Shown: positions 1 to 64,000, counted from the first letter of the stretch. The stretch is DNA of 64,000 nucleotides from a virus (IMGVR_UViG_3300005613_000006:96001-160000); one strand, 5' to 3'. The notes: generated from the letters alone by a model not told the origin. Made by a program: numbers and translations.

Positions 1-1414
1 CTCTAGCAGTAAGGATGCGAGTCTTGCCATTCTCGTCCTTGTAGGACCGCACGATGTTTAGTTTATCCAGGTCGAGACCCTTAATACCCCTCAAGTCCCG
101 CGTCTTTATTCTTCCTTCTACATTCAAAAAGTAGGTAGGTCTGCCTACTGCTTGTGCCTTTGCCAATATGTGTAGGGAGGTAACCGTGTTGTGTGTAATT
201 ACATGATTATCAGTTATGTATAGATGGTCTGGATGGTCAACTTGAATACATACTGCCTTTTTTTTGCCCAGATATGTAACCTTTACTATTTTGCGAGTAA
301 TATCACTTTTTTTTCTGCGTTTGCATCGTTTTAATTTTTCAGGATGACGAAATAAAACACTAGTATCATTGATTCTAATGTGGCATCTATAAGACTGAAA
401 TTGTTTTCCGTTACAAGTAGTGTGACGAAGCACAATCTTACATAATCCTCCTATAGATTGTATAAGCTGCTTGAAATCATTGGCCAAGTTTTCTGATGCA
501 GTTGTTAGAGAACAGTGACCTCTCTTACTTATTGTGCCATCTGTATCCATCAATCCCTGTATAAGTGCCACTCTTACATTATATGAATTGTATAGATACG
601 ATTTTGGAATAAACTTCTTATGAGAATTACAGCCCAACAATGCTAATCCGTCTAACTTATCTGCATAAATGTTGCGTTGTCCATTACAACGTAAATCATA
701 ATCTTTTACTGAATTAGCCTGTAGTTTGAGGAAGAATCCTGGCTCCAATTCAGCTTCAAAGTTTTTCAGCACTGCGTTATTGGTATTGGTAAAAGTGATG
801 TTTCTTCTGGTTATTCCGCCATCACCCAATAGTAGTCCTAACAAATATGGAGATATTGGAATGTGTTGCGAGTGATAACATGTATAATCTGGTAACGGTA
901 CTTGCCACTTGGGTCTATCGCTGTAAAACAAATCATCCATGAAATCTGACAGTTGCAGGACTTCATATTCATGTCGTTGTTGTGCCTTAACCTTCCACAA
1001 GTGTTCGTTACATGACCGCACCACATCGCCATTATCAAACTCAATTTCATATATTGGTTTGACTCCCTGTGGAAAAATCCTTGTCACTTGCGCGCTGCTA
1101 CTATCTGGTGTGCATACTACATCACCGGCTTTAATATCCCCAATGCGTTTAGGCCCATTGGGTGTATGGATAATAGAATCTATGTCTTGGCATTTACCAC
1201 ACTTGGGGTCTCCCGCAATCGTTACTACGCTGCCGCCTGGAATACCTCCCCCAAGCACCAAGTCTAGTTTAGGGCTAACGTGTACGAGGTCGTGCTGTGC
1301 ATCTTCCAGTTGTGCCCCGGTGATAAACGCCCCTGCTCCCAACTTCTTGATTAAGTCCTGACTAGTTTGTGGTCTCTTTGGTTTCTCTTTGCTCTCTTGT
1401 TTCTTCTTGGCCAT
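1..1414 (-). CDS. recA: RecA/UvsX-like recombinase with intein (3' end outside window)
   Basis: Manual translation from ATG 1414: MAKKKQ...LDLVLGGGIPGGSVVTIAGDPKCGK|intein|TVTSLHILAKAQAVGRPTYFLNVEGR; RecA-type P-loop. Confidence 0.9.
   Translation of the reverse strand, partial: MAKKKQESKEKPKRPQTSQDLIKKLGAGAFITGAQLEDAQHDLVHVSPKLDLVLGGGIPGGSVVTIAGDPKCGKCQDIDSIIHTPNGPKRIGDIKAGDVVCTPDSSSAQVTRIFPQGVKPIYEIEFDNGDVVRSCNEHLWKVKAQQRHEYEVLQLSDFMDDLFYSDRPKWQVPLPDYTCYHSQHIPISPYLLGLLLGDGGITRRNITFTNTNNAVLKNFEAELEPGFFLKLQANSVKDYDLRCNGQRNIYADKLDGLALLGCNSHKKFIPKSYLYNSYNVRVALIQGLMDTDGTISKRGHCSLTTASENLANDFKQLIQSIGGLCKIVLRHTTCNGKQFQSYRCHIRINDTSVLFRHPEKLKRCKRRKKSDITRKIVKVTYLGKKKAVCIQVDHPDHLYITDNHVITHNTVTSLHILAKAQAVGRPTYFLNVEGRIKTRDLRGIKGLDLDKLNIVRSYKDENGKTRILTAR
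188..1192 (-). mobile_element. Intein (335 aa) with LAGLIDADG endonuclease, inserted in the RecA Walker A motif
   Basis: Starts CQDIDSIIHTPNG, ends HVITHN followed by Thr; LGLLLGDGG and IQGLMDTDG motifs. Confidence 0.93.
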
Positions 1415-1877
1415 GTTCAATCTCTCTCAATTTACCAAATAGTGATTGACCGCGCGGCTTTGAAGGTTTACGCGGTTCTGATGTTGTTGAAACTGTCTCC
1501 ACAGCTTCCGCCAAAGCCTGTTTGTTTAGGGCGTCTATCTCCTTCTTCTTACGTTGTATAACTGGTTCGATGATGAACGTCGCACGGAACGACCGCATAC
1601 GTTTGCAACGCTTGTCCTTGAGTGCCGCGACCACGGCTTCCGCCCCATACTTGTTGATGAGAGCATTGACCGGCTTCGATTGCTGCGAGAAGAATCGAGC
1701 CCACTTCTTGTCGGCCTTCCAAAACTCGGGAGGAAGGGTCTGCTTGTTTTGGTGTGCGATAAGGGCGCAGAGTTGTTCTATGCAGTATTGTGCTGCTGTG
1801 ATATAGCGTGGACTACCATCGTCATTCGTGCCATACTGTGAGGGCCACCTACTTTTTTCAGTTTGATTTTTGCCCAT
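1362..1877 (-). CDS. hypothetical protein
   Basis: 171-aa ORF, operon-like overlap with recA. Confidence 0.7.
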   Translation of the reverse strand: MGKNQTEKSRWPSQYGTNDDGSPRYITAAQYCIEQLCALIAHQNKQTLPPEFWKADKKWARFFSQQSKPVNALINKYGAEAVVAALKDKRCKRMRSFRATFIIEPVIQRKKKEIDALNKQALAEAVETVSTTSEPRKPSKPRGQSLFGKLREIEHGQEETREQRETKETTN

Positions 1878-2006
1878 AGTGTTCTACTACTTTGCAACAC
1901 CAATCTAAGAAATTATCCTGATGTAGGTCTGACTTCATTGCGTTAATGTCTTTATGTACCCATTGTACATTGCCAGAAACATATCCTTGTGTGTTGTCTA
2001 TTCTAG
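1860..2006 (-). pseudogene. C-terminal fragment of an HNH-type endonuclease
   Basis: Reads SRIDNTQGYVSGNVQWVHKDINAMKSDL...*, no start codon. Confidence 0.65.
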
Positions 2007-2260
2007 AATGGAAAATAGCTGTGTCCAACCGTAAGATAACTGGTAATTTGTCGGGGATATATCAAGGGCTCGCCCTTGCCGGTCAACAGCATCGTGCTGA
2101 CCCCACCATCCCTAGCAAACCGACAACCAATCTCAAAGTTGCGCCAGTTTATCTCTGGCGAAGCGGGCGCGTTCTGCGCCGTCATTTTGGATACACAAAA
2201 AGGGCAGGCTGCATCACAAGCAGCCGTGCCCACAACAACGCTGAACGTCCCAATTTTCAT
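2003..2260 (-). pseudogene. truncated radical SAM protein (N-terminus only)
   Basis: CDAACPFC (CxxxCxxC) and LTGKGEP, stops after about 85 aa. Confidence 0.7.
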
Positions 2261-2469
2261 GGTGTTACGCACTCCGTAACTAGATTCAACCGATTGATTG
2301 CTCCACAGGCTGGACAAACAATAGTAGGATGGTCTACCACTGGAATTCTTTTCTTGAACACATGCGGGCAGTTGCCACACCAGATAGTTAGTTTGGGGCC
2401 ACAGAACATATTTAGGGTCCAACTCATGCTCATGCCCTCAAAACGTCGTGGCTCAACTACTGTTGGCAT
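2257..2469 (-). CDS. small Zn-ribbon protein
   Basis: CGNC...CPAC. Confidence 0.6.
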   Translation of the reverse strand: MPTVVEPRRFEGMSMSWTLNMFCGPKLTIWCGNCPHVFKKRIPVVDHPTIVCPACGAINRLNLVTECVTP

Positions 2470-2768
2470 TAGTCTTCCTCTTCTACAACTGCGATAATCG
2501 CGGTAAACATGACAAGGTGTACGTCCTCGCCATCAATGTGCAACTTCGTTGTTGAGTAGGGCTGGAAGATAACCACGTCGCCTTTCTTGACTGGAATTAC
2601 GTAGTGTTCGGGATGAGGGTGGCCGTGTTTCAGCCCAGGCCCCACTTCCAAAACTCTTCCCTTCTTCAACTTATCCGCCACCTTATCCGGCAGATAGATT
2701 CCACCCTTGCTCTTTACCTCTTTGATGGGCTCGATTACGACCCACTCTCCTATTGGATTCAGTTTTAT
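2469..2768 (-). CDS. groES: co-chaperonin GroES-like (probable ATA start)
   Basis: KLNPIGEWVVIEP...SKGGIYLP...GRVLEVGPG...VKKGDVVIF; frame extends upstream to ATA at 2768. Confidence 0.85.
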   Translation of the reverse strand: MKLNPIGEWVVIEPIKEVKSKGGIYLPDKVADKLKKGRVLEVGPGLKHGHPHPEHYVIPVKKGDVVIFQPYSTTKLHIDGEDVHLVMFTAIIAVVEEED

Positions 2769-3442
2769 TACTCTATCTCTCCTATGTTATCAAAAACAAC
2801 TGGAATGAGAAGCCGCATTTCCTTGAGCAGCGGTTTCATTACCTCTCGAATCTGCGGGTGGGCGGCGTGTGCTGTGCGTAGGTTGAATACGTGCCGCCAC
2901 TCCCGCAAGTTGTATGTCGCCACGATTTCAGTCTTGAGACTGTTGGGTAAGACGCTACGAGCCTCTTGTGCTGCCCACTTGAAATGTTTGCGAAGGGTAT
3001 GATACCAATGCTCAGCATCTAGCATTGCGATTATCCAAGCTGCGCCTGGGGTATTGGCATCGGCGTGAACACCCCCGCCCTCATAGGTTCCTGGGGCTAT
3101 ATCCAGCCACAGCGGCTTGATGAACTTGATATGCTCACCACCGTAGTCACAATAGCGGGTAGACTCCTGTGAGTACGCTGCCAACCTGTGTCGCACAAGT
3201 TCGTGACTTATGCCTCGGTCAATAACAAAGCGAACGCTCACACTCTCATGCTCAAGAACACTATGGTGTCCTCGCGCAATAATCTTCCGCACAAATTCAC
3301 GGGCGGAATCGTTGGTGATTGCTGCCTCACTCTTGTAACAGGTACGACCGGCTGCTTCAATGCGTTTGAGCATGTCCACGCCGGTCATTCCCTGCTTATG
3401 CAACGGAGTCAGAATCTCACAGCTAGGTAGTACGACTTCCAT
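2768..3442 (-). CDS. thyX: FAD-dependent thymidylate synthase
   Basis: HHSVLEH and RHRLAAYSQESTRY motifs. Confidence 0.96.
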   Translation of the reverse strand: MEVVLPSCEILTPLHKQGMTGVDMLKRIEAAGRTCYKSEAAITNDSAREFVRKIIARGHHSVLEHESVSVRFVIDRGISHELVRHRLAAYSQESTRYCDYGGEHIKFIKPLWLDIAPGTYEGGGVHADANTPGAAWIIAMLDAEHWYHTLRKHFKWAAQEARSVLPNSLKTEIVATYNLREWRHVFNLRTAHAAHPQIREVMKPLLKEMRLLIPVVFDNIGEIE

Positions 3443-3638
3443 GCTTTGCCTTCCACTTCTTATCTAGGGCTGCTAGTTTAGCGTCAAGGTCTGCCTTAGC
3501 CCGTTTCTTTTCGTTCCATTGGTGCCCACAAGTTAGACAATAGTAGTCGTTAAGGCGTCGAATGTCACCCCGACGATGGGTGCGCCTTTTATTACAGCGA
3601 GGACACCTGGGATGAAATCTAGGAGTAGGTGGCATCAT
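3423..3638 (-). CDS. small Zn-ribbon protein
   Basis: CPRC...CLTCGHQW; TAATG coupling to upstream gene. Confidence 0.55.
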   Translation of the reverse strand: MMPPTPRFHPRCPRCNKRRTHRRGDIRRLNDYYCLTCGHQWNEKKRAKADLDAKLAALDKKWKAKHGSRTT

Positions 3639-5533
3639 TAGTAGATTCCCTTCGGCTTCGCCGTTTCCTTCGCATTGTCCCACAGCATTCTCGGGCCAAT
3701 CACGAAGTCGTTAACACGTTCCTTCTCCCACTGGAAGAGACTACGAATATCGTCGGTTTCATCGTCATAAAGTAGGAACCAGGGCTGGGCTACCGCAGCA
3801 TCGCCATCGCGGGCAGCGACCGCCAGTGAACCAGCGGGACCAAACGACAATATGCCTTGGTTGTACAGGCTTTTGCCGGGTGGCAGTCGTAGTTTACGCT
3901 GCAACTCTTCACCCTCCAACACGTAGATTTGGTTGGGTGTCTGGGTTGCTGCCCACTTCAAGCTGGCTGGGTCTGCGGCCACGCCGCCCACACCAGGAAG
4001 GACACGGCTTTCGCCACGAAAGATGCCGGTGTCGTCGCCCCAGACTCCATGCTTGTCACTGGTTACAGCAACCGACATGTTCTGGGCCGTCCACTTCTGT
4101 CCTTCAAACCGTTCGTAAACCTTTGGCTTGATTCCGCCTATGGATGTAGCGACGATAACATCACCGATATTATCAGCCACCAATATGCTGTCACTGCCAC
4201 CGCCAATACCAACGTCAACCGGATGTACCAGCGTAGTTTGCTTTTCCAAGAGGACATTTTGTTTACCTGCCTCGTTTATGCGGATTATTTTCCCGCCGTT
4301 ACGGGGCAAGGCAACTACGAGTCCGTTGTCACGGTGCAACGCAATGCCGGTGGGCGCACTTGATACGCTAATCCACCCCAAAATCCTACCATGTTCATTC
4401 ACTTGGTAGACCTTGCCGGTCTCACCACTATCGCTGTCGCCAGTCGCAACGTACAAGACAAACGCTGGCGTTTGCTCTTTGTTGCCGGGTGGCTGTGCGC
4501 CAAGCTGGGGCTGCGTACCAGGGCCAGGAGTAGGTCCAATGCCTAAACCGTTGGGGCCAGGGCCGGTAGCTGGAGTTCCAGGGCCACCAGGACCGGGACC
4601 GCCTGGACCTGGGGCAGCGCCTTTCGCGGCGGGACCATCGACTGGTGCGCCGGGAGTATTACCTTCGCCAGGGGGAGGACCAGGGCCAGCACCAGGACCG
4701 AGACCTAGCACATCGCCAGGAGGGCCTTCTTCTGGAGCCGTTGGCCCTGATTCCTCGCCCTTGCCAGGACCGGGGGCAGACCCGATTGCCTTACCCCCGG
4801 CCTCGGCCTTCTCACCATCACCGCACTCACACCCTTCACCGACAGAGGCATCAGGACCGGGACTTGAAGAACCTTCAATGACGATATGTCTGCCCGGCCC
4901 CAATACCTTTGTTCCATCTGGACGTGTCACAGTTGTGGGTGTCCCATTACGAAGGACGATTGTATGGTTGTCTTTTTGAATGACAGTCGTAGTACCATCG
5001 CGTAGAATGATTCCACTGCCATCGGTTCCTCTGGGTATGATAGTGGTGTCTTCTTGTTCACTATATGTGTGAATCAATCGCTTTGGAATGACAGTTACAT
5101 CATTCGGCTTGACATACCTGTTCCACTTAACTGAATTTGGTTCATTCAGTATGTATCGCTTCGTTTTCATGTCTAGGCTTAACGGATAGACATATTGTGA
5201 ATACCCATCTTCCCAGATAGCCCCAGACACAGGCTTGAAGAGTGGTCTACGATGCCCGTCACCATCTAAGTAGAGGCCAGCGAAACGCTGACGCACGATG
5301 GCATCCCAATCGCCCTCAAAGATGAGCATATCGCCCTTGTATCCGTACAGACTACCAACTTTTTCACCCCTCACATTGGTGATTTTGAAGTTGTAGGCTT
5401 TCTGGGGGGTCTTGGTGACGTGAATTGTAAGTTGCTTACCCATTTGGGTGACGCGGGCCACGTCCCAATCCGCCGCCAACGCGGCAGATACCAACAAAAG
5501 GACCGCGATTGCGGCCAAAAGTGCCTTTTTCAT
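3638..5533 (-). CDS. secreted protein with Gly/Pro-rich linker and probable C-terminal beta-propeller
   Basis: Signal peptide MKKALLAAIAVLLLVSAALA; PGP repeats; NHL-like PTGIAL and PVDVGI. Confidence 0.7.
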   Translation of the reverse strand: MKKALLAAIAVLLLVSAALAADWDVARVTQMGKQLTIHVTKTPQKAYNFKITNVRGEKVGSLYGYKGDMLIFEGDWDAIVRQRFAGLYLDGDGHRRPLFKPVSGAIWEDGYSQYVYPLSLDMKTKRYILNEPNSVKWNRYVKPNDVTVIPKRLIHTYSEQEDTTIIPRGTDGSGIILRDGTTTVIQKDNHTIVLRNGTPTTVTRPDGTKVLGPGRHIVIEGSSSPGPDASVGEGCECGDGEKAEAGGKAIGSAPGPGKGEESGPTAPEEGPPGDVLGLGPGAGPGPPPGEGNTPGAPVDGPAAKGAAPGPGGPGPGGPGTPATGPGPNGLGIGPTPGPGTQPQLGAQPPGNKEQTPAFVLYVATGDSDSGETGKVYQVNEHGRILGWISVSSAPTGIALHRDNGLVVALPRNGGKIIRINEAGKQNVLLEKQTTLVHPVDVGIGGGSDSILVADNIGDVIVATSIGGIKPKVYERFEGQKWTAQNMSVAVTSDKHGVWGDDTGIFRGESRVLPGVGGVAADPASLKWAATQTPNQIYVLEGEELQRKLRLPPGKSLYNQGILSFGPAGSLAVAARDGDAAVAQPWFLLYDDETDDIRSLFQWEKERVNDFVIGPRMLWDNAKETAKPKGIY

Positions 5534-5570
5534 GGTATTTCCTCGGCTAGGTATGTGTAAACGCTACTGT

Positions 5571-5598
5571 AATATAGCGTGTCGGCGGGGTTTGTCAA
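5571..5598 (-). promoter_or_regulatory. sigma70-like promoter TTGACA-N16-TATATT
   Basis: Direct sequence match upstream of 5533. Confidence 0.65.
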
Positions 5599-6053
5599 GG
5601 TTGAATCGGGGGATTTTGAAAGAACCAAGGAGGTTCGGCTTCGTCCACCGGAATGATGGCATCCCGCTCCATAAGTAGCTCAGGAGTTTTGTACCATCGC
5701 TTGAGTATTGAATCCCCTATTTGAACTCCAGCCACTAAGTAGTGTTTGTTCTTAGAGCCCACTGCACAGTCACGCCGAATTCCCCGCGCGAAGTAGTAGC
5801 CTGGGGCATCGGGCGGCAAGGGCACAATATGCGACCTAAACCGCAGTTCCATTCCTACTATTCCTAAACCACTCTCCCCAAGATAATGACCGAGGCGTAT
5901 CCAAGCGCTAGGCTCGTCCACGCCCGGTCTTTCATCGTCCTGGTATACCTTTGTGCCGTCCGACAAAGTGGCTATCCAGATGGCCTTTTCCTCTAAGAAG
6001 TCATCTGGTTTTGTACATAGGTTATTGGACGGGTTTATCTGGGTCCATGACAT
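5595..6053 (-). CDS. hypothetical phage protein
   Basis: ORF in operon. Confidence 0.65.
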   Translation of the reverse strand: MSWTQINPSNNLCTKPDDFLEEKAIWIATLSDGTKVYQDDERPGVDEPSAWIRLGHYLGESGLGIVGMELRFRSHIVPLPPDAPGYYFARGIRRDCAVGSKNKHYLVAGVQIGDSILKRWYKTPELLMERDAIIPVDEAEPPWFFQNPPIQP

Positions 6054-6402
6054 GGAGTCGGTCCTTGTTGCCTTTGATGTAGTTGGTGCGAGACATGCGC
6101 TTCTCACGATTGGCGTCAGCCATTTCGCTTGCGCCCGGCGTCATCATCACGGCTCGCTTCTTGTCGTCGCGAGCAAACATCTTGCCGGTTCTATCTCTCT
6201 TGACCTTCTGCAACTTCTCTTTCCGGTCCTCGATGCTATCATCGGGGTCTGGAAGTGGCGGCAGTTCCTCAATGAACGCCTGGACTGTTTTCTCGCCAAC
6301 ACCCTTGGCGTTCATTTCCTTGGCGATTTCTTCCGCCGACATGGTGAGATAGTGATTCTCGATGAAAAACTTCTCTGGTTCGCTAAGTTCTCTCTTAGAC
6401 AT
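6022..6402 (-). CDS. hypothetical protein, possible HTH
   Basis: ORF; MSAEEIAKEMN. Confidence 0.65.
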   Translation of the reverse strand: MSKRELSEPEKFFIENHYLTMSAEEIAKEMNAKGVGEKTVQAFIEELPPLPDPDDSIEDRKEKLQKVKRDRTGKMFARDDKKRAVMMTPGASEMADANREKRMSRTNYIKGNKDRLHVMDPDKPVQ

Positions 6403-6928
6403 TTCTTACCTCTCTTTCCGCGTTAAGCAGATATGCCTTGTTTCTTGAACGCAGGAAGTTCAAGTAGTATTTGAAGCACAACTCGGTCACTCTACGATAT
6501 TTCCAGGCAGACTGTCCTGCATGTCTAGCATACTTGTGGTTTTGGCCTTCTGTGTATATGCCCCACGGGTCATAGAGTTCGCCCTTGGTACTCATCTTGA
6601 TGTAGTAGGCGACCACTCTTTCTCGGGGCTTTGGCTTGATTCTGACCTCTCGGCTGCGAGGAGGCTGTTGCTCATGGATGATGCGCTTCATAGCAATACA
6701 GTCGGGGTTGTCTACCAACTGTTTGATTTTAGGATTGCTGTCCTTGATTTTTACGGGAACAGTGATATTGGCCATGTTTCCCTGTTCATTACGTAGGCCA
6801 CCAGCCGCGTAACCGATTTCTTCGGTGTCGGACTCTGGCACAACAAATCCAGGCGCTTGTGGGGCATCGCCATCTTTGGGGCGGTGAATAGCGTTGAGCG
6901 CTTCTTCTCTCTTACTCATAAGGTTCAT
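6395..6928 (-). CDS. hypothetical phage protein
   Basis: ORF in operon. Confidence 0.65.
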   Translation of the reverse strand: MNLMSKREEALNAIHRPKDGDAPQAPGFVVPESDTEEIGYAAGGLRNEQGNMANITVPVKIKDSNPKIKQLVDNPDCIAMKRIIHEQQPPRSREVRIKPKPRERVVAYYIKMSTKGELYDPWGIYTEGQNHKYARHAGQSAWKYRRVTELCFKYYLNFLRSRNKAYLLNAEREVRNV

Positions 6929-7295
6929 CTCCCTTGACTGTTTTCAGTAGTATCTTTTGCACAAGCGTACCATCTTCCAGAGTCTCCATTTCTAACTCTT
7001 GGTTGACGATGGATGTGCAGTCGGTTTGCCCTAGATGGAACTTGCCCTGTAACTCGGTGATGTAAGACTTGTCTCCGCAGTGGGGACACTCGGCCACAAC
7101 CTCAGATTTGATTTTCATTTCTGGGCGTGTAATCCAGAGTTCAGCTAGCGGGGCGTTGCAGTTGGAGCAATACACGAAAACATCACCGCCGTCATACACA
7201 TAGATAGACTCGGCATCTACTTGGTCGGCTAGTCGCTGCTGGTCGGTGTCTCGGTGGACGATGATTCGTCGCTTTTTTGGTCTTCCTGTGTCCAT
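6912..7295 (-). CDS. Zn-finger protein
   Basis: CSNC...CPHC. Confidence 0.65.
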   Translation of the reverse strand: MDTGRPKKRRIIVHRDTDQQRLADQVDAESIYVYDGGDVFVYCSNCNAPLAELWITRPEMKIKSEVVAECPHCGDKSYITELQGKFHLGQTDCTSIVNQELEMETLEDGTLVQKILLKTVKGDEPYE

Positions 7296-7486
7296 GCTTT
7301 TTCAATCGCTTTCAGCCTCTTCTTCAAGTCGGCAATGCACTCTTCTTCTGTCTCTCCCACAACCTTCAAAATGAACCTATCGTGATGCACGGCTCTTGGA
7401 TGCCATGTTCCATCTGGGTTCTGTTTGTTCACGACAGCGTTGAGAACCACGACAGCTTGGTGTGGTATTTGTCCTTCGCTAGCCAT
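7229..7486 (-). CDS. hypothetical protein
   Basis: ORF from MASEGQ. Confidence 0.55.
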   Translation of the reverse strand: MASEGQIPHQAVVVLNAVVNKQNPDGTWHPRAVHHDRFILKVVGETEEECIADLKKRLKAIEKAWTQEDQKSDESSSTETPTSSD

Positions 7487-7886
7487 CTTTGTCTCCTGTT
7501 TCCATGTAGTTCTTCTGTTGCTCTTGGTCCATCTGGGCAACCTTTTCGGTGGGTTCGGTCTGTCCTGGCCATTCCTTCTTTTCCGGCTTCTCCCTCTCAT
7601 CACGCCTCATGCCGCCTGGGAGTTCGTGTTTGACCTGTTTGGCGGTCCTTTGTTGCCGTGCAAGTTCCTGCATTTCATCCTTCGACATGCGGGATGCGTT
7701 CTTGTCTGCCAACGCCCCTAAAGTGGTCGTCCCACCACTGACTTGAATCAGCATAGGAGCCCCAATCACGCGATGCCATGTTTCACTGCCACATTCAGGG
7801 CATTTCTCGGTCGGCTCAGCGTGAATCGACTGAAATTCTTCCTCTTCGTGCTTACAATCGTCACAACTATACTGATAAATAGGCAT
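7479..7886 (-). CDS. FmdB-family Zn-ribbon protein
   Basis: MPIYQYSCDDC...CPECGS. Confidence 0.85.
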   Translation of the reverse strand: MPIYQYSCDDCKHEEEEFQSIHAEPTEKCPECGSETWHRVIGAPMLIQVSGGTTTLGALADKNASRMSKDEMQELARQQRTAKQVKHELPGGMRRDEREKPEKKEWPGQTEPTEKVAQMDQEQQKNYMETGDKDG

Positions 7887-8604
7887 TCACCATCTCCTTT
7901 TTTCTATCAAGGAACACATGTGAACCTTGATACATATACTGCAAACATTTTCTGACCTGAATATTTCCATGTATACACAATACATAGGCATTAGATGGCT
8001 TTTGTAATTTTACAGATGTTCCAAGGGCGTTTTGTATGGTATCTAACACCATATATGTACCAACAAATTGCAATTTGGCATTTTTGGTTTTAGGGTTGAG
8101 ATAGAATGAACCATCGCCATCAAAATAACCCCTAATAACATGCCGTATTAAATCTAGCGACACATTGGGAAATGTCAACACAAGACTTTTGCGTGGAACA
8201 CATCCCAATTTAATCAAATCATCACACATCTTAGTAGAATAGTGAGTGCTAGATACTGTATTGTGAATATGAGATAAATTGATTTTTACTATCGAATCTA
8301 TTGCGGAATGCCATTTGACTATATGGTTATAATCTTTTTTGTGTAATCGAATTTGTACCTTTGGACTTTGGCTAATAGACACACAACCATCGGCCATAAT
8401 AAACCCTAACCAGTATGCTTTGAATTCGCTGTCTATATCTGCAAAGAAATCGTGATTGAATTTCAACCTTTGTGATTGGATGCCGTGATTTTTTAACTTA
8501 CGATGTATAGTATTTCTACTAACGCAAAATTTGGATGCAATACTGGTGATAGTATACCCTTGTTGTATCAATGTGACCACTTTTTGTATATCAATATCAA
8601 TCAT
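7867..8604 (-). CDS. free-standing LAGLIDADG homing endonuclease with N-terminal HTH
   Basis: YWLGFIMADG and IRGYFDGDG; AT-rich. Confidence 0.9.
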   Translation of the reverse strand: MIDIDIQKVVTLIQQGYTITSIASKFCVSRNTIHRKLKNHGIQSQRLKFNHDFFADIDSEFKAYWLGFIMADGCVSISQSPKVQIRLHKKDYNHIVKWHSAIDSIVKINLSHIHNTVSSTHYSTKMCDDLIKLGCVPRKSLVLTFPNVSLDLIRHVIRGYFDGDGSFYLNPKTKNAKLQFVGTYMVLDTIQNALGTSVKLQKPSNAYVLCIHGNIQVRKCLQYMYQGSHVFLDRKKEMVNAYLSV

Positions 8605-8736
8605 AATAATACTCCTACGCACAATTTGGCTATTATATTATACACCAAAATGTGCATAGATAACTATTTATAATTGCGCCTTTTACCCATAAAAAACTGG
8701 TCCGTACACTATTATACAGACCAGTTTGCGTGAAAA

Positions 8737-9423
8737 TCAAGTCAATTTTCGGTCACTTATGATATAAGCGACGTAGGTTTCCCATTCGGGTGGAATCTCC
8801 ATCTGATTCAAACCCAATACGATTTCCTGGTACGACGGCTGCTTGGGCCGCTTGTAGAACACCGTTCGTCCATTCACTTCCTTGCGAAGTTGCATATCCG
8901 CCTGTTCGGGGGTTCGGTTATCCTTCACACGGTTGCATTTGACGCAAGCACAAACGATGTTTTTCCAGTTGGTCGGGGTGTCTTGACCCTGCCCCTGCCA
9001 CATTGAACGAGGTACAACGTGGTCGATGGTCAAATTAGCGCGAGTGGGCTTCTTGCCACAGTATTGACAAGTATGGTTGTCTCTACGGTAGACGTTGACC
9101 TTGCTGAACATAATCTTACGGAAGGCCCGAGAAACGTGGTTGCGGTTGGCAATCACAGCAGGAATGGGCCATTCGTTGCCACGACCGTCACGGGCCGAGA
9201 AGTCGTAGTATTCAACCACTTCGGCTGGTCGCAAGTAGCCTTGGCCGTTGCAGTACGCACAGTTTGATATGTGGGCAGCAACACGAATAATCCCAGTACC
9301 TTCGCAGTGTTCACATTTCGTGTTATAAAGAGTCTTCTTAAAACCCTTCTTCCACGATACCGTGTTCAAAGGTATTCGGTCATCGTTCAAAACCAGTGTT
9401 TTGGTTCCTATTGGTACTGGCAT
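8737..9423 (-). CDS. HNH endonuclease with DnaJ-like Zn-finger insert
   Basis: RDNHTCQYCG, TIDHVVPRS, CVKCN; CEHCEGTG/CAYCNGQG. Confidence 0.88.
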   Translation of the reverse strand: MPVPIGTKTLVLNDDRIPLNTVSWKKGFKKTLYNTKCEHCEGTGIIRVAAHISNCAYCNGQGYLRPAEVVEYYDFSARDGRGNEWPIPAVIANRNHVSRAFRKIMFSKVNVYRRDNHTCQYCGKKPTRANLTIDHVVPRSMWQGQGQDTPTNWKNIVCACVKCNRVKDNRTPEQADMQLRKEVNGRTVFYKRPKQPSYQEIVLGLNQMEIPPEWETYVAYIISDRKLT

Positions 9424-9438
9424 GTAACTGTCCTTTCA

Positions 9439-11913
9439 CTACAAGCATTTGGACCATCCACAGGCAAGGCACTTTTTGCAGCCTTCCTCACGTATCAGGG
9501 GTTCCGCCCCACATGTTTCACATGGTTCTCCCACATCCTCAGTCCCGTCTGGTATGTACTTCTTGAGAGTACGGGCCATAGCTCTGGCAAAGCTATTCAT
9601 TTCTGTGTTCTCTCCTACTTTCTCCAACTGCTTCACAACAAAGTACATTTCTGCGCCATGTCGTAGTGCCGTGGAGGTCAATCGTGTAATCACTTCTTCC
9701 TGCGTGTTCATCATCGCCGTAATCGGTGAAAACTCCACGTCAGTACCTTCAAAAGAGACAGTATAGAAGTTCTTACGACGGCGTACAATAGTTCCACGTT
9801 TGACATTGCTGTTGATGTGTCCATTTCTGAGGGCAAATACCTCGTATGGGTCGCCCCCGTACAGCCCAACCAAGACGAGATAAGGCTCATGTTTGACTTT
9901 AACGTGATAGACTTCACAAGGGAGTTCCCGAGGGCGCTTCGGGGCCACTGTATGTATTATACCCCCTGATTTCGATTTGTCAAGCGACTTAATTACATTT
10001 TCTCTAGCCCCATCCCGATAGACAGTAATCCCCTTGCAACCAGCTTTCCACGCAGCGAGGTAGATGTTACCCACCTGGGTAGGGGTGGCGTTGGAGGGGA
10101 GATTGACAGTAGAGGAAATGGAATGGTCGATATGACGCTGCATCAGCGCTTGCATGGCGATGCGTTGTTTCCAGGGAACGTCATGCGCCTCATGTCCAGC
10201 CCACGGTGACTTGCTGAAATCTTTCTCGCCGGTCACGTCCCTCCATATACGAGCGGTCGGATGGATAGATTCAAACTCCATCCAATGGTCACCACTATCA
10301 TCTACAAAGTCTGTTCGGAAACCTTCGTCGCCAGGATTCCCCTTCTTTCTTCGCATGAATTGTATCGCCATAATCGGCTCACCCGCTGCGCTGCATCGAG
10401 CCTCAATCGCGCAGGAACCAGTGGGTGATTGGGTGAGGTTAGCAATGTTGCGTCGTCCGTAGCGCCCCATGCGGTTGTATATGGCCTCGCCTTTAATCAC
10501 ACGACCATCTTCAAGGTCAACTTCCTCTTCCTTAAAGCGGAGCAGGAATGGGTGGTCCTTTTCTTTGGCCCACTGCCACACAGGAAATGCCCCAAGGTCT
10601 TTTGCCATCTCTGTTGATGACCAGTATGAGGCGAACTTGAGTGTCCGATACGCTCGTTCTGTGAAGGTCAACGCCTCTCTACTATTGAAACCTATGCCCA
10701 GAGCGGCAAGCGTGTCGGCTAGACCTACTAAGCCCAAGCCTGTTCGTCGCCCATTGTAACACATGGCCTCAATGTGTTCCCAAAGTTCAAGTTCTGCTCG
10801 CTTGATATGGTCAGGCTCAGGGTCATCTTTGATTTTCTGAATAATGCGTCGGATGCACTCCAACTCCAAATCAATGATGTCGTCTAACAATCGTTGTGCC
10901 AAAATGGCATCGTCGTAGAATGCAGCCCAATCGAATCTCGCATTGTCTGTGAAAGGGTCAATAATGTAGGAGAGCAGACGCAGTATCAACAGCCGACAAG
11001 AATCGCCAGCCGGAAGCGGTAGTTCGCTACATGGGTTCGTTGCTACCGTTTTGAATTCATCCTCACAATAGCAGTCAGCGGGACTCTCTCGAATGACGGT
11101 ATCCCAAAACAAAAGCCCCGGCTCCGCGTGTGCATGTGCGTTATTGATAATGTCTTTCCAAACAACGCGGGCCGGGACTCTGTTCTTAATCACAGGTTGG
11201 TTGCCCTCGACGGGCCACTGTTGGGTGTAATCCTTGTTGTTGACGACCGCTTTCATAAATTGGTCCGTCAGACGAACAGATAGATTTGCTCCCGTAACCT
11301 GTGTTTTGTCTGTTTTGCAGCGAGCAAAGTCCACTACGTCGGGATGATTGACGTGTAGCGACAACATGAGTGCGCCACGTCTTCCATCCTGTCCGACCTC
11401 TCGTATGCTATGAGAGAATCGACCGGCGAAGCATACTGGACCTGTGCTGGTGCGCGAGGAGTTGCGAGTTGGAGCCGTATTGGGTCTCAACTCTGAAATA
11501 TCTGTGCCGCAGCCGCCTCTTCGCTTACTGATTTGCGTGATTTGCTGGTCAGTATAGTGGATGCCTCCGTAACTATCCAAAGGCGGGTCTATGGCGTAGC
11601 AATTCGATAGCGTGACGAACTGTTGAGTGTTTCCAATACCATACATACACCCGCCCTGTGGAATGATGCGCTTGAAGCCATCAAGTAAGTCGAAGATTTG
11701 GTCTTCGGTCAGGGCGTTATCACCATATTTCTTACGTTCGACGCGAGCAAATTCCTTTGCCATGCGTCGGTGCATATCGGTCGGTGTGAGTTCTAGGATT
11801 CGTTTCTTTTCGTCGCGTAGGGCATATTTGTCTACCCAAACTTGTGCCGCTAGGTCATTGCCGTCGAAGTATTTAATGGAGGCATCAAGAGCTTTTTTGT
11901 AGCTGTGAGCCAT
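9439..11913 (-). CDS. nrdJ: class II (B12-dependent) ribonucleotide reductase
   Basis: SNCY, GRRGALM, TNPCSEL, PTGS, KGITVYRDG, C-terminal Zn ribbon. Confidence 0.93.
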   Translation of the reverse strand: MAHSYKKALDASIKYFDGNDLAAQVWVDKYALRDEKKRILELTPTDMHRRMAKEFARVERKKYGDNALTEDQIFDLLDGFKRIIPQGGCMYGIGNTQQFVTLSNCYAIDPPLDSYGGIHYTDQQITQISKRRGGCGTDISELRPNTAPTRNSSRTSTGPVCFAGRFSHSIREVGQDGRRGALMLSLHVNHPDVVDFARCKTDKTQVTGANLSVRLTDQFMKAVVNNKDYTQQWPVEGNQPVIKNRVPARVVWKDIINNAHAHAEPGLLFWDTVIRESPADCYCEDEFKTVATNPCSELPLPAGDSCRLLILRLLSYIIDPFTDNARFDWAAFYDDAILAQRLLDDIIDLELECIRRIIQKIKDDPEPDHIKRAELELWEHIEAMCYNGRRTGLGLVGLADTLAALGIGFNSREALTFTERAYRTLKFASYWSSTEMAKDLGAFPVWQWAKEKDHPFLLRFKEEEVDLEDGRVIKGEAIYNRMGRYGRRNIANLTQSPTGSCAIEARCSAAGEPIMAIQFMRRKKGNPGDEGFRTDFVDDSGDHWMEFESIHPTARIWRDVTGEKDFSKSPWAGHEAHDVPWKQRIAMQALMQRHIDHSISSTVNLPSNATPTQVGNIYLAAWKAGCKGITVYRDGARENVIKSLDKSKSGGIIHTVAPKRPRELPCEVYHVKVKHEPYLVLVGLYGGDPYEVFALRNGHINSNVKRGTIVRRRKNFYTVSFEGTDVEFSPITAMMNTQEEVITRLTSTALRHGAEMYFVVKQLEKVGENTEMNSFARAMARTLKKYIPDGTEDVGEPCETCGAEPLIREEGCKKCLACGWSKCL

Positions 11914-12166
11914 CTGTCTTTTTCTTCCGTTGCAAAGTCTTTTTCTTCGTGTTGTTTTTCTTTCTGCGCCTTCGCAGCGGTGGCAATGAATTCTTGAAGA
12001 ACCAACCAGCTAGCGATGAAGGCTTGTGAGTTTTGTAGCGCTTCCTACGCCCTGTTGGGTTACCCGCGCCATCCCTTTCGCAAATGTCCAGTTCATACAT
12101 CGGGATGAAGATTTCCTCTTCTTCCGGTGCTTCTTGCTCAACGTCGAGTTTGAGTTCTTCGGTCAT
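11885..12166 (-). CDS. hypothetical protein
   Basis: ORF in operon. Confidence 0.55.
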   Translation of the reverse strand: MTEELKLDVEQEAPEEEEIFIPMYELDICERDGAGNPTGRRKRYKTHKPSSLAGWFFKNSLPPLRRRRKKNNTKKKTLQRKKKTDGSQLQKSS

Positions 12167-12690
12167 TTCCTGTGTTCCCGTATGGTTAGTTGGTGTGACA
12201 TAAGCCACGCAAGCACTTCAAAGTTCAGCTTGCGAGTCTCGTTCTCTGTCATTGATGCCTTATCTACGTCGTGTATGACTTCCACGATTCCCACTTGCCA
12301 CAACTTGCTCAGACATGGCACACATGGTTTGATGGTAACGTAAGCAATGCCACCTTCTGGGCGGTGTTCACAGTTGAGAATAGCATTCTCTTCGCCGTGA
12401 ATCATAAACGGATATTTCTCGTCGCGCATATTGGGCAACATCGAGTCATCAATAGCGCGGGGAAAACTGTTGTATCCGATACCCAAAATTTGATGGTTTG
12501 GATTGGTGATAACGCAGCCACACTGCGTTTGTGCGTCCATACTACGCTTCTTTACGACGTGTGCTATTTCCATCATCACGTCGTCCCAAGATGGGCGCTC
12601 AACTGGCTGAATCTTCCCCCCATCTTTCCATTTCTGGATGTGATTCAGCACTCTCAGACTTGGCTTCTGCAATAACTCTTTCCAATTCAT
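12163..12690 (-). CDS. dCMP deaminase
   Basis: GIGYN, HGEENAI, PCVPC. Confidence 0.92.
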   Translation of the reverse strand: MNWKELLQKPSLRVLNHIQKWKDGGKIQPVERPSWDDVMMEIAHVVKKRSMDAQTQCGCVITNPNHQILGIGYNSFPRAIDDSMLPNMRDEKYPFMIHGEENAILNCEHRPEGGIAYVTIKPCVPCLSKLWQVGIVEVIHDVDKASMTENETRKLNFEVLAWLMSHQLTIREHRK

Positions 12691-12874
12691 CTGTTTCCTT
12701 CCTTACGTTCTTTTCCACGCATCTGCAAAATACCACCTTGTCTCCTGTGACTGGGTGATTGAAGGTTTGATAACCTTTGCCATAGCAGTGCTTGCAATTT
12801 TCCTTGGCATAAAAAACAATCAGTTGAGGGTCATTACGTAAGTCCCTCAACCGATTTGCGTACTCTTTGCTCAT
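12599..12874 (-). CDS. small Zn-finger protein
   Basis: CKHCYGKG...CRC. Confidence 0.55.
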   Translation of the reverse strand: MSKEYANRLRDLRNDPQLIVFYAKENCKHCYGKGYQTFNHPVTGDKVVFCRCVEKNVRKETDELERVIAEAKSESAESHPEMERWGEDSAS

Positions 12875-12899
12875 TTTCTCGTCCTCTTTCTTATCCAGA

Positions 12900-13298
12900 C
12901 TACTCTTCTTCGTCGTCGTCCAGTCCCTCAATCTCAATCTCTGGATGCTCCGCTGCCTCTTCCAGAGAGTCGATAACTTCATCCACCCTGCGCTGTTGCA
13001 GGTTGGTTTCAATGGCCTCGTCGGTCTCTGGAGCCTCCGCTATTTCTGGCTCTTGCTGTTCATCGTCGTCGTCGTCAAACACAAGGGGATTCTTGTGGAG
13101 TTCAAGCAAGTCTCTTTGGACGCCCTTCACCACACGCTTGTCTTTGAAGTACAGATTGGCATATCCATCGGCACATATCCCTACTTTGTCTACCCGATGT
13201 AGTTCTCCAAAGCCGAAAAACTGGTTGCGAACTATGCCGTCTGGACAGTCTACGTCCAGATACATATTCGCCATGAATCTTACTCTTCCATTGCTCAT
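12900..13298 (-). CDS. hypothetical protein with acidic tail
   Basis: ORF. Confidence 0.6.
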   Translation of the reverse strand: MSNGRVRFMANMYLDVDCPDGIVRNQFFGFGELHRVDKVGICADGYANLYFKDKRVVKGVQRDLLELHKNPLVFDDDDDEQQEPEIAEAPETDEAIETNLQQRRVDEVIDSLEEAAEHPEIEIEGLDDDEEE

Positions 13299-13588
13299 TT
13301 TGGTCTCCCTTTACCGCAGCCTCCACAGCCAGCTTTTGCTGGGGGAGCGCCCGGCGGTTGCATAGTTTCTACGAGGTCTTTACTTAGATTGTGAACAACC
13401 CCGCGTATATGTCCTACGTTGTCGGGGAATTCAATGTCAACGGTTGTTGCTGATGGGGTGATGGCTTTGACAGGATAGCTTTGGCCGAATTCAATATGAT
13501 ATTGATTCTCGCGAGTGCGCATCTTGCCCTTGTCTAGGTATGTCTCAATGGTAAACAGGACAAACTGTTGAACAAACCGAACATTCAT
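13295..13588 (-). CDS. hypothetical protein
   Basis: ORF; ATGA coupling. Confidence 0.6.
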   Translation of the reverse strand: MNVRFVQQFVLFTIETYLDKGKMRTRENQYHIEFGQSYPVKAITPSATTVDIEFPDNVGHIRGVVHNLSKDLVETMQPPGAPPAKAGCGGCGKGRPK

Positions 13589-14250
13589 TGTCGAACCGCC
13601 AAGTAGTTGTTGGTGTGCCTGTGTTTGGTATAGTCTGTCAACGGTGGACCAAACTTGCCTCCCTTATGCATCATACCAAGTTCAAAGCCATGCTCCTCAA
13701 GCAACTGTTGAATCATTTCCCATGTGTATCCGCTGTCCTCTGAGGTATATCCGTACTCAAACTGAATCACGTCGATGTTGCGTTTGAGAAGCTGAAAGGT
13801 AGCCCCCTGCATTACTGGGTATTCATATCCCTCTACATCAATCTTCAAGAAATGTATGTGGTTAATGTTGTTGTTAATGCAGTAGGCGTCAATAGTAGTC
13901 ATTGGAACTTCGACTGTTCCATTCTTGACTATTTTGGGGGCGGTCTTCTGTCGTGGATTGAGGCAGCTTGTGCCAAAGAAACGCTTCTTAGTTCCCAGGA
14001 TATACAAGGTGCGCTTTCCTGGTACGTCTAAGACACCCACGTTGTTGGTGGTAACATTGACCTTTGCAGCGAACGTCTTCTCCAACTGTGGATAGGTGTG
14101 AGGAGAAGGCTCGAACGCATGTACGGTCACCGCTGGAAAATTTTGTGTGACCTTAGCCGACCATTCACCGATACAAGCCCCGACATCAAACACAGTTTGA
14201 CCGGGGCGAATGTACTTCTCAATGGCCATGACTTCAAACGGGTCGTTCAT
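13585..14250 (-). CDS. FkbM-family methyltransferase
   Basis: FDVGACIG, AFEP, LKIDVEGYE. Confidence 0.9.
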   Translation of the reverse strand: MNDPFEVMAIEKYIRPGQTVFDVGACIGEWSAKVTQNFPAVTVHAFEPSPHTYPQLEKTFAAKVNVTTNNVGVLDVPGKRTLYILGTKKRFFGTSCLNPRQKTAPKIVKNGTVEVPMTTIDAYCINNNINHIHFLKIDVEGYEYPVMQGATFQLLKRNIDVIQFEYGYTSEDSGYTWEMIQQLLEEHGFELGMMHKGGKFGPPLTDYTKHRHTNNYLAVRQ

Positions 14251-14264
14251 CACAACTCCCTCAG

Positions 14265-14346
14265 TAGCCGCCGCGAGAGTCGAACTCGCACGCCTCGAAG
14301 GCACCACTTTTTGAGAGTGGCGTGTATACCATTTCACCAGACGGCC
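14265..14346 (-). tRNA. tRNA-Leu(CAA)
   Basis: Cloverleaf, long variable arm. Confidence 0.9.
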
Positions 14347-14405
14347 ATGTTTGGTGTATAATAAAGGTAGACAAGTTCATTGAACCACACCAAGGAGTCT
14401 ACCCC

Positions 14406-14918
14406 ATGTCTCGCAAACGAAATTGGACTGACCAACAACTACGCCAAGCGGTTGGTGTATCACATTCTGTTGCACAAGTTCTATCTGCTTTGGGCTTACA
14501 AGCCAACGGCGGAAACTACAAGTCGTTCTATCATCATTGTAATAGACTGGGCCTTGACTATAATCACTTTACAGGACAAGGACATTTGAAGGGCCGAACT
14601 CACCATTGGAAACCTCGCATTCCGTTACAGGAGGTTATGGTTGCCGACTCTTCATATCGCAATTTAACCAGTCTCAAAAAACGAATAGTTGAAAGCGGTT
14701 TGATAGATTACGTGTGTTCTGAATGTGGACAGGAACCGATATGGAATAACAAGCCTCTGGTGTTAATACTAGACCACATCAATGGCATCAACAACGACCA
14801 TCGACTTGAAAACCTGCGATTTCTATGTCCAAATTGTAATGCTCAACAACCAACTTTTGCTGGTCGCAACAAAGGCAAAGCATCCCCACGGGGAATCGAA
14901 CCCCGGTCACTAGTCTGA
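14406..14918 (+). CDS. HNH endonuclease
   Basis: LDHINGINNDHRLENLRFLCPNC; GGTGTATAAT upstream. Confidence 0.9.
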   Translation: MSRKRNWTDQQLRQAVGVSHSVAQVLSALGLQANGGNYKSFYHHCNRLGLDYNHFTGQGHLKGRTHHWKPRIPLQEVMVADSSYRNLTSLKKRIVESGLIDYVCSECGQEPIWNNKPLVLILDHINGINNDHRLENLRFLCPNCNAQQPTFAGRNKGKASPRGIEPRSLV

Positions 14919-14952
14919 GAAACTAGTATCCTAGCCGCTAGAAGATGGGGAC
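14881..14952 (-). tRNA. tRNA-Glu(CTC)
   Basis: Cloverleaf. Confidence 0.9.
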
Positions 14953-15085
14953 GTAAAAAAAGCGGCAGTATGCTTCAACCATGTGGGAAGCGCGCGAACT
15001 AACCAACTGCCGCTTTACGGTGCTTTTCGGTTCACTCGCCTAAACGAGCCGGAAAAGCCACTGTCAAAACTGGTTAGTCCCAGAG

Positions 15086-15155
15086 TAGCGATGGAGGAAA
15101 TCGAATCCTCTTGGTGTCCGTATGAAAGACACTGAGTTACCAAACACACATCGCT
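15086..15155 (-). tRNA. tRNA-Met/Ile2(CAT), atypical D arm
   Basis: TGTCT-TTCATAC-GGACA anticodon arm; T arm present. Confidence 0.7.
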
Positions 15156-15156
15156 A

Positions 15157-15231
15157 TGGTCGCGCGACAGGTTTCGACGCTGTATCGCCGGTCTAATCAG
15201 GACCAGAGTGTTGCCATTACACCACGCGCGC
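15157..15231 (-). tRNA. atypical tRNA (GAT loop, 6-bp anticodon stem, encoded CCA)
   Basis: GCGCGCG acceptor, D arm, degenerate T arm. Confidence 0.5.
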
Positions 15232-15457
15232 TTTTACAACACCGTCTTTAATCAGACGTTGCATATGAACGCTATTGCCTTTTGGGTAATCACAAGCAAT
15301 ACAACGATACCTCATGCCTCCACGTAGGGCTGGATGAAAATATCGGCATTGTGGTGGATGGCCACAAGGTAATAGTTTATCGTTCATAGAGTCCTCCATA
15401 CGGAATCGAACTGTTTATACCTTTTTGGTGTATAATAAAATACGGCTCGATTCAAAG

Positions 15458-15525
15458 AGCCTCACCGGGGAATCGAACCCCGTTATCTCGGGTACAAACC
15501 GAAACTTAGACCCATCTAGCAAGGC
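15458..15525 (-). tRNA. tRNA-Thr(TGT)
   Basis: Cloverleaf, short D arm. Confidence 0.8.
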
Positions 15526-15531
15526 AAAGTT

Positions 15532-16029
15532 ATGTATCAATGTTTACACTGCGGCAAAGACACCAACAATCCTAAGTTTTGTTCAAGGTCATGTTCTGTT
15601 TCTTACAATAACAAAACCACAAAGCGAAAACATTCCCAACAACAATGTCCTAATTGTTCAAAATCAATTGAAAGCAGGGCCACCTATTGTTCTATGCAAT
15701 GTTGTCACGAACATAAGCGCAAATTGCGTTTTCGAGAGATAGAAAAAGTTCAAGCAGTTAATGTGCGAGACCCAAGACGTTGGGCCAAACTTTATCTATT
15801 CCACATTTATGGAGACAGATGCCAAATTTGCGGCATTGAAACTTGGCAAAGCAAACCAATCATTAAAATCTTAGACCATATTGATGGCAATGCTGACAAC
15901 TGGAAGCTGTCTAATCTTCGTTTGGTCTGCTCAAACTGTGACTCGCAACTGCCAACTTATAAGTCCAAAAATAGAGGCAACGGAAGACATCTCAGGCGTC
16001 AACGCTATGCCGAAGGCCAAAGTTACTAA
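15532..16029 (+). CDS. HNH endonuclease
   Basis: KFCSRSC, LDHIDGN...NLRLVCSNC. Confidence 0.9.
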   Translation: MYQCLHCGKDTNNPKFCSRSCSVSYNNKTTKRKHSQQQCPNCSKSIESRATYCSMQCCHEHKRKLRFREIEKVQAVNVRDPRRWAKLYLFHIYGDRCQICGIETWQSKPIIKILDHIDGNADNWKLSNLRLVCSNCDSQLPTYKSKNRGNGRHLRRQRYAEGQSY

Positions 16030-16125
16030 AGCAAAACAAATACGGGATGCAAAATCTCCGAGAACGCATTCGCGGAGGGCCGCGTCCGTACCTCTATTAT
16101 ACACCGAAAATCGGTCTCGTCAACC

Positions 16126-16794
16126 TCACCAGTCACATTTTAACGTGAAAAGATAATTCAACAGGTGAGACTTGGCGAGGTCGCCGGGCTCCATCCGGTT
16201 GTCAGAACGGTTCGGCATGAGGTCGTAGCCGCAGCCCAGGTTAAACGAAGCTGCCACGGCGGTCGAACACACCGGGTACACGTCGTTTATTTCCTTGGGC
16301 CTGTCGTCAATCGCCTCGTCGGTCACATACCACAGTCGAGCCCCCAAAAGGTGGTGCTTTGCTAACCACCACAAGCGGGACCAACCGTAGGGAAGGCCAG
16401 TCATTTTTCTCATGCAGTTGGTGACAGCCTTGGGGTTCAAGTGCATCGGCAGTTTGACTACCGAGTATGAATCCTCCAGGTGTACCAGCTTCAACACGTT
16501 GGTAGACGGCAAAGGACGATAAATGTCAATCTGTTCATCGTACTTCTCAACCTGTCTACTAAGGTTGCTGATGCGGCCTCCGCAACTTCCCTCACGAAAT
16601 TCAATACACTCCAAAATGGGGGGTTCGTCGCTGCCGTTGTGCCACGATGCCATAGCGGCATGGCTGTAACGGCTTCCACTGAATCGTTGGATGAGGCCCG
16701 AAATTATTCCCGTTCCTCGAAAAATCATCACGTCGGCTTCTTGAATTAAGTCGCGACCGATTGTCTTGTATGGAAGCATAACAGGTTCTATCAT
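16126..16794 (-). CDS. permuted papain-like (YiiX/YebB-type) hydrolase
   Basis: YSHAAM ... PVCSTAVA. Confidence 0.7.
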   Translation of the reverse strand: MIEPVMLPYKTIGRDLIQEADVMIFRGTGIISGLIQRFSGSRYSHAAMASWHNGSDEPPILECIEFREGSCGGRISNLSRQVEKYDEQIDIYRPLPSTNVLKLVHLEDSYSVVKLPMHLNPKAVTNCMRKMTGLPYGWSRLWWLAKHHLLGARLWYVTDEAIDDRPKEINDVYPVCSTAVAASFNLGCGYDLMPNRSDNRMEPGDLAKSHLLNYLFTLKCDW

Positions 16795-16796
16795 AG

Positions 16797-17147
16797 CTAA
16801 GCCTCCCCATGATGTCTGCGGTCAATTCTATCCATAGTGTTACCCATGCGCTCCATCGTTTCAGCCAACTTTTCTTGAGTGTGCGAAATTGATTGCACAG
16901 CCTCCAAGATTTCTTTCTGGGTTGATACCCATGAACGTGGCACATACCAAATGGGTGTACCGTCAGCGTCGTATTTGTTGTGCATTTCGTGCATCTTTAC
17001 ACACAATAGTTCTATGTTCTGGAGCTTAACCTTTTCGGCCATAGTTTCAGGATTGGCTTTCTTCAAGATGAACTCTATGAGCCACTTGATAATTTCTACC
17101 AATCCCAACACGACAGCCACTACGGCCCCGATTTCAAAAATGCCCAT
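16797..17147 (-). CDS. membrane protein with coiled coil (holin-like)
   Basis: N-terminal TM helix. Confidence 0.5.
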   Translation of the reverse strand: MGIFEIGAVVAVVLGLVEIIKWLIEFILKKANPETMAEKVKLQNIELLCVKMHEMHNKYDADGTPIWYVPRSWVSTQKEILEAVQSISHTQEKLAETMERMGNTMDRIDRRHHGEA

Positions 17148-17231
17148 AGTTTCCCTCTTAGTGAAAAAGGGGTCGGCCACCGGCTAAACCGATAACGCGA
17201 CCCCAGATTGTACAATTCGTACCGCGAACGC

Positions 17232-17783
17232 TTAGCCAGTCTTCGCTTCGTACTCAAGAGATTCAGGCAACTTACCTGTCCAGAGTTCTACGAGTTGACC
17301 AGGAACCGCTCTTGTTGGAATGACTGGACCAGCCGCGTTGTCGTCACCAAATTGGTCTTCCGTTTCCTTTGGTACGTCATAGGTTGGTACGCCAGTGGCA
17401 TAGTCCCACGAAAGGATATGCACAGTCCAACGGCTGTTAAGGAAGTGGATGCTTTGACGTTGGCCAAAGTCGCTGCCGCCGCTCTTGAGAACGCGCGTTG
17501 CAACTCCACCCGCGAGGGTCTCAGCCACTCTACGAATCATCCATTCTTCTGGATTCATACGTGCCCAGATGCCAGCAGTGATAACCTTCTGGTTGCCGAG
17601 TACAGCACTCTCAACTGGACGGGGTTGCTCTCTGCGGCCAGCGCCTAGAATCTGAGCGCCGGGGGCGTTGGTAACGGCATTGGCTGGTTGCCCAATAGAT
17701 GGGGTAGTGTTTACGTTGCCGCCACCCAAAACGGTTCCACCATTGTTTCGTGGACCACCGCTTGTAACTGGTTGTGTAGACAT
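17232..17783 (-). CDS. hypothetical protein, possibly virion
   Basis: G/N/T-rich ORF downstream of GGTGTATAAT. Confidence 0.6.
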   Translation of the reverse strand: MSTQPVTSGGPRNNGGTVLGGGNVNTTPSIGQPANAVTNAPGAQILGAGRREQPRPVESAVLGNQKVITAGIWARMNPEEWMIRRVAETLAGGVATRVLKSGGSDFGQRQSIHFLNSRWTVHILSWDYATGVPTYDVPKETEDQFGDDNAAGPVIPTRAVPGQLVELWTGKLPESLEYEAKTG

Positions 17784-17861
17784 TGCTTTTTCTTTCTTAA
17801 TGGCTACAAAACGAGTTCCTTTATTGTTCCTACCACTTTTATCCTAAGTCCTTCTACAGTA

Positions 17862-18377
17862 TTATACACCAACATCCACTTCTCGTAGCTCTTTCAGGGC
17901 TTTATTTATGATATATTGGATGCCCGGTGCGGTATAGCCGTACATGTCAGCTATTTCCTGCAAAGTGTGGTTGGATATGTAGCGGTCTCGCAGTATTTGG
18001 CGAGGCATTTCATCCAGGTATTCCAGCAGTTCTTCCACCAATATGGCATTCTGAACCGCAGAATCGTCAGCGGGTATGTCGCCACGTAAAGGCCCTGCTT
18101 GAATACGGTCGCCGTACTTAGCTCGCGCGGCGTTGTTGCATTCCCATTTGACAAATTTGAACAGAGAGGTAGTGAATTTTCGTTTGAAGCTGGGATTATG
18201 TGATTGAAGGGCTCGCCATAAGGCGTCTAGCCCGCATTGCTTGAGTTCATCGGAGGATAGGCTTGCCATATAATTGGTACATGCCGCGTGAATAATCTTC
18301 TGGTTATCTATGTTGTCTAGCGCTTCTTGAAACTCCTCATCTGTTATATGTCTCTTTCTACTCTTCCTCTTCTTCAT
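17862..18377 (-). CDS. sigma-70-like RNA polymerase sigma factor
   Basis: Region 2-like (LWRAL...KFTTSL) and region 4 HTH (TLQEIADMYG). Confidence 0.8.
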   Translation of the reverse strand: MKKRKSRKRHITDEEFQEALDNIDNQKIIHAACTNYMASLSSDELKQCGLDALWRALQSHNPSFKRKFTTSLFKFVKWECNNAARAKYGDRIQAGPLRGDIPADDSAVQNAILVEELLEYLDEMPRQILRDRYISNHTLQEIADMYGYTAPGIQYIINKALKELREVDVGV

Positions 18378-19059
18378 AGTCTACCTTTAACATCTTGATA
18401 GTCTCGAACCCCTCATCGCCAAGCACGGCGTCCATGAGGCCCCATTCGACCGCCTCCCGCGCGGTCAAGTACACGTCGTCTTTGTATGCAATCTGCTTCT
18501 CAATCTCAGCCCGTATTTTCTCCTCAGTCCAGTTTTGAAACTTCTTGCCAGCCTTACACTTCTCCACGTATATGTCTATCATACGTGGATTCGCTACGTT
18601 CTTGTAGAAGTCCACCCCACTGAACACAGTCTTGACATTACCACTATCTCCATACTCACCATCGTGCATCATAAAATAGGAAGTGGGCATAATAACCCGG
18701 TACTTCGCCGCTTGGGGAATGATGCTCGACATAGAGCGGGCGTGGGCGTAAGACAAGGTGGACACGTTGGCCAGCTTCGGGTCGGCATTGCTATGCTCGA
18801 TGGCGTCGTAGATGCCCATTGCATAGTCCCAAGAGCCACCACAAGTGATAAGGTGGACTAGGATGGGTTCTTTGCTGATGCTGTTGAGTATTTGTAGGTT
18901 GATAAGAAACTGTCGCGTGGTGTCCCAGTCAATCATCAGCGTTTCTTCGCTAGGCGAAATGAAGATTTCTCTCGTATCCAATATGAAGCCAAAGTTGTGG
19001 GCATCATAAATCATTTCAGAGCGTTGACTTATTGTGCGACGTTTTACAGTAGCGGGCAT
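18358..19059 (-). CDS. clpP: ClpP-family protease
   Basis: TCGGS, ARSMSS, FMMHDG, YLTAREAVEWGLMD. Confidence 0.88.
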   Translation of the reverse strand: MPATVKRRTISQRSEMIYDAHNFGFILDTREIFISPSEETLMIDWDTTRQFLINLQILNSISKEPILVHLITCGGSWDYAMGIYDAIEHSNADPKLANVSTLSYAHARSMSSIIPQAAKYRVIMPTSYFMMHDGEYGDSGNVKTVFSGVDFYKNVANPRMIDIYVEKCKAGKKFQNWTEEKIRAEIEKQIAYKDDVYLTAREAVEWGLMDAVLGDEGFETIKMLKVDYEEEEE

Positions 19060-19622
19060 TATTCATTACCTCTTGGTATCGAATGTTGTTTTAACCTCTC
19101 TATCCATTGTAAAAAATCTTTATATGATTGTTTTCTTTTGGCAAAATTACATTGATGACAACACGGAACACAATTATCAATTTGATAGCCCAACGCATTA
19201 TCTTTTCTATCAATGCCATTAACAATGATATTTCCATTCAATTTACCATTATTAGAACCTTTGGGAAAAATTGTTTGGGGTTGAATACCACAATAATGAC
19301 AACAAGATTGAGTCAGACGCTTAAATTCTGACAGAGATAACTGAAATGATAAATGTCTATTTTGTGCCCCTCGTTGATAAGCATTGTAATACGCATTATA
19401 TGCTGCAACTCCAACATCTTTGAGATTAGCTTCTCTCGCTCTATCTCTTTGTAAACAACCACAGCTTTGAGTATTGTTTCGTGTTAAAGAAGTGCCACGT
19501 ACAATAACTTTATTTCCACAGTCGCATCGACATTTCCACATTGCATTTCTTTTTTGAACACCTATATATTCAATCACAATTAAGCGACCAAAAGTTTGTC
19601 CAAGTAAATTTTTTACAGACAT
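19059..19622 (-). CDS. HNH-type homing endonuclease
   Basis: FGRLIV, WKCRCDCG, SCGC, GIDRKDN...CVPCCHQCN. Confidence 0.88.
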   Translation of the reverse strand: MSVKNLLGQTFGRLIVIEYIGVQKRNAMWKCRCDCGNKVIVRGTSLTRNNTQSCGCLQRDRAREANLKDVGVAAYNAYYNAYQRGAQNRHLSFQLSLSEFKRLTQSCCHYCGIQPQTIFPKGSNNGKLNGNIIVNGIDRKDNALGYQIDNCVPCCHQCNFAKRKQSYKDFLQWIERLKQHSIPRGNE

Positions 19623-19695
19623 ATTACAACCTCTTGTTTGAATTAGATTGCATCATATATTATATTATACACCAAAAGAAGATTTATGATGCACC

Positions 19696-20307
19696 TTATT
19701 CAGAACTCAATACCTGACCTCCTACAAGCTGTTGTGCAGCCTCAAATACGCGAAGCTGTTCCATGAATTGGGGGTAGTCTGACTGCTTTTTGGCTGTAAC
19801 GATACTGATATTGCCATTCGGCAGCACATAAATTCCCCAGTAGTCGGCAGTACGAGATAAGTCCTTACATGCTTCCAAGGCCCTGGACACTACGTCAGCA
19901 TCAAAGACGATGAGTTTGTTGACGTAGTGCTTTTGGTCGGAGTCAATAAGGATTTCTTCTATGTGCTTGCGCACTGTCGCAACATCAAAAAGTCCTGAGC
20001 GTGGAAATCCTATTCTCATACGATACCGGGTAAACACTTCAAGTGTTTCTACCCCAGGCACCGTATCTATAAGCCGCTCTGTCTCTTCCGTTATGTCAAA
20101 GTTGGTATGTAGTACCCAAAAGTCGAAGCGATTGGATGCCTTGTTGTGTTCGTTTAGCATTAGGAAACCGAAGGGCGTGTGAACCATAGGCCCCCCAGTT
20201 TTGATGTAATCGTCGTCGTTATCGTGGAAGGGTAGCTTGTCGTATTGATTTATCTCTTCGGGGCTTATTGGGTCGTGCCACGGCTCCCATACAAATTGCT
20301 TTCTCAT
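19696..20307 (-). CDS. hypothetical phage protein
   Basis: 203-aa ORF. Confidence 0.7.
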   Translation of the reverse strand: MRKQFVWEPWHDPISPEEINQYDKLPFHDNDDDYIKTGGPMVHTPFGFLMLNEHNKASNRFDFWVLHTNFDITEETERLIDTVPGVETLEVFTRYRMRIGFPRSGLFDVATVRKHIEEILIDSDQKHYVNKLIVFDADVVSRALEACKDLSRTADYWGIYVLPNGNISIVTAKKQSDYPQFMEQLRVFEAAQQLVGGQVLSSE

Positions 20308-20681
20308 TGGTCAAAAACCTCACTAGGTTTGATGTATGAGGTACGGGCTTCTTTCATTTGTTGTCTAGTGTGAGCGCAATGTGTCAGCACATGCTGTGTT
20401 AACGCTCTGCGGTCATGTTCCATGCCAAATCGACGCACGGCGTCGGTGACGTGTAAATCTAAGGCACCGGCAGAAACAGCCGCCAACAACCCACCCATTA
20501 CATCAGTGACAACGTGTGGAGATTCATTGACGGGCCAATCCACTTCTACATGAACATCATTTCTCTCATCCACACTGAAAGTAACACTGTATGGATAGCT
20601 TGAGCTAGAATGCAAGTGTTTCTCTAAACACCCTGAAATGCTCTTTTCTAATTCGCTTTTGAGCGAGTCGAAGTTCTTCAT
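20304..20681 (-). CDS. hypothetical protein
   Basis: ORF in operon. Confidence 0.6.
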   Translation of the reverse strand: MKNFDSLKSELEKSISGCLEKHLHSSSSYPYSVTFSVDERNDVHVEVDWPVNESPHVVTDVMGGLLAAVSAGALDLHVTDAVRRFGMEHDRRALTQHVLTHCAHTRQQMKEARTSYIKPSEVFDQ

Positions 20682-21000
20682 AGCTAAACCATTGAATGCC
20701 TTTTCTCAGTCTCACAGTTTGTGGTATGGTGGCCTTGAAGACCAGCACGATTTCACGCCCTTCCGGCAGGGACATATCATAAAATCGCACCGGCCCAATA
20801 GTTATCCAGTTAAGGTCAGCCATGATATACCGACCGGCCAACTCGACGCAGGCCCCATACGCGGTTGTCTCGTTATCTATGTATCGTTCTGGAAGGCCCA
20901 ATATATTCTCTTCCTCGATGAATGCAAACCGCATTTTTTCCTGGTCGAGGGGGTCCACCGACATAATCATCAGATTAACGGCTACTTGAAATGTTTCCAT
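20605..21000 (-). CDS. hypothetical protein (degenerate NUDIX-like fold possible)
   Basis: ORF in operon. Confidence 0.55.
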   Translation of the reverse strand: METFQVAVNLMIMSVDPLDQEKMRFAFIEEENILGLPERYIDNETTAYGACVELAGRYIMADLNWITIGPVRFYDMSLPEGREIVLVFKATIPQTVRLRKGIQWFSYEELRLAQKRIRKEHFRVFRETLAF

Positions 21001-21479
21001 ACCAATTCCCTAAGTTTCTTGGGGGATATGTCATCAATACGCACGAATGCTCTTGGTAGTATTACGTCACGTTGGAATAGTAGGATAGTGGCATTGCCGT
21101 CGCCGCCCTTCTCTATCGTGCGAAGAGGAGGGGTCTCATCTACAAACCTGCGGAGTTCTTCCACAGGTGTGAGCCAGACCGAATCCTGTAGTACATGACA
21201 CCAAAAATCAGCCCGAGTGATGCTAAGACCACTTGGCCGATTGCTTTTGGGGTTCCATGTTTCTATTGCAATGTTACCCGAACGGGTTGCGTACAAGTCA
21301 TATTTGACTTCCGTAGTGAATACCAGTGGCGCGGTGACGGTTTCAATATCATAGTATCGTCGCACGTCTTTGTCTTTGGGGTCAACCTTGTCGCAACCCC
21401 AACCACACGCTTTGTACAATTCAACTACTCTATCTTCCCCATTATCTCCGTTCGCTCTGTCACGTACAAATTTGCTCAT
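20982..21479 (-). CDS. PD-(D/E)XK-type nuclease-like protein
   Basis: YDI...EVKYD...SGNIAIE...SGL. Confidence 0.7.
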   Translation of the reverse strand: MSKFVRDRANGDNGEDRVVELYKACGWGCDKVDPKDKDVRRYYDIETVTAPLVFTTEVKYDLYATRSGNIAIETWNPKSNRPSGLSITRADFWCHVLQDSVWLTPVEELRRFVDETPPLRTIEKGGDGNATILLFQRDVILPRAFVRIDDISPKKLRELVWKHFK

Positions 21480-22083
21480 TGACTGCAACCCGTATTTTTT
21501 CGAGTCCATTTTTGATGCAATGATGCACAGCTTGACGGCTGATACCCAGTTGGGCAGCAATGTCCGTTTGAGACACGCCTTCAAGGTAATGCCACTCCAA
21601 ACACTGGCGCTGATGGTCTGTCAATGTGCTGACATCCAAGCACTCACGGGCTTGTTCCATCACTTCACGCATACGCTCTTGTTCTTTGTGTCGAGCGTCT
21701 TCCGTGACTTCGTACAACTGCATTCGTCCGTCACCACGGTTTTGTAGGTTCAATGATATTGGTGGGTCTTTCGACTGCTGCTTGTTCCACGTAGCTATCC
21801 AACGGTGAATAGCCCATGAAGCACACTGCTTCAAGTATCCACGATGGTTGCCTCGCCCGTCCCAACGAGTCGTGCCCTCCATGAGACAGTGCATAACGTG
21901 AGCGATAGCGTCTTCGTCACGCAGCATGATGCGAGCAACAGGACCAGCGACCAACGTACCAATACATTGCTTAGCAATGCTTTCGTACTCTTCCAAACTC
22001 AGCATCTTTGCTTCAAGTTCGGGGCTAGTCTCCAAGTAGTTGTTTTCCCTCTTGTGAACATGAATGTCGTAGAGGTTAACCAT
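21460..22083 (-). CDS. sigma-70-like sigma factor
   Basis: Region 4: LTDHQRQCLEWHY...SQTDIAAQLGISRQAV. Confidence 0.8.
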   Translation of the reverse strand: MVNLYDIHVHKRENNYLETSPELEAKMLSLEEYESIAKQCIGTLVAGPVARIMLRDEDAIAHVMHCLMEGTTRWDGRGNHRGYLKQCASWAIHRWIATWNKQQSKDPPISLNLQNRGDGRMQLYEVTEDARHKEQERMREVMEQARECLDVSTLTDHQRQCLEWHYLEGVSQTDIAAQLGISRQAVHHCIKNGLEKIRVAVNEQICT

Positions 22084-22189
22084 AGCAATCTCCCAATCAA
22101 TGTGTCTCCAAAAATAACAAACCACTGATTCGTCCAGGCTGGCTCAGTGGGAAGCCTTTATGGGAGCTATCGCCGCTGGCGTAGCTCAG

Positions 22190-22261
22190 TAGCCCATCAG
22201 GGTTCCGCCCCCCGTCTAACGGTTCCGAAGACCGTTGTGCTGTCTATCACACTCATGGGCC
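22190..22261 (-). tRNA. tRNA-Arg(TCG), non-canonical T loop
   Basis: Cloverleaf; T loop GGCGGAA. Confidence 0.75.
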
Positions 22262-22461
22262 TTAATGCAACAGGTCAATCTTACCCTTGCCTAACACTTG
22301 TTTCAGGCTGGCAGTTTTACCTGGACGATAGAGCGCAGCCGGTTTGTTGTTGTCCAAATGTTCTCCTAAGCGTGGGGTGGGAACGGCAGTCTCGCACTGC
22401 TATCTGTGGCGTTTTCGTTTTCTCGAACCGCTCTCGCTACGCGGAACCTCACCCACCCAAG

Positions 22462-22533
22462 CAGGCCATCGAGGTTACGCTCCCCGTCTAAACGCTTAGA
22501 AGGCGCTTGTGCTGTCTATCACACTCATGGCCC
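22462..22533 (-). tRNA. tRNA-Arg(TCT), non-canonical T loop
   Basis: Cloverleaf; T loop AGCGTAA. Confidence 0.75.
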
Positions 22534-22606
22534 GAATTACTCGAACCTGGGAAAAATGGTGTATAATATACTGAGGTTCCATTCTTTCAACAGTAGGAGA
22601 TTACCG

Positions 22607-23056
22607 ATGAAATGCCTAAATTGCCTCAAGGAAACACCAAATCCCAAGTTTTGTTCTCGTAGTTGCGCCGCTACCTACAACAATCGTAAACACCCAAAGC
22701 GCAAACCCGAGCATAAATGTACTATTTGTGGCGAACGCATAACCGCTGGTCGCTCACGATGCTCCCAACATCGTATTGGTCGTGACATGACCCTAGCGGA
22801 AGCAATCTACACCCAACATCATCGCAGCAGTGCCTTTGCGTTGGTACGTTCCAGAGCTAGAAAAGTTGCCCTGCAACTCGGTCGTACTACCTGTCAACAC
22901 TGCGGTTACAATTTACATGTTGAAGTTTGTCATCGTAAACCTATTGCAGACTTTCCAGAGGACACATTATTGAGTGTTGTCAATCATCCTGACAATCTAA
23001 TAGTTCTGTGTCCAAATCACCATTGGGAGTTTGACAACGGTTTATTACAACTGTAG
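22607..23056 (+). CDS. HNH endonuclease
   Basis: KFCSRSC, EVCHRKPI, NLIVLCPNHH. Confidence 0.88.
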   Translation: MKCLNCLKETPNPKFCSRSCAATYNNRKHPKRKPEHKCTICGERITAGRSRCSQHRIGRDMTLAEAIYTQHHRSSAFALVRSRARKVALQLGRTTCQHCGYNLHVEVCHRKPIADFPEDTLLSVVNHPDNLIVLCPNHHWEFDNGLLQL

Positions 23057-23127
23057 TAGCCCTTGGGGGAATCGAACCCAACCCATCCAGGTTTCGTAGA
23101 CCCGGTGCTAAATCCATTAGAAAGGCT
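23057..23127 (-). tRNA. tRNA-Arg(ACG)
   Basis: Cloverleaf. Confidence 0.8.
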
Positions 23128-23157
23128 ATAGTAAATCAGAATGTTTTCGTAGAAAAT

Positions 23158-23267
23158 GGCGACTAGGTTCGGAAAGACGGCGTATGTTGCACCAGCATTC
23201 TAGGCGGGGAATTGAACCCCGAACAATTCTTTTATAGAGAACATGTAGTCTTATCCAGGCATTCGCC
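23158..23267 (-). ncRNA. Y RNA-like (Yrl) RNA 1
   Basis: GGCGAATG...GACTACATG / GTCTT...TAGTCGCC stem with internal T arm. Confidence 0.7.
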
Positions 23268-23269
23268 AG

Positions 23270-23342
23270 TGGTACATCGAGGAGTCGAACCTACGCACAA
23301 CTGCCTTATCAGGGCGGTTCGCACAACCGGCGCGCATGTACC
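23270..23342 (-). tRNA. tRNA-Ile(GAT)
   Basis: Cloverleaf. Confidence 0.8.
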
Positions 23343-23379
23343 ATAGTACGCACAACAGGTTGCACGTACTGTATAATAA

Positions 23380-24010
23380 ATAGTGCCTATCACAAGTTCT
23401 CGGCAAAATCCGCGAGTGACTGGAGGTTTAGTATAGCGACAGTATTTCATGTACTCCATCTGTGAACACGGTAGTGAACCGCTTCACCCGCTTTGTCCCT
23501 GTTGTTGGGCGCTACCCCTCGCAACAGCACGACACTAGAGTGACACCTGTTCTGGGGTTCTCTCAGTGTAGTTGCAAGCTACCCTTGAGTCACTCCACAC
23601 AATCCTGCCACCCTCGGGCGGTAGCCGGTCTGTGTCCCTTTCGGGTTGGCGGTCTCGCCTTTCGGCTTGACCCGTAGACACTTCCAGTTGTCACACCCGC
23701 ATTTTAGGGGTTACCCCCATTTCCCGAGACTTGTTTATCTATTGCATAAATAGTCTGTAATCCGGTACTTCTGATAAATACGGAAAATCCACTATTCCTT
23801 CCAGTAGTATTCCATGAAAGGCCATGACTCTTACGTTCCGGCTACTCGGGCATTTCGTGGCACCCATACCACTTATCACCCACGCTACACGTTCCGTTGC
23901 CTGGGGTGTAACCCAGCCGTCAGAAACACGCTCTCGCATATTGGTCGGCAAGCCGACCGCCGTTCGCCCCGGTTAGGCAGAACAGTTTGAAAACCCTGCG
24001 ACAAAGGGTT
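23380..24010 (-). ncRNA. large structured ncRNA candidate (GOLLD/ROOL-like)
   Basis: About 630 nt between tRNAs, no credible ORF, several GC stems with GAAA tetraloops. Confidence 0.5.
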
Positions 24011-24013
24011 TAG

Positions 24014-24084
24014 AGACAGCAGGGGGAATCGAACCCTCAAGTTACGGTGTTGCAGACCGCACGCCCGCCATGAGCATCACTGTC
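24014..24084 (-). tRNA. tRNA-Cys(GCA)
   Basis: Cloverleaf. Confidence 0.8.
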
Positions 24085-24113
24085 TTATTCTTTCAGGCAG
24101 CTTTGCTGCCCAG

Positions 24114-24184
24114 TACGGGTACTCGGAATTGCACCGAGACCAACAGCTTGGAAGGCTGTCGTGCTGCTATTACACCACACCCGC
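24114..24184 (-). tRNA. tRNA-Gly(TCC)
   Basis: Cloverleaf. Confidence 0.88.
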
Positions 24185-24289
24185 ATATTGCCTACTTTCC
24201 AAGACCTAACACTGGATAAGGGTATTTCACCTTACCCAGGGTTTGCCCGAACATGCGTCGCTTATGTACCTTAGCGTAGAAAGTAAGAG

Positions 24290-24361
24290 TGGCTCCCTTC
24301 GGACTTGAACCGAAACCTAACGCCTTAAGAGGGCGCAATGCTACATTGACACCAGAGAGCC
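24290..24361 (-). tRNA. tRNA-Lys(CTT)
   Basis: Cloverleaf. Confidence 0.88.
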
Positions 24362-24808
24362 TTTGATTTTACATAAATGTTTTTTGTATACCTTTACCAA
24401 TCCAGCGTGGACTTTACGATGACAGTTAGCACAAATAACTGCGCACTTTCTGATTTCATCAAACACCTTGGGGCTTTTGTTGCGTGTCATTCGAGACACG
24501 CTTTGTTCCTTTTTGGTACTGTCTAGGTGATGAAAGTCTAAACATACAGGCTCGTTCTCACCACATAAACAACAAGTATTATCTTGTTTGATGTCGTTGA
24601 TTCGCTGCACAAACTTTTGCCGTTGTTTAGCAGCCCGAAGCGATGCTCTCTTGTCTTGTTTTTCCAAACGCTGATAAGAAGCGATAGCACCTTGCTTGGC
24701 ACAAATTTTACAGTACGAATGTCGGCCATCTTTGGTCGAGGCATTTTTATAGAATTCCGTTAAGGGCTTGGTTGCCCCACATTTGCGGCATTGTTTTGAT
24801 GTTGTCAT
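24341..24808 (-). CDS. small HNH endonuclease
   Basis: CLDFHHLD...KCAVICANCHRKVH. Confidence 0.88.
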   Translation of the reverse strand: MTTSKQCRKCGATKPLTEFYKNASTKDGRHSYCKICAKQGAIASYQRLEKQDKRASLRAAKQRQKFVQRINDIKQDNTCCLCGENEPVCLDFHHLDSTKKEQSVSRMTRNKSPKVFDEIRKCAVICANCHRKVHAGLVKVYKKHLCKIKGSLVSM

Positions 24809-24873
24809 AGTAGAATCTTCTTTCTACTATAATTATACACCAAAAATGTTAAAAGCCTCAACAAAATTCTAAG

Positions 24874-24946
24874 TGGACCCACTCGGAGTCGAACCGAGAT
24901 ACCTTGATTAAAAGTCAAGAATGTTAACCATTGACATTATAGGTCC
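24874..24946 (-). tRNA. tRNA-Lys(TTT)
   Basis: Cloverleaf. Confidence 0.9.
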
Positions 24947-24947
24947 G

Positions 24948-25020
24948 AGGCGGGTACAGGAGTCGAGCCTGTGGCTCAGGGTTATGAACCCTGCATGTTT
25001 ACTACCTACACTAACCCGCT
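24948..25020 (-). tRNA. tRNA-fMet(CAT)
   Basis: GGG/CCC anticodon stem, 1:72 mismatch. Confidence 0.8.
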
Positions 25021-25025
25021 TCAAG

Positions 25026-25098
25026 TAGGTCGTCAGGGAGTCGAACCCCGCCCTTGAAACCTTATAAGAGTTTCTGGCACCACCGATGCCCACGACCC
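25026..25098 (-). tRNA. tRNA-Ile(TAT)
   Basis: AAACT-CTTATAA-GGTTT arm. Confidence 0.8.
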
Positions 25099-25360
25099 AT
25101 ACGCACACGCTAAACTCTACGTCCCAATGGATTACGAACGCAAAACCGTGTGCGTCGATGGCATTCGCCATCCAAAGAGTCCTGACTGGTTCGCCTTCTG
25201 TGTTTATCCCTTGCAGCAACCCATAGGTGTCGCTTCAACTGCAAGGCCCAGTATCTCTCACCGTACATCTCAGGGCTGTTGCCAACCACGTTCGTCAGCT
25301 TACACCCAGGCTTTCGAGGCCCCCATCGGAAGACTACGGACTGCCGTTTTCTGGACTCAG

Positions 25361-25428
25361 TGGAGCGACGGGGACTCGAACCCCGCCTCCGACCGTGCAA
25401 AGGTCAGGTCTAGCCCTCTAGCCACCCC
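25361..25428 (-). tRNA. tRNA-Ala(TGC), reduced D arm
   Basis: G3:U70 pair, T arm. Confidence 0.8.
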
Positions 25429-25473
25429 TTTTTGCTCGTCGTACAAGGTATTATACACCGGGAATTCGGTTTG

Positions 25474-26103
25474 TCAACCAACTTTTTGAAGATTTTCATG
25501 GACAAACCAAGCATCCCAGCCAACTTCCCTCATCCAGGTGTATCCCTTATCCCTCAGAAAAGTGGTAATATCCTCCAAATACTTGCGGTCTCGCCCCTCA
25601 TGGCAGTTGTGTTCCACGGTGATAATTCCAAACACCCAGGTCCAGTCGTAGGATTTCAGAATGTCTAGCTCCGAGCCCTCTGTGTCGATGGACAGGTAGT
25701 TAACGTAGGAAGGAGCGCCGTGTTCGGCCAGGAGGTCATGTAACGTGACGCACGGAATCTCCACTTCCCTCCCAAACTGCTGTCTTTCTTTCTGATACGG
25801 CTGGTCGAGGTCAACAAACTCTGAAATGGTGGAGCAAACACCACCAGAAAAATCAACCTCGGTGAACTTCACGGTTCCGTTGTGGGTCCACACAGCCCGC
25901 TTGTCCCTCTTGCATGTACGCCCGAACTTGTCGTATTGTTCGTCGTTTATCAACGGGTCCACGCAAATTCCTTGCCACCCCGCCTCGTCTAACAAAAACG
26001 AGTTGCTGAAATGCTCCGCATGGCTTGCGCCGACCTCCACATAGAAGCCCTCGTTCCCTACTTTCTCCAACACGAACTTGTCCTGTCCTAACTGACTAGG
26101 CAT
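25474..26103 (-). CDS. FkbM-family methyltransferase
   Basis: SQLGQD, VEVGA, LSIDTEGSE. Confidence 0.88.
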   Translation of the reverse strand: MPSQLGQDKFVLEKVGNEGFYVEVGASHAEHFSNSFLLDEAGWQGICVDPLINDEQYDKFGRTCKRDKRAVWTHNGTVKFTEVDFSGGVCSTISEFVDLDQPYQKERQQFGREVEIPCVTLHDLLAEHGAPSYVNYLSIDTEGSELDILKSYDWTWVFGIITVEHNCHEGRDRKYLEDITTFLRDKGYTWMREVGWDAWFVHENLQKVG

Positions 26104-26719
26104 AACCCTTCTCCTTTAACCAAGGTCCAAAGGTGTCTTCAATCTGTTCTATCAACTTAGGGCTTAGAACTTCCTTGTAGTACCCAGGCACTCGCTTGGT
26201 GAAGTGTTGATGATGCAGCAAGTTCGTACTGTCATAGGTCGCGCTTGAATACTTGGAATGTTCCATGTCTTGCACAGCCCTCGCTATTGCCTGCGGTTCA
26301 CACCACAAGCCCATAACTTCGGCAATACTTTCAATCAACGAAACAGGCTCTCCTATCAGAAGTCGATACTCAAACTCGAACGTAGACAGGGGCCTGTAGT
26401 ATTCGTATCCCTCAACAGCGCTGTGTAATGCCCCTATTACATTGCTGGCGTTTACCCACTTCTTGAGCATGAGCGAGGCCGCAACGTCCCTCAAGTCGCG
26501 ATAGCAAGTAAAAATGACCGAACCCTCTACCAACTTAGGGGTCTTGTCATGCACCTTGATTACAGCCGCCTCAAAGTTTGCGCGCCAATCTGCCTGGAAA
26601 CTGGTGACGTATCCAACATGCACTGGGTCATAATGCTGCTCTGTCAACAGCCTCACGACGTTGTACAACCAAGTGCTGCCGCTTCGCGACATGCCAGCAC
26701 ATAGATACATTGGTTTCAT
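26096..26719 (-). CDS. sulfotransferase-like protein
   Basis: GMSRSGSTW (PAPS loop), RDLRDVAAS. Confidence 0.8.
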   Translation of the reverse strand: MKPMYLCAGMSRSGSTWLYNVVRLLTEQHYDPVHVGYVTSFQADWRANFEAAVIKVHDKTPKLVEGSVIFTCYRDLRDVAASLMLKKWVNASNVIGALHSAVEGYEYYRPLSTFEFEYRLLIGEPVSLIESIAEVMGLWCEPQAIARAVQDMEHSKYSSATYDSTNLLHHQHFTKRVPGYYKEVLSPKLIEQIEDTFGPWLKEKGYA

Positions 26720-26722
26720 AAG

Positions 26723-26795
26723 TACCCCGAGCAGGACTCGAACCTGCGGTCTTCGGATTAGGAATCCGCTGCGTTATCCTCTACGCCACCGGGGC
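26723..26795 (-). tRNA. tRNA-Arg(CCT)
   Basis: Cloverleaf. Confidence 0.92.
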
Positions 26796-27033
26796 GTTGG
26801 TTTTTCAGAAGTTCTTTCATCTGTCTGTCTGCTTCCAGAGACATAACAAGGTCTACCGCGCTCTGGTAGATTTCATCTCCATACGTCTTACGAAGTATGT
26901 CATGCAAAATTCCACCGGCCTTGCCGAGAAATTCGGCATGAGTCCACATACTGGTCCCGCCGTTGTTGTCGATAACATGCGTCTTAGTTACCGTCAGCGT
27001 TCCGTGTTTCGTGTGCCAAATCTGTGGTTTCAT
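26758..27033 (-). CDS. hypothetical protein
   Basis: ORF overlapping tRNA 5' end. Confidence 0.5.
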   Translation of the reverse strand: MKPQIWHTKHGTLTVTKTHVIDNNGGTSMWTHAEFLGKAGGILHDILRKTYGDEIYQSAVDLVMSLEADRQMKELLKNQRPGGVEDNAADS

Positions 27034-27868
27034 TTTGCAACATCCTGAGAATGTGGTTATACGTTGCTTCTAGTGTGAAGTATTCCGGCCACACTTCTCT
27101 CACCCTCTCTTGCTTGCGAGCAATGTCGGCGCTGGTATGACTCCTCAATATGTCAGGCAGCCTGTCAATATCATCTATGTGACATTGAACACTGAACTCG
27201 CACCAATTCAAAACGTCAGCGTAAGGAAGCCATAACACATCGTAGATGTAAACTGGTATAGCTCCGTAGGCCAGTGCCTCGCATATACGAAATGAAGTTC
27301 TTCCATATCCGCGTGGGCACAGCGCGAAAATACACTTGCCCATTCTGTGCAAGGGGTCATGCTTAGTATCTTTGATGGAGAAATCTGAGAGCCCCTTCAA
27401 CGCCTCGTTCATGCGCCCCCGAACACCAGTCCGGTTGTTAGGAGGGTTTTTGATATGTCCAGCAAAGTAAGCAAATACATCTCGGTCTCCTTTAACCGGG
27501 ACGGTAACGATGTTGTACGTCAGAGGAATCGGTATATCCCCTTTGCCACCAGCTCCAAAAACCAACAAGTTTTCTGGGGGCTCCTCATACAAACCATCAT
27601 CGGCTTGTACTATAGTGAACGATGGTTCTGTGACCTGTTCGTTCATAAACTTTTGAAGTTCTCGACTGTACTCCTTGTTGGACCCAGGCCCAATGCCATA
27701 CTTGCAGTACACATGTGTCCAAAAGATTGGTAAGTAGTGACGCCGAATGTTGTCGGGCGGATTGTTCAGCCATCGCTCGTAGAAATAGTCTTCTATCTTT
27801 GGACCCACCTTTGGGTATCCTCGACACATACGAGACAATTCACGAAATCTGCCCAATGTATCAATCAT
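26984..27868 (-). CDS. exostosin-like (GT47) glycosyltransferase
   Basis: FALCPRGYGRTSFRICEALAYGAIPV. Confidence 0.88.
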   Translation of the reverse strand: MIDTLGRFRELSRMCRGYPKVGPKIEDYFYERWLNNPPDNIRRHYLPIFWTHVYCKYGIGPGSNKEYSRELQKFMNEQVTEPSFTIVQADDGLYEEPPENLLVFGAGGKGDIPIPLTYNIVTVPVKGDRDVFAYFAGHIKNPPNNRTGVRGRMNEALKGLSDFSIKDTKHDPLHRMGKCIFALCPRGYGRTSFRICEALAYGAIPVYIYDVLWLPYADVLNWCEFSVQCHIDDIDRLPDILRSHTSADIARKQERVREVWPEYFTLEATYNHILRMLQNETTDLAHETRNADGN

Positions 27869-27870
27869 AG

Positions 27871-28193
27871 TAATCTCCTATAGCCGGGATTCTGTGGTAG
27901 CTACGCTACCGCTCAACATTTATCTTAGCACCTACCCGAGCATCATCGGCCTGTTCATCGCCTAGCTCTGTTTGGCTTGCACCCTCGGTAGTGCAGTCGG
28001 ATGCTGGATGGCGTAACAAGAACATTTCTTTAGCAGCTTCTTCGTCGTACCCCCCTCCGAAACAATCGTCAAAAGAGTCTTCCAACATGTCAGCAAGTTT
28101 ACATCTTGATAATGCCATCAGCATCCTCCTACCTTAAACAGTGGTGTCCTGAGCTTCCTGTAGGGCTACGCCCCACCGTTGAGCCAGAGATTA
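27871..28193 (-). ncRNA. rnpB: minimal RNase P RNA
   Basis: P1 TAATCTCT/GGAGATTA, P2 GCTCAAC/GTTGAGC, P3, CR-I AGGAAGCTCAGGAC, P5/P6/P7, P15 GGGTAGGTGCT, CR-IV AGATAAATG, CR-V ACAGAATCCCGGCTA. Confidence 0.85.
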
Positions 28194-28499
28194 TCTGCGT
28201 GGTTGTGCCTGTTGTCTGTACTGCCACTTCCACCATCGCGCTCTCGCATACGGTCTCCAAACTGGTGGCGCGTATGGATAGCGTGGTACTACCTGTGGTG
28301 GCACCGGCCCAGGCTGGTAGAGCCAGGGTCGAATCCACGGACGGTATGGGTATGGGGCCACGTATGGCTGCGCGTATGGCTGGCCGTAGTATGGTCCCGG
28401 CTGTGGGCCTTGCGGAGCCTGTGGCTCTTGTGCGTCAACAACGCCACATAGCCCAATGCAAAGCAGCACGGCTGCTACGATTGCTAGAATGTTTTTCAT
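28191..28499 (-). CDS. small secreted Pro/Tyr-rich protein
   Basis: Signal peptide, PY repeats. Confidence 0.6.
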   Translation of the reverse strand: MKNILAIVAAVLLCIGLCGVVDAQEPQAPQGPQPGPYYGQPYAQPYVAPYPYRPWIRPWLYQPGPVPPQVVPRYPYAPPVWRPYARARWWKWQYRQQAQPRR

Positions 28500-28711
28500 G
28501 GGTTCTTACTCCGTTCAAACTGTGTAATACAATCTTCTATTGTCGGTCCTATAAAGCTACGCACTTCTGCGCATTGATATGTGCCATCTGGTCGCCTAAT
28601 AGGTTTAGGCAGATTGCGCCAGATGCGCAACATCATATCGTTTCCTTGGGTCGGTGGGTCGTAGAAGATTCCCCACGACCATCCTTTTGGTACTTGTATC
28701 TTGATACTCAT
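28496..28711 (-). CDS. hypothetical protein
   Basis: ORF. Confidence 0.5.
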   Translation of the reverse strand: MSIKIQVPKGWSWGIFYDPPTQGNDMMLRIWRNLPKPIRRPDGTYQCAEVRSFIGPTIEDCITQFERSKNP

Positions 28712-28713
28712 AG

Positions 28714-28797
<84 letters not shown>

Positions 28798-28799
28798 AT

Positions 28800-29414
28800 T
28801 CACTTCGCTCTAACTAGATTGTCAATATCTCCATGTTTCCCAGGCAAAATGTAGATTACACCACGACGCCTACCAATAGCTTTGTCGTTATAATAGTGTG
28901 TGAAATTTTCTCCATAAATACCAACAACACTATCTCTGATATAGTGCCAATCTAAGCGACACTGCTTTTGTGCGCGAGGACATCTGTGTGCATCAAAGCC
29001 AAATCCACGGTATGGATTATGTATATCGTGTATTACTATAACTGAGTTGTCTTCTTTGTGCTTAGCAATCACATCTAGTTCATCTAACAAGGGCCAATCT
29101 GTTCGGTCGTGTGCGTCCAAGTAAAACAAAACAGGACGCTGGGTCTTCTCGTCAGACAAGATTTGCCCCAAAACAAATTGAGATGAGCCATGTTCAGCAT
29201 TGATGTTTTTATGGCCAAGGTCGTTGAAAAACTTTTGGGCCTCACAAAAATATCCCCTGTGCTTTTCAATGGTACACACCACAGGAACCATCTTTGCTAA
29301 GGCAACTGCGGTATGTCCTTTATCAGTTCCAGTTTCAACAATAGTTTGAATATCGAACTGGCAAACTAGCTTTTCAATGCTGTATCCTATGTGTGTGTCA
29401 TCTTCAAATGCCAT
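28800..29414 (-). CDS. SAM-dependent methyltransferase-like protein
   Basis: VETGT, FYLDAH, VIHD. Confidence 0.75.
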   Translation of the reverse strand: MAFEDDTHIGYSIEKLVCQFDIQTIVETGTDKGHTAVALAKMVPVVCTIEKHRGYFCEAQKFFNDLGHKNINAEHGSSQFVLGQILSDEKTQRPVLFYLDAHDRTDWPLLDELDVIAKHKEDNSVIVIHDIHNPYRGFGFDAHRCPRAQKQCRLDWHYIRDSVVGIYGENFTHYYNDKAIGRRRGVIYILPGKHGDIDNLVRAK

Positions 29415-29607
29415 TTTGCGGCCCTTCTTTGATTGTATAATTAGAGATTTTTGTACACGAAATAAACTCGCGAACTTGTTCTAGTGTGAGTTGGTAGTCT
29501 TTGTTGTCGAGTCTTATTGATGTATTGACGCAATGAGGACACCTACACTGACATGCTGAACACACCTCAAACTTCATGTTGGGAATAACGCACATTGCAA
29601 TCTCCAA
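29404..29607 (-). pseudogene. truncated radical SAM N-terminus
   Basis: EVCSACQCRCPHC followed by early stop. Confidence 0.5.
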
Positions 29608-29611
29608 TCAG

Positions 29612-29686
29612 TGGGCCATACTGGATTTGAACCAGCGACTTCCGCGATGTCAACGCGACACTCTAACCGGACTGAGTTAACGGCCC
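29612..29686 (-). tRNA. tRNA-Val(GAC)
   Basis: Cloverleaf. Confidence 0.93.
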
Positions 29687-30489
29687 TACTGTACCCCTAA
29701 TATACTCTTACACCATTCTTTCCCGAAATGTGACCGGCAGAAGGCTCTCAGATTAGCCCCGTCTGGGCTCTGTCGCAGCCGTCCGAGCGTTTCTTTGGCA
29801 AATGAGGGGTTAATTACCTTGGAGCCCTGCGCTTTTAATAGAAGGGCTCTGGCGCGTTCACAGTGCCAGCGTATAAAAGTGGTCAACTCGGGGTCTTTAC
29901 CCCCCTCTAGCTGGGTAAGGACCAGAGCATAGTTGGTGAACTGAACCATCTTCTCAAGGTCGTGCCCGTAGCTCCGGTCGCCTCGTCGTAGCAATCCCTT
30001 CTCTTCCAGGTCAAGTATCGCAGCCACTCCGTTGGTGTACGACACCCATTCATCCAACACATACAGAGGCTCGTTGTTCCAATACTGCGTCTGTTGTCTA
30101 AGGTACAGGTTGTATCCATTCCCTCGTAGTGAAGCCGGAACCTTTCCAGCTATCTGATTCAGTGTCATCTGAGGATGCGTCAACACACAAAGACGACCCT
30201 TCAAAACGTAGAGACAGGCTTTGCCTTGGAAATACTGCCTCCATTTACTGTTCAATCCATGTGTTGTTTCGTGTGTCCAGGTAATCTGGTCGCTGTCGGT
30301 ATAGATATGCCCGCGCGGCATCCGACTCTCTACGTCCCCAAGGACGGCCCCGAGATTCTCCGAAACTTTCCGGCTCGGTTCTATATTATACCAGCCCGTT
30401 TGCTTTTGTCCAGTGGCTCCTACGAAAATAAAGCCAAGTAGAACTAGGAGCAACAATGCTCCAAGATAGGTTGTACGGCGTTCTCCCAT
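29686..30489 (-). CDS. exported protein, putative zincin metallopeptidase
   Basis: Signal/TM segment; HETTH and downstream DEW. Confidence 0.6.
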   Translation of the reverse strand: MGERRTTYLGALLLLVLLGFIFVGATGQKQTGWYNIEPSRKVSENLGAVLGDVESRMPRGHIYTDSDQITWTHETTHGLNSKWRQYFQGKACLYVLKGRLCVLTHPQMTLNQIAGKVPASLRGNGYNLYLRQQTQYWNNEPLYVLDEWVSYTNGVAAILDLEEKGLLRRGDRSYGHDLEKMVQFTNYALVLTQLEGGKDPELTTFIRWHCERARALLLKAQGSKVINPSFAKETLGRLRQSPDGANLRAFCRSHFGKEWCKSILGVQ

Positions 30490-31532
30490 GAAAATGTCTC
30501 CGCTATGTCGATGCCCCGCTCATTGGGGGCAAGTTCTCTCTCCTGCTTTTGCCTATGTAGCTCCCTCATGTGAACTACCAACTGCTCAATCTCGGCCTCT
30601 CCTAGCTCGGCCCAGTTTCCACCACCACCCTTGAAGAATACTCCATCGAACGCTTCTTCTTTGTTGGGGGTATCTATACATCGACATACAGAGTCATCAA
30701 TGAAATCCATGTGTGCTGTGTTGAACGTGGCGATAGCATTCTTGCCACACGCCAGCATTTCCAGCAACTCCAAGTTCCAACCTTCGGCGCGAGCGGGCCA
30801 CACGCCCACATCAGCCTCTCGCATCTTCTTCGCTATGTCTACCTGTGTGCGTTGGCGTGGGAATATCTGAACCTTGCCAGCCCGGCCCATCTTGGACTTC
30901 ATGTACATGTCTTCCCACTCTGCCGTTTGCTCCTTGGTCAGGAACGGATTGCTGGGAATCATCCACAGTCGCACTCGGTCCTTGGGTTCAAATGCCCTGT
31001 TGAAGGCGTCAATCAGAACGTCGTGTCCCTTCCGAACCTCCCACTTCCCTATATTCAAAAACACCGTGTATGAGTACGGGTTCAATTCTGCCGGGAAGAA
31101 GATGGAGCGGTCCACGCCGAGCCCAGTGGTCACCACCAACGGGCAGTCGTCGCCAAGTTCGTTGCATACCGTATCAAACGCCCAGTTAGAACACACGAAC
31201 AACACATCCTGGTTACGTAGATGATGCTTCTCTTCATCGGTGAACTGGTCTAGCTCAAAGATGGGGAAGACACATCGCTTGCCAGTCCCACAGTGGTGGG
31301 CGAGGTCGTGCTGATGCCAGATTCTCAGGCTGTTGCCCTCGGGATAGAACGGTCGGTCCAAGCAGCGTTGCACCAGGGCAACGTCCTCTTGTGGGGGGTC
31401 AGTCTTGATACCATGAAAGACCGGCAAGTAAGACGGCTTCTTACCAGCCTTCACCAGTTGCTTCAAGACGTTCAGTCCAACTATGCCGTAGCCTAGCTGG
31501 TTAATCGGCGCTGTTAGGTTTATCATCGCCAT
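30444..31532 (-). CDS. GT4-like glycosyltransferase
   Basis: GKWEVRKG, EGWNLELLE. Confidence 0.88.
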   Translation of the reverse strand: MAMINLTAPINQLGYGIVGLNVLKQLVKAGKKPSYLPVFHGIKTDPPQEDVALVQRCLDRPFYPEGNSLRIWHQHDLAHHCGTGKRCVFPIFELDQFTDEEKHHLRNQDVLFVCSNWAFDTVCNELGDDCPLVVTTGLGVDRSIFFPAELNPYSYTVFLNIGKWEVRKGHDVLIDAFNRAFEPKDRVRLWMIPSNPFLTKEQTAEWEDMYMKSKMGRAGKVQIFPRQRTQVDIAKKMREADVGVWPARAEGWNLELLEMLACGKNAIATFNTAHMDFIDDSVCRCIDTPNKEEAFDGVFFKGGGGNWAELGEAEIEQLVVHMRELHRQKQERELAPNERGIDIAETFSWENAVQPILEHCCS

Positions 31533-31836
31533 CCTGCCTTGCCTCCTCTATCCTTTTGCGTGTAAAATCCAACGCCATTCGTTCTGCCAGCGACAAGCCG
31601 ACAACCTCGGCCAGAATCGTGAGTTCTTCTAGCGTACTCTCTGAGTCTAATCCAAAGTCATGCATATCACCCTTGGTTATTGCTTCCTCGCCCTCACCGG
31701 CCTTGGCAGCAAACTTCTTCGGACCCTCAATGACGATACCTTGTTTGATGGCCTTCTTCTTCGCGCCTGGGCCAGTGTAACACTTGCCTTCTTTGCCCCA
31801 GCGCCAGCCACCCTCTCCGCATCTCTGTAATGGCAT
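31501..31836 (-). CDS. hypothetical phage protein
   Basis: WRWGKEGKCYTG. Confidence 0.6.
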   Translation of the reverse strand: MPLQRCGEGGWRWGKEGKCYTGPGAKKKAIKQGIVIEGPKKFAAKAGEGEEAITKGDMHDFGLDSESTLEELTILAEVVGLSLAERMALDFTRKRIEEARQDGDDKPNSAD

Positions 31837-31837
31837 G

Positions 31838-32659
31838 TTATGCCTCCTCTTGTTTCAGTACGATTCTCTTGATGCCACCCATGTACTCAGCCACTTCGCT
31901 GAAACTACTTGGGCCTGCCAGGATGTATTGGCATCTGCTAAGCAAGTGCATTTCTACAGCGGCATCTTGAACAGGCAAATCATTGTCCGTGCGAAAGTCA
32001 GAACAGCCGTAGTGAATCACTCTGCCTGGATACTTTGCCTTGAAGCTATTAATGACGGCTGGACCGTTGGTTGCTAGGAGTATCGGTCTGTCTTCGTCTT
32101 GCAGGGCTTCGTGATACTGGTCTTCGTTTACCCATCTGTCCTTCCACTGTGGCCTACCAATATCTCCACGTCGGACATGAACCCCGACACACTCTCTGAG
32201 CGGATAGGTTTCAGCAAACCCTCTTACCTTGTCAACAATGTAGGGGTGCCACTGCATCTTGTTTTTCAAGATAGCTCCGTACTTCTTGCGGAAGTGGCGG
32301 CGCTTGCCTCCTACCTCGTCTTCGTCGCCCAGGTAACCCCAACACCAGATATTGTACACAACAACATCAACATCAACAAACTGTTCTCTCAACACGGTCG
32401 AATTGGTAATCTCTGATACGGGCCAGCCCTCATACTTCTTGGTGAAGTAATCCAAGGCCCCGTCTTTGTGTGCCGACTCGTAGACCGAGAAGCCGTTGTT
32501 GATAAACAGAGAGTTGAATGCGGCTCCCATCTTGTTGTAGCGGGTCCAGTATATGTCAAGGTAGCGGTCGAGGTCTTGTGCAATATGAATGCTGGTTGCC
32601 AGTGAACGCAAGCGATTACCCAAGCCCCCCTTTGCTACATATCCTAGAACTTTCTTCAT
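31838..32659 (-). CDS. fucosyltransferase-like (GT11/NodZ clan)
   Basis: GGLGNRL, GVHVRRGD, SSFS. Confidence 0.85.
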   Translation of the reverse strand: MKKVLGYVAKGGLGNRLRSLATSIHIAQDLDRYLDIYWTRYNKMGAAFNSLFINNGFSVYESAHKDGALDYFTKKYEGWPVSEITNSTVLREQFVDVDVVVYNIWCWGYLGDEDEVGGKRRHFRKKYGAILKNKMQWHPYIVDKVRGFAETYPLRECVGVHVRRGDIGRPQWKDRWVNEDQYHEALQDEDRPILLATNGPAVINSFKAKYPGRVIHYGCSDFRTDNDLPVQDAAVEMHLLSRCQYILAGPSSFSEVAEYMGGIKRIVLKQEEA

Positions 32660-33717
32660 GTGTCTTCCTCGCGATTGACAAAGAACTCTTTCACCCACTG
32701 TTTGAACGCCTGACCGTCTTTGGACAGCTTGTACAAACCGTTGGCCTTCTTCGTCAAGTCCCTTGTCGGGTCAAAGTCTAGCTCGCGAAACTTGAGTAGT
32801 CTGGTGCCATGTTGTCGAGCATCGCGAGAGCCATGATACAGGTGAAACACTTCCCCTTCAACATGGGCAAAACTGTGTCGAATGTAGCGTTGGCATTCTT
32901 CGGCCCAGGAGTAGTACATCCTACTGTGGGTGCCGCTATACTCTTGCTTGGCGTTAAGTTGTTCCTCTATCACCATCTTGGCTATCAACATATCTCCGCT
33001 GCCGATAACACACGTATCCAATAGTCCCCCTATCCGCAGAAGCACGTCTTTTCTAAACGCACAGGCATAACCTGGGTGGCCATACTCGGCATCTTGGCCA
33101 TAGATGCGGTCCACATACTCTTTTATGAAGCCCTTGATTTCATCACAGTCTCCAGTGTGTGCTGGAATATCGGTCAGCCCTGGCGGCATTCGGTAGCCAT
33201 AGCTATACGGTTGTACAACCATGTAGCTGTGCAATAGCTCTGACGTTTGCTCAACCCAATCATCTTGCTGGAACATCACGTCGCAGTCTACCCAACACAC
33301 CTTGTCACAGTCTTCGGGTAGGTGTTGCACACCGATATTCAGCAACGCCTCTTTTTGCCAGAGTATCTCGTCGTCGTCAGTAATCTGTAAGAGGTTGTGT
33401 GGCCTAAGATACTTCTGCAAGCGAAGCTGCTCTGGTCGCCCCGCCAATTCTACAATCAGGGTATCGGGACACTGCGTAATAAACCTATCGTAGAAACGCA
33501 GGAAGTTCGTCAGTCTACTATCAAAACCCATAGGATTGAAGTAACAACTAACACCCCACAATGACCCACGGGATTCAGTCGGAATCCTTGTGGGCATCCT
33601 TGGTGTCCAATCTTTTATCGAAACAGGAGCCTCTTTGACTGGCGCTGTCTGTCGCTTTGGCTTTGGCCCACTAGGTTTCTTTGCTTTAGCTGTGATGTTC
33701 GTGATGCGCATTGGCAT
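32656..33717 (-). CDS. GT-A fold glycosyltransferase-like
   Basis: WQKEALLN, WVDCDV, FHLYHG. Confidence 0.75.
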   Translation of the reverse strand: MPMRITNITAKAKKPSGPKPKRQTAPVKEAPVSIKDWTPRMPTRIPTESRGSLWGVSCYFNPMGFDSRLTNFLRFYDRFITQCPDTLIVELAGRPEQLRLQKYLRPHNLLQITDDDEILWQKEALLNIGVQHLPEDCDKVCWVDCDVMFQQDDWVEQTSELLHSYMVVQPYSYGYRMPPGLTDIPAHTGDCDEIKGFIKEYVDRIYGQDAEYGHPGYACAFRKDVLLRIGGLLDTCVIGSGDMLIAKMVIEEQLNAKQEYSGTHSRMYYSWAEECQRYIRHSFAHVEGEVFHLYHGSRDARQHGTRLLKFRELDFDPTRDLTKKANGLYKLSKDGQAFKQWVKEFFVNREEDT

Positions 33718-34369
33718 TGCTATATTTCTCGTATGCGCGGGTTAGTTTTTTCGGTCCTTTAAGGTCATGGATTGATACTGCGTCTACTTCTGTATCAAAG
33801 TGTTCAACGGTGTTAAAATGATGGCACCCAGGTAAGTGCGTTGGGAAAATTTCTAACTTAGACAACATATCAGACAACCAACAGTCTTCATGGAATGTGA
33901 TTTCTAAAGCAGGCAGACGACGCAAAAAAGTTGTCAGCTTGTGCAAACACGAACGACTCAAAAAAACCGCCCCTCCTCCAATCCATTTGATGGGTTGGCG
34001 ACTAGACCCAAAATGCTTGATGACGTTATCAATGTCTCCCATATACAAAGGCTCATCTATGTCATATTGAGACAGAGCCTTTAACATGGCGTCAACAAAT
34101 AGGCATGAATCATCATCAACCTTTACAAACCACTTCTTATCACCATGATAAGCTCTCATATATTGAAGTGTCATAAAGGTCTTTATGCTTAATTGGTTCC
34201 GGTAAATCACTCCTAGATTGATGCAGTTTGGCAAATCCGAACAGTTTTCGTCCGATATGAAGTAGACATTTGACAATCCCCGTGCCCATGTGTCGCGTAT
34301 AGCCAAGGCCAATTTACGTCGTTTCTTACACGTACTAACGTAGATTACAACATCGTCTATGGTTAACAT
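33686..34369 (-). CDS. GT31/Fringe-like glycosyltransferase
   Basis: WFVKVDDD, GGGAVFLS, HED. Confidence 0.85.
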   Translation of the reverse strand: MLTIDDVVIYVSTCKKRRKLALAIRDTWARGLSNVYFISDENCSDLPNCINLGVIYRNQLSIKTFMTLQYMRAYHGDKKWFVKVDDDSCLFVDAMLKALSQYDIDEPLYMGDIDNVIKHFGSSRQPIKWIGGGAVFLSRSCLHKLTTFLRRLPALEITFHEDCWLSDMLSKLEIFPTHLPGCHHFNTVEHFDTEVDAVSIHDLKGPKKLTRAYEKYSNANAHHEHHS

Positions 34370-34385
34370 TTGTTCTCCCCTCAAG

Positions 34386-34466
34386 CGGAAGGCAAGGGAC
34401 TCGAACCCTCAACCCTTTCGGGCACCCCGGTTCCAACGGGGCTCCTAGCCAATTCGGATACCTTCC
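34386..34466 (-). tRNA. tRNA-Ser(GGA)
   Basis: Cloverleaf. Confidence 0.9.
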
Positions 34467-34504
34467 AGTTCCCGTTCGGACATATCTTACTTCTTATGGG
34501 GGGT

Positions 34505-34882
34505 CTAAGTGTTGCAAAATGATGCAATTTCAGACCTGATATTCCCGTTCGGGTCAATGGCAACAAGGCACCCATCAATCTCAGCACGGCGTCTGATTCC
34601 TAACAAAGAATAGATTGCCAGCAAAATCTCGATGAAATCCTGACGGCGGGTGACGGTCCACTCATAGAGTGGCTTGTGGTTACGGTCAGGGTCTCCTTCA
34701 ACAGGGCCTCGAATATGCCCTATGTCGAACATCATACAACGTCTTACCACATCCTCGTCGGTCATTCGGATACGAAAAAACACTTTGTTTTTACCGATGT
34801 AACCTTCACCCTCCGCTAAACCAGCTAGCCATGCTAGATTGATGGGTGTCCAATGCTGCTTGTCAATGTGTCGATATTTCAT
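34505..34882 (-). CDS. single-motif LAGLIDADG endonuclease
   Basis: WLAGLAEGEG, MTDEDVV. Confidence 0.8.
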   Translation of the reverse strand: MKYRHIDKQHWTPINLAWLAGLAEGEGYIGKNKVFFRIRMTDEDVVRRCMMFDIGHIRGPVEGDPDRNHKPLYEWTVTRRQDFIEILLAIYSLLGIRRRAEIDGCLVAIDPNGNIRSEIASFCNT

Positions 34883-34937
34883 GGCGTATTCCTCCTAGAG
34901 ATTATACACCAAATGTTACCGCACAGTGACATTTCAG

Positions 34938-35363
34938 CTAGAACGGCACTTCGCCGTCCTTACCACCTTCACTCTTTCCGCTGGATTCGGGCTGTGAAGC
35001 TGGGGCACCACCGCCCCCGCCGCCACCGCCGCCGCCCTTTCGGTCGAGCATTTGCATACGCTCCCCGATGACTTTCAGCTTGGAGCGCTTGGCACCATCA
35101 TCGGTTTCCCAAGTGTCCAGTTTGAGGCGACCCTCAATCAAAACACATGAGCCCTTTTTCAGGTACTCACCAGCAACTTCGGCTGTACGAGCCCACAATG
35201 TCACATCGACAAAGGTAACCTCGTCTTCCCATTTGTCGTTACGCTTGATGCGGTCGTTAATCGCCAAGCCCAAATCGCACACGGCGGTGCCACTTGGAAT
35301 GTAACGTACTTCTGGGTCTCGGGTAACATTCCCAACCAAAACAACGCGGTTGAAACTAGCCAT
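34938..35363 (-). CDS. ssb: single-stranded DNA-binding protein
   Basis: [14 protein letters not shown], acidic tail ending VPF. Confidence 0.96.
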
Positions 35364-35437
35364 AACACAAACTCCTTCTTCAAAAAAGTAATGAGAGATG
35401 CAGCGCCAAGCTGCACCGAACTAAAGTAAGGACTGAT

Positions 35438-36286
35438 TCAGTCCTTGATATACTGTGTCGCCTTTCCACGGTCTGACAAAATCGTTAGAGGAATGTTTCC
35501 CATTAGACAGGCCGCTTGGTTGAAATTGCTTTTGCCAGCAATAATTTGTTTGCACCTCGACATTATCAACAGTTCAATCATAGCGTATTCAATAGCTCCG
35601 GCATGGCGACCATATTGTTGCCCTTGGTGTTTGAGCCTCAATACTTCTCCATATTGTTTTTCAAACTCTTCAATCGCTTGGTCGCCCTCTGCAAACAACG
35701 CAATGCTGTTAGTCAAGTTGTTGTCTTCAATGTACTGAAAGTAAGTGTTGTTTGACACGAATCTACAATGATGTGGGGCTCCTGGGCGCTCTATGTCACC
35801 GCGTCTAATATGGACTGCTGTTTTGTCGGACAGGTCGTGTTCTTGGCAAAAATCATCTGCTGCTTTCCAAACATGGTAATTCCATTCTATAAGGTTGTTA
35901 GCAACATAACTGAGTTCACTACGCCATGTCTTCAACTCCTCATTTGGAAAACGCCAGGGCCACATAACTGGAAACTTGCAGTAAATTGCAGTTTCCTTAA
36001 TGTCTTCCACGTTAACTCCAGGGAGTGGATTGACAATGCGATAAACACTATCTCCAAACAGCCTCTCTATTTCATCTTCTCCGTGGTTGCGGGCGGGGTT
36101 TAAGGGTTGTATCAATCTATTGGGGCAAACAACCCTTCGCATTGGAACACGACAGTGGTTGGGCTTCTCAGTCCAACAACACAAGTGCTTCAAACCATAA
36201 ACATGGGCCATTCTAGCAGCAATGACCAAATGCACTACTCTTGCCCCCAATCCATCTCCACGATTGGTTATAACGTACTCTGCCAT
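35438..36286 (-). CDS. fucosyltransferase-like (GT11/NodZ clan)
   Basis: DGLGAR, HIRRGD, SNF. Confidence 0.82.
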   Translation of the reverse strand: MAEYVITNRGDGLGARVVHLVIAARMAHVYGLKHLCCWTEKPNHCRVPMRRVVCPNRLIQPLNPARNHGEDEIERLFGDSVYRIVNPLPGVNVEDIKETAIYCKFPVMWPWRFPNEELKTWRSELSYVANNLIEWNYHVWKAADDFCQEHDLSDKTAVHIRRGDIERPGAPHHCRFVSNNTYFQYIEDNNLTNSIALFAEGDQAIEEFEKQYGEVLRLKHQGQQYGRHAGAIEYAMIELLIMSRCKQIIAGKSNFNQAACLMGNIPLTILSDRGKATQYIKD

Positions 36287-36299
36287 AATTCCCTCCAAG

Positions 36300-36370
36300 A
36301 GCGGCTACGGGGAATCGAACCCCGATGTTCGGCTTGGGAAGCCGTTGCACTGCCATTGTGCTATAGCCGC
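36300..36370 (-). tRNA. tRNA-Gly(CCC)
   Basis: Cloverleaf. Confidence 0.92.
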
Positions 36371-36698
36371 GCTAGCGCGGGCAATACGTGCAAGTGACAG
36401 AAATAGCTGCGCCATTAACACACGTTTCCCGCGTAGTTCGAGAAGTAGGCGGCGGCAGTCCCAAGTTAAGGTGGCTCACAAATAGAACCATGATAGCCTC
36501 ACCGGCTTGTCGCCCGCTCAACCCTCTGCTTGTTTTTTAGGAGGTTTGCAAGCGCCTCACAGAATTCATTATCATATTCTAATAATTGTAATTACGAGCA
36601 GCTTGTACCCGTCGCGTAAACTCAAGCCCCTATTTGACGATAGGCTCTATTGTCCGTACCGCGTTCACGGCTGTCACGCAGCCTAAGCTAGCAACTAC

Positions 36699-37394
36699 TT
36701 AGGCCCCAGCCTCTTCCACTTTACTTTGTTCTATCACGCCTTTCACGTATTGCAACATGGCTATCTTGTTAGGTACGCCCATTGTCCAATTTGCGTGGTG
36801 CATCAATATGTTGCGCGGAACATTCAACCCATGTCCTGGCTTCCATATACGTCTAGGACACCAAAATTGTTTTGCGTCAAGCAGCTTCCATCTAAACAAA
36901 GAGTTGTGATTATTAACGGCGTCTTGGTCATTGCCTTGGAAGATGCCTCTGCATTCATTAACAGCGTCTTGGTCTCCATATCTACGACCTTTGCTTCGCT
37001 CCATCAGTTCAATACACTTTTTGAAAACCTCTTTCATTGTGTCATTAGCTCGACAAATGAAAAACCCAGTACATAATGTAGAACCACTGTCTTTTTGTGC
37101 CGCAAGGTCACAATCATCTATGGCTTCCAATAGTATAGCTTTCGTGGGTCCAAAGAATTGTATGTCACAGTCTGAAAACACAAAATATCCGCCATAGTTT
37201 TCATCAATGGCGTCGAGTAGAATGTTAAACGTATGAGTGACGGTCTCTGCAAAACCAGGGGTCATAAATGTTCCGCTGCCTATTTGAGGAAACTGCTTCA
37301 CGGTTAACAGATACTCATTAGGTATCAACGACGGCAAGAAGTAGTCGTACATCATTTGCCGATGAGACTCAGTGAACATAGTGTACATTCGCAT
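36699..37394 (-). CDS. nucleotide-diphospho-sugar transferase (GT77-like)
   Basis: FSDCDI, CTGFF, DQD, HHANW. Confidence 0.85.
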   Translation of the reverse strand: MRMYTMFTESHRQMMYDYFLPSLIPNEYLLTVKQFPQIGSGTFMTPGFAETVTHTFNILLDAIDENYGGYFVFSDCDIQFFGPTKAILLEAIDDCDLAAQKDSGSTLCTGFFICRANDTMKEVFKKCIELMERSKGRRYGDQDAVNECRGIFQGNDQDAVNNHNSLFRWKLLDAKQFWCPRRIWKPGHGLNVPRNILMHHANWTMGVPNKIAMLQYVKGVIEQSKVEEAGA

Positions 37395-37396
37395 TG

Positions 37397-37735
37397 TTAT
37401 GCTTTCTCCGCAAAACCACAGGCTATCAAGGTCTCCGACAGATTGTTTCCGTTAATCCAAATCTCCCCCAATATCCTCTCAAAGCTGTGTATGTCTCCCA
37501 GTTGTAGATTGCTGCGCCCCGGCGGAACAAACAGGAGAACCTTGCCTTCGTAGGTGTCGAGTAGTTGAGTCACATGTTTGAAAGCCTTGGCGCTTATCTC
37601 TTTGTCTCTGTCGGGCACATTGCAGCCGAGCAGTCGAATCTTGACGGTGCGCTTAACTTCAACCTCAAGTGTGTCGGCATCAATTACCCGCACTACCTTT
37701 GCTTCGGTGGCTACGCCTTTTCTTGGTTCATTCAT
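37397..37735 (-). CDS. thermonuclease (SNase) family protein
   Basis: VVRVIDADT, IRLLG, RILG, LIACGFA. Confidence 0.8.
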   Translation of the reverse strand: MNEPRKGVATEAKVVRVIDADTLEVEVKRTVKIRLLGCNVPDRDKEISAKAFKHVTQLLDTYEGKVLLFVPPGRSNLQLGDIHSFERILGEIWINGNNLSETLIACGFAEKA

Positions 37736-38438
37736 GTGTGCTTACTTTCTGTAGTTCTTCCAGGTCGCAGCCCTTGCCATACCCCCACGTTTTCTCGCCA
37801 CTCTTTAAGTCTGATGGGCTAACCTTAACGTAGTGTTGTTCACAGCCAAGTCTGTCTCTGTGGGGACTATACGTTTTGAACTTAACTCGATGCACATGTG
37901 TGGCTTTGACAGTATGACATGGATTAAACAATCTCAGCCCGGCCCTATGAGCCCAGCTAGCTATCAAATTGTCGCAGCCAGGCTTGCCCAAGTAAAAGTC
38001 CGTGTTCTCCAGCAATACCGGATGGGCTGGTGCTACAAATACCCAGGCGTCTTGCGTTCGGTGTGGGTTTGGTATTCGCACCAACGGCTCGCCTTCATAT
38101 TTCTCCCAGCGAGATAGACACACAAAGTAGTGGGGGTTATGAAACTGTTCTAGCTCCGCAATGGATTCGTCAAACGCTATGTCAGCATTGACAATACAAC
38201 ACAGCGTATTTGGTAACAGTTGCTCGGTGGCATATTGGAACAGCGTCTTAAAAGTCGGTCTCTCGTCCAACTCTTTCAACACCAGTTTTTGATGCTCACG
38301 TATCTGAGCCCCTTTATCCGCCAGCGATATAACTGCATCTATGTGGGGATTCTCCAGGTTTCGACACAGCGCCTCGGCATATTCCTCGTTGCGTTGTTCA
38401 CTTGAAACACATGGCGAATTGATAATCAAGGTAATCAT
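37728..38438 (-). CDS. glycosyltransferase-like protein
   Basis: VNADI, LSRW, QDAW, GCDN. Confidence 0.75.
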   Translation of the reverse strand: MITLIINSPCVSSEQRNEEYAEALCRNLENPHIDAVISLADKGAQIREHQKLVLKELDERPTFKTLFQYATEQLLPNTLCCIVNADIAFDESIAELEQFHNPHYFVCLSRWEKYEGEPLVRIPNPHRTQDAWVFVAPAHPVLLENTDFYLGKPGCDNLIASWAHRAGLRLFNPCHTVKATHVHRVKFKTYSPHRDRLGCEQHYVKVSPSDLKSGEKTWGYGKGCDLEELQKVSTHE

Positions 38439-38851
38439 TTGTCGCCTGGGATACGTCCACAGTTAGGAACAACGTAGGGAACAAACTCTTTGGGTTGGTC
38501 ATTCATCGGAATATCCAACGGGAACACTGGAGGGTCTGGAAGTTGGGGAAGTTTCTGCCCCGAGCCATCGCCCTCTAGTTCTGGTCCCCAGATTATGTCC
38601 ATCATTCCTGGGCTGTCGCTTTGTAGCAAGTCACTTAGATGCCCGCTTCCGTTTACGCATGGGTGGTATTCCCAGCCTATACACGGGTCGAAAAGCAGCG
38701 GCCCCTTCATCGCTATGTGTCGATAGTCGTTGTCATAGTCTCGTTCCTCTGGCTCTGGCAGTTTGTCGCGCGGCTCTGTTATGGCCTTAGCCGCCGCCAG
38801 TGGAGCTAGGGCTATCCCAATCCACGTTGCCATAAATCCTCGTCTGTCCAT
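38435..38851 (-). CDS. hypothetical protein with twin-arginine signal
   Basis: MDRRGFM followed by hydrophobic segment. Confidence 0.6.
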   Translation of the reverse strand: MDRRGFMATWIGIALAPLAAAKAITEPRDKLPEPEERDYDNDYRHIAMKGPLLFDPCIGWEYHPCVNGSGHLSDLLQSDSPGMMDIIWGPELEGDGSGQKLPQLPDPPVFPLDIPMNDQPKEFVPYVVPNCGRIPGDK

Positions 38852-38861
38852 CCTTCTCTCC

Positions 38862-39074
38862 CTACATTAAACAAAGCAGTAGCATTAGCACACAGCCACT
38901 ACATGTTAGAAATGTGCGATACTCTACTCCTTCGGGAGCAAGTCCCTCGGGTGTAAATGCGTCTTCCGCAGCCCGATACTCTTCTATGGTACGGTACTGC
39001 TCTGGCTTTGGTGGGTTGTCGCGAATCTTCTGAGCCGCAATCTCACCCGCACTTTTCTTTTTTCTTCCAAACAT
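38862..39074 (-). CDS. hypothetical protein
   Basis: ORF. Confidence 0.45.
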   Translation of the reverse strand: MFGRKKKSAGEIAAQKIRDNPPKPEQYRTIEEYRAAEDAFTPEGLAPEGVEYRTFLTCSGCVLMLLLCLM

Positions 39075-39089
39075 TGCTTGTCCTCTCAG

Positions 39090-39158
39090 TGGAGCGTAAG
39101 GGAATCGAACCCTTCTGCCTTCGGTGCGAGCGAAAGCCCTAGCCCACTACGACGCCCC
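39090..39158 (-). tRNA. tRNA-Ala(CGC), reduced D arm
   Basis: G3:U70 pair. Confidence 0.8.
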
Positions 39159-39310
39159 AGTAGTGGCGAATTTGTAGAACAGATTGCAACGCTGTCTGAC
39201 GATGAACTGGTTGCGAATGGTTCTACTGGCCGAGTCACGGTTGCTATTGTATGCTTCGTCATGTGCAGGGACAATGTGAGAGCCGAGAGTCGTCGCCACT
39301 AACCATGTCT

Positions 39311-40261
39311 CTAGTCATCTTCCGAATGACCGTCATGCACTTTCTGCCCACATTCGTCACAGTTGTCGGGCTTGTAGAGGTAGAATTGATTCTTCCCCTT
39401 GGGTTTGCTGACTTTGCCCTCGGCGTCGTCTTCGGTTGCAGCCGCGCCTTCAATGTTCAGCTTCTTTAGTTCTTCCCACGTTGGGGGTTTCACCTTGGGG
39501 TCAAACAACCAGCTAACACCAGCCTCTTCACCCCACTTCACAAGTTCCCTAACTGGAACCACAAAGTTAAAGGTTTCACCGATGCCCTGTGTTAGCATAC
39601 CCATGTACTGCGGCGTCTGATTCTTCTTCTCAGGGATAATCCAAACCCCGCCGCCTGAGCTACCGGGAAACGCTGGCACGGCAGTTTGGTCGAACACTTG
39701 TTCGTCAAGGATGCGGCCCACTTGCGACAGTGGCCCCTTGGTGATACTGTTCGCACCGATTTGACCTTGCAAAGAACCACAGTGAATCAAGTCAGTACCG
39801 GCCTCTGGAATCTTGTCTCCCAGATAGAACTCGGCGCTACCCTCACCAAAATTCTTCTTCAAAATCAACAGAACGGTAACATCCCTCTCGTTGTCTGCGT
39901 CTGAGTATTTGATGACCTTACAAATCATCTTCTGCTCACCAACAGACCGCCCATCTTCTCGTTCCTCTTTCACAAGACCAAGTTCATCGAACTCAACCAC
40001 CTTGAATTCCTTCCCCTTGATGATGACAGTTCGCACATTGCGCTGGCCGTCTACAACGTGAGCGGCAGAAAGAATGAATGTGGTCGGGCGTTTCGTGCCA
40101 TCCTTCATAGGGATGTCGCGCTTGATAAGAACACCAGACCCCGACCCGCTATCGGTCTTTACCATGACCGAAACCTGTTGGCAATGTACGGACGCCTCGT
40201 CGGCAACCGCCATACCCACTAGTGCTACTAGCACCAGCATTACTCCTAGCAATCTCCTCAT
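39311..40261 (-). CDS. secreted trypsin-like serine protease
   Basis: GSGV, SAAHV, FPGSSGGG. Confidence 0.88.
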   Translation of the reverse strand: MRRLLGVMLVLVALVGMAVADEASVHCQQVSVMVKTDSGSGSGVLIKRDIPMKDGTKRPTTFILSAAHVVDGQRNVRTVIIKGKEFKVVEFDELGLVKEEREDGRSVGEQKMICKVIKYSDADNERDVTVLLILKKNFGEGSAEFYLGDKIPEAGTDLIHCGSLQGQIGANSITKGPLSQVGRILDEQVFDQTAVPAFPGSSGGGVWIIPEKKNQTPQYMGMLTQGIGETFNFVVPVRELVKWGEEAGVSWLFDPKVKPPTWEELKKLNIEGAAATEDDAEGKVSKPKGKNQFYLYKPDNCDECGQKVHDGHSEDD

Positions 40262-40301
40262 ATCAAACTCCTTGTTGAGAAAATCCAGTAACTAGTTACA
40301 G

Positions 40302-40385
40302 TGCCGAAGGAGAGACTCGAACTCTCACGGGATTACTCCCACCACGTTCTGAGCGTGGCGCGTCTGCCAATTCCGCCACAACGGC
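40302..40385 (-). tRNA. tRNA-Leu(CAG)
   Basis: Cloverleaf. Confidence 0.92.
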
Positions 40386-40822
40386 TACTCTTTTTTCATC
40401 ACCACCCGCAAATTGGGGTCATCAAATACATCATCCGGCTTCTTCCACCGAGGGTCAAAGCCGGTTGCTTGCTTGAACGCTTTACGCACTGTGCTAACAC
40501 AGTTCTCCCCCTTGAGAGAGGTGCGCATCCACCGGAAAATCGAGGCATACTTCCGGTACATAGCGCCGACCAAGGTTCGGGCATTTGTCGCCATTTTATT
40601 CCGCACTTCCGCCGGATAATAGCTGCGAAGCACAAGAATTTCGCCATAGCGATGGTAAAAAGTAGGCCAGTCCACGGTGAGTACCGCGTCTGGCCCTGCT
40701 TGTGCCTCTATTATTGTGTCATCGCCCACGAACATGGCTGCGTGATTCCAGTGACCAGGGCTGGTGTTCTTAGCCTCGTCAGCGTGTCTCGTCAGCAGTA
40801 TGTCGCCTACTTCCAAACTCAT
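40385..40822 (-). CDS. permuted papain-like (YiiX/YebB-type) hydrolase
   Basis: GDILL, WNHAAM, ENCVS. Confidence 0.75.
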   Translation of the reverse strand: MSLEVGDILLTRHADEAKNTSPGHWNHAAMFVGDDTIIEAQAGPDAVLTVDWPTFYHRYGEILVLRSYYPAEVRNKMATNARTLVGAMYRKYASIFRWMRTSLKGENCVSTVRKAFKQATGFDPRWKKPDDVFDDPNLRVVMKKE

Positions 40823-40825
40823 AAG

Positions 40826-40898
40826 AGCCCCCATAGGGAATCGAACCCTATTCTCGTCCTTACCAAGGACGCATGTTAACCTTTAGCACCACAGGGGC
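40826..40898 (-). tRNA. tRNA-Thr(GGT)
   Basis: Cloverleaf. Confidence 0.88.
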
Positions 40899-41103
40899 TA
40901 TTCATTTGCTTGATGGCTTGTTCAATGCTCTGCGTTGGCTTTGGTCGTTCGGCCTTTGCCATCTGCTCCATTGTCTTCTTCACCATCAACTTCCGCGCCT
41001 TCTTGAGGGCTTTCGCCGTAGGCCGGTTGGCGTTCAGCTTGCCCCACTCTTTCATGTGGCGCTCATTCTCTTTGCGCTTCTTCTTGTTTGCTTTGCTTCC
41101 CAT
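40876..41103 (-). CDS. small basic protein
   Basis: K/R-rich ORF with SD. Confidence 0.5.
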   Translation of the reverse strand: MGSKANKKKRKENERHMKEWGKLNANRPTAKALKKARKLMVKKTMEQMAKAERPKPTQSIEQAIKQMNSPCGAKG

Positions 41104-41130
41104 TACAATCTCCTGGTTGAAAAAGCAAAG

Positions 41131-41238
41131 GGTGACGAGTAGAATGCAGGACGATGGGAACCTTCTTCCCTTACTTATGAGGAGTCGAACCTCATCAAAA
41201 CAATTTGGAGTTTCATGTAGTCCTAGCTTGCATTCACC
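41131..41238 (-). ncRNA. Y RNA-like RNA 2
   Basis: GGTGAATG...GGACTACATG / GTCCT...CGTCACC; T arm TGAGG-TTCGACT-CCTCA. Confidence 0.7.
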
Positions 41239-41249
41239 CTTTGTCTTAG

Positions 41250-41321
41250 TGGAGCCGAGGGGAATCGAACCCCCAGTCTGCTGGCTGCCAGCCAGATATG
41301 TTCCCGTTACACCACAGCCCC
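41250..41321 (-). tRNA. tRNA-Ala(GGC)
   Basis: Cloverleaf. Confidence 0.9.
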
Positions 41322-41323
41322 AG

Positions 41324-41644
41324 TTATCGCTGTTTCTTACCTCTAACCAAACTTCCTGCCATCAGCGGCATGATTTTGTTTCCTTTGCAGACTTCACAGA
41401 TGACCCAAGTGTGGTCGTTATGAGGTCCGTATCCCTCTTTCACCTTTCCTCGTCCCTTACATTCCTTACAGGTACGGTCCAACGCTACAATCGCTACGCT
41501 GTGTTGAACGCGCGCCGCAAGACATGAATTACACAAATCTGCAAAGCCGTTGCCTTCACCCTTGATTGCTACTTGGTTTGTCTGCTCTTTTGATAGCAAC
41601 TGTTTGCAGTCGTCACAAGTAATCTCAACTATGGTCTTCCTCAT
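41324..41644 (-). CDS. Zn-finger protein (DnaJ-like CxxCxGxG)
   Basis: CKECKGRG, CEVCKG. Confidence 0.65.
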   Translation of the reverse strand: MRKTIVEITCDDCKQLLSKEQTNQVAIKGEGNGFADLCNSCLAARVQHSVAIVALDRTCKECKGRGKVKEGYGPHNDHTWVICEVCKGNKIMPLMAGSLVRGKKQR

Positions 41645-42126
41645 TTGAAAGCCTCGTCCAACAGTAGGTCAACTAGTCCTTTGATTTCCTTATAGACGGT
41701 ACTCTGCACCGTCATGTCAAACTTCTTCGTAGCCTTTGTCTTAATCCATTCCCGAAGGTCGTTGCCAAACTCTGCACTTCGCGCGGCCCAATCACAAACC
41801 AGTTCTGCGAGATACACTCTGGGCATCTTGTGTATGCCGCCCTCCCAGTATTCAGGATGGTGCCCATTTGTGTGTATGTGCTGATAGGTCGCGCCTTCAA
41901 ACGCTTTGGGATTGTTTTCCTTCACGTCGCCGTGAAGATACTCCCATTCAACTCCATGAAACTTGGAGTTGTCGTGCAACTGGCCGTTCGCAATCAGCCG
42001 ATGCCCCAGTTTGAGTTCGCCTTTCTCTATCAGACGTTCACCTAGAACCTGACAGTTCTTCCTTACGTTGTCAATGTGTCTCAACAAAACCTTGCGCCGT
42101 TTCGCATACGACTCTGGTTCGTTCAT
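41641..42126 (-). CDS. HD-like phage protein (DUF5662-like)
   Basis: HDNSK, NGHHPEYW, ELVCDW. Confidence 0.75.
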   Translation of the reverse strand: MNEPESYAKRRKVLLRHIDNVRKNCQVLGERLIEKGELKLGHRLIANGQLHDNSKFHGVEWEYLHGDVKENNPKAFEGATYQHIHTNGHHPEYWEGGIHKMPRVYLAELVCDWAARSAEFGNDLREWIKTKATKKFDMTVQSTVYKEIKGLVDLLLDEAFK

Positions 42127-42161
42127 TGGAATCCCTTCTACATAGGGTATCAAATCTCAAG

Positions 42162-42231
42162 AGCCCACGCCGAGAATCGAACTCGGAACCGTTCTTTACG
42201 GGAGAACAGTAAGTCCCAACTTTACGCGGGC
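42162..42231 (-). tRNA. tRNA-Thr(CGT), C33
   Basis: GTTCT-CCCGTAA-AGAAC. Confidence 0.75.
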
Positions 42232-42268
42232 AAGTGGGCCTGGAGGCGCTCGCATCCTCCTCCATGAG

Positions 42269-42341
42269 TGGAAGCCCTCGGAATCGAACCGAATCCTGTG
42301 GCTTTTCAGACCACCGTACAGACCACTTATACAAGACCTCC
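42269..42341 (-). tRNA. tRNA-Phe(GAA)
   Basis: Cloverleaf. Confidence 0.85.
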
Positions 42342-42346
42342 AAAGG

Positions 42347-42432
42347 CGGAAGTGGGGGGAATCGAACCCTAACCGACCGTTTTACCGGCGACTGTTTTCA
42401 GGACAGTTTAGCACCCAACTGCACTCACTTCC
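42347..42432 (-). tRNA. tRNA-Ser(TGA), C33
   Basis: Long V arm; paralog of tRNA at 43130. Confidence 0.8.
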
Positions 42433-42808
42433 GTAGTTTGTGTGATTCAAATTTATTGAGTCGCACTTCGTTTTTGGTTGTTATCTCTGCCCGAGGGATA
42501 GAGTAACAATCTCCGTTGTCACAAAGAACAAACAGTAGGTCGCATCCATGACCAAAGGTGGTGATTTTGTTCTCTGTCTTGTTTGGTCTCACAGTCTTAA
42601 CCTGAACAACATAGTGTTCATTGCGTTTATACTTGGTCGTTTTCACCTGGACGCGGAGAAACTCTTCATCCTTTTCAACTACCAAATCGTATTCCTGATT
42701 GTCAATCAGCGGGACCAGGACTGTGAAGCCCAATCTTTGGTACTGAAAGATGGCCGCAGCCATGCCAACAGCGCCTTGTTCAACCGTGGTTTTTATGTGT
42801 TCAAACAT
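42425..42808 (-). CDS. PD-(D/E)XK homing endonuclease (I-Ssp6803I-like)
   Basis: YDLVVE...RVQVKT. Confidence 0.85.
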   Translation of the reverse strand: MFEHIKTTVEQGAVGMAAAIFQYQRLGFTVLVPLIDNQEYDLVVEKDEEFLRVQVKTTKYKRNEHYVVQVKTVRPNKTENKITTFGHGCDLLFVLCDNGDCYSIPRAEITTKNEVRLNKFESHKLRK

Positions 42809-42869
42809 AGCAGTTTCCTTTTTACTATATTATACACCAAAAGGCGGTTTAGACTACCGTTTTCACCCT

Positions 42870-43109
42870 TCAAACCCACTCACTACCATCATCGCTCTTT
42901 TTGCGTTTTGGCTTTGGCTTTGGCTTACACAAACACTTTGGCAACTTTACATCAATGTCAATCTCCATATTCATTTCCAGAGATTGGGTTTGTGTGTTAT
43001 ATCGAAGGTTGTCATCCTTCTTTGCCATTTCTTCCAGCGTCTTAGCGCTAAAGGAATCACCAGTGCATGTCAAGACACCGGCTTTCAAAATCACAGTCCA
43101 CACGTTCAT
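42870..43109 (-). CDS. hypothetical protein
   Basis: ORF with SD. Confidence 0.5.
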   Translation of the reverse strand: MNVWTVILKAGVLTCTGDSFSAKTLEEMAKKDDNLRYNTQTQSLEMNMEIDIDVKLPKCLCKPKPKPKRKKSDDGSEWV

Positions 43110-43129
43110 GCGTTATCCTTTCTATTGAG

Positions 43130-43214
43130 CGGAAGATGGGGGAATCGAACCCGACCGACCGTTTTACCGGCAACTGTTTTCGAGACAGCTTAGCACCCAA
43201 CTGCATTATCTTCC
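43130..43214 (-). tRNA. tRNA-Ser(CGA)
   Basis: Long V arm. Confidence 0.85.
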
Positions 43215-43282
43215 ACAGAACCGTTTTTGATATGGATGAACGGCAACACCCTATGCGCAGCGTCTAACTTCTGCGTCTGTAC

Positions 43283-43582
43283 TTATAGTCCAAATTGGAA
43301 ATTCCATCCATTGCGGCCTCGGTATTGAAAATACCAGTTGTACCTACCGTAGTACGGATTGTAGTAATACTGGTATCTGTAGTCGTATGGTTGATACGGC
43401 ATCCGGTAGTAGTACGTTGGCGGCACCACGATTGGCGGATACATATATGGCTGCGGTTGCACATGAGCGTGTGGGTTTGGACAAGGCGGTGCCTTGTGAC
43501 CATGCCCAGGTTGTTGGGCAAGCGCCATCCCACTAAGGCAGACTACTAGTATCATCGCAGCTATCGCTGTAAGCAATCTCAT
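43283..43582 (-). CDS. small secreted Pro/Tyr-rich protein
   Basis: Signal peptide; Y/P-rich; ends FQFGL. Confidence 0.6.
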   Translation of the reverse strand: MRLLTAIAAMILVVCLSGMALAQQPGHGHKAPPCPNPHAHVQPQPYMYPPIVVPPTYYYRMPYQPYDYRYQYYYNPYYGRYNWYFQYRGRNGWNFQFGL

Positions 43583-44034
43583 TCGTTCTTCCTCTTATAC
43601 AGACCATTGTGCCACTTGACAAACTCACTCTTCGTCATGTAGCCGCTAGTTTGCCCCTTGATTGTTTGTTGTACCTTTTCGTCCCACTGTGTCACGTAGA
43701 TGGTAGGAACGTCTCCATCCCAAAGTTTGGCCTTCTTGTATGAATCGGCCACGGGCCTCTCTTTATCTATGTCCACATAGTAGACGATGTATCTTTCTCT
43801 CAGCTTCGGAAGTAGTGGAGCAATCTCTTTCTTGAGTTGCTTACACGGTGTACACCAGTCAGCAGTCAACAGAATCAGCATCGGCTTCTTCTGTTCGTAG
43901 GCCGTCGCCCACGCCTTGCCGTAACTCTCTTGTTCATTCACCTTATCCGCGCTAAGCGCTATCATAATGCCCGCAAATAAAACGAGAGCTAACCAAGTTG
44001 TAAGGCCGACCCAAAAGTTAACTCTGTTTCTCAT
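43579..44034 (-). CDS. exported thioredoxin-like protein
   Basis: ADWCTPC. Confidence 0.85.
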   Translation of the reverse strand: MRNRVNFWVGLTTWLALVLFAGIMIALSADKVNEQESYGKAWATAYEQKKPMLILLTADWCTPCKQLKKEIAPLLPKLRERYIVYYVDIDKERPVADSYKKAKLWDGDVPTIYVTQWDEKVQQTIKGQTSGYMTKSEFVKWHNGLYKRKNE

Positions 44035-44056
44035 GTTTCCCCTTTTGAAAAACGAT

Positions 44057-44188
44057 GGCGACAAGGGGTAAAAGGACTAGTTTTACGCGCTCTGCCAGTT
44101 AAGCTACCCCCTGTCGAAGTCAGGGGAGTGGGACTCGGACCCACATCTTCGGGTTATCAAGACCATGTAATCCTAAACGTCATTCGCC
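44057..44188 (-). ncRNA. YrlA-like Y RNA with permuted tRNA module
   Basis: GGCGAATG...GGATTACATG / GTCCT...TTGTCGCC enclosing T arm, looped acceptor stem (TCCCCTG/CAGGGGG) and D arm. Confidence 0.85.
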
Positions 44189-44536
44189 GTCGTTTGGTTC
44201 GTATCGGTAATCGGGGTCGTCACTTGGATAGCGTAGTTCTATCACCCTGCGACCCTCACGAAGTTTTTTCAGCAACGTCGCAATAGTTGCCTGGGCCACT
44301 GGTCCAAGTCCTACTTCTGCTTCCTCTGCCAAATCATCCAACAGTCTCGTATCAATCGCAACGTGCAACTCTTCAAACTCGGGACCAGTCCCGTCGTCTG
44401 GAAGGTCCACAATATCCCATTCCAGGTTGTTGTGGTCTACCATGCTCTTGACTTGATTCCTTCCTTCAAGCACCGCATGGTGCCGACTATGCACCATGAA
44501 CGATGTAGCGAAAGGAAACAGTCTGATACGATACAT
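44180..44536 (-). CDS. hypothetical protein
   Basis: ORF with GGAGG SD. Confidence 0.6.
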   Translation of the reverse strand: MYRIRLFPFATSFMVHSRHHAVLEGRNQVKSMVDHNNLEWDIVDLPDDGTGPEFEELHVAIDTRLLDDLAEEAEVGLGPVAQATIATLLKKLREGRRVIELRYPSDDPDYRYEPNDGE

Positions 44537-44552
44537 GTTCTTACCTCCAAGG

Positions 44553-44625
44553 GGTGACCGAGGGGATTTGAACCCCGCTCTTGCTGATTCACAGTCAGCC
44601 GTGCAACCGTTACACTACGGCCACC
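44553..44625 (-). tRNA. tRNA-His(GTG)
   Basis: G-1:C73. Confidence 0.92.
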
Positions 44626-44629
44626 ATAT

Positions 44630-45403
44630 TTAACACTTAGCGTTTACCCATCGTTCACCTGGCCAATCCCCAATATCTATGCCGTCTGCCTCTGGATTCA
44701 TCCACAAACTAAACACACTCAAGTTCGACGCCGCGCGAATTATCATACGACACTTGCTCAATGCGTAAGCATCAGCCAAACACTCTACTCCATGTCGATG
44801 TTTGTCGAGGCGGTCGTCGTAGTGTAGACCTATTGGCGACGAAAGACCTTCATTATTTCGCTGTACATTTAACGCCTGCACTTTTGACCCATATATCTGT
44901 TGTAATTGACTTAGAGCCTCCAGGCTGTCAGACGCCACAAATATGTTGTCATAGTTATCTATGACTTTATCAATCTCAGCGATATATCTCTTCATGTGCG
45001 GGTTGAAGGCTATCTTGTCAGTAAATCTTATGTGTACACCCAATGTGTTGTTTAGATTCAACTGTCTTAGACAAGTCTGAATGTAGTCATTAACTTTGGG
45101 TTGCAAAGTCACGTTTTCTTTGTAAAGAGTCCTCATTACTTTGCGGTTGACTTCTTGCATCCCATCCCAACCATAAAATCGTGGACGCCCAGGATTAACA
45201 TGCTCAAAATCTATCCCAGTATAGATTGGTTTGAAGAACTGCTCCCAGCCATTTGGGGTGTGCTTATCCCAGTATTGAAACCCACCACGCCAAAAAGGAA
45301 CTGGCATCAAGTTTTCACGTCTTGCACACTGAATTCCGTTTAATACAGAGTGCAGTTCTGAAAAAAAGCCTGATTGACGATTGGTGATAAACACTGGTTG
45401 CAT
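44630..45403 (-). CDS. NodZ-like fucosyltransferase
   Basis: GFFSEL, GVHIRFTDK, FVASD, SNLS. Confidence 0.82.
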   Translation of the reverse strand: MQPVFITNRQSGFFSELHSVLNGIQCARRENLMPVPFWRGGFQYWDKHTPNGWEQFFKPIYTGIDFEHVNPGRPRFYGWDGMQEVNRKVMRTLYKENVTLQPKVNDYIQTCLRQLNLNNTLGVHIRFTDKIAFNPHMKRYIAEIDKVIDNYDNIFVASDSLEALSQLQQIYGSKVQALNVQRNNEGLSSPIGLHYDDRLDKHRHGVECLADAYALSKCRMIIRAASNLSVFSLWMNPEADGIDIGDWPGERWVNAKC

Positions 45404-45419
45404 GGCTTCCCCCCACAAG

Positions 45420-45492
45420 CATACGCCCGATGAATCGAACCCCGCCACGGAGATTTGGAGTCTCTGTCGCCTGCCTTGGAACATTGGCGTAT
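45420..45492 (-). tRNA. tRNA-Trp(CCA), imperfect T stem
   Basis: AGAGA-CTCCAAA-TCTCC. Confidence 0.7.
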
Positions 45493-45560
45493 GTAAAACG
45501 TCGTTTGCTTGCATTCGCAGATTTGTTTTTGCCCCAGGTTTTTCGTGGTCTGCTTTCTTA

Positions 45561-45929
45561 CTATTTTCGTTTGTGTTTTGCGCGGTCGTCGTCCCACACG
45601 TTGCCGTCGTGAATTACCAGATGGCAGTTGGCGCACACTACGTCGCACTTATCAATCTCTGTTTGGATGCGCTGAATAGATGACCTGTTGTTGACTAAGT
45701 GACTAATTTTGTCGTCTTTCTTAGAAGCATCCCGATGATGAAACTGCAAACATTGCCAGCGACCTTCGCCGCACTGCGTACACTTCACATCATCGCGCTG
45801 TTTGTAGGACCGCACATATTGTCTGTTGCGTTCCAATCTGGCCTTGTCACGGGCCTTGTACTCAGCTTTGTTGGCATCATAATGACGCCGTTGGGCACTC
45901 TTCTGCTCATTTTTGTTTTTGAATGGCAT
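45561..45929 (-). CDS. small HNH endonuclease
   Basis: CLQFHHRD...KCDVVCANCH. Confidence 0.88.
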   Translation of the reverse strand: MPFKNKNEQKSAQRRHYDANKAEYKARDKARLERNRQYVRSYKQRDDVKCTQCGEGRWQCLQFHHRDASKKDDKISHLVNNRSSIQRIQTEIDKCDVVCANCHLVIHDGNVWDDDRAKHKRK

Positions 45930-45995
45930 GGCATATTCCTCCAAGAGATTATACACCAAATTCAGGATTGAGCGGCAGAAAATCGCTCAAACCTA

Positions 45996-46066
45996 CGAGA
46001 CCGAGGGGATTTGAACCCCCACTAAAGGATAGACAGTCCATCGTGCTACCATTACACTACGGCCCC
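45996..46066 (-). tRNA. tRNA-Asp(GTC)
   Basis: Cloverleaf. Confidence 0.88.
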
Positions 46067-46082
46067 AATTTACCAATCCAAG

Positions 46083-46155
46083 TAGCGAGAGTGGGACTCG
46101 AACCCACAGCATCCCAGTGTTTGAAACTAGGTGGTCTGCCGTTGCCTATCTCGCC
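46083..46155 (-). tRNA. tRNA-Leu(CAA), short variable loop
   Basis: Cloverleaf. Confidence 0.8.
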
Positions 46156-46187
46156 GTGGGCAGGATTACAAGTCCTGCCGTGTCTGC

Positions 46188-46427
46188 TTATACAGGAGGT
46201 TCTTCCTCAATAGCAATCTGCACCAAGTCAGCTTCAACTTGCGTCAACTCTGCCTCCGCTTTCAACTGCTCTCTAGCCTTCTGGCTTTCAAGGTTGCGAA
46301 TATGAGCCTCAAGTTGGGCTTTGCGAGTTGTTAGTTGTTCAGCGCTAACATAGCGAATATCGCCATCGTCAGCCGTAACCTTCCACTTGCCGTGTTCTGG
46401 TCGTTCATCAACCCAAACGTCTGCCAT
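46188..46427 (-). CDS. small coiled-coil protein
   Basis: ORF. Confidence 0.6.
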   Translation of the reverse strand: MADVWVDERPEHGKWKVTADDGDIRYVSAEQLTTRKAQLEAHIRNLESQKAREQLKAEAELTQVEADLVQIAIEEEPPV

Positions 46428-46473
46428 AGTAATCTCTCTCTCTGTTACGAATTTGGAAATTGCAATTCACCAG

Positions 46474-46546
46474 TAGCGTCGGTGAGACTCGAACTCACAG
46501 CATTCCTGGGTTTAAGCCTGGATGGTCTGCCATTGCCTACGACGCC
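46474..46546 (-). tRNA. tRNA-Leu(TAA), short variable loop
   Basis: Cloverleaf. Confidence 0.78.
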
Positions 46547-46552
46547 GCAAAG

Positions 46553-46627
46553 TAGTGAGGATGGGACTCGAACCCACACTGTCTAGTTCCTAAGACTAGT
46601 GCCTCCTGCCAATTGGGCTACCTCACC
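46553..46627 (-). tRNA. tRNA-Leu(TAG), short variable loop
   Basis: Cloverleaf. Confidence 0.85.
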
Positions 46628-46689
46628 GTGCGACCAGCGCGCGCAGTACCATACCGTGGCGGGAATCGAACCCGCTTTTACTGGTCAAG

Positions 46690-46763
46690 TCGGGGAGGTC
46701 AGATTTGAACTGACGATTTCCTGCTCCCAAAGCAGGCGGGATACCAGACTTCCCCACACCCCG
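46690..46763 (-). tRNA. tRNA-Pro(TGG)
   Basis: Cloverleaf. Confidence 0.92.
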
Positions 46764-46764
46764 A

Positions 46765-47232
46765 TTATACACCGCATTGAGGATAATGCAACTCAGCATG
46801 ACAATTCTTGCATACTAAATCACACTTATCCAACTCCCTTAGTATTGTTTCAAACTTTCTATGTCTCAGCAATTTCCAGTCAGGGTCTTTCTTTTGCGGG
46901 TCACGATGATGAAAGTCCAACGCCGCGATATTCTTGTTGTAGCCGCAATGAATACACTCGCCCCCTTTGTATTCGATAGCCTTTTGCTTATAGCTAATGT
47001 ATCTATCAACCTGTCTGCGAGACCGGCATTTCTTACAAGAAGTAAATCTACCCGCACTAAACTTGGATTTTCTGGTTTCTCCACAGTGTCGGCATTGATA
47101 CTTCTTGCGTGTTGTTAACTCAAACTTATTGAGCCAATACCTAATAGTCGTTTGTGAAACGCCGAGAGTTTGTGCAATTTGTCTCTGTGTTAAACCCTCT
47201 TCTACTAGTTGAGCCAACGTATCTTTGTGCAT
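46765..47232 (-). CDS. HTH + small HNH endonuclease
   Basis: TQRQIAQTLGVSQTT; ALDFHHRD...CKNCH. Confidence 0.88.
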   Translation of the reverse strand: MHKDTLAQLVEEGLTQRQIAQTLGVSQTTIRYWLNKFELTTRKKYQCRHCGETRKSKFSAGRFTSCKKCRSRRQVDRYISYKQKAIEYKGGECIHCGYNKNIAALDFHHRDPQKKDPDWKLLRHRKFETILRELDKCDLVCKNCHAELHYPQCGV

Positions 47233-47364
47233 AACATAGCTCCTTTCTACTATATTATACACCATATTTCATTTGGAAATCAAGTAAATTTTCCAAAATG
47301 AGCTAAAACGCCACTGTTTGCGGCAAGTGGCCAGCCGTCCTTGTCGATGCCTCCTGCACAGAGG

Positions 47365-47973
47365 CTACTGCTTACGCAGTATGTGGCTTACGCCAATGTC
47401 TTTATCGGACCACCAGACTACCTCGGTCCCTTCGGCAACAAACACCCACCATTCCCTTGGCTTGTCCCACTTCTTAATCTTCCATCCATAGATGGGACGG
47501 CGAACCGTGTAATACTCCGTGGTAGTCTTTCGTTTATTCCCACTGCCCTTTCGGACCTTACGTTCTTTTACAACGACCTTCCAACCAGTAATCGTATAGA
47601 CTTTCTGATAGGTTTGGACTCGTTTCTCACGATGGCCTAGTGACCGGACTCGATGTGGGATATTGTGTTCTTCTAGGTAGTCTTCCAAAAGCTGTTCGTC
47701 TTCGCGAAACCTCCAACTCCATCGTGGCCAAGGGCGAACCGGAAACACCATTCGGTGTTTCTTGCCTCGACCGCCGCAGCGGTATTGTTTTGCTCGTTTC
47801 ACCTTCCAGGTCTTCTGGTGACAGCATGGGTAGTCGTCCCAAGGGTCAGGAAGCATCGCTGGGCGGCGTCTGCCGCGAACGTAGGGAAGATGCTCGGGGT
47901 CGCTGTTTGCCCGGCGTTCGGGCGTGGTCTTAACCCCTCTGTACCACTTCTGAAACTTCGTTTTGTCGCGCAT
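47365..47973 (-). CDS. basic hypothetical protein (LPDPWDD family)
   Basis: RGRRRPAMLPDPWDD. Confidence 0.7.
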   Translation of the reverse strand: MRDKTKFQKWYRGVKTTPERRANSDPEHLPYVRGRRRPAMLPDPWDDYPCCHQKTWKVKRAKQYRCGGRGKKHRMVFPVRPWPRWSWRFREDEQLLEDYLEEHNIPHRVRSLGHREKRVQTYQKVYTITGWKVVVKERKVRKGSGNKRKTTTEYYTVRRPIYGWKIKKWDKPREWWVFVAEGTEVVWWSDKDIGVSHILRKQ

Positions 47974-48063
47974 GTTTCCTCCACAAGTAAGGTTTTGTTA
48001 GAACATACTAACGCCTGTTACTTGTGGAAATAATGGATTGACTGGTCATGCTTTCGCTCCAGA

Positions 48064-48405
48064 CTATGGTGGTAGTACCAACTTCTTCGACGGCTTGACG
48101 ATTTGTTTCTCGCCCCAGCACCGTTCTTTGTACCCCTTCGCTAGTCCCTCTTTGGCCGTTGCCACGTACAGCACCTTGTCAGCGCCGATAGTCACTTGGT
48201 CTTCCTCGGTCAGTGCGATGAAGTCTATCAGGCCGCATTCCCCAGATTGTGGATTCACGAATACAATCTGTGGTTTGATAAGCGTGATAGAGTCGTCAGC
48301 ATCCGAGGGGTCAACTTTGGCAATGACCTCTTCGCCGCTCACCAGCTTGACAATCGCTATAAATGGTTCCGCCACGATTACATCCTCTCTGCTGTCTTTC
48401 CTCAT
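48064..48405 (-). CDS. Sm-like fold phage protein
   Basis: IVKLVSGEEVIAKV. Confidence 0.65.
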   Translation of the reverse strand: MRKDSREDVIVAEPFIAIVKLVSGEEVIAKVDPSDADDSITLIKPQIVFVNPQSGECGLIDFIALTEEDQVTIGADKVLYVATAKEGLAKGYKERCWGEKQIVKPSKKLVLPP

Positions 48406-49007
48406 TGATTTTGTTTCGACCAATATCCGCGCGGTGGCTTGTTTATACCATACGTCTTACACCACTTTTCAATCGCCTTATCACTCACACCCAAGTTTTT
48501 AGCTAGTTGAGATGTGGGTCTTTGCCACACTAATTTTTCCAGTTCTTGTTTAGTTGGTCTATCAACTTTTCTGGTGTTTGGTCTTGGTTTAGAAGAAATC
48601 CTTTTGCCAAGTTCTTGTGGAGTCTTTTTGGTTGCGTAGTCAGTAAAATTTAGAAAATCTTCATACCACCAAAAGGAACATGCGTTATCAGGAATTGTTG
48701 TTTGTAGTGTTATTCCGCCCAGAAGTATTGACGGATATGCTACTTTGTCTACTGTTGGTAAATATACAGCATAATAATCAAAATCATTACTATTGTATGT
48801 ATATTTGCCTTTGCGGGTCATAGAATAATTTCTCACAATGCCATTGCTAGCGTATTTTACCTGTAATCTCCACACTGTTTCTTGTAAGCATAATAAGTCT
48901 GCCTTGGGGTGGTCGTTAATTGGCAAGTATACTTCATAATGTTTGCCAATCAAGTCAGCAATCACTTTTGCTAATGCAATGTCGCCCTTGGTATTTGTGT
49001 CGTTCAT
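48402..49007 (-). CDS. PD-(D/E)XK endonuclease with C-terminal HTH
   Basis: KGDIA, ADL...RLQVKY; PPRGYW. Confidence 0.82.
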   Translation of the reverse strand: MNDTNTKGDIALAKVIADLIGKHYEVYLPINDHPKADLLCLQETVWRLQVKYASNGIVRNYSMTRKGKYTYNSNDFDYYAVYLPTVDKVAYPSILLGGITLQTTIPDNACSFWWYEDFLNFTDYATKKTPQELGKRISSKPRPNTRKVDRPTKQELEKLVWQRPTSQLAKNLGVSDKAIEKWCKTYGINKPPRGYWSKQNQ

Positions 49008-49053
49008 TTGAACCTACCTTTCTGTATACATTATACACCAAAGTAAGTTCGAG

Positions 49054-49125
49054 AGCGCCTAGAGGAAATCGAATCCTTCTCTTCAACCATGGCAAGGTTG
49101 CGTGCGACCATCACACTGTAGGCGC
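49054..49125 (-). tRNA. tRNA-Gly(GCC)
   Basis: Cloverleaf. Confidence 0.85.
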
Positions 49126-49126
49126 T

Positions 49127-49279
49127 TATAGTCCAAGGAATGATAGCAGTCCAAAGATTTTCAACAATACTATCAGGCTAAATAATGCACCTAAGCCAGA
49201 AGTAATCGTCCGTATCAATTCCATAAAATGATTGTGCTTATCTAACCATAGTTCTGTTCGGCTTCGTCTTCGTTGCATG
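49127..49279 (-). CDS. small membrane protein (50 aa)
   Basis: MQRRRSRTELWLDKHNHFMELIRT followed by TM segment; GGAG SD. Confidence 0.55.
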
Positions 49280-49295
49280 ATAGACTACTCCGAAG

Positions 49296-49386
49296 CGGAA
49301 GAGGGGGGAATCGAACCCAAACCGTCCCGATTTTACGGGAACTGCATTAGCGGTGCAGCAGGGCTACCAACAGCCGTGACTCTTCC
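49296..49386 (-). tRNA. tRNA-Ser(GCT), C33
   Basis: Long V arm. Confidence 0.8.
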
Positions 49387-49408
49387 GAATCAAATGTATG
49401 AAGTTTAG

Positions 49409-49480
49409 TGGGCGAACAGGGAATCGAACCCCGGTTTGTTGGGTGTAAACCAACTGCACTGGCCATTGTACTACACGCCC
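49409..49480 (-). tRNA. tRNA-Val(TAC)
   Basis: Cloverleaf. Confidence 0.92.
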
Positions 49481-49481
49481 G

Positions 49482-49586
49482 TGGTGAGACCCGACCGGGA
49501 GTTGAACCCGGCTCTAGCCACCATGTTGTAATAGACGGACTCGAACCGCCTGCTAGGGGGAGCTACCCCATCTCCAAGCAAGTCTC
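49482..49586 (-). ncRNA. tRNA-like RNA with two T arms and encoded CCA
   Basis: GAGACTT/GGGTCTC-A-CCA; GGCGG-TTCGAGT-CCGTC and CCGGG-TTCAACT-CCCGG. Confidence 0.6.
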
Positions 49587-49589
49587 AAG

Positions 49590-49690
49590 TGGGGAGCGGG
49601 GGAATCGAACCGCCACGGCGTCCTCCATGTTTGTATTATGCCAACAAGGGTACTATGGCGCGCTTGCCTTGTCACATGGAACACACCCCA
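49590..49690 (-). ncRNA. tRNA-like RNA without a canonical anticodon arm
   Basis: TGGGGTG acceptor, T loop, TCCATGT/ACATGGA inner stem. Confidence 0.5.
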
Positions 49691-49698
49691 TTCTCAAG

Positions 49699-49787
49699 TG
49701 GGAGATAAGGGAATTGAACCCCCTGGCCGACCACCTAGCATCTTATAAGGCCATCTGATTTACAGTCAGACGCTAGGAATACCTCCC
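49699..49787 (-). tRNA. tRNA-Tyr(GTA) lacking a D arm
   Basis: TCTGA-CTGTAAA-TCAGA; CCTAGC complementary to GCTAGG in the variable loop. Confidence 0.75.
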
Positions 49788-50173
49788 GTTTTATATTGTT
49801 GATACTTCTTGCCTAGATTGATGCGATTTACACATTTTACAATACTTGTCGGTATTGAATATGAATCACCATTATCACATAAAACAAAAAGTAGGTCAAC
49901 TTGTTTTGGGTTGAACTTCTTGACTACTCCACCCCAACTTTGATTGCCTCCGCAGACCCTCAAGCCCGCTGAGTATACTCCGTATGGAGTTTGTGATGCC
50001 GTAGACTTGACTTGCACCTTGTTAAGTTTCTTACCGTCGTCAACAATCAAGTCATAGTCTTGGCTATCAGTGAGAGGAATACACACTGTATAACCTTGTT
50101 GGGTGTAGTATGCAATCGCAGCACCTAACCCAACGTCACCTTGCTGCTTACTGTTTTTGGTATTCTCAAACAT
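49766..50173 (-). CDS. PD-(D/E)XK homing endonuclease
   Basis: QGDVG, YDLIVD...KVQVKS; paralog of 42425. Confidence 0.85.
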   Translation of the reverse strand: MFENTKNSKQQGDVGLGAAIAYYTQQGYTVCIPLTDSQDYDLIVDDGKKLNKVQVKSTASQTPYGVYSAGLRVCGGNQSWGGVVKKFNPKQVDLLFVLCDNGDSYSIPTSIVKCVNRINLGKKYQQYKTGGIPSV

Positions 50174-50230
50174 AGTAGTTTCCTCCTACTATATTATACA
50201 CCAAACAGCGGAGTAATACACTCTTCTAGG

Positions 50231-50300
50231 TGGACACGTCGGGACTCGAACCCGTCATTCTCGGTGCAAACGAGACATGCTCCCATTACATCAACGGCCC
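50231..50300 (-). tRNA. tRNA-Ala(TGC), bulged acceptor stem
   Basis: Cloverleaf. Confidence 0.75.
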
Positions 50301-50440
50301 ATCGTAGCCCGTAACGTGGGCTAATCGGGGGACGACTCAAGAGCCGCCTTCACCACCAACTTTTGACAGAAGTTGGAAACTGGGAGGGTAGCCGAAGCCA
50401 CTCCCACCGCCACCAGTTCTTTATGGAAACTGGAAACCAG

Positions 50441-50513
50441 CGACCCTAGCGGGAATTGAACCCGCGTCGAGAGGTTGAAAGCCTCACATCCTAGTCCACT
50501 AGAAGATAGGGCC
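50441..50513 (-). tRNA. tRNA-Glu(TTC)
   Basis: Cloverleaf. Confidence 0.92.
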
Positions 50514-50579
50514 ATGTTTTGGATGGTAGCCCTTTCAATGCTACTTTTAGGGTACGGCCTCACGGCAGGCACATCCAAG

Positions 50580-50652
50580 CACCGGGTAGAGGACTCGAAC
50601 CTCAAACTAGCGGTTTAACAGACAGCCGTGCTACCTATTACACCAGCCCGGT
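50580..50652 (-). tRNA. tRNA-Asn(GTT)
   Basis: Cloverleaf. Confidence 0.85.
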
Positions 50653-51063
50653 ATGTTTTTTCACTCTGTCAATCAATTTCTGAGGGACTTCCACTATACC
50701 CTCTTCAACTTCCGCATGGTAGTTGCTACAGACTAAGATGCACTTCCTAGCTTCTGCTAATGCTCTGTCCCAACCTCGGGTCTGCCCTCCCATTGACAAT
50801 CCAAACTCTTTTGTCTCTGGAAAAACGTGATGAAACCCCAACGCCCGCTCACATTTATCATAGCCACATAGTTCGCATTGTCCCCCAAAGTGTTTAACCA
50901 GCTTCGGCTTGAGATTCTTGCGATACCGAGCAACCTTTTCCACCCGACACTTCTTGCAACGAAAGGTGCTTCCCTCTGCCACATGCTCAGTCAGGCCGTG
51001 CTTCTTACATTGGAAAAAAGGCGACAAGTTAGTTGGCCGACATTTCTTGATATTTGGAATCAT
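50638..51063 (-). CDS. small HNH endonuclease (C-to-Y change in CxNC motif)
   Basis: ALGFHHV...KCILVCSNYH. Confidence 0.8.
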   Translation of the reverse strand: MIPNIKKCRPTNLSPFFQCKKHGLTEHVAEGSTFRCKKCRVEKVARYRKNLKPKLVKHFGGQCELCGYDKCERALGFHHVFPETKEFGLSMGGQTRGWDRALAEARKCILVCSNYHAEVEEGIVEVPQKLIDRVKKHTGLV

Positions 51064-51085
51064 GTAGTCGTGCCTTGCATTCGCC
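51020..51085 (-). ncRNA. minimal Y RNA-like RNA 4
   Basis: GGCGAATG...CGACTACATG / GTCG...TTGTCGCC followed by U-tract; starts 5 nt after TATAAT. Confidence 0.65.
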
Positions 51086-51090
51086 GTTAT

Positions 51091-51118
51091 ATTATAGCCT
51101 GAGAATTGGTTTTGTCAA
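51091..51118 (-). promoter_or_regulatory. sigma70 promoter TTGACA-N16-TATAAT
   Basis: Perfect consensus hexamers. Confidence 0.85.
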
Positions 51119-51162
51119 CCACCTTCTCAGAATTTTTTCACCATTCGCTTGGTGCATACTAG

Positions 51163-51190
51163 ATTATACACCGCAAATCGCTGTTGTCAA
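51163..51190 (-). promoter_or_regulatory. promoter TTGACA-N16-TATAAT including the GGTG extension
   Basis: Perfect consensus hexamers. Confidence 0.85.
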
Positions 51191-51193
51191 CCC

Positions 51194-51232
51194 AAAAAAA
51201 ACGGGCGGTCGGAAATTTCTCCCGCCGCCCGT
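51194..51232 (-). terminator. intrinsic terminator
   Basis: ACGGGCGG...CCGCCCGT hairpin followed by T-run. Confidence 0.8.
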
Positions 51233-51266
51233 GAATAGTGGTCGTTCTAAACGAGGATTCGTCCTC

Positions 51267-52064
51267 TTACTGCACTATTGGGGGTTGCGGTCGAACAGCG
51301 TTCTCGCTGGCTTCGCCTGGGGATACGCCACCGGCACCATCAGGAGTGATACCATCACCAACTGGTACGGATGGGGTAGACACGTCACGCAAGCGGTCTT
51401 CGGTGAAGAACGCATTGTATGGATGGTCTAGCCACTCATACACTGGAATGCTGGCGCTTGGGTTGTAGCCCGTAAAGTCTTCTGGCTTCAACAGGAAGTC
51501 AGGAGCCTTCGCTAGTTCCAAGTCGGCATTGAACAGTTCCACAGCCATCAAACGATAGGCTTCGCGGAACGGTTTCTTCATTTCGGTCGCGCTAACGGTC
51601 GTCCAGTCGTTTGTCCAGGTATTGGCTTCGGCCATCTGAACCAGATTGCCAAGACCATACAAGTACAACTCAATCCAACGCTTGCACCAGCGGTTCTTCA
51701 CGTCGAAGTAACGCACTGGGTAACGTCGGAACTTACGTCGAACCGGCGTAATGTGAGCGAAGTCCAATCGACTCTCATTGTCTTCTTTCGTTCGTGCGTC
51801 GATGAAACGATTCAATCGCACAAACATGTTGTGATGCGCCTTGACACAATCAATACTTGGTGGATTGTGTACGAAGAAATCGCGCATGTTGGACAGAGTA
51901 AGCATGTGACGGTTCACTGTCTCAAACAGTTCTGCCATAGCAGCGTTCTCTGTTTCCACGTTATCACCCAGGTTTACAATCGCCCAGGTAATGCCCTCGT
52001 ATGGGTAAGGCAAAATTGCATCATGCAATGCGATACCTGGGGCAACTACTACACTCTCAGCCAT
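51267..52064 (-). CDS. hypothetical protein, possibly structural
   Basis: 265-aa ORF. Confidence 0.7.
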   Translation of the reverse strand: MAESVVVAPGIALHDAILPYPYEGITWAIVNLGDNVETENAAMAELFETVNRHMLTLSNMRDFFVHNPPSIDCVKAHHNMFVRLNRFIDARTKEDNESRLDFAHITPVRRKFRRYPVRYFDVKNRWCKRWIELYLYGLGNLVQMAEANTWTNDWTTVSATEMKKPFREAYRLMAVELFNADLELAKAPDFLLKPEDFTGYNPSASIPVYEWLDHPYNAFFTEDRLRDVSTPSVPVGDGITPDGAGGVSPGEASENAVRPQPPIVQ

Positions 52065-52106
52065 AACACTCTCTCCTACTAGTAAAAAAACAGGTTAACC
52101 TTTGTC

Positions 52107-54293
52107 TTATTGTCTGCGTGGTTCACCCAAAATCTGCCGCACCAACTGAGGTACGCAGCTAAATCGTGCATCGTCTGGATGCCTCTTTGCAACTTCATCG
52201 ACTGCATTCAACACTGCTTGGGCGTCGTACAGGCGACCTGGAAATTCTGGAGGCACCGGGCCTTGACCTTGTTTAGGGTCATAATTCGCCATAACGTATG
52301 CTATTGGCATAGGCTCTATTGGCGGTGGCGGCTGTCGATAATCAGGATGCATTATTGGTGTCGGCTCTGGGGTTGGCACCGGCACTGGCGCTGGCTCACT
52401 GGTTGGTAGTGGCGGTGGAGTTGCTTTATGTTCTGGGAATCTCTTGTTAAAGAGCCCCACCAGAATGGCCTCAACCTTCTCTGCAATGTCGCGAGCCGCG
52501 TCACCATCGAGGCCAGCCTTGTCGGATGCTCCCTCGATTACGTCTTGAACTTTGTCAATCTTGGCCTTGCCTCGACGCTTGTACCAACATCGTCCTACAT
52601 AAGATAATACACCGATTCCCAGGATTCCGAGCAGTCCAGTGGCCACATTTCTATGATTTGTGACCGTTTTGGTCTTCAATTCTAGCTTATTCTTGGCTAA
52701 AATGACCACTCTAGCCTTGTCAACAATTTCTTCCATGTCCTTGCTTTGCTTGGTCACCAGACCCTTGAATTTGTCAACCAAGGCTCCAGATTCGGCCAAT
52801 TTGCTCTGGGTCGCATTGAACTCGCCAACCAACACGTCGTATTGTTGACGGGCCTCCATAAGTTTCTTATGCGATTCGCCGTACTTGTCTTTCCACTCAA
52901 GGGAATTCTCATACTTCTTAGCCAAGTCTTCAATCTCAGCCTTCAAAAGCATCAGTACAAACGCTTGTGCCTTAACCTTTCTCAAAGCCTCGTCGCGTTC
53001 CTCAATAGTTGACTGCAATTCTGCTTCCAGATTGGGATTGGCATACGGAGGCAATGTCTCTGGTGTTGGCTCTGGGGTTGTCTCGGGTTCTGGGTCCACT
53101 GGTCCAGGGATTGGCAGTGGCGCTGGATTGTCTGGCACTGGTAACTGCGGGTCTGGTCTTGGTGGAGCCGGTGTCGGCGTCTTGTCGTCTGGCAATGGTA
53201 TTGGAATTGGCGCTGGCCCTGGTATGTTGGGCTGCGGCGCGGGCGCGGGCGCGGGCGCGGGCGCTGGCCCTGGATTAAACGGTCGAATTGGGTCGCAAGG
53301 ATACGGGTTGCGTGGTCCTGGTTGACAATAGGGCCGCACAGGAACGAGTGGTCGTCTTGGTGCGTGCCTGGGAATTATGACGCCTGGACGGGCCTGCCAG
53401 ATACGGCGCAAGAACCAACACTTAATCGTGGTGCCCACTGGCACGTTAACAGAGCCGTCAAGATTCTTGAGGTAAAATCTACCGTCCCCACCCAACACAT
53501 ACGCATCCAAGAATGGTCTACCATCTGGGGCACATAGTTTGTCGGCGTTTGCTGGCAAACATACGTTGCAGTTCATAAAGTTGCTTGGGATGGCGCGTGG
53601 TCGATAAGGCTTCCCGGCCATAACCGTTCTAATCACCTTAATTGGAATAACCCCACCCAAGACATACTTCTTGGACTGCTTGTTCATAGAAATACGCCAA
53701 GTGATGATGCCTCCAACCCTAGTTTGTAGTTCGCCCTGCCTGTCTCTTACGTTAATCAACACCCCACTTCCGCTCTGACCCGGCAACACTTCTGAAATGT
53801 AGAAGCGCCAGTTCTCGGTGGCATACACGCGGCCTTTTCTTACCAGAGCATCGAGCCCCATTGGGCAAGTCCCGGTCATAAAGAACGTGTCTCTCTTTAT
53901 CTCTGCATTCTCATCTGCTAAGGGAATTATGCGAGGCTTGAAGTACCCAAGGTCTTTCTTCGGCACGGTAAGCAAAGCAAAGTCTACGTTGGTATTTGGA
54001 GTGAAACTCTTCCATACTAGCGTGGCGTTTGTGCCCTTGCTACGGTATCCGTTGCGGAAGAAGTACGTCTTGAACGCACGGTTGTTGTTTACAACATGAC
54101 CATTGGTAAATATCCAATACTTATCTGGGTCATCAGCAATACAAGTACCAGTCCCGGTAGACCACTTACCATCTGGCCTCTGGGCCGCAACTCGACAGGT
54201 TCCCTCCAAGACTTGCTCCATCGTCAATGGCTTAGCGTTTACAGCCGTAGCCACTGCAAAAATCAGGCACAAGGCCATAAGTAAGCGTTTCAT
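52107..54293 (-). CDS. exported trypsin-like protease with Pro-rich stalk, coiled coil and TM anchor
   Basis: TGT, TNGHV, VDFA, PGQSGSG; PAPAP repeats. Confidence 0.8.
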   Translation of the reverse strand: MKRLLMALCLIFAVATAVNAKPLTMEQVLEGTCRVAAQRPDGKWSTGTGTCIADDPDKYWIFTNGHVVNNNRAFKTYFFRNGYRSKGTNATLVWKSFTPNTNVDFALLTVPKKDLGYFKPRIIPLADENAEIKRDTFFMTGTCPMGLDALVRKGRVYATENWRFYISEVLPGQSGSGVLINVRDRQGELQTRVGGIITWRISMNKQSKKYVLGGVIPIKVIRTVMAGKPYRPRAIPSNFMNCNVCLPANADKLCAPDGRPFLDAYVLGGDGRFYLKNLDGSVNVPVGTTIKCWFLRRIWQARPGVIIPRHAPRRPLVPVRPYCQPGPRNPYPCDPIRPFNPGPAPAPAPAPAPQPNIPGPAPIPIPLPDDKTPTPAPPRPDPQLPVPDNPAPLPIPGPVDPEPETTPEPTPETLPPYANPNLEAELQSTIEERDEALRKVKAQAFVLMLLKAEIEDLAKKYENSLEWKDKYGESHKKLMEARQQYDVLVGEFNATQSKLAESGALVDKFKGLVTKQSKDMEEIVDKARVVILAKNKLELKTKTVTNHRNVATGLLGILGIGVLSYVGRCWYKRRGKAKIDKVQDVIEGASDKAGLDGDAARDIAEKVEAILVGLFNKRFPEHKATPPPLPTSEPAPVPVPTPEPTPIMHPDYRQPPPPIEPMPIAYVMANYDPKQGQGPVPPEFPGRLYDAQAVLNAVDEVAKRHPDDARFSCVPQLVRQILGEPRRQ
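53234..53265. repeat. (GCGGGC)n microsatellite encoding Pro-Ala repeat
   Basis: Seen directly. Confidence 0.8.
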
Positions 54294-54373
54294 ATTACCA
54301 CCTTTGATTTGGTTCTCTCTCTACTATATTATACACCAAAAAAAGTCACCATATAAGGAAGGAAATGGCAACT

Positions 54374-54655
54374 TTAGGCAAGTGGTCGGACCTGGAAGGT
54401 GTCTCGAATCATCAGAATGAAGTCTTCGTGAAGCCCTCGGGCCTCTGCTTCCAGCGATGCCATAACAGGATAGTCAGGCAAGAACATAAGAACAGCGGCT
54501 AGATTTTCAGCCGCTTCATGTTTACCACTTCTCTCAAAATCCCTGATAGCCGCTCTTATCCCTTTGATAATCTTGCGTCCATCAACACACGAACAGGCCA
54601 CGGTTGTGTCTCCCTGTTTAATGTAGCCCTTGCCTCCGCAAAATGGGCAGTTCAT
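54374..54655 (-). CDS. small Zn-finger protein
   Basis: MNCPFCGGKG...CSC. Confidence 0.6.
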   Translation of the reverse strand: MNCPFCGGKGYIKQGDTTVACSCVDGRKIIKGIRAAIRDFERSGKHEAAENLAAVLMFLPDYPVMASLEAEARGLHEDFILMIRDTFQVRPLA

Positions 54656-54900
54656 AGTCTCTCTCTTTGAGGTAGGAGTCAGTGGACGGCGCGGGAATTG
54701 AACCCGCGTCCTGCGATACCTCCAAAGCAAACGTCTACGTGTGTAGTTTGTTGTTAGGCTGCACAACAAACAAAGCTGTCTCGATGGTGGATATGCCTCT
54801 TGTTTTTTTAGGCACAAGAATAAGCCGTCCCGCGCTTGCCGTTAGGCTGCGCAGGCCAGAATGCCGTTATACTCGGCAGTTAAATTTGGTAGTCGATTTT

Positions 54901-55395
54901 TTATACACGATTCGCTTTTAAGTATTGGATTGCATTTTGTAGCAGGGCAATATCGTCCTGTAAAAAACCAATCCCGCGATTGCATTTGTTACACAACAGA
55001 CCTCGTATTTGTCCAGTCTGGTGGCAATGGTCTATTGCTAGTTTGCAATCTTTACCATGTCCAACTTCAACTCCACAGATTTGACATTGTTCACCGAATT
55101 TTGAAACAAGTTCTTCATATTGCGCAAGCGACTGAGCATCTAAGTGTATGCAATGATTACATTGATACTTGCCGTTGCTCAATAATTGTGGAAAGTTTGA
55201 CAATGGTAATAGTTTGCCACAGTTTTTACATGTGGCCTTGCCGTTTTTTGTATTCTTGGTTTTCGGTTTGTGCAAACCAAGATTAACGGCTTTGTAACGC
55301 AAGGTGGTATAGTTCATGCCAAGCTGACGAGCAGCTTTTCTTAAAGACATTCCACTTTTCACCAAGTTTACAATCTGTTGTTCAACTTCGGTCAT
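54901..55395 (-). CDS. endonuclease VII-type HNH with N-terminal HTH
   Basis: LAIDHCHQTGQIRGLLCNKCNRGIG; own promoter and SD. Confidence 0.92.
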   Translation of the reverse strand: MTEVEQQIVNLVKSGMSLRKAARQLGMNYTTLRYKAVNLGLHKPKTKNTKNGKATCKNCGKLLPLSNFPQLLSNGKYQCNHCIHLDAQSLAQYEELVSKFGEQCQICGVEVGHGKDCKLAIDHCHQTGQIRGLLCNKCNRGIGFLQDDIALLQNAIQYLKANRV

Positions 55396-55466
55396 TGGTG
55401 TTTCCTCCCTATTATTATACACCAGAACTGACCAAAATCGACCAATGCTTAAAAGCGAATCGTGTA
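54904..55466 (-). mobile_element. intervening sequence bounded by a 25-bp inverted repeat
   Basis: TACACGATTCGCTTTTAAGCATTGG (55466-55442) vs CCAATACTTAAAAGCGAATCGTGTA (54928-54904), 24/25 paired. Confidence 0.85.
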
Positions 55467-55537
55467 ACCGTGGCCCTTCGACCAACCACGACACGCGGTT
55501 CACAGCATCAGCACCCAGTCGAAACCTAAATGCCGCC

Positions 55538-55870
55538 CTAAACACTGTCTAACAAAGCAGCGACTTCCTCAACTGTCGCCTCGGCTCCTGTATGTAAGAT
55601 TGCGTCAACAACCTTGCCTCCATGTAGTCTAAACTCACGGAAGCCCATTTCTCGCCTAACACGACGAGCTAACGCCCGCTTCTCCAACCATGTTGGATTT
55701 TGTGCCATGAAAGATACCTCTTCTGAGGACTTACGGCAGCGGTCGCGAATCAGTGGAATCAAACCAATAGCAACTTCGGTAAGCAATAGCAAGAGCGCGG
55801 CGCTCAGTGCCACATTTTGCTCACCCGGTAGATTCAGAACTGTTCTCTCAGCAAAGTCTTCTGGTGTCAT
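55538..55870 (-). CDS. hypothetical membrane protein
   Basis: TM segment. Confidence 0.6.
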   Translation of the reverse strand: MTPEDFAERTVLNLPGEQNVALSAALLLLLTEVAIGLIPLIRDRCRKSSEEVSFMAQNPTWLEKRALARRVRREMGFREFRLHGGKVVDAILHTGAEATVEEVAALLDSV

Positions 55871-55897
55871 TGCTCTCTCTCTTTCTTTTCTAAACAG

Positions 55898-55971
55898 TCG
55901 GAATGACAGGATTTGAACCTGCGGCCTTCCGCCCCCCAGACGGACGCGCTACCAAGCTGCGCTACATTCCG
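55898..55971 (-). tRNA. tRNA-Pro(GGG)
   Basis: Cloverleaf. Confidence 0.93.
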
Positions 55972-56044
55972 TTATAATCTATATGCAGACGCCCACTTAC
56001 AAAGTTTGGTCTGAACCTCCTACTATTATTATACACCGCGACTG

Positions 56045-56242
56045 CTAATCCTTCTGGATTTCGCTGCCGATTTCCTTTACTTCATCCTCGACTTCCTTGA
56101 ACCCCTTCTTGAAGGAGGGTATCGCCTGCCCCACTGAACGGGCAACTTTTGGAAGCTGCGAGCCGAACAAGAGGACGGCCACGATGCCGATAATGACAAG
56201 TTCAAAGGGTCCAGGGGTGAAAAAAGCAAACAGACTACTCAT
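56045..56242 (-). CDS. tatA: twin-arginine translocase TatA/E
   Basis: GPFELVIIGIVAVLLFGSQLPKVARSVG...FKKG. Confidence 0.9.
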   Translation of the reverse strand: MSSLFAFFTPGPFELVIIGIVAVLLFGSQLPKVARSVGQAIPSFKKGFKEVEDEVKEIGSEIQKD

Positions 56243-56840
56243 TGGATACCTCCCAATCGGGAACATAGTTCATGGACTCTTCGACGGTGACCTTTGGCAC
56301 CATTTGAGTATAATCGAAGAACATCCAACGTCTTAATGTATCGCACTCTGGTGCTGTGTGTACCAAGTATAGATACGTCTTGATTTCATCCCAACTACCA
56401 AAAAGGTGGCAGTGTGGAAATGTCCCAACCAACCAGTCGGGAACTTGTTTCTTTCCTCCCTCAATATGAATCAGCGTCGGGTTCTTTAAGCGATTGCCCC
56501 AGAACGCTTCTTCATACGTACCACAGGCATGAACCTCAGGGTCAATGTTGACTATCAGGAAGTCAGACATATCCACCATGCGAAGGTCTACAACTCGTAG
56601 TAACTTGATTTCTTTAGCAAGTGTTTCCCACTGGCCTATTTCCTTTAGGTGCCGCCTACGGTTTCTGTCCTCAATTCCCTCAAGTCCAATACTAATAGGC
56701 TTTCTGGTTGGGTCTAAAACCACAATACCCAACTTATCCAAAAAAGGTGTTATGTCTCGTCGCCATCCTACGCCGTGGTCAAGAGCCCGGTCCATTGCTC
56801 CGATGAGGTAGCAGCGCATCCCCCAAAGTCTGTGATTCAT
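56235..56840 (-). CDS. nucleoside 2-deoxyribosyltransferase-like protein
   Basis: YLIGAM, DLRMVD, GTYEE. Confidence 0.75.
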   Translation of the reverse strand: MNHRLWGMRCYLIGAMDRALDHGVGWRRDITPFLDKLGIVVLDPTRKPISIGLEGIEDRNRRRHLKEIGQWETLAKEIKLLRVVDLRMVDMSDFLIVNIDPEVHACGTYEEAFWGNRLKNPTLIHIEGGKKQVPDWLVGTFPHCHLFGSWDEIKTYLYLVHTAPECDTLRRWMFFDYTQMVPKVTVEESMNYVPDWEVSNE

Positions 56841-56841
56841 C

Positions 56842-57021
56842 TTACAACTCCCGAAAGGCTTTTTTCAACGCTGTCCAAAAGACGCTGAACCTACTTGGTC
56901 CTGTACATTTCCCAATTTCTTCATAAATACGCTTCGGACAGTCTGGGGTACACCCTCTGTATTGAGTGCTACAACCGCTAGCGTGAAATCTCCAAAACTT
57001 GTATGGAACACGCCACTTCAT
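56842..57021 (-). CDS. small hypothetical protein (59 aa)
   Basis: MKWRVPYKF...CSTQYRGCTPDCP; ATGA coupling. Confidence 0.5.
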   Translation of the reverse strand: MKWRVPYKFWRFHASGCSTQYRGCTPDCPKRIYEEIGKCTGPSRFSVFWTALKKAFREL

Positions 57022-57272
57022 ACAACGTCATCCTTTCTTTCTAAATGGGTAATTCGGTCTTCTAGCTTCTCCCACAGGGTAATAAGCTGGTTTACGGTGT
57101 CCGTACACTCTGCATATCGTCGGCGCATAAACTGTATGACCAACATCGCGTCCGTGATACGGCCCTCAAGCCGATTTATCCGGTCTCGATAGCCCTGTAG
57201 ATAGGCATGGAGTACCTCCATTTGACTATCACTGAGCATCAGGCCCAGATTTTCAAGTTCTTCTGGTCCCAT
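57018..57272 (-). CDS. coiled-coil hypothetical protein
   Basis: Follows TTGACA-N16-TATAAT (about 57276-57303), possibly leaderless. Confidence 0.55.
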   Translation of the reverse strand: MGPEELENLGLMLSDSQMEVLHAYLQGYRDRINRLEGRITDAMLVIQFMRRRYAECTDTVNQLITLWEKLEDRITHLERKDDVV

Positions 57273-57308
57273 TGTATTATAGCACACGAATTGAGTTTGT
57301 CAACCTCG

Positions 57309-58490
57309 TTAGTCTCTTATTCCCATCCTTCGTAGCGGAGCATATGGGATGGCTTCGCGTTTTCCGCAGAAACCTATAACCGATTTGGGGTTAAGGTCGC
57401 CTGGCACAAGAGGAATCTCTGCCAACACATGGTTCAAATCCCAGGCTCCGGTTTTGAGATAGTAAACTACCAGATTAGTCTTCACGTTCTCCAAAATAGC
57501 AAACGAACACTCATTGGTTTTTTCTACAAGTAGGTCAACATCAATGTTGCTAACCACTTCCTCATGCCAACTCTCTATCAATCGTCGTCGTAAATCTTCG
57601 GTTGGCAAGTCAAAGTGTATAACCTCGTCAATGCGACCAGGACGTTTGAACGCTGGGTCGAGATTTTGAATGTCTTCATTGGTGGTGAAGATGCGAACCA
57701 CCGCGCCCTTATTCTCCCCTATGCCATCGAGCGCCGATAGCAACGCGCAGGCCATGCGTCCATCGCCCCCTGCTTTGCGATTCAGGTAGGCTGTGTCAAT
57801 ATCATCGAAGAAAAGTACATCAGCCGAGTTAACCACGTACTGTAAACTGTCTCCAGAAAAACCTTCTTCCAAAGCCGATGCTGACACGGTATCGTAGGTC
57901 TTGTTGTGTAATCCACACAAGCCCTTGATGTAGTTACACAACATCGTCTTACCGTTCCCAGGAGGCCCAGTAAATAATAGCCCGCGCCCCGCCCTAACAG
58001 CATATTGCTTTAAGCGGCGGCGGTTTTGTAGGAAGCGGATTGAATTGTCCAACGCGGTCTCCAACACCCCATCTGCCAAAACGGGTTTGAGTATGTTCGC
58101 CTTGACATACTGCTGACGTGACAGTTGATGATGCTTGATTATCGCCCTGAGTTTGCCTCGCTTGTAGACCAGAAATGTGTATAGGTAGTTGTAACCCGTT
58201 GGGTCGAGCAGAGTGACTATCAAGTATTGGGCTTCGCCTGCCTGATACTTGGCCACTCCAAAAATCTTAGTCCCCTGCTTCATAATCGGCAAGTCTCCCA
58301 ACTGAGTGATTGAAACACGCCGGTCGTTGTAGTTCTCTGTCCTGTTGTGTTTGTAATAGTCGGAACCCAACCAGTCACTAGTTCGGTCGGGAGTCATAAG
58401 GATACACAAGTCTTCTTCCTTACATTCCAACTCTTGGGCAAACTGGGGTAAGTATTCATTCAGTCGTATCTTGTGTTCCATTTTGTTCAT
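57309..58490 (-). CDS. AAA+ ATPase
   Basis: GPPGNGKT, FFDDID, TTN, RPGRID. Confidence 0.92.
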   Translation of the reverse strand: MNKMEHKIRLNEYLPQFAQELECKEEDLCILMTPDRTSDWLGSDYYKHNRTENYNDRRVSITQLGDLPIMKQGTKIFGVAKYQAGEAQYLIVTLLDPTGYNYLYTFLVYKRGKLRAIIKHHQLSRQQYVKANILKPVLADGVLETALDNSIRFLQNRRRLKQYAVRAGRGLLFTGPPGNGKTMLCNYIKGLCGLHNKTYDTVSASALEEGFSGDSLQYVVNSADVLFFDDIDTAYLNRKAGGDGRMACALLSALDGIGENKGAVVRIFTTNEDIQNLDPAFKRPGRIDEVIHFDLPTEDLRRRLIESWHEEVVSNIDVDLLVEKTNECSFAILENVKTNLVVYYLKTGAWDLNHVLAEIPLVPGDLNPKSVIGFCGKREAIPYAPLRRMGIRD

Positions 58491-58492
58491 GG

Positions 58493-58924
58493 TCAGTCTC
58501 CTGTTGAACCAAATCCACCTATTCCGCGTTCGGTTTCATCTAAGGAAGTGACTTCTTGGATTTGTACGATTGGCACCGGGACAACAATACCCTGTACGAT
58601 TTTGTCACCGCGTTCTATGACGCGACCGTTCTGGTCGAGGTTAATCAAACACACCTTCCACTCGCCTCGATAATCACAGTCAATGACTCCCGCAATGACA
58701 TGTAGACCACCAGTAACGGCCATACCGCTCCGGTCGCAAAGCAACACTCCAAACCCCGGTGTGATTGCTGTCTCAATGCCAAGTGAAATGAGTTCTCGCT
58801 TGCGCGGCCAGATTTTCTTGGTCTCGGCGGCAAAGAAGTCGATACCAAAATCGTTCTCATGCGCCTTCACTGGTAACTTACTGTGTTCCCACAGTCGTTT
58901 CACTTTCATATCTACAAGCATCAA
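58493..58924 (-). CDS. dut: dUTPase
   Basis: RSG, GVIDCDYRGE, RGIGGFGSTG. Confidence 0.95.
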   Translation of the reverse strand: MMLVDMKVKRLWEHSKLPVKAHENDFGIDFFAAETKKIWPRKRELISLGIETAITPGFGVLLCDRSGMAVTGGLHVIAGVIDCDYRGEWKVCLINLDQNGRVIERGDKIVQGIVVPVPIVQIQEVTSLDETERGIGGFGSTGD

Positions 58925-59490
58925 AGACTCCTGATAAATGTTAGCGTTTCAGTAAAGTCTGCGTATTGCTTTTTCAACCGCTTTGCTTTGTTTTCAACGC
59001 TGGCTACGTTGACATTCAACTCCCATTCTTTGATGAGATTTCTCAACTGGTCGTTAGAAAGGTAAGTACATCGCAAACGAATTTCCCCATCATCAAACAT
59101 TAGTTCAGCAGAGGCGTCACCTTCTGACCATATCTGATAGTTACCGTAGAAGTGGCCACACGAACTTACGTCAAAAAGTTTGGCGATGGCATCACACTTT
59201 GAATCGTTAAGATGAGTGTTTGCTTCAAAAGTGGTAACCATATTGGTGTGTTCTGCTAGATTCCACACCAACACCTTGAATATACCACGTTCTTTTGCTA
59301 GGGCTGCGCGTATGTTATTCCTGCGCTGTATCACCGTTGCTTGTTCGGCATAAAGTTGTTCCTGCTTCTTCTCTATGTCTATAAGTTGGATGTTCCTGAG
59401 CCCAAGTTCTTCCTCCAAGTGCATGTCAAAACTCCTCAAAGATTTCGTCTTTGTCCATTTCTTCCCAACATCTATGTCCACACACTTCAC
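58921..59490 (-). CDS. hypothetical protein
   Basis: ORF. Confidence 0.55.
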   Translation of the reverse strand: MKCVDIDVGKKWTKTKSLRSFDMHLEEELGLRNIQLIDIEKKQEQLYAEQATVIQRRNNIRAALAKERGIFKVLVWNLAEHTNMVTTFEANTHLNDSKCDAIAKLFDVSSCGHFYGNYQIWSEGDASAELMFDDGEIRLRCTYLSNDQLRNLIKEWELNVNVASVENKAKRLKKQYADFTETLTFIRSL

Positions 59491-60022
59491 AGTTGTCAGG
59501 ACACATGATATGCTTCCGGCGCTTGTCTACTTTGACGCCAGCCGAGGCTACTCGCAGCCGCGTTCGCGGCCTGGGTATCGACGGGTCGATAGATTCGCGG
59601 ATACTGACGTTGGGTAGCCCGTTGAGTCGATATAAGGCCCCTACGAGGTCCACACTGCGCGTTGTGGTGCGGAATAGGACTTCGGGGCAGGCTCGCGCGA
59701 TTCTAAACCACTTGTTGACGTATGGCTCAGAGTAGAAGTCCCCGCTCACATGAATACGAAAGTAGCGAACGCCACTCTTCTTGATTTCAGCTATCATGCG
59801 GGTTTCAAAGTCGCTTTGCTTGCTTGCCTCGTACCGGCGCTCGAAAGATGCTACGACATTGGGCCACGTTAGCCGCCCACGTAACGCATAGCAGCGAGGC
59901 TTACCAGCTTTGCCCTTCAAACACCACTTGGACGGCCTACAAGTCTTGACTGGCGGCAGACTAAACGTAGCGACGTTCGGCCCCATTTTCTGGTTGCCGA
60001 TTCCAATGAGTTTGTTTGACAT
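59426..60022 (-). CDS. Gp88-like (radical-SAM-related) phage protein
   Basis: FSLPPVKTC...CYA, RIHVSGDFY. Confidence 0.75.
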   Translation of the reverse strand: MSNKLIGIGNQKMGPNVATFSLPPVKTCRPSKWCLKGKAGKPRCYALRGRLTWPNVVASFERRYEASKQSDFETRMIAEIKKSGVRYFRIHVSGDFYSEPYVNKWFRIARACPEVLFRTTTRSVDLVGALYRLNGLPNVSIRESIDPSIPRPRTRLRVASAGVKVDKRRKHIMCPDNCEVCGHRCWEEMDKDEIFEEF

Positions 60023-60035
60023 GACTTCCTCTCAT

Positions 60036-60076
60036 AAAAAAGACCCTACGGCATCAACCACAGACACCGTAGGGCC
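60036..60076 (-). terminator. intrinsic terminator
   Basis: CCCTACGG/CCGTAGGG hairpin followed by T-run. Confidence 0.65.
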
Positions 60077-60173
60077 GTTCTCCGAACCTCATCACGGGAG
60101 ATTACCATGCGCAACCACGGTGTTCACCTATGCTTCAAAAAAACGATGTTTCTCAAAATCCAACTGACCACTT

Positions 60174-60506
60174 TTAGTTGTCGGCTTCATGGTGTAGTTT
60201 GGCGTGGCAGTTTAAGCAGTACACGTCACACTTCGCTATCTCAGCAAGGATACGTTCGATGCTGAAACACCTATTTACCATTACTGCGATTCCCATTTCC
60301 TTTTGAGCCGGGTCTCGATGGTGAAAGCACAAGCACGCTGGATGGTTTTCGCCACATTCCTTACATTGCTTGTCTTTCTTGTATTCTCTCAACCACGCCC
60401 ACTTCTTTTTCCTCAGTTTGGCTTTATTGGTGGCGTAGTTGGTCTTGTTGGCCTCATAGTGCTTCTTGCTTAATTCTCGGCGCTTCTCAGGGTCTTTGTA
60501 TGGCAT
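60174..60506 (-). CDS. small HNH endonuclease
   Basis: CLCFHHRD...KCDVYCLNCH. Confidence 0.88.
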   Translation of the reverse strand: MPYKDPEKRRELSKKHYEANKTNYATNKAKLRKKKWAWLREYKKDKQCKECGENHPACLCFHHRDPAQKEMGIAVMVNRCFSIERILAEIAKCDVYCLNCHAKLHHEADN

Positions 60507-60589
60507 CGGAGCCTCCTGATTTGGGGTACACTACATTATACACCAAATCAGACTGCAAAGAAGTCTTGAACCCCTAAGTTTCTAAAAAG

Positions 60590-60664
60590 GCCCGCCGAAA
60601 GGGTGTCGAACCCCTCACCACGACTCGCGCGTTGTGGTGGTGTGTCCACGCTACACTCGACGGT
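60590..60664 (-). ncRNA. tRNA-like RNA
   Basis: CCGTCGA/TCGGCGG acceptor, T arm, 15-nt central loop. Confidence 0.45.
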
Positions 60665-60766
60665 TGTGACACTAGGGAAGACGTGCGCCCGCCTCCCCTA
60701 GTGTTTGATTCACTGCGCTTGTCCAGCTATTCCAAAAAAAGCGATTCAATTACGCAAAGCATTAAA

Positions 60767-60866
60767 GACGACAAAACGATGCTGGGAAGTGTGCTTAAAC
60801 CTCCTTCGGTTTTGCTGGATTCGCGACTCTTTTCGTCATTTGCATGTAATCCCAACTACATTCGCC
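60767..60866 (-). ncRNA. Y RNA-like RNA 5, immediately downstream of Ro60
   Basis: GGCGAATG...GGGATTACATG / TTCCC...TTGTCGTC. Confidence 0.72.
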
Positions 60867-60922
60867 TGCCCGCTACCCTGGTCGGCTTGAATCTACCGGC
60901 CAGGGCGACAATATGCGGGCGA

Positions 60923-62494
60923 TTAGTCTCCTGAGTAGTTTTCCACGATGGAAACAAAGTCTTCGCCGCTTTCACGGTTGAAGAAGTCGTCCATCACGGT
61001 GAATACGGCATCGCTGAAACCACCCACGTTCAACACAACGCCTTCGCGTTCTGGTGTCTGCGTGGTAGTGTTTGGCGTAATGTCGATGTTCACCAACTTA
61101 CTCTTTGGGTTTCTACTGTGGAACTCAGTCCACTCTTGGGCCGTACCGCCTCGACCACCATGACGACCAAACCAACTTTCGTTGTCCGATACGTAGATGA
61201 TGTTCTCAGCCTTGGCTCTTGTGTTGTTCAAGTGTCGTAGTGGAACCGAGCAGTCGGTTCCCCCACCACCAAAGCTGCGCAAGGTCTGCGCATTGGTCAT
61301 AACACTGTCAAACGGGTTCAAGTGTGCATTGTACAAACGGTTGTCGAATGGCATGATGCTGGCGTTCTTGTTTTGACGGAGTACGCACACTGCGAACAGG
61401 GCGGCTACGTCAACACACTTGGTAACGCTGTACGAACCAGTACGACGGCCCATTGCAACCCAACTCATTGAGCTTGACACGTCCACACCAACCACAGTGC
61501 GGCCTCGGAAGGTCGGCACGTTTTCCGTAGCAATTTCCATAGCTTCCTGCAAGGCGTTACTGATACGGCTGTCGATGGTCACGTTTTGGTACGTGGTCAA
61601 CAGTTGGTATGGGAAGACGTTGCACTGGCGAACCAATTCTGGATTGGCCAACTTCGCGGCCACTTCGTCCACAAATGCGCTGCTACCGAACACACCACGC
61701 TTTTCGAGCATGTTCAAGTTCATACGCAAAGTGTTCCAGGGCATGTTGCGAGCAATGTCACGCCATGCGTTGACACCCAACTTCAAGTTCGTCAAAGCGC
61801 GAAATGGAACGTCTGGGATTTCGTACTCATCTGGCACGTCACCCATTTCCTTCAACGCTTCAAACTGTTGAATGTCTTCTGGTAGGTACTGGTAGTTTTC
61901 GTCGCTCAACTTACCAATCAAGTACGAGAACATAGCTTGCTGTTCTCTACCCACTGGACGTGGGTGTACCATCTTGATAGCATCGGCAAGCGACGGGTTG
62001 CTGTGACCTACGCTGGCGATGTACAGCTTGTACGCACTGCGGTCTTGCAGCCATCGCTGGATGCAACGCTTTACGGCAGTACCAAAGCTACGTCGGCCAA
62101 CGGCACCACTACGAATCAAGTGCATGAAGTTCAACAGCATCTTGCTGTTGTTACACACACGATTGAAGATGGTCTTGACCAACTCGGTTTCGCCTCTGGC
62201 GGCTAGAGTAGCCAACAGGTAAGCAGGAACGTCCTTCATTCGACCAACCTCACGGCTGTAGACCGCTAGCTTGGCCAAAAACTCTGACGAACATTCGTTT
62301 GCCAGCGCTTGGATTTCCTTGACTTGTTCACCGGCGCTGACATAGAAGGTGTTGCTGAACGTACCAGTTACGGCGTACTGTGCCAGGGCATGTTCGTTGG
62401 TCTTGCTGTACGCAAGGCCACCAGCGTGATTTCGCGTGTCTGGACGAGGCGTGTTACGCGAACGACAACGGTTTCTGAAAAGATTCTTGTTCAT
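60923..62494 (-). CDS. rsr: Ro60/Rsr TROVE-domain RNA-binding protein
   Basis: NHAGGLAY, TROVE core, vWA DVSSSM...GGGTD...SDNESW. Confidence 0.93.
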   Translation of the reverse strand: MNKNLFRNRCRSRNTPRPDTRNHAGGLAYSKTNEHALAQYAVTGTFSNTFYVSAGEQVKEIQALANECSSEFLAKLAVYSREVGRMKDVPAYLLATLAARGETELVKTIFNRVCNNSKMLLNFMHLIRSGAVGRRSFGTAVKRCIQRWLQDRSAYKLYIASVGHSNPSLADAIKMVHPRPVGREQQAMFSYLIGKLSDENYQYLPEDIQQFEALKEMGDVPDEYEIPDVPFRALTNLKLGVNAWRDIARNMPWNTLRMNLNMLEKRGVFGSSAFVDEVAAKLANPELVRQCNVFPYQLLTTYQNVTIDSRISNALQEAMEIATENVPTFRGRTVVGVDVSSSMSWVAMGRRTGSYSVTKCVDVAALFAVCVLRQNKNASIMPFDNRLYNAHLNPFDSVMTNAQTLRSFGGGGTDCSVPLRHLNNTRAKAENIIYVSDNESWFGRHGGRGGTAQEWTEFHSRNPKSKLVNIDITPNTTTQTPEREGVVLNVGGFSDAVFTVMDDFFNRESGEDFVSIVENYSGD

Positions 62495-62554
62495 AGGATT
62501 TCTCCCTTCATTCAGCAAAAGTCTGACAAAATTTCCTGGGCCTAAAAGCCCAAC

Positions 62555-62588
62555 ATTATAGTATACACCGAGCAGAGCCGTTTGTCAA
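62555..62588 (-). promoter_or_regulatory. sigma70-like promoter for rsr
   Basis: TTGACA-N17-TATACT(ATAAT). Confidence 0.7.
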
Positions 62589-62589
62589 C

Positions 62590-62775
62590 TTACCGGCCAG
62601 TAATATCGTCCAAATAGTTCCGCTGCCACTTGTGACCCCAGTAAGTGGAGCTTTTTGAGGGATTTTCCTGCTCATCTTTTTCCTCTTCACGTACTTTCAG
62701 CCATCCGAGGACGACTCCGACCGCGATTACGAGTAGAAAAACGATGTAGGCTCCGTATCCAAGTTGAGGGTCCAT
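62590..62775 (-). CDS. small membrane protein
   Basis: TM helix. Confidence 0.55.
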   Translation of the reverse strand: MDPQLGYGAYIVFLLVIAVGVVLGWLKVREEEKDEQENPSKSSTYWGHKWQRNYLDDITGR

Positions 62776-62776
62776 G

Positions 62777-63178
62777 TTACACCTGTGTGGTTACTAAGTG
62801 TTTGATAAACTCGTCCATGTCCCCACCGAAAGCGCCATCATGGAGCGCCCGCTTGATTTTCTTCACGGCTTCCGGCTTTTTGAAGCCCAGGCCCATCAGG
62901 GCGTCGATTGCGGGCTCAAATTCGACCAAATCGGCCTTTTTTGGAGCCACTGGCGCAACTACGGCGACCGGAACGGCCTTCGGCGCGGCCTTGGCCTCTT
63001 TTTTGTAGACTACCTTGCCTTTGATACACTCAATGAGGTCAAAATCCAAGATTTGTCCACATTCACACACGCCTTTGTCAATAATTTGAACTTCTCGCAT
63101 CGACCGCCACGTTTCAGCGTTGCATTTTGGGCAGAAGTAGACAAAATCGTGTTCAACTCGCTTTGGTTTAAGTCCCAC
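62777..63178 (-). CDS. Zn-ribbon + RuvA C-terminal-like domain protein
   Basis: CPKC/CECG; AIDALMGLGFKKPEA. Confidence 0.75.
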   Translation of the reverse strand: MGLKPKRVEHDFVYFCPKCNAETWRSMREVQIIDKGVCECGQILDFDLIECIKGKVVYKKEAKAAPKAVPVAVVAPVAPKKADLVEFEPAIDALMGLGFKKPEAVKKIKRALHDGAFGGDMDEFIKHLVTTQV

Positions 63179-63693
63179 TAGTCCGACTCCTGTTCAGCAA
63201 CCTTCTTTTTCTGTTGTTCTTCCAATCGGGTCTTCGCATTCTGCTGCCTCCACCAAATCATGTACTTGATGGCGGCTGGCAGTGTTCTAAACCGATGCCG
63301 ACCGGGACATAAATCCCAACTGCCGTCCCTACATTTCATCATCAGTGCGTATGGCGGTGATTGAGGGTTAATCCCCATGAAGGTCTCACCGTGCCGAATG
63401 CGGAAGTTCCCACAAGTGCTGTCCCACGACTCGGATTCGAGGCCATAGTATTTTTCTCGGCTTTGAATCTCCACAGGGTCAGTACACTCTGAGATAAACT
63501 GCATCAGATACGGCAAATTCTCGGATTTTGCAGAGATAGACCGGGCTTCTTTGGGTGAGACAAGGGTAGCAGGGTTAATGTCAGGATAGGCTATGCCTTG
63601 AATGATGAAACCAGCACCACATGCTGGGCAATGTCTTGACCTGGGGCCTACAGCGTGCCCACATTTCTTACAGTTTTTGTGTCCTTTTGGCAT
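63178..63693 (-). CDS. Zn-finger hypothetical protein
   Basis: MPKGHKNCKKC...CPAC. Confidence 0.6.
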   Translation of the reverse strand: MPKGHKNCKKCGHAVGPRSRHCPACGAGFIIQGIAYPDINPATLVSPKEARSISAKSENLPYLMQFISECTDPVEIQSREKYYGLESESWDSTCGNFRIRHGETFMGINPQSPPYALMMKCRDGSWDLCPGRHRFRTLPAAIKYMIWWRQQNAKTRLEEQQKKKVAEQESD

Positions 63694-64000
63694 GCTAAAT
63701 AAGCTCAAAAAGTGGCAAATTCCTATCAGGACTAATTCTCGCAAAGGTCGTCCAAATACCCATCCAGCATCGGCTAAAAGCGGTCTACTGGGTTCTATAT
63801 TCGGTTCTTTGACTGTTGTATCTTACGTACATGGTGGATGTTTGTGTCGTTGTGCTTGTGGTCAAGACAAAATTGTAACACCAGCAAGGTTGTTGAATGG
63901 TAGTTACAAATCTTGTGGATGTGCCAAATTTCGACGTGGCCCTGACAGCCCACAATGGAAAGGTTACAAAACTATTCCCAAACAATACTTTCTATCTCTC
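63692..64000 (+). CDS. HNH-type homing endonuclease (partial; start uncertain)
   Basis: FGSLTV...CRCACG...KSCGC...PQWKGY, similar to 19059-19622. Confidence 0.7.
   Translation, partial: MLNKLKKWQIPIRTNSRKGRPNTHPASAKSGLLGSIFGSLTVVSYVHGGCLCRCACGQDKIVTPARLLNGSYKSCGCAKFRRGPDSPQWKGYKTIPKQYFLSL

What the first reader, a model, noticed from the sequence alone, without database searches (positions are those of the whole stretch)
14265..62494. Integrated phage kit for tRNA supply, maturation and ribosome rescue
About 44 tRNA genes cover 19 amino acids (no clear Gln in this window) and most lack an encoded CCA. RNase P RNA, tmRNA with an AA C-terminal degron, ClpP, Ro60/Y RNAs and GroES occur in the same region. 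tRNA arrays with TROVE and HNH genes are known, but adding RNase P RNA and tmRNA implies unusual independence from host RNA processing. A plausible role is countering tRNA-targeting defences.
Basis: partly seen in the sequence, partly recalled or inferred. Interest (0 to 1): 0.72.

Follow-up and report, generated by a model that had tools for sequence, protein, structure and literature searches.

The report
Phage tRNA island with RNase P
A complete 173-kb uncultured phage carries one island with 44 tRNA genes, a cut-down RNase P ribozyme RNA, a ribosome-rescue RNA (tmRNA) split by a mobile gene, and a Ro60 protein with five partner RNAs. It brings none of the partner proteins these RNAs need, so it adds to the host's machinery rather than replacing it.

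Summary

- **tRNAs:** 44 tRNA(-like) genes for 19 amino acids, all on the minus strand. None encodes CCA, and about 36-40 of 42 carry the same C-U after the discriminator base. The tmRNA has it too.
- **RNase P-type RNA (27870-28194):** it has P1-P4, the bulged U, CR-I/IV/V and the L15 GGU. The specificity domain is replaced by a ~135-nt structured rod. A syntenic metagenome relative keeps the core nearly identical, and its few changes preserve pairing, so the RNA is under structural selection.
- **tmRNA (54690-55538):** tag AEYNGILACAA. A 563-nt endonuclease cassette interrupts the gene.
- **Proteins and Y RNAs:** Ro60, five Y-RNA-like genes, a ClpP-superfamily protease and GroES (outside the stated range) are real.

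The genome has no detectable RnpA, RNase Z, CCA-adding enzyme, SmpB, RtcB or RNA ligase. "Independence from the host" is therefore not supported.

At least 13 other viral contigs carry RNase P RNA, always inside tRNA arrays. Ro60, tmRNA and CCA-adding enzyme come and go independently.

I found no paper on phage RNase P RNA. This scan has noted it before on other phage DNA.

The parts
14264..15525 (-). tRNA cluster A: Leu(CAA), Glu(CUC), Met(CAU), Thr(UGU)
   Evidence: ARAGORN; Rfam tRNA for two of them
22189..25428 (-). tRNA cluster B, 11 genes: Arg(UCG), Arg(UCU), Arg(ACG), Ile(GAU), Cys, Gly(UCC), Lys(CUU), Lys(UUU), Met, Ile(UAU), Ala(UGC)
   Evidence: ARAGORN default; the three Arg genes only at -ps90
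26722..39158 (-). Six single tRNA genes scattered among glycosyl-, methyl- and sulfotransferase genes: Arg(CCU) 26722-26795, Leu(GAG) 28713-28797, Val(GAC) 29611-29686, Ser(GGA) 34385-34466, Gly(CCC) 36299-36370, Ala(CGC) 39089-39158
   Evidence: Pfam on neighbouring ORFs
40301..46763 (-). tRNA cluster C, 14 genes: Leu(CAG), Thr(GGU), Ala(GGC), Thr(CGU), Phe, Ser(UGA), Ser(CGA), His, Trp(CCA, -ps90 only), Asp, three short-arm Leu(CAA/UAA/UAG), Pro(UGG)
49053..50652 (-). tRNA cluster D, 7 genes: Gly(GCC), Ser(GCU) 49295-49386, Val(UAC), probable Tyr(GUA) 49700-49787, Ala(UGC), Glu(UUC), Asn
   Evidence: (weak tRNA-Sec-type hits on the two long-arm genes)
55897..55971 (-). tRNA-Pro(GGG)
   Evidence: 88.8% identical to the tRNA-Pro of Streptomyces phages JustBecause and Kela
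60589..60663 (-). Odd tRNA-like gene with a four-base anticodon call, downstream of Y RNA 4
   Evidence: ARAGORN -ps90 only; weak
27870..28194 (-). RNase P RNA-type gene. The catalytic domain is complete: P1 8/8, P2 7/7, P3, P4 with bulged U, CR-I, CR-IV, CR-V, L15 CGGGUAGG. The specificity domain is replaced by a ~135-nt rod (about 27993-28130)
   Evidence: Rfam RNaseP_arch 28.6 bits, full length; family alignment and RNAalifold; relative L218 with compensatory changes; rod folds at z -3.4
27909..28118 (-). 70-codon ORF with AGGAGG-6 nt-ATG inside the RNase P RNA; whether it codes is doubtful
   Evidence: codon score above all stop-free shuffles for the whole ORF, but most of that signal comes from the conserved RNA core; the insert alone gives p 0.01 here and 0.69 in the relative; no PHROG family
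54690..55538 (-). tmRNA gene. 5' piece 55467-55538: acceptor strand with G3:U70, and pk1 5' strands. 3' piece 54690-54903: pk1 3' strand, resume codon GCC, tag AEYNGILACAA, stop, T arm, acceptor strand, A73, then CUG instead of CCA
   Evidence: sequence; Rfam tmRNA 36.3 bits, E 9e-13 locally; ARAGORN calls a 294-nt tmRNA only after in-silico removal of the insert
54904..55466 (-). 563-nt insert in the pk1 loop of the tmRNA gene. It carries an Endonuclease VII/HNH ORF (54901-55394) with its own extended -10 and Shine-Dalgarno sequence
   Evidence: Pfam Endonuclease_7, 68 bits; sequence; no intron family hit
60923..62518 (-). Ro60/Rsr orthologue (TROVE + vWA_Ro60)
   Evidence: Pfam 76 and 31 bits, both over cut-off; NCBIfam Rsr 94 bits, below its equivalog cut-off; 44% identical to the Myxococcus phage Mx1 protein
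60762..60869 (-). Y RNA 4; its Ro-binding stem starts 54 nt after the Ro60 stop codon
   Evidence: GGCGAAUG...GGAUUAC with 3' partner UCGUC
51012..51088 (-). Y RNA 5: short form, own TTGACA/TATAAT promoter, U-tract after the 3' strand
44052..44190 (-). Y RNA 3: YrlA-like with a tRNA-like module (T arm and D arm)
   Evidence: Rfam YrlA 26.8 bits, full length, E 1e-4 for the genome
41128..41241 (-). Y RNA 2: stem GGGUGA/UCACCC (compensatory variant), T-arm-like module, 8 nt after tRNA-Ala(GGC)
23152..23270 (-). Y RNA 1: T-arm-like module, abuts the 3' trailer of tRNA-Ile(GAU)
18358..19059 (-). ClpP-superfamily serine protease (Clp subunit or head-maturation type)
   Evidence: Pfam CLP_protease 58 bits; NCBIfam ClpP 46 bits against head-maturation protease 43 bits, both far below cut-off
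2469..2786 (-). GroES (Cpn10), outside the finding's range
   Evidence: Pfam Cpn10 64 bits; NCBIfam GroES 64 bits
24341..24808 (-). HNH endonuclease inside tRNA cluster B. Others: 45561-45959 and about 50638-51063. PD-(D/E)XK endonucleases: 48402-49007 and 49766-50173
   Evidence: PHROGs; Pfam

Best explanation
This is a translation-support RNA island of a lytic-type, deep-branching 173-kb phage.

Shown:
- 44 CCA-less tRNA genes; with the four tRNA genes elsewhere in the genome, all 20 amino acids are covered.
- A tmRNA gene.
- A conserved RNase P-type RNA that keeps the catalytic domain.
- Ro60 with five Y-RNA-like genes.
- All lie on one strand, interleaved with homing endonucleases and sugar-modifying enzymes.

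Inferred:
- The tRNAs are transcribed in polycistronic precursors from several sigma-70-like promoters.
- Their 5' ends are cut by RNase P. The phage RNA raises RNase P capacity or alters its specificity by assembling with the host's RnpA protein.
- Its L15 GGU can pair with the near-universal N73-C74-U75 trailer.
- 3' trimming and CCA addition are done by host enzymes.
- The tmRNA, if it survives its insert, works with host SmpB, AlaRS and EF-Tu, and tags stalled products with a Clp-type ...CAA end.
- Ro60 with its Y RNAs handles misfolded or surplus RNA together with a host exonuclease.

The island therefore supplies RNA components in bulk and leans on host proteins. It does not make the phage autonomous.
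For: Inventory:
- tRNAs. 0 of 37 encode CCA; 36 of 42 have N73-CT, and several of the remaining six look like one-base boundary shifts.

RNase P RNA:
- Full-length Rfam match.
- It shares CR-I, CGGGUAGG, CR-IV and CR-V with 13 viral-contig RNAs, five of which exceed the RF00010 gathering score at 162-255 bits.
- RNAalifold recovers a covarying P1 and a P4 with the bulged U.
- P2 is 7/7, with four double changes relative to the family.
- In the syntenic relative L218 about 190 nt of the core are nearly identical, while the flanking genes diverge to 84% nt and about 55-60% aa. The core changes preserve pairing: P7 A-U to G-C, P4 A.C to A-U, and wobbles in P5 and P1.
- The S-domain slot folds as a closed rod in both genomes, z -3.4 and -5.7.

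tmRNA.

Y RNAs: five copies of the published GNCGAAN0-1G stem (PMC4201824), each with a complementary 3' strand, against 0.1 expected by chance.

Missing partner proteins.
Against: - No expression data exist, and no strong promoter lies directly upstream of the RNase P RNA.
- The RNase P RNA fails every Rfam gathering score and gets no hit at all from RF00010.
- It lacks CR-II/III and has an A.C mismatch in P4.
- Its P1 strands overlap the stop codon of the upstream gene and the Shine-Dalgarno sequence of the downstream gene, and it contains an open 70-codon frame.
- The tmRNA gene is interrupted by 563 nt with no recognisable intron, so it may be dead.
- The ClpP assignment is ambiguous, and GroES is not in the island.
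- Ro60, tmRNA and RNase P RNA do not co-occur consistently in other phages, so functional integration beyond shared tRNA biology is an inference.
Confidence: 0.68

Rival explanations
1. Accessory-gene junkyard. The region is a hot spot seeded by homing endonucleases, where tRNAs and captured host RNA genes pile up. The tRNAs work, but the RNase P-type RNA and the tmRNA are decaying relics, and the elements have no functional link.
For: - Both RNA genes are non-canonical: an insert in the tmRNA and no S-domain in the RNase P RNA.
- At least seven endonuclease genes lie in the island.
- Ro60, tmRNA and RNase P RNA occur independently in Mx1, G017 and the RNase P-bearing contigs.
- No partner proteins are encoded.
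Against: - The RNase P core is far better conserved than the flanking genes between the window and L218, and every change keeps or improves base pairing. A relic would not behave so.
- All helices of the tmRNA pieces and the tag frame are intact.
- RNase P-type RNAs sit inside tRNA arrays in all 13 viral contigs examined.
Confidence: 0.15
2. The 27870-28194 element is mainly a small protein gene (70 aa here, 75 aa in the relative) whose mRNA happens to derive from an old RNase P RNA.
For: - A strong Shine-Dalgarno sequence and an ATG follow P7 in both genomes, and the frame is open in both.
- The codon score of the whole ORF exceeds all 3000 stop-free shuffles.
Against: - The high score comes from the 22 codons that are the conserved RNA core.
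- The insert part scores p 0.01 in the window and 0.69 in the relative.
- The two N-terminal parts are unrelated, and the C-terminal frame differs because of a 28-nt RNA indel.
- Both inserts fold as stable rods.
- No protein family was found.
Confidence: 0.1
3. Counter-defence kit. The tRNA set replaces host tRNAs destroyed by anticodon nucleases. The RNase P RNA and tmRNA keep translation going when host RNA components are attacked or host transcription is shut off.
For: - The tRNA set is complete for all 20 amino acids genome-wide.
- Published evidence shows that phage tRNAs can evade tRNA-targeting defences (PMC10264068, listed).
- The strategy here is supply rather than repair: no RtcB and no RNA ligase.
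Against: Nothing in the sequence tests this. The host is unknown. This reading is compatible with the best explanation rather than an alternative to it.
Confidence: 0.3

Closest known systems
tRNA islands of large actinophages (mycobacteriophage cluster C such as Myrna and Bxz1; Streptomyces phages such as JustBecause and Kela) and of Myxococcus phage Mx1
   Same: Dozens of tRNA genes, a tmRNA, a Ro60/TROVE protein with Y RNAs, and HNH endonucleases in one region. tblastn with the window's Ro60 hits 387 phage records, and Mx1 is best at 44% identity. By ARAGORN, Mx1 has 37 tRNAs and a tmRNA.
   Different: No RNase P-type RNA was found in Mx1. This phage shares only about 12 ORFs with Mx1. Its DNA polymerase is at most 33% identical to that of any GenBank phage. 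Here the tmRNA gene is interrupted, and all tRNAs carry an N73-CU trailer.
Bacterial type A RNase P RNA (E. coli M1 RNA, Rfam RF00010)
   Same: P1-P4 topology, bulged U in P4, the CR-I, CR-IV and CR-V motifs, L15 GGGUAGG, and a possible P6 pairing (CUGUUU/GAACAG).
   Different: No CR-II/III or P8-P14, which are replaced by a lineage-specific rod. P4 reads AAGCUCAGG with an A.C mismatch. There is no P16/17. No RnpA gene is present. The RNA scores below every Rfam threshold.
Natural minimal RNase P RNAs (Pyrobaculum type T; the isolated catalytic domain of bacterial RNase P RNA) - from my own knowledge, not tested here
   Same: The catalytic domain is kept and the specificity domain is lost or reduced.
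   Different: Those belong to cellular genomes and come with their own protein subunits. This one belongs to a phage and sits between protein genes inside a tRNA island.
YrlA-type bacterial and phage Y RNAs with Ro60 (Chen et al. 2014, PMC4201824)
   Same: The GNCGAAN0-1G stem motif, tRNA-like modules, and a location next to the Ro60 gene.
   Different: There are five dispersed copies with different middle parts. Two directly follow tRNA genes and one has its own promoter. Only one resembles the Rfam model, and that one scores below the gathering score.

Membership tests
RNase P RNA, bacterial type A (RF00010) | P4 pseudoknot between CR-I and CR-V with a bulged U | tested here: met
   RNAalifold on 12 sequences pairs columns 60-69 with 468-475 and leaves U63 bulged. 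The window has one A.C mismatch, which is A-U in relative L218.
RNase P RNA, bacterial type A (RF00010) | P1, P2 and P3 helices closing the catalytic domain, plus CR-IV | tested here: met
   P1 8/8, P2 GCUCAAC/GUUGAGC 7/7, P3 5 bp, CR-IV AGAUAAAUG. P1 covaries across the family.
RNase P RNA, bacterial type A (RF00010) | L15 GGU that pairs with the tRNA 3' end | tested here: met
   CGGGUAGG is present at the homologous place. The pairing itself was not tested.
RNase P RNA, bacterial type A (RF00010) | Specificity domain with CR-II/CR-III (P8-P14) | tested here: not met
   A ~135-nt insert unrelated to any family member occupies the slot.
RNase P RNA, bacterial type A (RF00010) | Score at or above Rfam's gathering threshold | tested here: not met
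   No RF00010 hit. The best hit is RF00373 at 28.6 bits, against a threshold of 84.
RNase P RNA, bacterial type A (RF00010) | Cleaves pre-tRNA 5' leaders | not testable with these tools
   Needs an in-vitro assay.
tmRNA (RF00023) | tRNA-Ala-like domain: acceptor stem with G3:U70, and a T arm | tested here: met
   GGGCGGC pairs with GCCGUCC, and the T arm is GCGGGUUCAAUUCCCGC.
tmRNA (RF00023) | Resume codon and tag reading frame ending in hydrophobic residues plus AA | tested here: met
   UUUAACU-GCC, tag AEYNGILACAA, then stop.
tmRNA (RF00023) | Contiguous one-piece gene, or the known permuted two-piece form | tested here: not met
   A 563-nt endonuclease cassette sits in the pk1 loop. ARAGORN finds the tmRNA only after the insert is removed. 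No intron family matches.
tmRNA (RF00023) | Rfam gathering score | tested here: not met
   36.3 bits, against a threshold of 47.
Y RNA / YrlA (RF02553) | Ro-binding stem with GNCGAAN0-1G and a complementary 3' strand | tested here: met
   Five copies, one of them with a compensatory GGGUGA/UCACCC stem. The motif is as defined in PMC4201824.
Y RNA / YrlA (RF02553) | tRNA-like module; Rfam gathering score | tested here: inconclusive
   The full module is present in 44052-44190 only (26.8 bits, threshold 69). T-arm-like hairpins occur in two others and none in the short form.
Ro60 / TROVE | TROVE and Ro60-type vWA domains over Pfam cut-offs | tested here: met
   31.4 bits (cut-off 23) and 76.2 bits (cut-off 27.7).
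ClpP (ATP-dependent Clp protease subunit) | Equivalog-level match that separates it from ClpP-related head-maturation proteases | tested here: inconclusive
   Pfam CLP_protease 58 bits. NCBIfam gives ClpP 46.5 bits and head-maturation protease 43.3 bits, both far below their cut-offs.

The most novel reading that the evidence does not exclude
The phage runs a semi-private tRNA maturation channel. A ribozyme stripped of the T-loop-reading domain recognises substrates mainly through L15 GGU pairing with a genome-wide encoded pseudo-CCA: A73-C74-U75, giving U-A, G-C and G.U pairs. This lets it cut tRNAs, the tmRNA and tRNA-linked Y RNAs out of long mixed transcripts, independently of how well the host enzyme handles CCA-less precursors. 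The S-domain slot has become a swappable rod or cassette site.
Probability: 0.15. Interest if true: 0.85.

Novelty: new variant of a known kind. Interest (0 to 1): 0.66.

Why it matters
RNase P RNA is regarded as a universal cellular housekeeping ribozyme. In the held literature I found no description of a virus-encoded copy.

- **A phage clade of the ribozyme.** This copy belongs to a distinct group of RNase P-type RNAs that live inside phage tRNA arrays. The group shares GAGGAAGUUCGGG and CCGGCUAUAG in place of the bacterial consensus, and one member lies in a complete 300-kb phage.
- **Natural variation to study.** Members range from full type A to cut-down forms, which offers a natural series on how much of the ribozyme is needed.
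- **A testable question.** No member examined is accompanied by an RnpA gene. This raises the question of whether hybrid holoenzymes form from phage RNA and host protein.
- **A handle on 3'-end recognition.** The near-universal N73-CU trailer could be used to probe how tRNA 3' ends are recognised.
- **A caution for annotation.** "Translation-related" phage kits can increase dependence on host proteins rather than reduce it.

Tried and rejected
- **False tmRNA call.** ARAGORN's tmRNA at 25360-25772 lies inside a methyltransferase ORF.
- **Searches for close relatives through proteins.** Exact-peptide scans with the ribonucleotide reductase and the DNA polymerase found none.
- **Mx1 as a relative.** Only about 12 ORFs are shared, and no RNase P or Y-RNA motif was found.
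- **blastn hit in a 735-kb uncultured phage.** It is not an RNase P RNA.
- **blastn hit of a type A phage RNase P RNA in the "Microcystis phage MaAM05" record.** It lies among bacterial-looking genes (fabI, engB, mtgA), so I did not count it as a phage example.
- **Scan with the window-specific CR-I word.** It gave 120 chance hits and no relative.
- **RF00023 over 18 records.** It mostly cross-hit tRNAs and was not usable for tmRNA co-occurrence.
- **Coding reading of the 70-codon ORF.** It looked strong at first, but the signal comes mainly from the conserved RNA core.
- **Tool unavailable.** The relative was recovered through a metagenome DNA pattern instead.
- **Scripts.** My ad hoc helix-finding scripts failed part-way on two occasions. 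Only the window's rows from them are used.

Full report
**Setting.** The window is bases 96001-160000 of a 172,878-bp IMG/VR virus record that CheckV rates 100% complete. Almost all genes in the window are on the minus strand. No close cultured relative exists: the DNA polymerase is at most 33% identical to any GenBank phage. Megablast of 20 kb found only a tRNA-Pro match.

**tRNAs.**
- ARAGORN at default settings tRNA genes, all on the minus strand. Rfam confirms 25 of them above the gathering score.
- At a slightly relaxed threshold five more appear: Arg UCG, UCU and ACG; Trp; and Ser GCU. One odd tRNA-like gene also appears.
- A long-arm gene at 49700-49787 has a CUGUAAA anticodon loop and a 7-bp acceptor stem. 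I read it as tRNA-Tyr.
Gln (two genes), a second Trp and a third Glu lie elsewhere in the genome.
- None of the 37 encodes CCA.
- 36 of 41 genome tRNAs, and 36 of 42 in the relaxed window set, have C-T directly after the discriminator. Several of the exceptions look like one-base boundary shifts. The tmRNA ends the same way, A-CUG.
- In other phage arrays that carry RNase P RNA the tRNAs mostly do encode CCA. In Mx1, 14 of 37 have CT.

**RNase P RNA.**
- Rfam gives a full-length but sub-threshold match at 27870-28194(-): RNaseP_arch 28.6 bits, E 2e-4 for the whole window, with AGGAA..UC and ACAGAA..CCGGCUAUA in place. The type A model finds nothing.
- A scan of IMG/VR for ACAGAANNCCGGCTATA returned 40 loci. 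Sixteen of them, representing 13 distinct sequences, have GAGGAAGTTCGGG 165-325 nt upstream, together with CGGGTWG and AGAYGAATG.
- Five of these exceed the RF00010 gathering score at 162-255 bits. One lies in a 299,875-bp genome with terminal repeats. All 13 sit inside tRNA arrays, and some also have a permuted tmRNA or a GOLLD RNA nearby.
- RNAalifold on 12 sequences recovers a strongly covarying P1 and a P4 that leaves one U bulged.
- In the window P1 is 8/8. P2 is GCUCAAC/GUUGAGC, 7/7, which differs from the family's GACAAUC/GAUUGUC at four pairs on both sides. P3 is a 5-bp hairpin, and L15 keeps GGGUAGG.

**A close relative of the RNase P RNA.** The strongest evidence comes from a 1.2-kb metagenome contig, L218. 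I found it through a protein hit to the embedded ORF and then by a DNA pattern. It is syntenic, with the same upstream and downstream genes.
- About 190 nt of the RNA core are nearly identical. The upstream gene is 84% identical in DNA, and the downstream protein about 55-60%.
- The few core differences are P7 GGUAG/CUACC to GGUGG/CCACC, P4 A.C to A-U, wobble changes in P5 and P1, and a new P3 loop.
- The specificity-domain slot holds unrelated ~135-nt sequences in the two genomes. Both fold into closed rods far more stable than shuffles, z -3.4 and -5.7.

**The embedded ORF.** A 70-codon frame with a good Shine-Dalgarno sequence starts in the rod. Its codon score first looked clearly coding. 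The signal, however, resides in the 22 codons that are the conserved RNA core. The insert alone gives p 0.01 here and 0.69 in the relative, and the C-terminal frame differs between the two. I therefore treat translation as doubtful.

**tmRNA.**
- The 5' acceptor strand with the G3:U70 pair and the pk1 5' strands lie at 55467-55538.
- The pk1 3' strand, resume codon, tag AEYNGILACAA, T arm and 3' acceptor strand lie at 54690-54903.
- Between them is a 563-nt cassette carrying an Endonuclease VII/HNH gene with its own extended -10 and Shine-Dalgarno sequence.
- ARAGORN sees no tmRNA in the native sequence. It sees a normal 294-nt tmRNA once the cassette is removed in silico.
- No intron family matches. 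Whether the RNA is spliced, works in two pieces, tolerates the insert or is dead remains open.

**Ro60 and Y RNAs.**
- The 531-aa protein passes both Pfam Ro60 models.
- The motif GG[CU]GAAUG, followed by 4-14 nt and RAYUAC, occurs five times in the genome against about 0.1 expected. All five are on the minus strand of the window, and each has a complementary 3' strand, including one compensatory variant.
- This is the GNCGAAN0-1G Ro-binding motif of Chen et al. 2014.
- One copy matches Rfam YrlA over its full length, including the tRNA-like module.
- One copy starts 54 nt after the Ro60 stop codon. Two follow tRNA genes within 2-8 nt. One has its own promoter and U-tract.

**Proteins.**
- The ClpP-like protein cannot be assigned between a Clp subunit and a head-maturation protease.
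- GroES is real but lies at 2484-2765.
- The island also holds many glycosyl-, methyl- and sulfotransferases, two sigma factors, SSB, dUTPase, thioredoxin and at least seven homing-type endonucleases.
- The genome has no detectable RnpA, SmpB, CCA-adding enzyme, RtcB, RNA ligase or RNase Z-type enzyme.

**Distribution in other phages.**
- None of 15 phage records examined has RnpA.
- Two of the RNase P-bearing records have a CCA-adding enzyme, and one of those also has Ro60.
- A complete 208-kb phage has Ro60, two Y RNAs with the same stem and 38 CCA-encoding tRNAs, but no RNase P RNA or tmRNA.
- Mx1 has tRNAs, a tmRNA and Ro60, but no RNase P RNA.
- The firm association is therefore between RNase P RNA and tRNA arrays. 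The other parts are modular.

**Reading.** The island supplies RNA parts for translation and relies on host proteins. The claim of independence from the host is not supported, and the counter-defence idea remains untested.

**Prior art.** The held literature has no description of a phage RNase P RNA. Other agents of this scan have reported such RNAs on other phage genomes.

Noticed in passing
whole genome; window 14264-55971: Nearly every tRNA gene, and the tmRNA, has C-U right after the discriminator base, and none has CCA. C74-U75 could pair with the GG of the RNase P L15 loop as G-C and G.U. I found no explanation for this trailer and do not know whether the host's own tRNA genes share it.
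   Followed up: partly
window 46082-46627: Three tRNAs with Leu anticodons (CAA, UAA, UAG) are only 74-76 nt long and have a short variable arm. That is class I architecture, unlike normal bacterial tRNA-Leu. Normal long-arm Leu genes (CAA, GAG, CAG) are also present.
   Followed up: no
window 50342-50441 (-): A wcaG RNA motif (Rfam RF01761, 47 bits, over the gathering score of 42) lies between tRNA-Ala and tRNA-Glu.
   Followed up: no
window 49481-49700 and 46655-46690 (-): Several extra T-arm plus acceptor-like 3' halves end in CCCCA-CUU or similar, and ARAGORN does not call them. They may be tRNA fragments or tRNA-like modules.
   Followed up: no
window 25474-38438 (-): A dense run of sugar- and sulfate-transfer genes is interleaved with single tRNA genes: FkbM methyltransferase, sulfotransferase, Exostosin GT47, GT4, Fringe-like, nucleotide-diphospho-sugar transferase and a GT11/NodZ-like gene.
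   Followed up: no
genome 80493-85908 (L065): The DNA polymerase III alpha-like gene is split into 655-aa and 573-aa ORFs, with a 355-aa ORF between them. This may be another mobile insertion.
   Followed up: no
L040:7888-8305: A GOLLD RNA (201 bits) sits in the same tRNA array as an RNase P-type RNA in another viral contig. L021 and L026 carry permuted tmRNAs next to theirs.
   Followed up: no
L052-L060 (Myxococcus phage Mx1, OR576727.2): ARAGORN finds 37 tRNAs and a tmRNA (tag VNTNVFGSQMMAAA; Rfam 118 bits) in Mx1. The genome announcement reports 22 tRNA genes and does not report a tmRNA gene.
   Followed up: partly
L067 (MW495066.1, 112416-118478): The record named Microcystis phage MaAM05 has bacterial-looking housekeeping genes (fabI, engB, mtgA) around a stretch that resembles RNase P RNA. 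This may be host DNA in the assembly.
   Followed up: no

Follow-up and report, generated by a model that had tools for sequence, protein, structure and literature searches.

Two questions have been posed about bacterial Y RNAs, namely what their heads bind and why several Y RNAs are kept (10.1101/312249). A 173-kb uncultured phage that encodes a Ro60 ring protein (genome of 172,878 bp) bears on both, and an earlier note had read five dispersed loci in it as Y RNAs with one Ro-binding stem and differing modules. Here, we analysed a 64,000-nt stretch of this genome (the window) and compared it with phage and bacterial relatives. We put the probability at roughly 70% that the five loci are Y RNA genes of the bacterial YrlA-scaffold type, acting as RNA partners of the phage Ro60, with heads that dock further factors.

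The Ro60 gene and five loci on its strand

The protein is a Ro60/Rsr orthologue, in which a TROVE domain (HEAT-repeat ring; PF05731, 1.5e-7) is combined with a C-terminal vWA domain (PF25045 vWA_Ro60, 3.7e-21). The longest ORF has 531 aa and the database protein P0001 has 523 aa. It matches solved structures over the full length, namely D. radiodurans Rsr (2NVO; 5.9e-23) and those from human (9NEN), Xenopus (1YVP) and phage phiLo (9KOP; 1.7e-10). Residues D346, S348 and S350 have the DxSxS spacing and are invariant among 25 homologues, and to judge by sequence they probably represent the MIDAS motif. The closest relatives are P0002 (84% identity) and P0003 (57%); a single-protein scan of viral contigs gave no match, and the sole return of the metagenome scan was a 2.7-kb fragment with the N-terminal part of Ro60.

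The motif GAATG-N6-12-TACATG was searched on both strands of the window and then in the whole genome. Five matches were found in the window against 0.26 expected, every one on the minus strand, none of 100 shuffles of the window gave five, and the 172,878-bp genome contains the same five loci only. Two covariance models were also used. R1, with nine elements from other phages only as its seed, recovers four of the five loci (Y1, Y5 and Y4 by default, Y2 with filters off), and the broader phage-derived model R2, with filters off, gives exactly five matches (47.2 to 26.2 bits; E 2e-11 to 3.7e-5), the next one being at E 0.44. The coordinates and motifs in the earlier note are correct, as is the strand. 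At these loci neither ARAGORN nor the Rfam tRNA model calls a tRNA. The features are as follows.

23158-23267, minus strand: Y1, handle, A/U-rich hairpin, T arm (CGGGG-UUCAAUU-CCCCG) and abutting hairpin, without D arm (R1, R2)
23269-23342, minus strand: tRNA-Ile(GAU), 3' end 1 nt before Y1 (ARAGORN)
41131-41238, minus strand: Y2, handle, hairpin, T arm (UGAGG-UUCGACU-CCUCA) and further hairpin, without D arm (R2, R1 with filters off, fold, T-arm motif)
41249-41321, minus strand: tRNA-Ala(GGC), ending 10 nt upstream of Y2 (ARAGORN; Rfam tRNA, 56.8 bits)
44057-44188, minus strand: Y3, YrlA-type, handle, variable-arm-like hairpin, T arm, closed 7-bp acceptor-like stem and D arm (Rfam RF02553, R2)
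51020-51085, minus strand: Y4, minimal Y RNA consisting of the handle alone, its apical loop A-rich and 24 nt long (R1, R2, fold)
51091-51118, minus strand: predicted sigma-70-type promoter of Y4, TTGACA-16-TATAAT, 12/12 (consensus scan)
60767-60866, minus strand: Y5, handle and non-tRNA head of two or three small hairpins (R1, R2, fold)
60867-60922, minus strand: spacer from the Ro60 stop to Y5, with a long G+C-rich hairpin (read from the sequence)
60923-62518, minus strand: Ro60/Rsr orthologue, TROVE and Ro60-type vWA (Pfam, structure matches)
62560-62588, minus strand: promoter-like site upstream of Ro60, TTGACA-17-TATACT, 11/12 (a consensus match only, from a consensus scan)

The Y RNA loci sit inside an island of 38 tRNAs (ARAGORN), and a phage RNase P-like RNA and a tmRNA adjoin the dispersed set.

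One covarying handle and differing heads

In all five folds, the 5' and 3' ends close a stem of 5-6 bp (..CGA/UCG..), and the handle further contains a conserved asymmetric internal loop (5' AUGC, 3' ..CUUG) and a second stem of 7-10 bp that ends directly before UACAU. The spacers between GAATG and TACATG are 9, 8, 8, 8 and 7 nt over the five loci, and the 3' ends are GUCGCC, GUCACC (Y2), GUCGCC, GUCGCC and GUCGUC (Y5). Over 83 homologues, pairing is kept in 95.2% of cells (98.2% in stem 1 and 93.1% in stem 2), compensatory change is seen at 15 of 15 pairs, and the covariation score of 0.93 falls to 0.22 on shuffling and to at most 0.115 on sliding. The regex scan had selected on stem 1 pairing, so it was excluded as evidence for covariation of stem 1; the results for stem 2, strand bias and the covariance models are independent of that selection. 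In the MAFFT alignment A2 (37 minimal elements) the 3' strand of stem 2 was out of register and RNAalifold gave stem 1 only, and A2 was replaced by the seed A3, with 9 in-register sequences.

Bacterial Y RNAs are defined by the motif GNCGAAN0-1G near the 5' end (PMC4201824), and this motif is present as GGCGAAUG in Y1, Y3, Y4 and Y5. Its counterpart in Y2 (41131-41238) is GGUGAAUG, compensated by UCACC on the 3' side; the GGTGA/TCACC change claimed from the sequence is real and this stem carries the compensated pair set GGUGA/UCACC. The handle also agrees with the Rfam YrlA consensus (ggCgaAUGC...aAcUuGucGcc), and in bacterial rsr loci all YrlA matches above the Rfam gathering score (10 of 10) coincide with R2 matches. 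By analogy, and as one part of the reading we favour, the handle would be the Ro60-binding module.

The heads differ in the way the earlier note described, with a permuted tRNA in Y3, a T arm in Y1 and Y2, a non-tRNA module in Y5 and no module in Y4. Y1 scores 34.3 bits with R1 (E 5.4e-7; 23157-23268) and 47.2 bits with R2 (E 2e-11). It aligns to the element after tRNA-Ile in Myxococcus phage Mx1, with covariation in stem 1, and the order of tRNA-Ile then Y RNA is common to the two phages; Y1 and tRNA-Ile(GAU) are likely to be co-transcribed and to share processing. Y2 scores 33.9 bits with R2 (E 1.8e-7) and 17 bits with R1 when filters are off (E 0.036; 41130-41239), and from its position it is likely co-transcribed with tRNA-Ala(GGC).

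The head of Y3, which lies between two ORFs, is a circularly permuted tRNA. In the Rfam search, Y3 aligns to the full YrlA model (RF02553, positions 1-114) with high posterior probabilities for the T arm, acceptor stem and D arm, but at 26.8 bits (E 4.6e-4 in a 186-nt stretch) it is below the gathering score of 69, and Y1, Y2, Y4 and Y5 give no match even at E 10. No YrlA reaches the gathering threshold in the window, nor in any of seven loci from related phages. R2 detects Y3 at 26.2 bits (E 3.7e-5). Its T loop has a C at the position of tRNA U55, and its anticodon stem runs on into the Ro60 handle.

Y4 has a fold z-score of -2.6 and scores 20.6 bits with R1 (E 3.6e-3; 51019-51086) and 31.0 bits with R2 (E 1.4e-6). 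The +1 of its predicted promoter coincides with the first G of Y4 or lies beside it, and the 3' stem is followed by a U6 run at 51014-51019, which together make a discrete predicted promoter-to-terminator unit; the same promoter, Y4 and U-tract arrangement is repeated in the closest IMG/VR relative (L008, 18121-18181). Y5 starts about 56-57 nt past the Ro60 stop codon and scores 23.4 bits with R1 (E 6e-4; 60766-60867) and 35.9 bits with R2 (E 4.7e-8). No T-arm or D-arm motif was found in it by motif scan, and the hairpin in the spacer before it may be a processing site.

These heads bear on a further suggestion, that the tRNA-like members are decoys or sensors for anticodon nucleases or tRNA-modifying toxins, with Ro60 as a stabilising platform. 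Phage tRNA islands are commonly seen as a means of countering defences directed at tRNAs, and the loci are embedded in such an island; in addition, two relatives have tRNA-like inserts that are not permuted and include a hairpin resembling an anticodon arm (L034, 12233-12366; L052, 12089-12212). However, an anticodon loop is missing from all five window RNAs. With a permuted tRNA, the anticodon stem leads into the handle and so presents no such loop; Y4 and Y5 are without any tRNA feature, and the phage is without RNA repair genes. The decoy role raised in the earlier note is therefore disfavoured, and we regard it as highly unlikely.

Linkage to Ro60 and head classes among relatives

All 142 phage and 198 bacterial matches are on the strand of Ro60/rsr and none is on the opposite strand, and handle RNAs lie beside Ro60/rsr in about 77 phage and bacterial loci. 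Among the phage matches, 57% are within 2 kb of Ro60 (21% expected). In the window, the distances to Ro60 are about 56-57 nt for Y5, 9.8 kb for Y4, 16.7 kb for Y3, 19.7 kb for Y2 and 37.7 kb for Y1. In five complete relatives the Y RNAs are within about 7 kb of Ro60, and the wide gene scatter in the window phage is unusual.

It is hardly credible that the elements are unrelated to Ro60 and serve to punctuate the tRNA island, whether as terminators, as processing signals or as a mobile repeat. In favour of this explanation, only Y5 is close to Ro60, and across the handle family a U-rich trailer comes after the 3' stem, but the handle matches the Rsr-associated YrlA family and carries its defining 5' motif, and the same-strand clustering recurs in about 77 loci. 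The copies are alike in structure and not in sequence, which argues against a mobile repeat, and it makes no sense for terminators to stand in tandem arrays of up to 9-11. Mobile-repeat, terminator and tRNA-pseudogene readings were rejected on these grounds. From the covariation, the motif, the YrlA consensus, the linkage in about 77 loci and the Y4 unit, the claim of Ro60-associated Y RNAs with one stem and differing modules is well supported.

Within the Ro60 clade, phage loci hold 1-9 copies each and bacterial loci about 5, and as a rule both the bacteria and the phages of this clade have sets of 3-11 handle RNAs. The commonest head class in phages is the minimal headless one (62 of 147; 56-72 nt), which the Rfam YrlA model does not detect, while permuted tRNA heads account for 26 of 147. 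A class of about 98 nt, with a T arm and an acceptor hairpin, recurs across phyla, as does the permuted tRNA class. In Mx1 the exact motif is absent, yet the covariance models find two elements. Using blastn with the five RNAs against the fetched loci, no head homologue was found beyond the T arm.

The abundance of headless RNAs speaks for another explanation, in which the Ro60-bound RNAs are mainly gates or sponges that keep the ring inactive or stable, and the heads serve biogenesis and stability (recognition by tRNA-processing or tRNA-modification enzymes, protection from nucleases) and are not effectors. In D. radiodurans, Rsr is described as gated by Y RNA and active as free protein (10.1101/312249). 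Moreover, for 41 of 147 elements a tRNA 3' end lies no more than 15 nt from the element's start, and therefore tRNA-like pieces could simply direct processing. On the other side, distinct head classes are kept side by side in one genome and recur across phyla, which is more than stability seems to require, and tethering of PNPase by Y RNA heads is described in published work. We thus consider a mere gate or sponge role unlikely, and retain heads that dock further factors as the preferred reading.

Proposed roles and comparison with known systems

Under the preferred reading, the handle would hold Ro60 and the apical head would vary among Y1-Y5. Y4 would be made from its own promoter and end at the U-tract, Y1 and Y2 would be cut from tRNA precursors, and Y5 would be released from the 3' end of the Ro60 transcript. 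The bound Y RNA would gate the Ro60 ring and the head would dock a second factor, most likely a host protein such as PNPase, because genes for PNPase, RtcB, RNA ligase and a CCA-adding enzyme are absent from the phage genome (RtcB, PolyA_pol/CCA-adding, RNase PH/PNPase and RNA ligase domains were searched for, and none was found). In this way, one ring protein may give several particles for RNA decay or quality control in infection. That the heads tether Ro60 to different partners follows the established Y RNA model (PMC4201824; 10.1101/312249) and is plausible by analogy.

More tentatively, the YrlA handle could be a general display scaffold, with phage and bacterial libraries of 3-11 RNAs in which each head recruits a different host factor, dispersed here into tRNA operons. 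The heads seen on it are permuted tRNA, non-permuted tRNA, a T-arm/acceptor 'top half', unrelated hairpins, and none in the headless class. If so, a single ring protein would be directed to several different tasks in RNA handling, and the dispersal would allow Y RNAs to be made and processed alongside the phage translation RNAs.

The published YrlA census misses most handle RNAs because only tRNA-like members were counted, and at present handle RNA loci either lack annotation or are wrongly called as small ORFs. A model of the scaffold only yields about 340 elements in about 77 loci, including minimal, T-arm-only and hairpin classes. The phage and its relatives provide natural sets with a constant Ro60 handle and different heads, usable as baits for partners, and the cultured phage Mx1, with two orthologous elements, is an experimental entry point.

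Compared with YrlA (RF02553; PMC4201824; 10.1101/312249), the window RNAs have the same handle (..CGAAUGC../second stem/..CUUGUCG..) and the same strand as rsr/Ro60. Y3 shares with YrlA the permuted order of T arm, closed acceptor stem and D arm, and differs in that its T arm is preceded by an additional hairpin of 15 nt and its T loop has the C at position 55, whereas Y1, Y2, Y4 and Y5 are without the tRNA-like core and are not seen by the Rfam model. Published bacterial Y RNAs lie on the same strand within about 4 kb of the Ro60 gene (PMC4201824), whereas four of the window loci are 10-38 kb away.

Second bacterial Y RNAs are known as S. Typhimurium YrlB, M. smegmatis YrlB (with a possible T arm) and D. 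radiodurans Yrn2 (a long hairpin) (PMC4201824). They are bound by Ro60, have the 5' motif and are without a full tRNA mimic; the possible T arm of M. smegmatis YrlB is comparable to Y1 and Y2, and the hairpin forms to Y4. However, they are published as one per genome, beside rsr, while the window phage has four, with three head types. Y4 is 66 nt, against 80 to about 220 nt for published RNAs, and its loop is A-rich and not small and pyrimidine-rich.

The Ro60 of Thermus phage phiLo (PDB 9KOP, 9L5Y) binds Yrl1, Yrl2 and host PNPase in vitro in a ternary complex (PMC12135203). Both phages encode Ro60 and Y RNA-like RNAs with a CGAA motif in a stem-bulge-stem. In phiLo, two RNAs lie immediately upstream of the gene and no tRNA-like heads are described for them, whereas the window phage has five, scattered in a tRNA island.

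Metazoan Y RNAs (human Y1, Y3, Y4 and Y5) are similar in having several paralogues, a terminal Ro60-binding stem, a differing loop or effector module and U-rich 3' ends, but no homology is detectable beyond a short GGUCCGA-like/CGAA motif. They are transcribed by RNA polymerase III, and tRNA-like heads are absent from them. In summary, this is not a new kind of system; the phage has a known RNA-protein system in a larger and more dispersed form.

Five handle RNAs and the Ro60 gene

The source IMG/VR record is 172,878 bp long with a completeness rating of 100%, and its bases 96001-160000 make up the window. Nearly all window features are carried by the minus strand, on which ARAGORN finds 38 tRNA genes. 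The Ro60 gene, with an 11/12 consensus promoter-like site upstream, encodes a protein that aligns full-length with solved Ro60/Rsr structures (Deinococcus radiodurans 2NVO at 5.9e-23; also human 9NEN, Xenopus 1YVP and Thermus phage phiLo 9KOP). The nearest isolate is Myxococcus phage Mx1, with a Ro60 identity of 44%.

Ro60 gene and handle RNA loci of the window
60923-62518, minus strand: Ro60 ORF, 531 codons, TROVE and Ro60-type vWA domains
23158-23267 and 41131-41238, minus strand: Y1 and Y2; heads of a hairpin, a canonical T arm (loops UUCAAUU and UUCGACU) and one more hairpin, without D arm
44057-44188, minus strand: Y3; head of a variable-arm-like hairpin, T arm, closed 7-bp acceptor-like stem and D arm, in permuted YrlA order
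51020-51085, minus strand: Y4; no head, handle only with an A-rich 24-nt loop
60767-60866, minus strand: Y5; head of small hairpins, non-tRNA

An earlier note had described five dispersed loci with a common stem, and their positions and motifs are exactly right; on inspection, so are the lengths of the spacers, GUC(G/A)(C/U)C at the 3' end and, for Y2, the compensated GGUGA/UCACC. The motif GAATG-N6-12-TACATG occurs 5 times in the window, always on the minus strand (0.26 copies expected; at least 5 copies in 0 of 100 shuffles), and the whole 172,878-bp genome contains no copies beyond these loci. All five RNAs fold into a terminal stem of 5-6 bp, then 5' AUG(C), then a second stem of 7-10 bp which stops immediately 5' of UACAUG, where the variable apical part (head) follows. 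The 3' strand of stem 2 follows the head and is separated from the 3' strand of stem 1 by 7-12 nt that end in (C/U)U(N)G. Even headless members retain UACAU and, under it, conserved G.U and G-C pairs.

To collect relatives, a Ro60 alignment (A1) led to 53 IMG/VR loci with Ro60 genes 37-52% identical. A structural regex scan of these loci gave 146 look-alikes vs 30 in reversed-sequence controls, often in tandem and adjoining Ro60. The scan demanded stem 1 pairing and is hence excluded as evidence for stem 1; stem 2 was no selection criterion, though it forms in essentially all candidates. A first covariance model of the handle (R1) was seeded with nine minimal elements from other phages only (alignment A3). 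With default filters it detects three of the window loci (E 5.4e-7, 6e-4 and 3.6e-3), and with filters off a fourth (E 0.036); nothing else credible was found in the window, and no additional copy in the rest of the genome. In the window plus 1.03 Mb of phage loci, R1 has 83 matches at E <=0.01, 2 in the window and 81 in phage loci, the latter all on the Ro60 strand.

In the alignment of these 83 sequences, standard pairs fill 95.2% of cells (59% when shuffled, at most 52% when slid), both-sided changes occur at all 15 pairs (443 such cells), and the covariation score is 0.93 vs 0.22 shuffled and at most 0.115 slid; these figures are somewhat inflated since the alignment was fitted to the model, but they exceed the controls by a very wide margin, and fitting has no bearing on the strand bias, which is total. 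A second model (R2), built on the 83 sequences including the two from the window, recovers with filters off exactly the five loci (47.2, 35.9, 33.9, 31.0 and 26.2 bits; E 2e-11 to 3.7e-5), while the next-best window match is at E 0.44.

Relationship to bacterial Y RNAs

The 5' GGCGAAUG agrees with GNCGAAN0-1G, a motif common to bacterial Y RNAs that overlaps the Rsr-binding site (Chen et al. 2014, PMC4201824). When the Rfam consensus of YrlA (RF02553), the bacterial Y RNA with a permuted tRNA-like head, is aligned to Y3 (ggCgaAUGCuu-ggGgaaCUAc ... uucCcc-aaAaAcUuG-ucGcc), it has the two helices and the internal loop of the phage handle. In the Rfam search that the earlier note called for, Y3 reaches 26.8 bits, below the gathering score of 69, and Y1, Y2, Y4 and Y5 have no match; on score, none of the five is a formal YrlA member. 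Rfam reports no YrlA above threshold in seven related phage loci.

In addition, we fetched 80 bacterial loci of rsr, the bacterial Ro60 gene (Pyrinomonadaceae, Verrucomicrobiota, Chthoniobacter flavus Ellin428, Alysiella crassa and others), and searched 39 of them with R2. The phage-derived model has 198 matches in 38 of the 39 loci, all on the rsr strand, and in the 12 of these loci that were also scanned with Rfam, every YrlA match above gathering score (10 of 10) coincides with an R2 match. From the motif, the Rfam consensus and this coincidence, the phage handle is the YrlA handle, and by every sequence-level criterion the five RNAs are Y RNAs.

Heads, expression units and surroundings

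Folds and arm motifs agree with the module descriptions of the earlier note. The same head classes are seen over 147 phage elements, of which 62 are minimal (<=72 nt), 26 permuted T-then-D, 16 T arm only, 2 D-then-T and 1 mixed, and 40 carry another module. Y1 aligns with the Mx1 element located after tRNA-Ile, and stem 1 covaries between them; no other head homology was found among the fetched loci. A Y RNA class about 98 nt long is conserved in bacteria (L080 7961-8058, L070 7586-7682 and L079 7011-7109, for example): its handle carries a T arm and, directly next to it, a closed acceptor-like hairpin; it has no D arm and mimics the "top half" of tRNA. Non-permuted tRNA-like heads with D arm, anticodon-arm-like hairpin and T arm sit on the handles of two relatives (L052 12089-12212 and L034 12233-12366), and Rfam scores the L052 insert as tRNA at 46.5 bits.

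These heads bear on the proposal that the RNAs act as decoys for anticodon nucleases. The inserts of the two relatives do offer an anticodon loop, but none of the five window RNAs presents one, which makes a decoy role unlikely for them. We favour the standard model of Y RNA action, in which the handle would bind phage Ro60 and gate its ring, and the head would dock a second factor. Domains of RtcB, CCA-adding enzyme, RNase PH/PNPase and RNA ligase were not found in the phage genome, so the effectors would have to be host proteins, for which PNPase is a precedent. The A-rich single-stranded loop of Y4 would suit KH/S1 domains (compare Yrn1), and tRNA-binding proteins would be fitting partners for the T-arm heads and the tRNA-like ones.

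Promoter, tRNA adjacency and 3' U stretch indirectly support the five loci as discrete RNAs. Y4 has a perfect TTGACA-16-TATAAT upstream, with the predicted start at its first G or the adjoining base, and U6 directly after its 3' stem; the nearest IMG/VR relative has an equal unit of promoter and minimal RNA (L008 18121-18181). Promoters are so placed in 6 of 147 elements vs 26 of 5000 random positions. Y1 starts 1 nt past tRNA-Ile and Y2 10 nt past tRNA-Ala, and in 41 of the 147 phage elements the start is at most 15 nt away from the 3' end of a tRNA on the same strand. Y5 lies 56 nt past the Ro60 stop codon, with a long hairpin between. Family-wide, a U-rich stretch follows the 3' ends (T fraction about 0.5 vs a background of 0.24).

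Several other features were observed in the window. The conserved AUG of Y3 and the next A contain the UGA stop of an upstream 118-codon ORF (44180-44536), whose end thus overlaps Y3 at 44180-44188. An inverted repeat (CTGAGAA ... TTCTCAG) flanks the -35 box of the Y4-proximal promoter on both sides and may be an operator. The RNase P RNA-like match is of relevance because M. smegmatis YrlA is an RNase P substrate.

Other features of the window
25360-25772, minus strand: tmRNA call by ARAGORN, tag GGYYHFSEG*
25474-37394, minus strand: run of sugar-modifying genes interleaved with tRNA genes (FkbM methyltransferase, sulfotransferase, GT47 exostosin-like, GT4, Fringe-like, nucleotide-diphospho-sugar transferases)
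27870-28194, minus strand: matches the archaeal RNase P RNA model over its full length at 28.6 bits, below the gathering score of 84
50342-50441, minus strand: wcaG RNA (RF01761), 47 bits (gathering score 42), between two tRNA genes
51091-51118 and 51163-51190, minus strand: perfect 12/12 sigma-70 consensus promoters, 72 bp apart
54690-54936, minus strand: sub-threshold tmRNA-like Rfam match, 36.3 bits (gathering score 47)

Copy number, dispersal and known Y RNAs

Phage loci contain 1-9 handle RNAs (matches in 39 of 48 loci) and bacterial rsr loci about 5, with a maximum of 11. Multi-copy sets are thus normal for this Ro60 clade. In five complete related phage genomes, the 3-4 handle RNAs each are all within about 7 kb of Ro60, whereas four of the five Y genes here sit 10-38 kb from Ro60, within tRNA operons; compared with these relatives, it is the scatter of Y genes that is particular to this phage.

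Two handle RNAs occur in the tRNA region of the cultured phage Mx1, about 11.5 kb upstream of Ro60. The start of the second is 3 nt past tRNA-Ile; an annotated 40-aa hypothetical CDS (WNM70101.1) overlies this element and is probably mis-called.

Handle RNAs of Mx1
L001 (fetched locus) 8250-8373, OR576727.2 45170-45293: first element
L001 8602-8703, OR576727.2 45522-45623: second element

In four bacterial rsr loci (L104, L070, L088 and L065), one of them (L070) from a 5.4-Mb Pyrinomonadaceae chromosome, dense arrays of 11 to 22 tRNA matches within 5 kb lie directly upstream of rsr, which is surrounded by Y RNA arrays. The island of tRNA array, Ro60 and Y RNAs is thus found in bacterial chromosomes as well as in phages.

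No paper that we found describes large arrays of handle RNAs or the minimal class. In earlier literature, 355 YrlAs were reported in 276 genomes, and at least 2 Y RNAs in each studied bacterium, and a phage Ro60 binds a pair of Y RNA-like RNAs along with host PNPase. Modular Y RNAs and the T arm of M. smegmatis YrlB are known already. Judged by sequence, the five RNAs are real Y RNAs and additions to this known family, with a gene set that is expanded and dispersed.

Follow-up and report, generated by a model that had tools for sequence, protein, structure and literature searches.

RNase P RNA, the RNA enzyme that trims new tRNAs, counts as a ribozyme universal to cells, and a candidate for one in a phage genome raises two questions: whether the RNA belongs to this class, and what it would do for the virus. 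The candidate lies in a 64,000-nucleotide stretch (here called the window), bases 96001-160000 of an IMG/VR virus record of 172,878 bp that CheckV rates as complete. The record has 49% GC and 41 tRNA genes called by ARAGORN, 37 of them within the window and all 37 on the minus strand, the strand of the candidate RNA as well. A first-pass annotation of the sequence had described a phage-encoded minimal RNase P RNA without the canonical specificity domain (S-domain) at 27871-28193 of the window. These coordinates proved exact: read on the minus strand, P1 opens at 28193 and closes at 27871. The RNA exactly occupies the gap between two minus-strand ORFs. Table 1 lists its features.

Table 1. Features of the RNase P-like RNA gene, in window coordinates.
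Feature	Coordinates	Strand	Remarks
Whole RNase P-like RNA gene, 323 nt, P1 5' end to P1 3' end	27871-28193	-	R1 match 27869-28196; RF00373 match 27870-28194; P1 search
P1 5' strand, TAATCTCT	28186-28193	-	First three bases are the TAA stop of ORF 28191-28499
P2 5' strand, GGCTCAAC	28178-28185	-	Partner GTTGAGC, 27911-27917
P3 hairpin, GGGGC-GTA-GCCCT	28162-28174	-	Resized in L061 to GGGC-TTT-GCCC
CR-I	28146-28160	-	Includes P4 5' strand AGC[T]CAGGA (28147-28155) with conserved bulged U
P5 5' strand, CACC	28143-28146	-	Partner GGTG, 27980-27983; covariation in family
P6 pseudoknot 5' strand, CTGTTT	28136-28141	-	Partner GAACAG, 27951-27956, in P17 loop
P7 5' strand, GGTAG	28129-28133	-	Partner CTACC, 27987-27991
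Lineage-specific long hairpin in place of S-domain, 128 nt	27999-28126	-	Closed by GGATGCTGATGGC/GCCATCCAGCATCC; junction motifs GAG (5') and CGACTGCA (3')
72-aa ORF inside RNA, judged spurious	27906-28124	-	No protein family; chance-level length
J5/15 (CAA), P15 5' strand (GCC), L15 5' side (AAACA)	27969-27979	-	Alignment to E. coli rnpB 246-258 and to R1
P16 (GAGC/GCTC) and P17 hairpin (GGC/GCC), P17 loop bearing P6 3' strand	27938-27968	-	Sequence, R1
L15 3' side GGGTA, then P15 3' strand GGT	27928-27937	-	Identical to E. coli G291-A295
CR-IV, AGATAAATG	27917-27925	-	Follows P15 directly, no P18
P19 hairpin, GGTAGC-GTA-GCTACC	27896-27910	-	Between P2 3' strand and CR-V; identical in L061
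CR-V, ACAGAATCCCGGCTAT	27880-27895	-	Includes P4 3' strand TCCCGGCT (27882-27889)
P1 3' strand, GGAGATTA	27871-27878	-	Doubles as Shine-Dalgarno region of GT47 gene

The upstream neighbour is a 102-aa proline-rich ORF (28191-28499, minus strand), and the downstream neighbour is a GT47-type glycosyltransferase gene (26984-27868, minus strand) with its ATG at 27868. Translation signals of both genes overlap the RNA (27866-27879 and 28191-28193), so that expression of the GT47 gene should respond if the RNA folds or is excised. A distance of 517 nt separates the RNA from the nearest tRNA, and its immediate neighbours are two ORFs, not tRNAs. A promoter and terminator scan at the RNA returned nothing above chance; one promoter-like site nearby would begin transcription inside P1.

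The bacterial type A catalytic core is present, with P1 to P4, CR-I, CR-IV, CR-V and the bulged U in P4. P4 itself comprises eight pairs, the conserved bulged U and one A.C mismatch (in RNA letters, AGC-[U]-CAGGA with UCCCGGCU); the A at the fifth pair, two pairs past the bulged U, faces C at a place that is G-C in the family. The GGU-bearing internal loop P15/L15 is also found, as is J5/15, and the CAA of J5/15 and the GGGTA of L15 match E. coli rnpB (L184). In alignment to that RNA, GCAAGCCAAACAG falls on positions 246-258 and CGGGTAGGTGC (RNA letters CGGGUAGGUGC) on positions 290-300. Within L15 of the E. coli RNA (GGGUA, G291-A295), the nucleotides G292 G293 U294 are, by established RNase P biochemistry, those that bind the tRNA 3' end. 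An unconstrained fold of the window RNA by itself, taken as minimum free energy or as centroid, gives P1, P2, P3, the long hairpin, P16-P17 and P19.

Every helix that the first-pass annotation had named was found as written on the minus strand, in the right topology: P1 to P7, the P4 pseudoknot, P15-P16 and P19, together with CR-IV and CR-V. The annotation was likewise right that P18 and P8-P14, with CR-II and CR-III, are absent. A search for P18 between P15 and CR-IV found only GCTA separating the P15 3' strand from CR-IV, a search for CR-II and CR-III motifs in the 136-nt S-region between the P7 strands found none, and the Rfam alignment described below skips the S-domain. CR-II and CR-III of the S-domain form the T-loop reader, in the domain that measures the tRNA elbow. 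The loss of the canonical S-domain therefore stands, but the word minimal does not suit an RNA of 323 nt with a 128-nt hairpin at the S-domain position.

At gathering thresholds, Rfam reports no RNase P in the window. The archaeal RNase P model RF00373 nevertheless matches the window RNA end to end (model positions 1-288) with 28.6 bits against a gathering threshold of 84, and with an E-value of 3.2e-6 when 901 nt are searched and 1.5e-7 at the scale of the genome. This alignment covers CR-I, CR-IV and CR-V and passes over the S-domain as local ends. In a scan with all 4227 Rfam families, including type T RF02357, RF00373 was the best clan member and one lower clan match was masked; the RNA is also below the RF00010 gathering threshold of 100 bits. 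All of these Rfam scores lie far below gathering, and a weak RF00373 match elsewhere, at 60784-60878, found no support. Two pattern scans of IMG/VR yielded 50 loci, most with CR-I 96-298 nt upstream of CR-V and with a lineage-specific P1. A covariance model, R1, was constructed from ten of these sequences, all on other phage contigs, the window being left out. R1 matches the window RNA over its full length (model positions 1-203) with 62.8 bits and an E-value of 1.7e-15, a likeness well beyond chance. The model does not detect E. coli rnpB. The RNA is single-copy, with one R1 match in the 64-kb window and one in the whole genome.

Pair statistics were computed on a 38-sequence alignment with 34 distinct rows, in which nested helices were counted on the model-fitted alignment and P4 and P6 stood outside the model. 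Over the 34 distinct rows, 91.9% of pair cells hold standard pairs, as against 33-41% when the partners are slid by one to three columns, and 31 of 48 pairs show changes on both sides. P1 covaries, with 10 of 11 pairs altered on both sides, and compensatory changes occur in five of six P2 pairs. P4, a pseudoknot left out of the model, is 97.2% paired in the family, and its terminal pair covaries (A-U in 21 sequences, G-C in 8). The P6 strands are complementary lineage by lineage, scoring a mean of 5.9 with their own partners versus 4.0 across lineages; examples are GCAAGUG/CACUUGC, CUAAGAG/CUCUUAG, GAACAG/CUGUUC and AUAGCUUA/UGAGCUAU, the window having CUGUUUA/UGAACAG. The structure is shown to be under purifying selection. 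Both computational checks suggested with the first-pass annotation, a covariance-model search for the catalytic core and a covariation analysis across homologues in phage metagenomes, came out in its favour. Covariance-model matches and covariation together support the identification of the RNA as a homologue of RNase P RNA that is carried by a phage, has its catalytic domain (C-domain) intact and lacks a canonical S-domain.

Members of the family to which it belongs occur throughout in tRNA arrays. Across 35 non-redundant loci, 445 of 445 flanking tRNAs lie on the strand of the RNA, and the median gap to the nearest tRNA is 9 nt. One member is found in a cultured virus, Stenotrophomonas phage DLP6 (KU682439.2), at 105773-106019 in an unannotated gap 6 nt before a tRNA-Arg gene (R1, 114.6 bits), and another unannotated copy lies at 181311-181539 of the 735-kb phage LR756501 (101.3 bits). 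Against RF00010, relatives score 144 bits (L060, above gathering), 54.7 bits (DLP6, E-value 2.9e-14) and 34.5 bits (L061, E-value 1.9e-7). These matches point to a bacterial ancestry. Some members are missed altogether by Rfam, and it is because their scores are sub-threshold, as in DLP6, or because they are missed that these genes stay unannotated. In GenBank phages, blastn with the RNA region and with family members found nothing useful except a CR-I match in LR756501. Neither the flanking GT47 protein nor the DnaE-type polymerase of the phage retrieved any relatives when used as a query. A pattern scan of genome contigs gave at least 120 matches, about the number expected by chance; among the 80 loci listed from it, two carry the RNA (L117 and L094), both on contigs of metagenome-assembled genomes, which says little about bacterial carriers.

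Members of the family range from 149 to 518 nt, and several have unusual additions. In L004 (7767-8204) and L008 (2231-2748), a large insert at the P18 position includes a tRNA-like 3' half, with a T arm (GGTTCAACTCC), an acceptor strand and CCA. On a 360-kb contig (L024), upstream of 11473-11566, an HNH-type endonuclease frame (CANCHRKEH) lies in the place of the S-domain, and the model matches the 3' core only. The L043 locus (3251-3490) has its P1 and P2 5' strands about 130 nt further upstream than the model match begins (within about 140 nt), which points to a large P3 insertion.

A protein search that used the 72-aa ORF inside the RNA as a handle returned two identical contigs (ENA ERZ27256772 and JGI 3300005346) and one diverged relative, L061 (JGI 3300017991), whose RNA core is 96% identical to that of the window over 120 core columns. 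In a tree from 121 core columns, only the pair of window and L061 is resolved (100/99), with the stub-type L015 as next neighbour (90/85); deeper nodes of this tree are unresolved, and the number of S-domain losses is not readable from it. L061 has a compensatory change in P7, from GGUAG/CUACC in the window to GGUGG/CCACC, and two small hairpins at the P18 site. Its CR-V reads UCCUGGCU, by which the A.C of the window P4 becomes A-U; A-U also occupies this position in L060, a relative that bears an S-domain. The A.C is real, since it is identical in three independent assemblies, and its position is that of a pair in evolutionary motion (G-C, A.C, A-U).

The window RNA and L061 differ most at the S-domain site, where L061 has unrelated sequence in place of the window hairpin, again a long hairpin closed by a perfect helix; this hairpin element evolves fast. 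In the window, the 136-nt S-region folds as one hairpin (-41.9 kcal/mol for 27999-28126, z -3.2), and none of 200 shuffles was as stable. The hairpin has no further copy elsewhere in the genome and so is not a repeated element. Among relatives, the sequence at the S-domain site ranges from 12 to about 170 nt. Inserts of 127-152 nt occupy the same site in L014 (3442-3774), L020 (4663-4970) and L023 (2011-2329), whose cores are almost identical to those of the stub-type L003 and L021. The S-domain site is therefore insertion-prone, and the window hairpin, best read as an expansion for that reason, is most likely a dispensable one. The inserts of L014, L020, L023 and L008 are closed by perfect inverted repeats of 9-20 bp and look like hairpin-closed intervening sequences.

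The first-pass annotation had also proposed that loss of the S-domain fits many phage tRNAs with aberrant T loops or D arms. This fit is weak, because a canonical G53-TTCRA-C61 T loop is present in 37 of the 41 tRNAs and the D-loop GG in 39. A few tRNAs are short (69-71 nt; for example 15085-15155, 15457-15525, 25360-25428, 39089-39158 and 42161-42231); their anticodons fall at position 30-32, a sign of reduced D regions. ARAGORN makes 38 calls in the window, 37 tRNAs plus the tmRNA, and for 13 of them, including several of these short ones, Rfam gives no tRNA match at gathering score. At the 3' ends, no tRNA gene of the 41 encodes CCA, while C74 is present in 40 and C74-U75 follows the discriminator in 38 (e.g. 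28713-28797 and 26722-26795). Other phages that bear the RNA have A-rich tRNA trailers instead of C74-U75. One hypothesis is that the C74-U75 trailer could pair with the G-G of L15 as C-G plus a U.G wobble. A CCA-adding enzyme gene (PF01743) was sought in the phage and none was found, nor was an rnpA gene (PF00825). Since the phage lacks rnpA, dependence of the window RNA on the RnpA protein of its host is a fair inference.

We consider it probable (about 0.7) that the gene encodes a phage RNase P RNA of bacterial type A ancestry that has kept the whole catalytic domain, has lost P18 and the S-domain, and processes phage pre-tRNAs with host RnpA. The RNA would be transcribed together with the tRNA-rich minus-strand region, from long minus-strand transcripts, and would then bind host RnpA. 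Contacts between RnpA and RNA in solved bacterial holoenzymes fall in the C-domain, which the phage RNA retains. The ribozyme would cut the 5' leaders off the 41 pre-tRNAs of the phage, and would recognize its substrates by the acceptor stem, with J5/15 reading the -1/+1 nucleotides and L15 the 3' trailer, rather than by measuring the T-loop elbow. According to a study of the E. coli RNA, the C-domain alone cleaves substrates, needs a P6-like pairing for this and does not need P18, whose role is a contact with P8 of the S-domain; C-domain-only ribozymes are described there as much less efficient in vitro (PMC5839562). The phage RNA, which keeps P6 and loses P18 together with the S-domain, follows the same logic as the E. 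coli C-domain.

A more elaborate form of this reading is unlikely. An active S-domain-free RNase P would take over tRNA 5' maturation during infection and would recognize the acceptor end only, with the C74-U75 trailer pairing to the L15 G-G; the long hairpin would be an intervening sequence like those of rRNA, cut after transcription to leave a two-piece ribozyme of about 190 nt.

A C-domain-like fold could instead be a non-catalytic mimic that soaks up host RnpA or competes for pre-tRNAs, so that host tRNA maturation is shut down or redirected with no cleavage by the phage RNA. The A.C mismatch falls in P4, the catalytic helix, the S-domain and P18 are lost, and the phage encodes no protein to partner it, all of which would suit such a role; there is also a precedent in the RNase P-like RNA of camelpox virus, which is inactive in vitro (PMC3001073). 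A protein sponge, however, needs no substrate-contacting nucleotides, yet J5/15, the GGU of L15, the bulged U and the ACAGAA of CR-V are conserved. The sister sequence L061 and the other family members have a Watson-Crick P4, and placement in the phage's own tRNA arrays fits processing better than inhibition. We regard the mimic as improbable.

Similarly improbable, in our judgement, is an active ribozyme that acts mainly on substrates other than tRNAs, whether these be its own polycistronic transcripts, tmRNA or Y-like RNAs, or the RNA itself through self-excision between the flanking ORFs. The window RNA does lie between ORFs, with a stop codon overlapped on one side and a Shine-Dalgarno site on the other, the phage encodes a Ro60 protein and has an ARAGORN tmRNA call, and the known substrates of bacterial RNase P include some that are not tRNAs (PMC11143913). 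Against this, the RNAs of the family abut tRNAs at the short median distance given above, and the elements they conserve are the readers of the acceptor stem and its 3' end.

It is less probable again that the locus is a decaying relic, a captured rnpB that has lost its S-domain and its function. The sub-threshold Rfam score, the mismatch in P4 and the large unconstrained insert at the S-domain position could all be signs of decay. Decay would not be expected to spare the core shared with L061 while the insert diverged beyond recognition; P7, P3 and P4 have changed in a compensatory way, no helix is broken, and three samples have the identical sequence.

That the region instead codes for an acidic 72-aa protein (27906-28124, minus strand), its likeness to RNase P being incidental, is hardly credible, although the frame is open with an AGGAGG 6 nt ahead of its second ATG and in L061 a frame of 75 aa is likewise open: neither Pfam nor PHROG has a family for the window ORF, dinucleotide shuffling produces an ORF of its size on the same strand in 3.2% of cases and on either strand in 9%, comparable frames arise by chance in other members (L050 and L013, for example), and the apparent Shine-Dalgarno site is the GU(A/G)GGAG RNA motif conserved in the family. 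The open frame of L061 reflects how that contig was found, since it was retrieved through the ORF. Identity to its only "homologue", P0002, is confined to the 22 residues encoded where the RNA cores are identical in nucleotides, and no relation is seen between the N-terminal halves; as a protein gene, 27906-28124 was rejected, its amino acids being no better conserved than the nucleotides of the RNA would make them. Because the changes in L061 are compensatory, and protein similarity is seen only where the RNA core is identical in nucleotides, the region evolves as RNA. Taken together, the conservation of the substrate contacts, the compensatory changes in L061 and the tRNA-array habitat argue against the mimic, relic and protein explanations.

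The window RNA shares with bacterial type A RNase P RNA (rnpB/M1, RF00010) P1 to P7, the bulged U of P4, P6, J5/15, P15-P17, the GGGUA of L15 and CR-I, CR-IV and CR-V. Unlike the RNAs of RF00010, it has no S-domain or P18, carries a 128-nt hairpin at the S-domain site, has a P4 one pair longer, and is encoded by a phage in a tRNA-rich region. A natural RNA of related architecture is the archaeal type T RNA of Thermoproteaceae (RF02357; PMC3579882, PMC13462272), which has also kept its catalytic domain and shed most of the specificity domain, and which standard Rfam models miss as they miss this one. Type T is archaeal and cellular and works with archaeal proteins, whereas the window RNA is viral, and its L15 GGU loop and P6 are signatures of bacterial type A. 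The engineered Eco CP RPR (Mao et al. 2018, PMC5839562) is similarly a C-domain without S-domain, and is reported to need a P6-like pairing and not P18; it is a laboratory construct of reduced efficiency, whereas the window RNA is natural, conserved and covarying. The camelpox RNA is also virus-encoded and RNase P-like, but it comes from a eukaryotic virus and its similarity is weak, whereas the window RNA keeps the full catalytic core with covariation. With the other phage tRNA-array RNAs, the window RNA shares the covariance model, the S-stub junction GU(A/G)GGAG ... CGNNNNCACYACC and the strand relation to tRNAs. It differs from them in the 128-nt hairpin at the stub, in P19, in the A.C of P4 and in its place between protein genes, not abutting a tRNA. 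Searches of PMC and bioRxiv returned no report of a phage-encoded RNase P RNA, and a huge-phage paper does not mention one; for the family to which the window RNA belongs, we could not find a printed description.

Should the RNA be active, viruses would bring their own tRNA-processing ribozyme beside their large tRNA sets, and RNase P of the bacterial type would be able to function in vivo with no domain for measuring the tRNA elbow. To our knowledge, RNase P without that domain has so far been known only from archaeal type T and from crippled laboratory constructs. Activity would also make the family, from 149 to more than 500 nt, a natural series of deletions and insertions in a single ribozyme, with which the minimal catalytic core could be defined. 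Both the S-domain stub and the P18 site are insertion hot spots that have received hairpins, an HNH gene and tRNA-like pieces. To this series the window adds a member with a long, replaceable hairpin, a pair that changes from A.C to A-U from one sister lineage to the other, and a tRNA trailer, C74-U75, that is conserved. The cultured pair of phage DLP6 and its host Stenotrophomonas maltophilia D1571 makes the question of activity directly testable.

Some other features of the genome deserve mention. Six large ORFs tested from 24-44 kb of the genome have no PHROG family match. Outside the window, a DnaE-type polymerase (Pol III alpha-like, phrog_405) is split into two ORFs about 1.7 kb apart (genome coordinates 80493-82214 and 83941-85908; L054), and its nearest tblastn matches in GenBank phages have at most 33% identity. 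A Ro60/TROVE-vWA RNA-binding protein of 531 aa (PF25045, PF05731, phrog_850) is encoded at 60923-62518 of the window, minus strand; an Rfam E-value scan of the adjoining 59800-61000 found no Y RNA. The ARAGORN tmRNA call, at 25360-25772 on the minus strand with the tag GGYYHFSEG*, overlaps the call of a 69-nt tRNA-Ala, and Rfam reports no tmRNA there at gathering score. A wcaG RNA (RF01761) is matched at 50342-50441, minus strand, with 47 bits versus a gathering threshold of 42, and lies between a tRNA-Ala gene and a tRNA-Glu gene.
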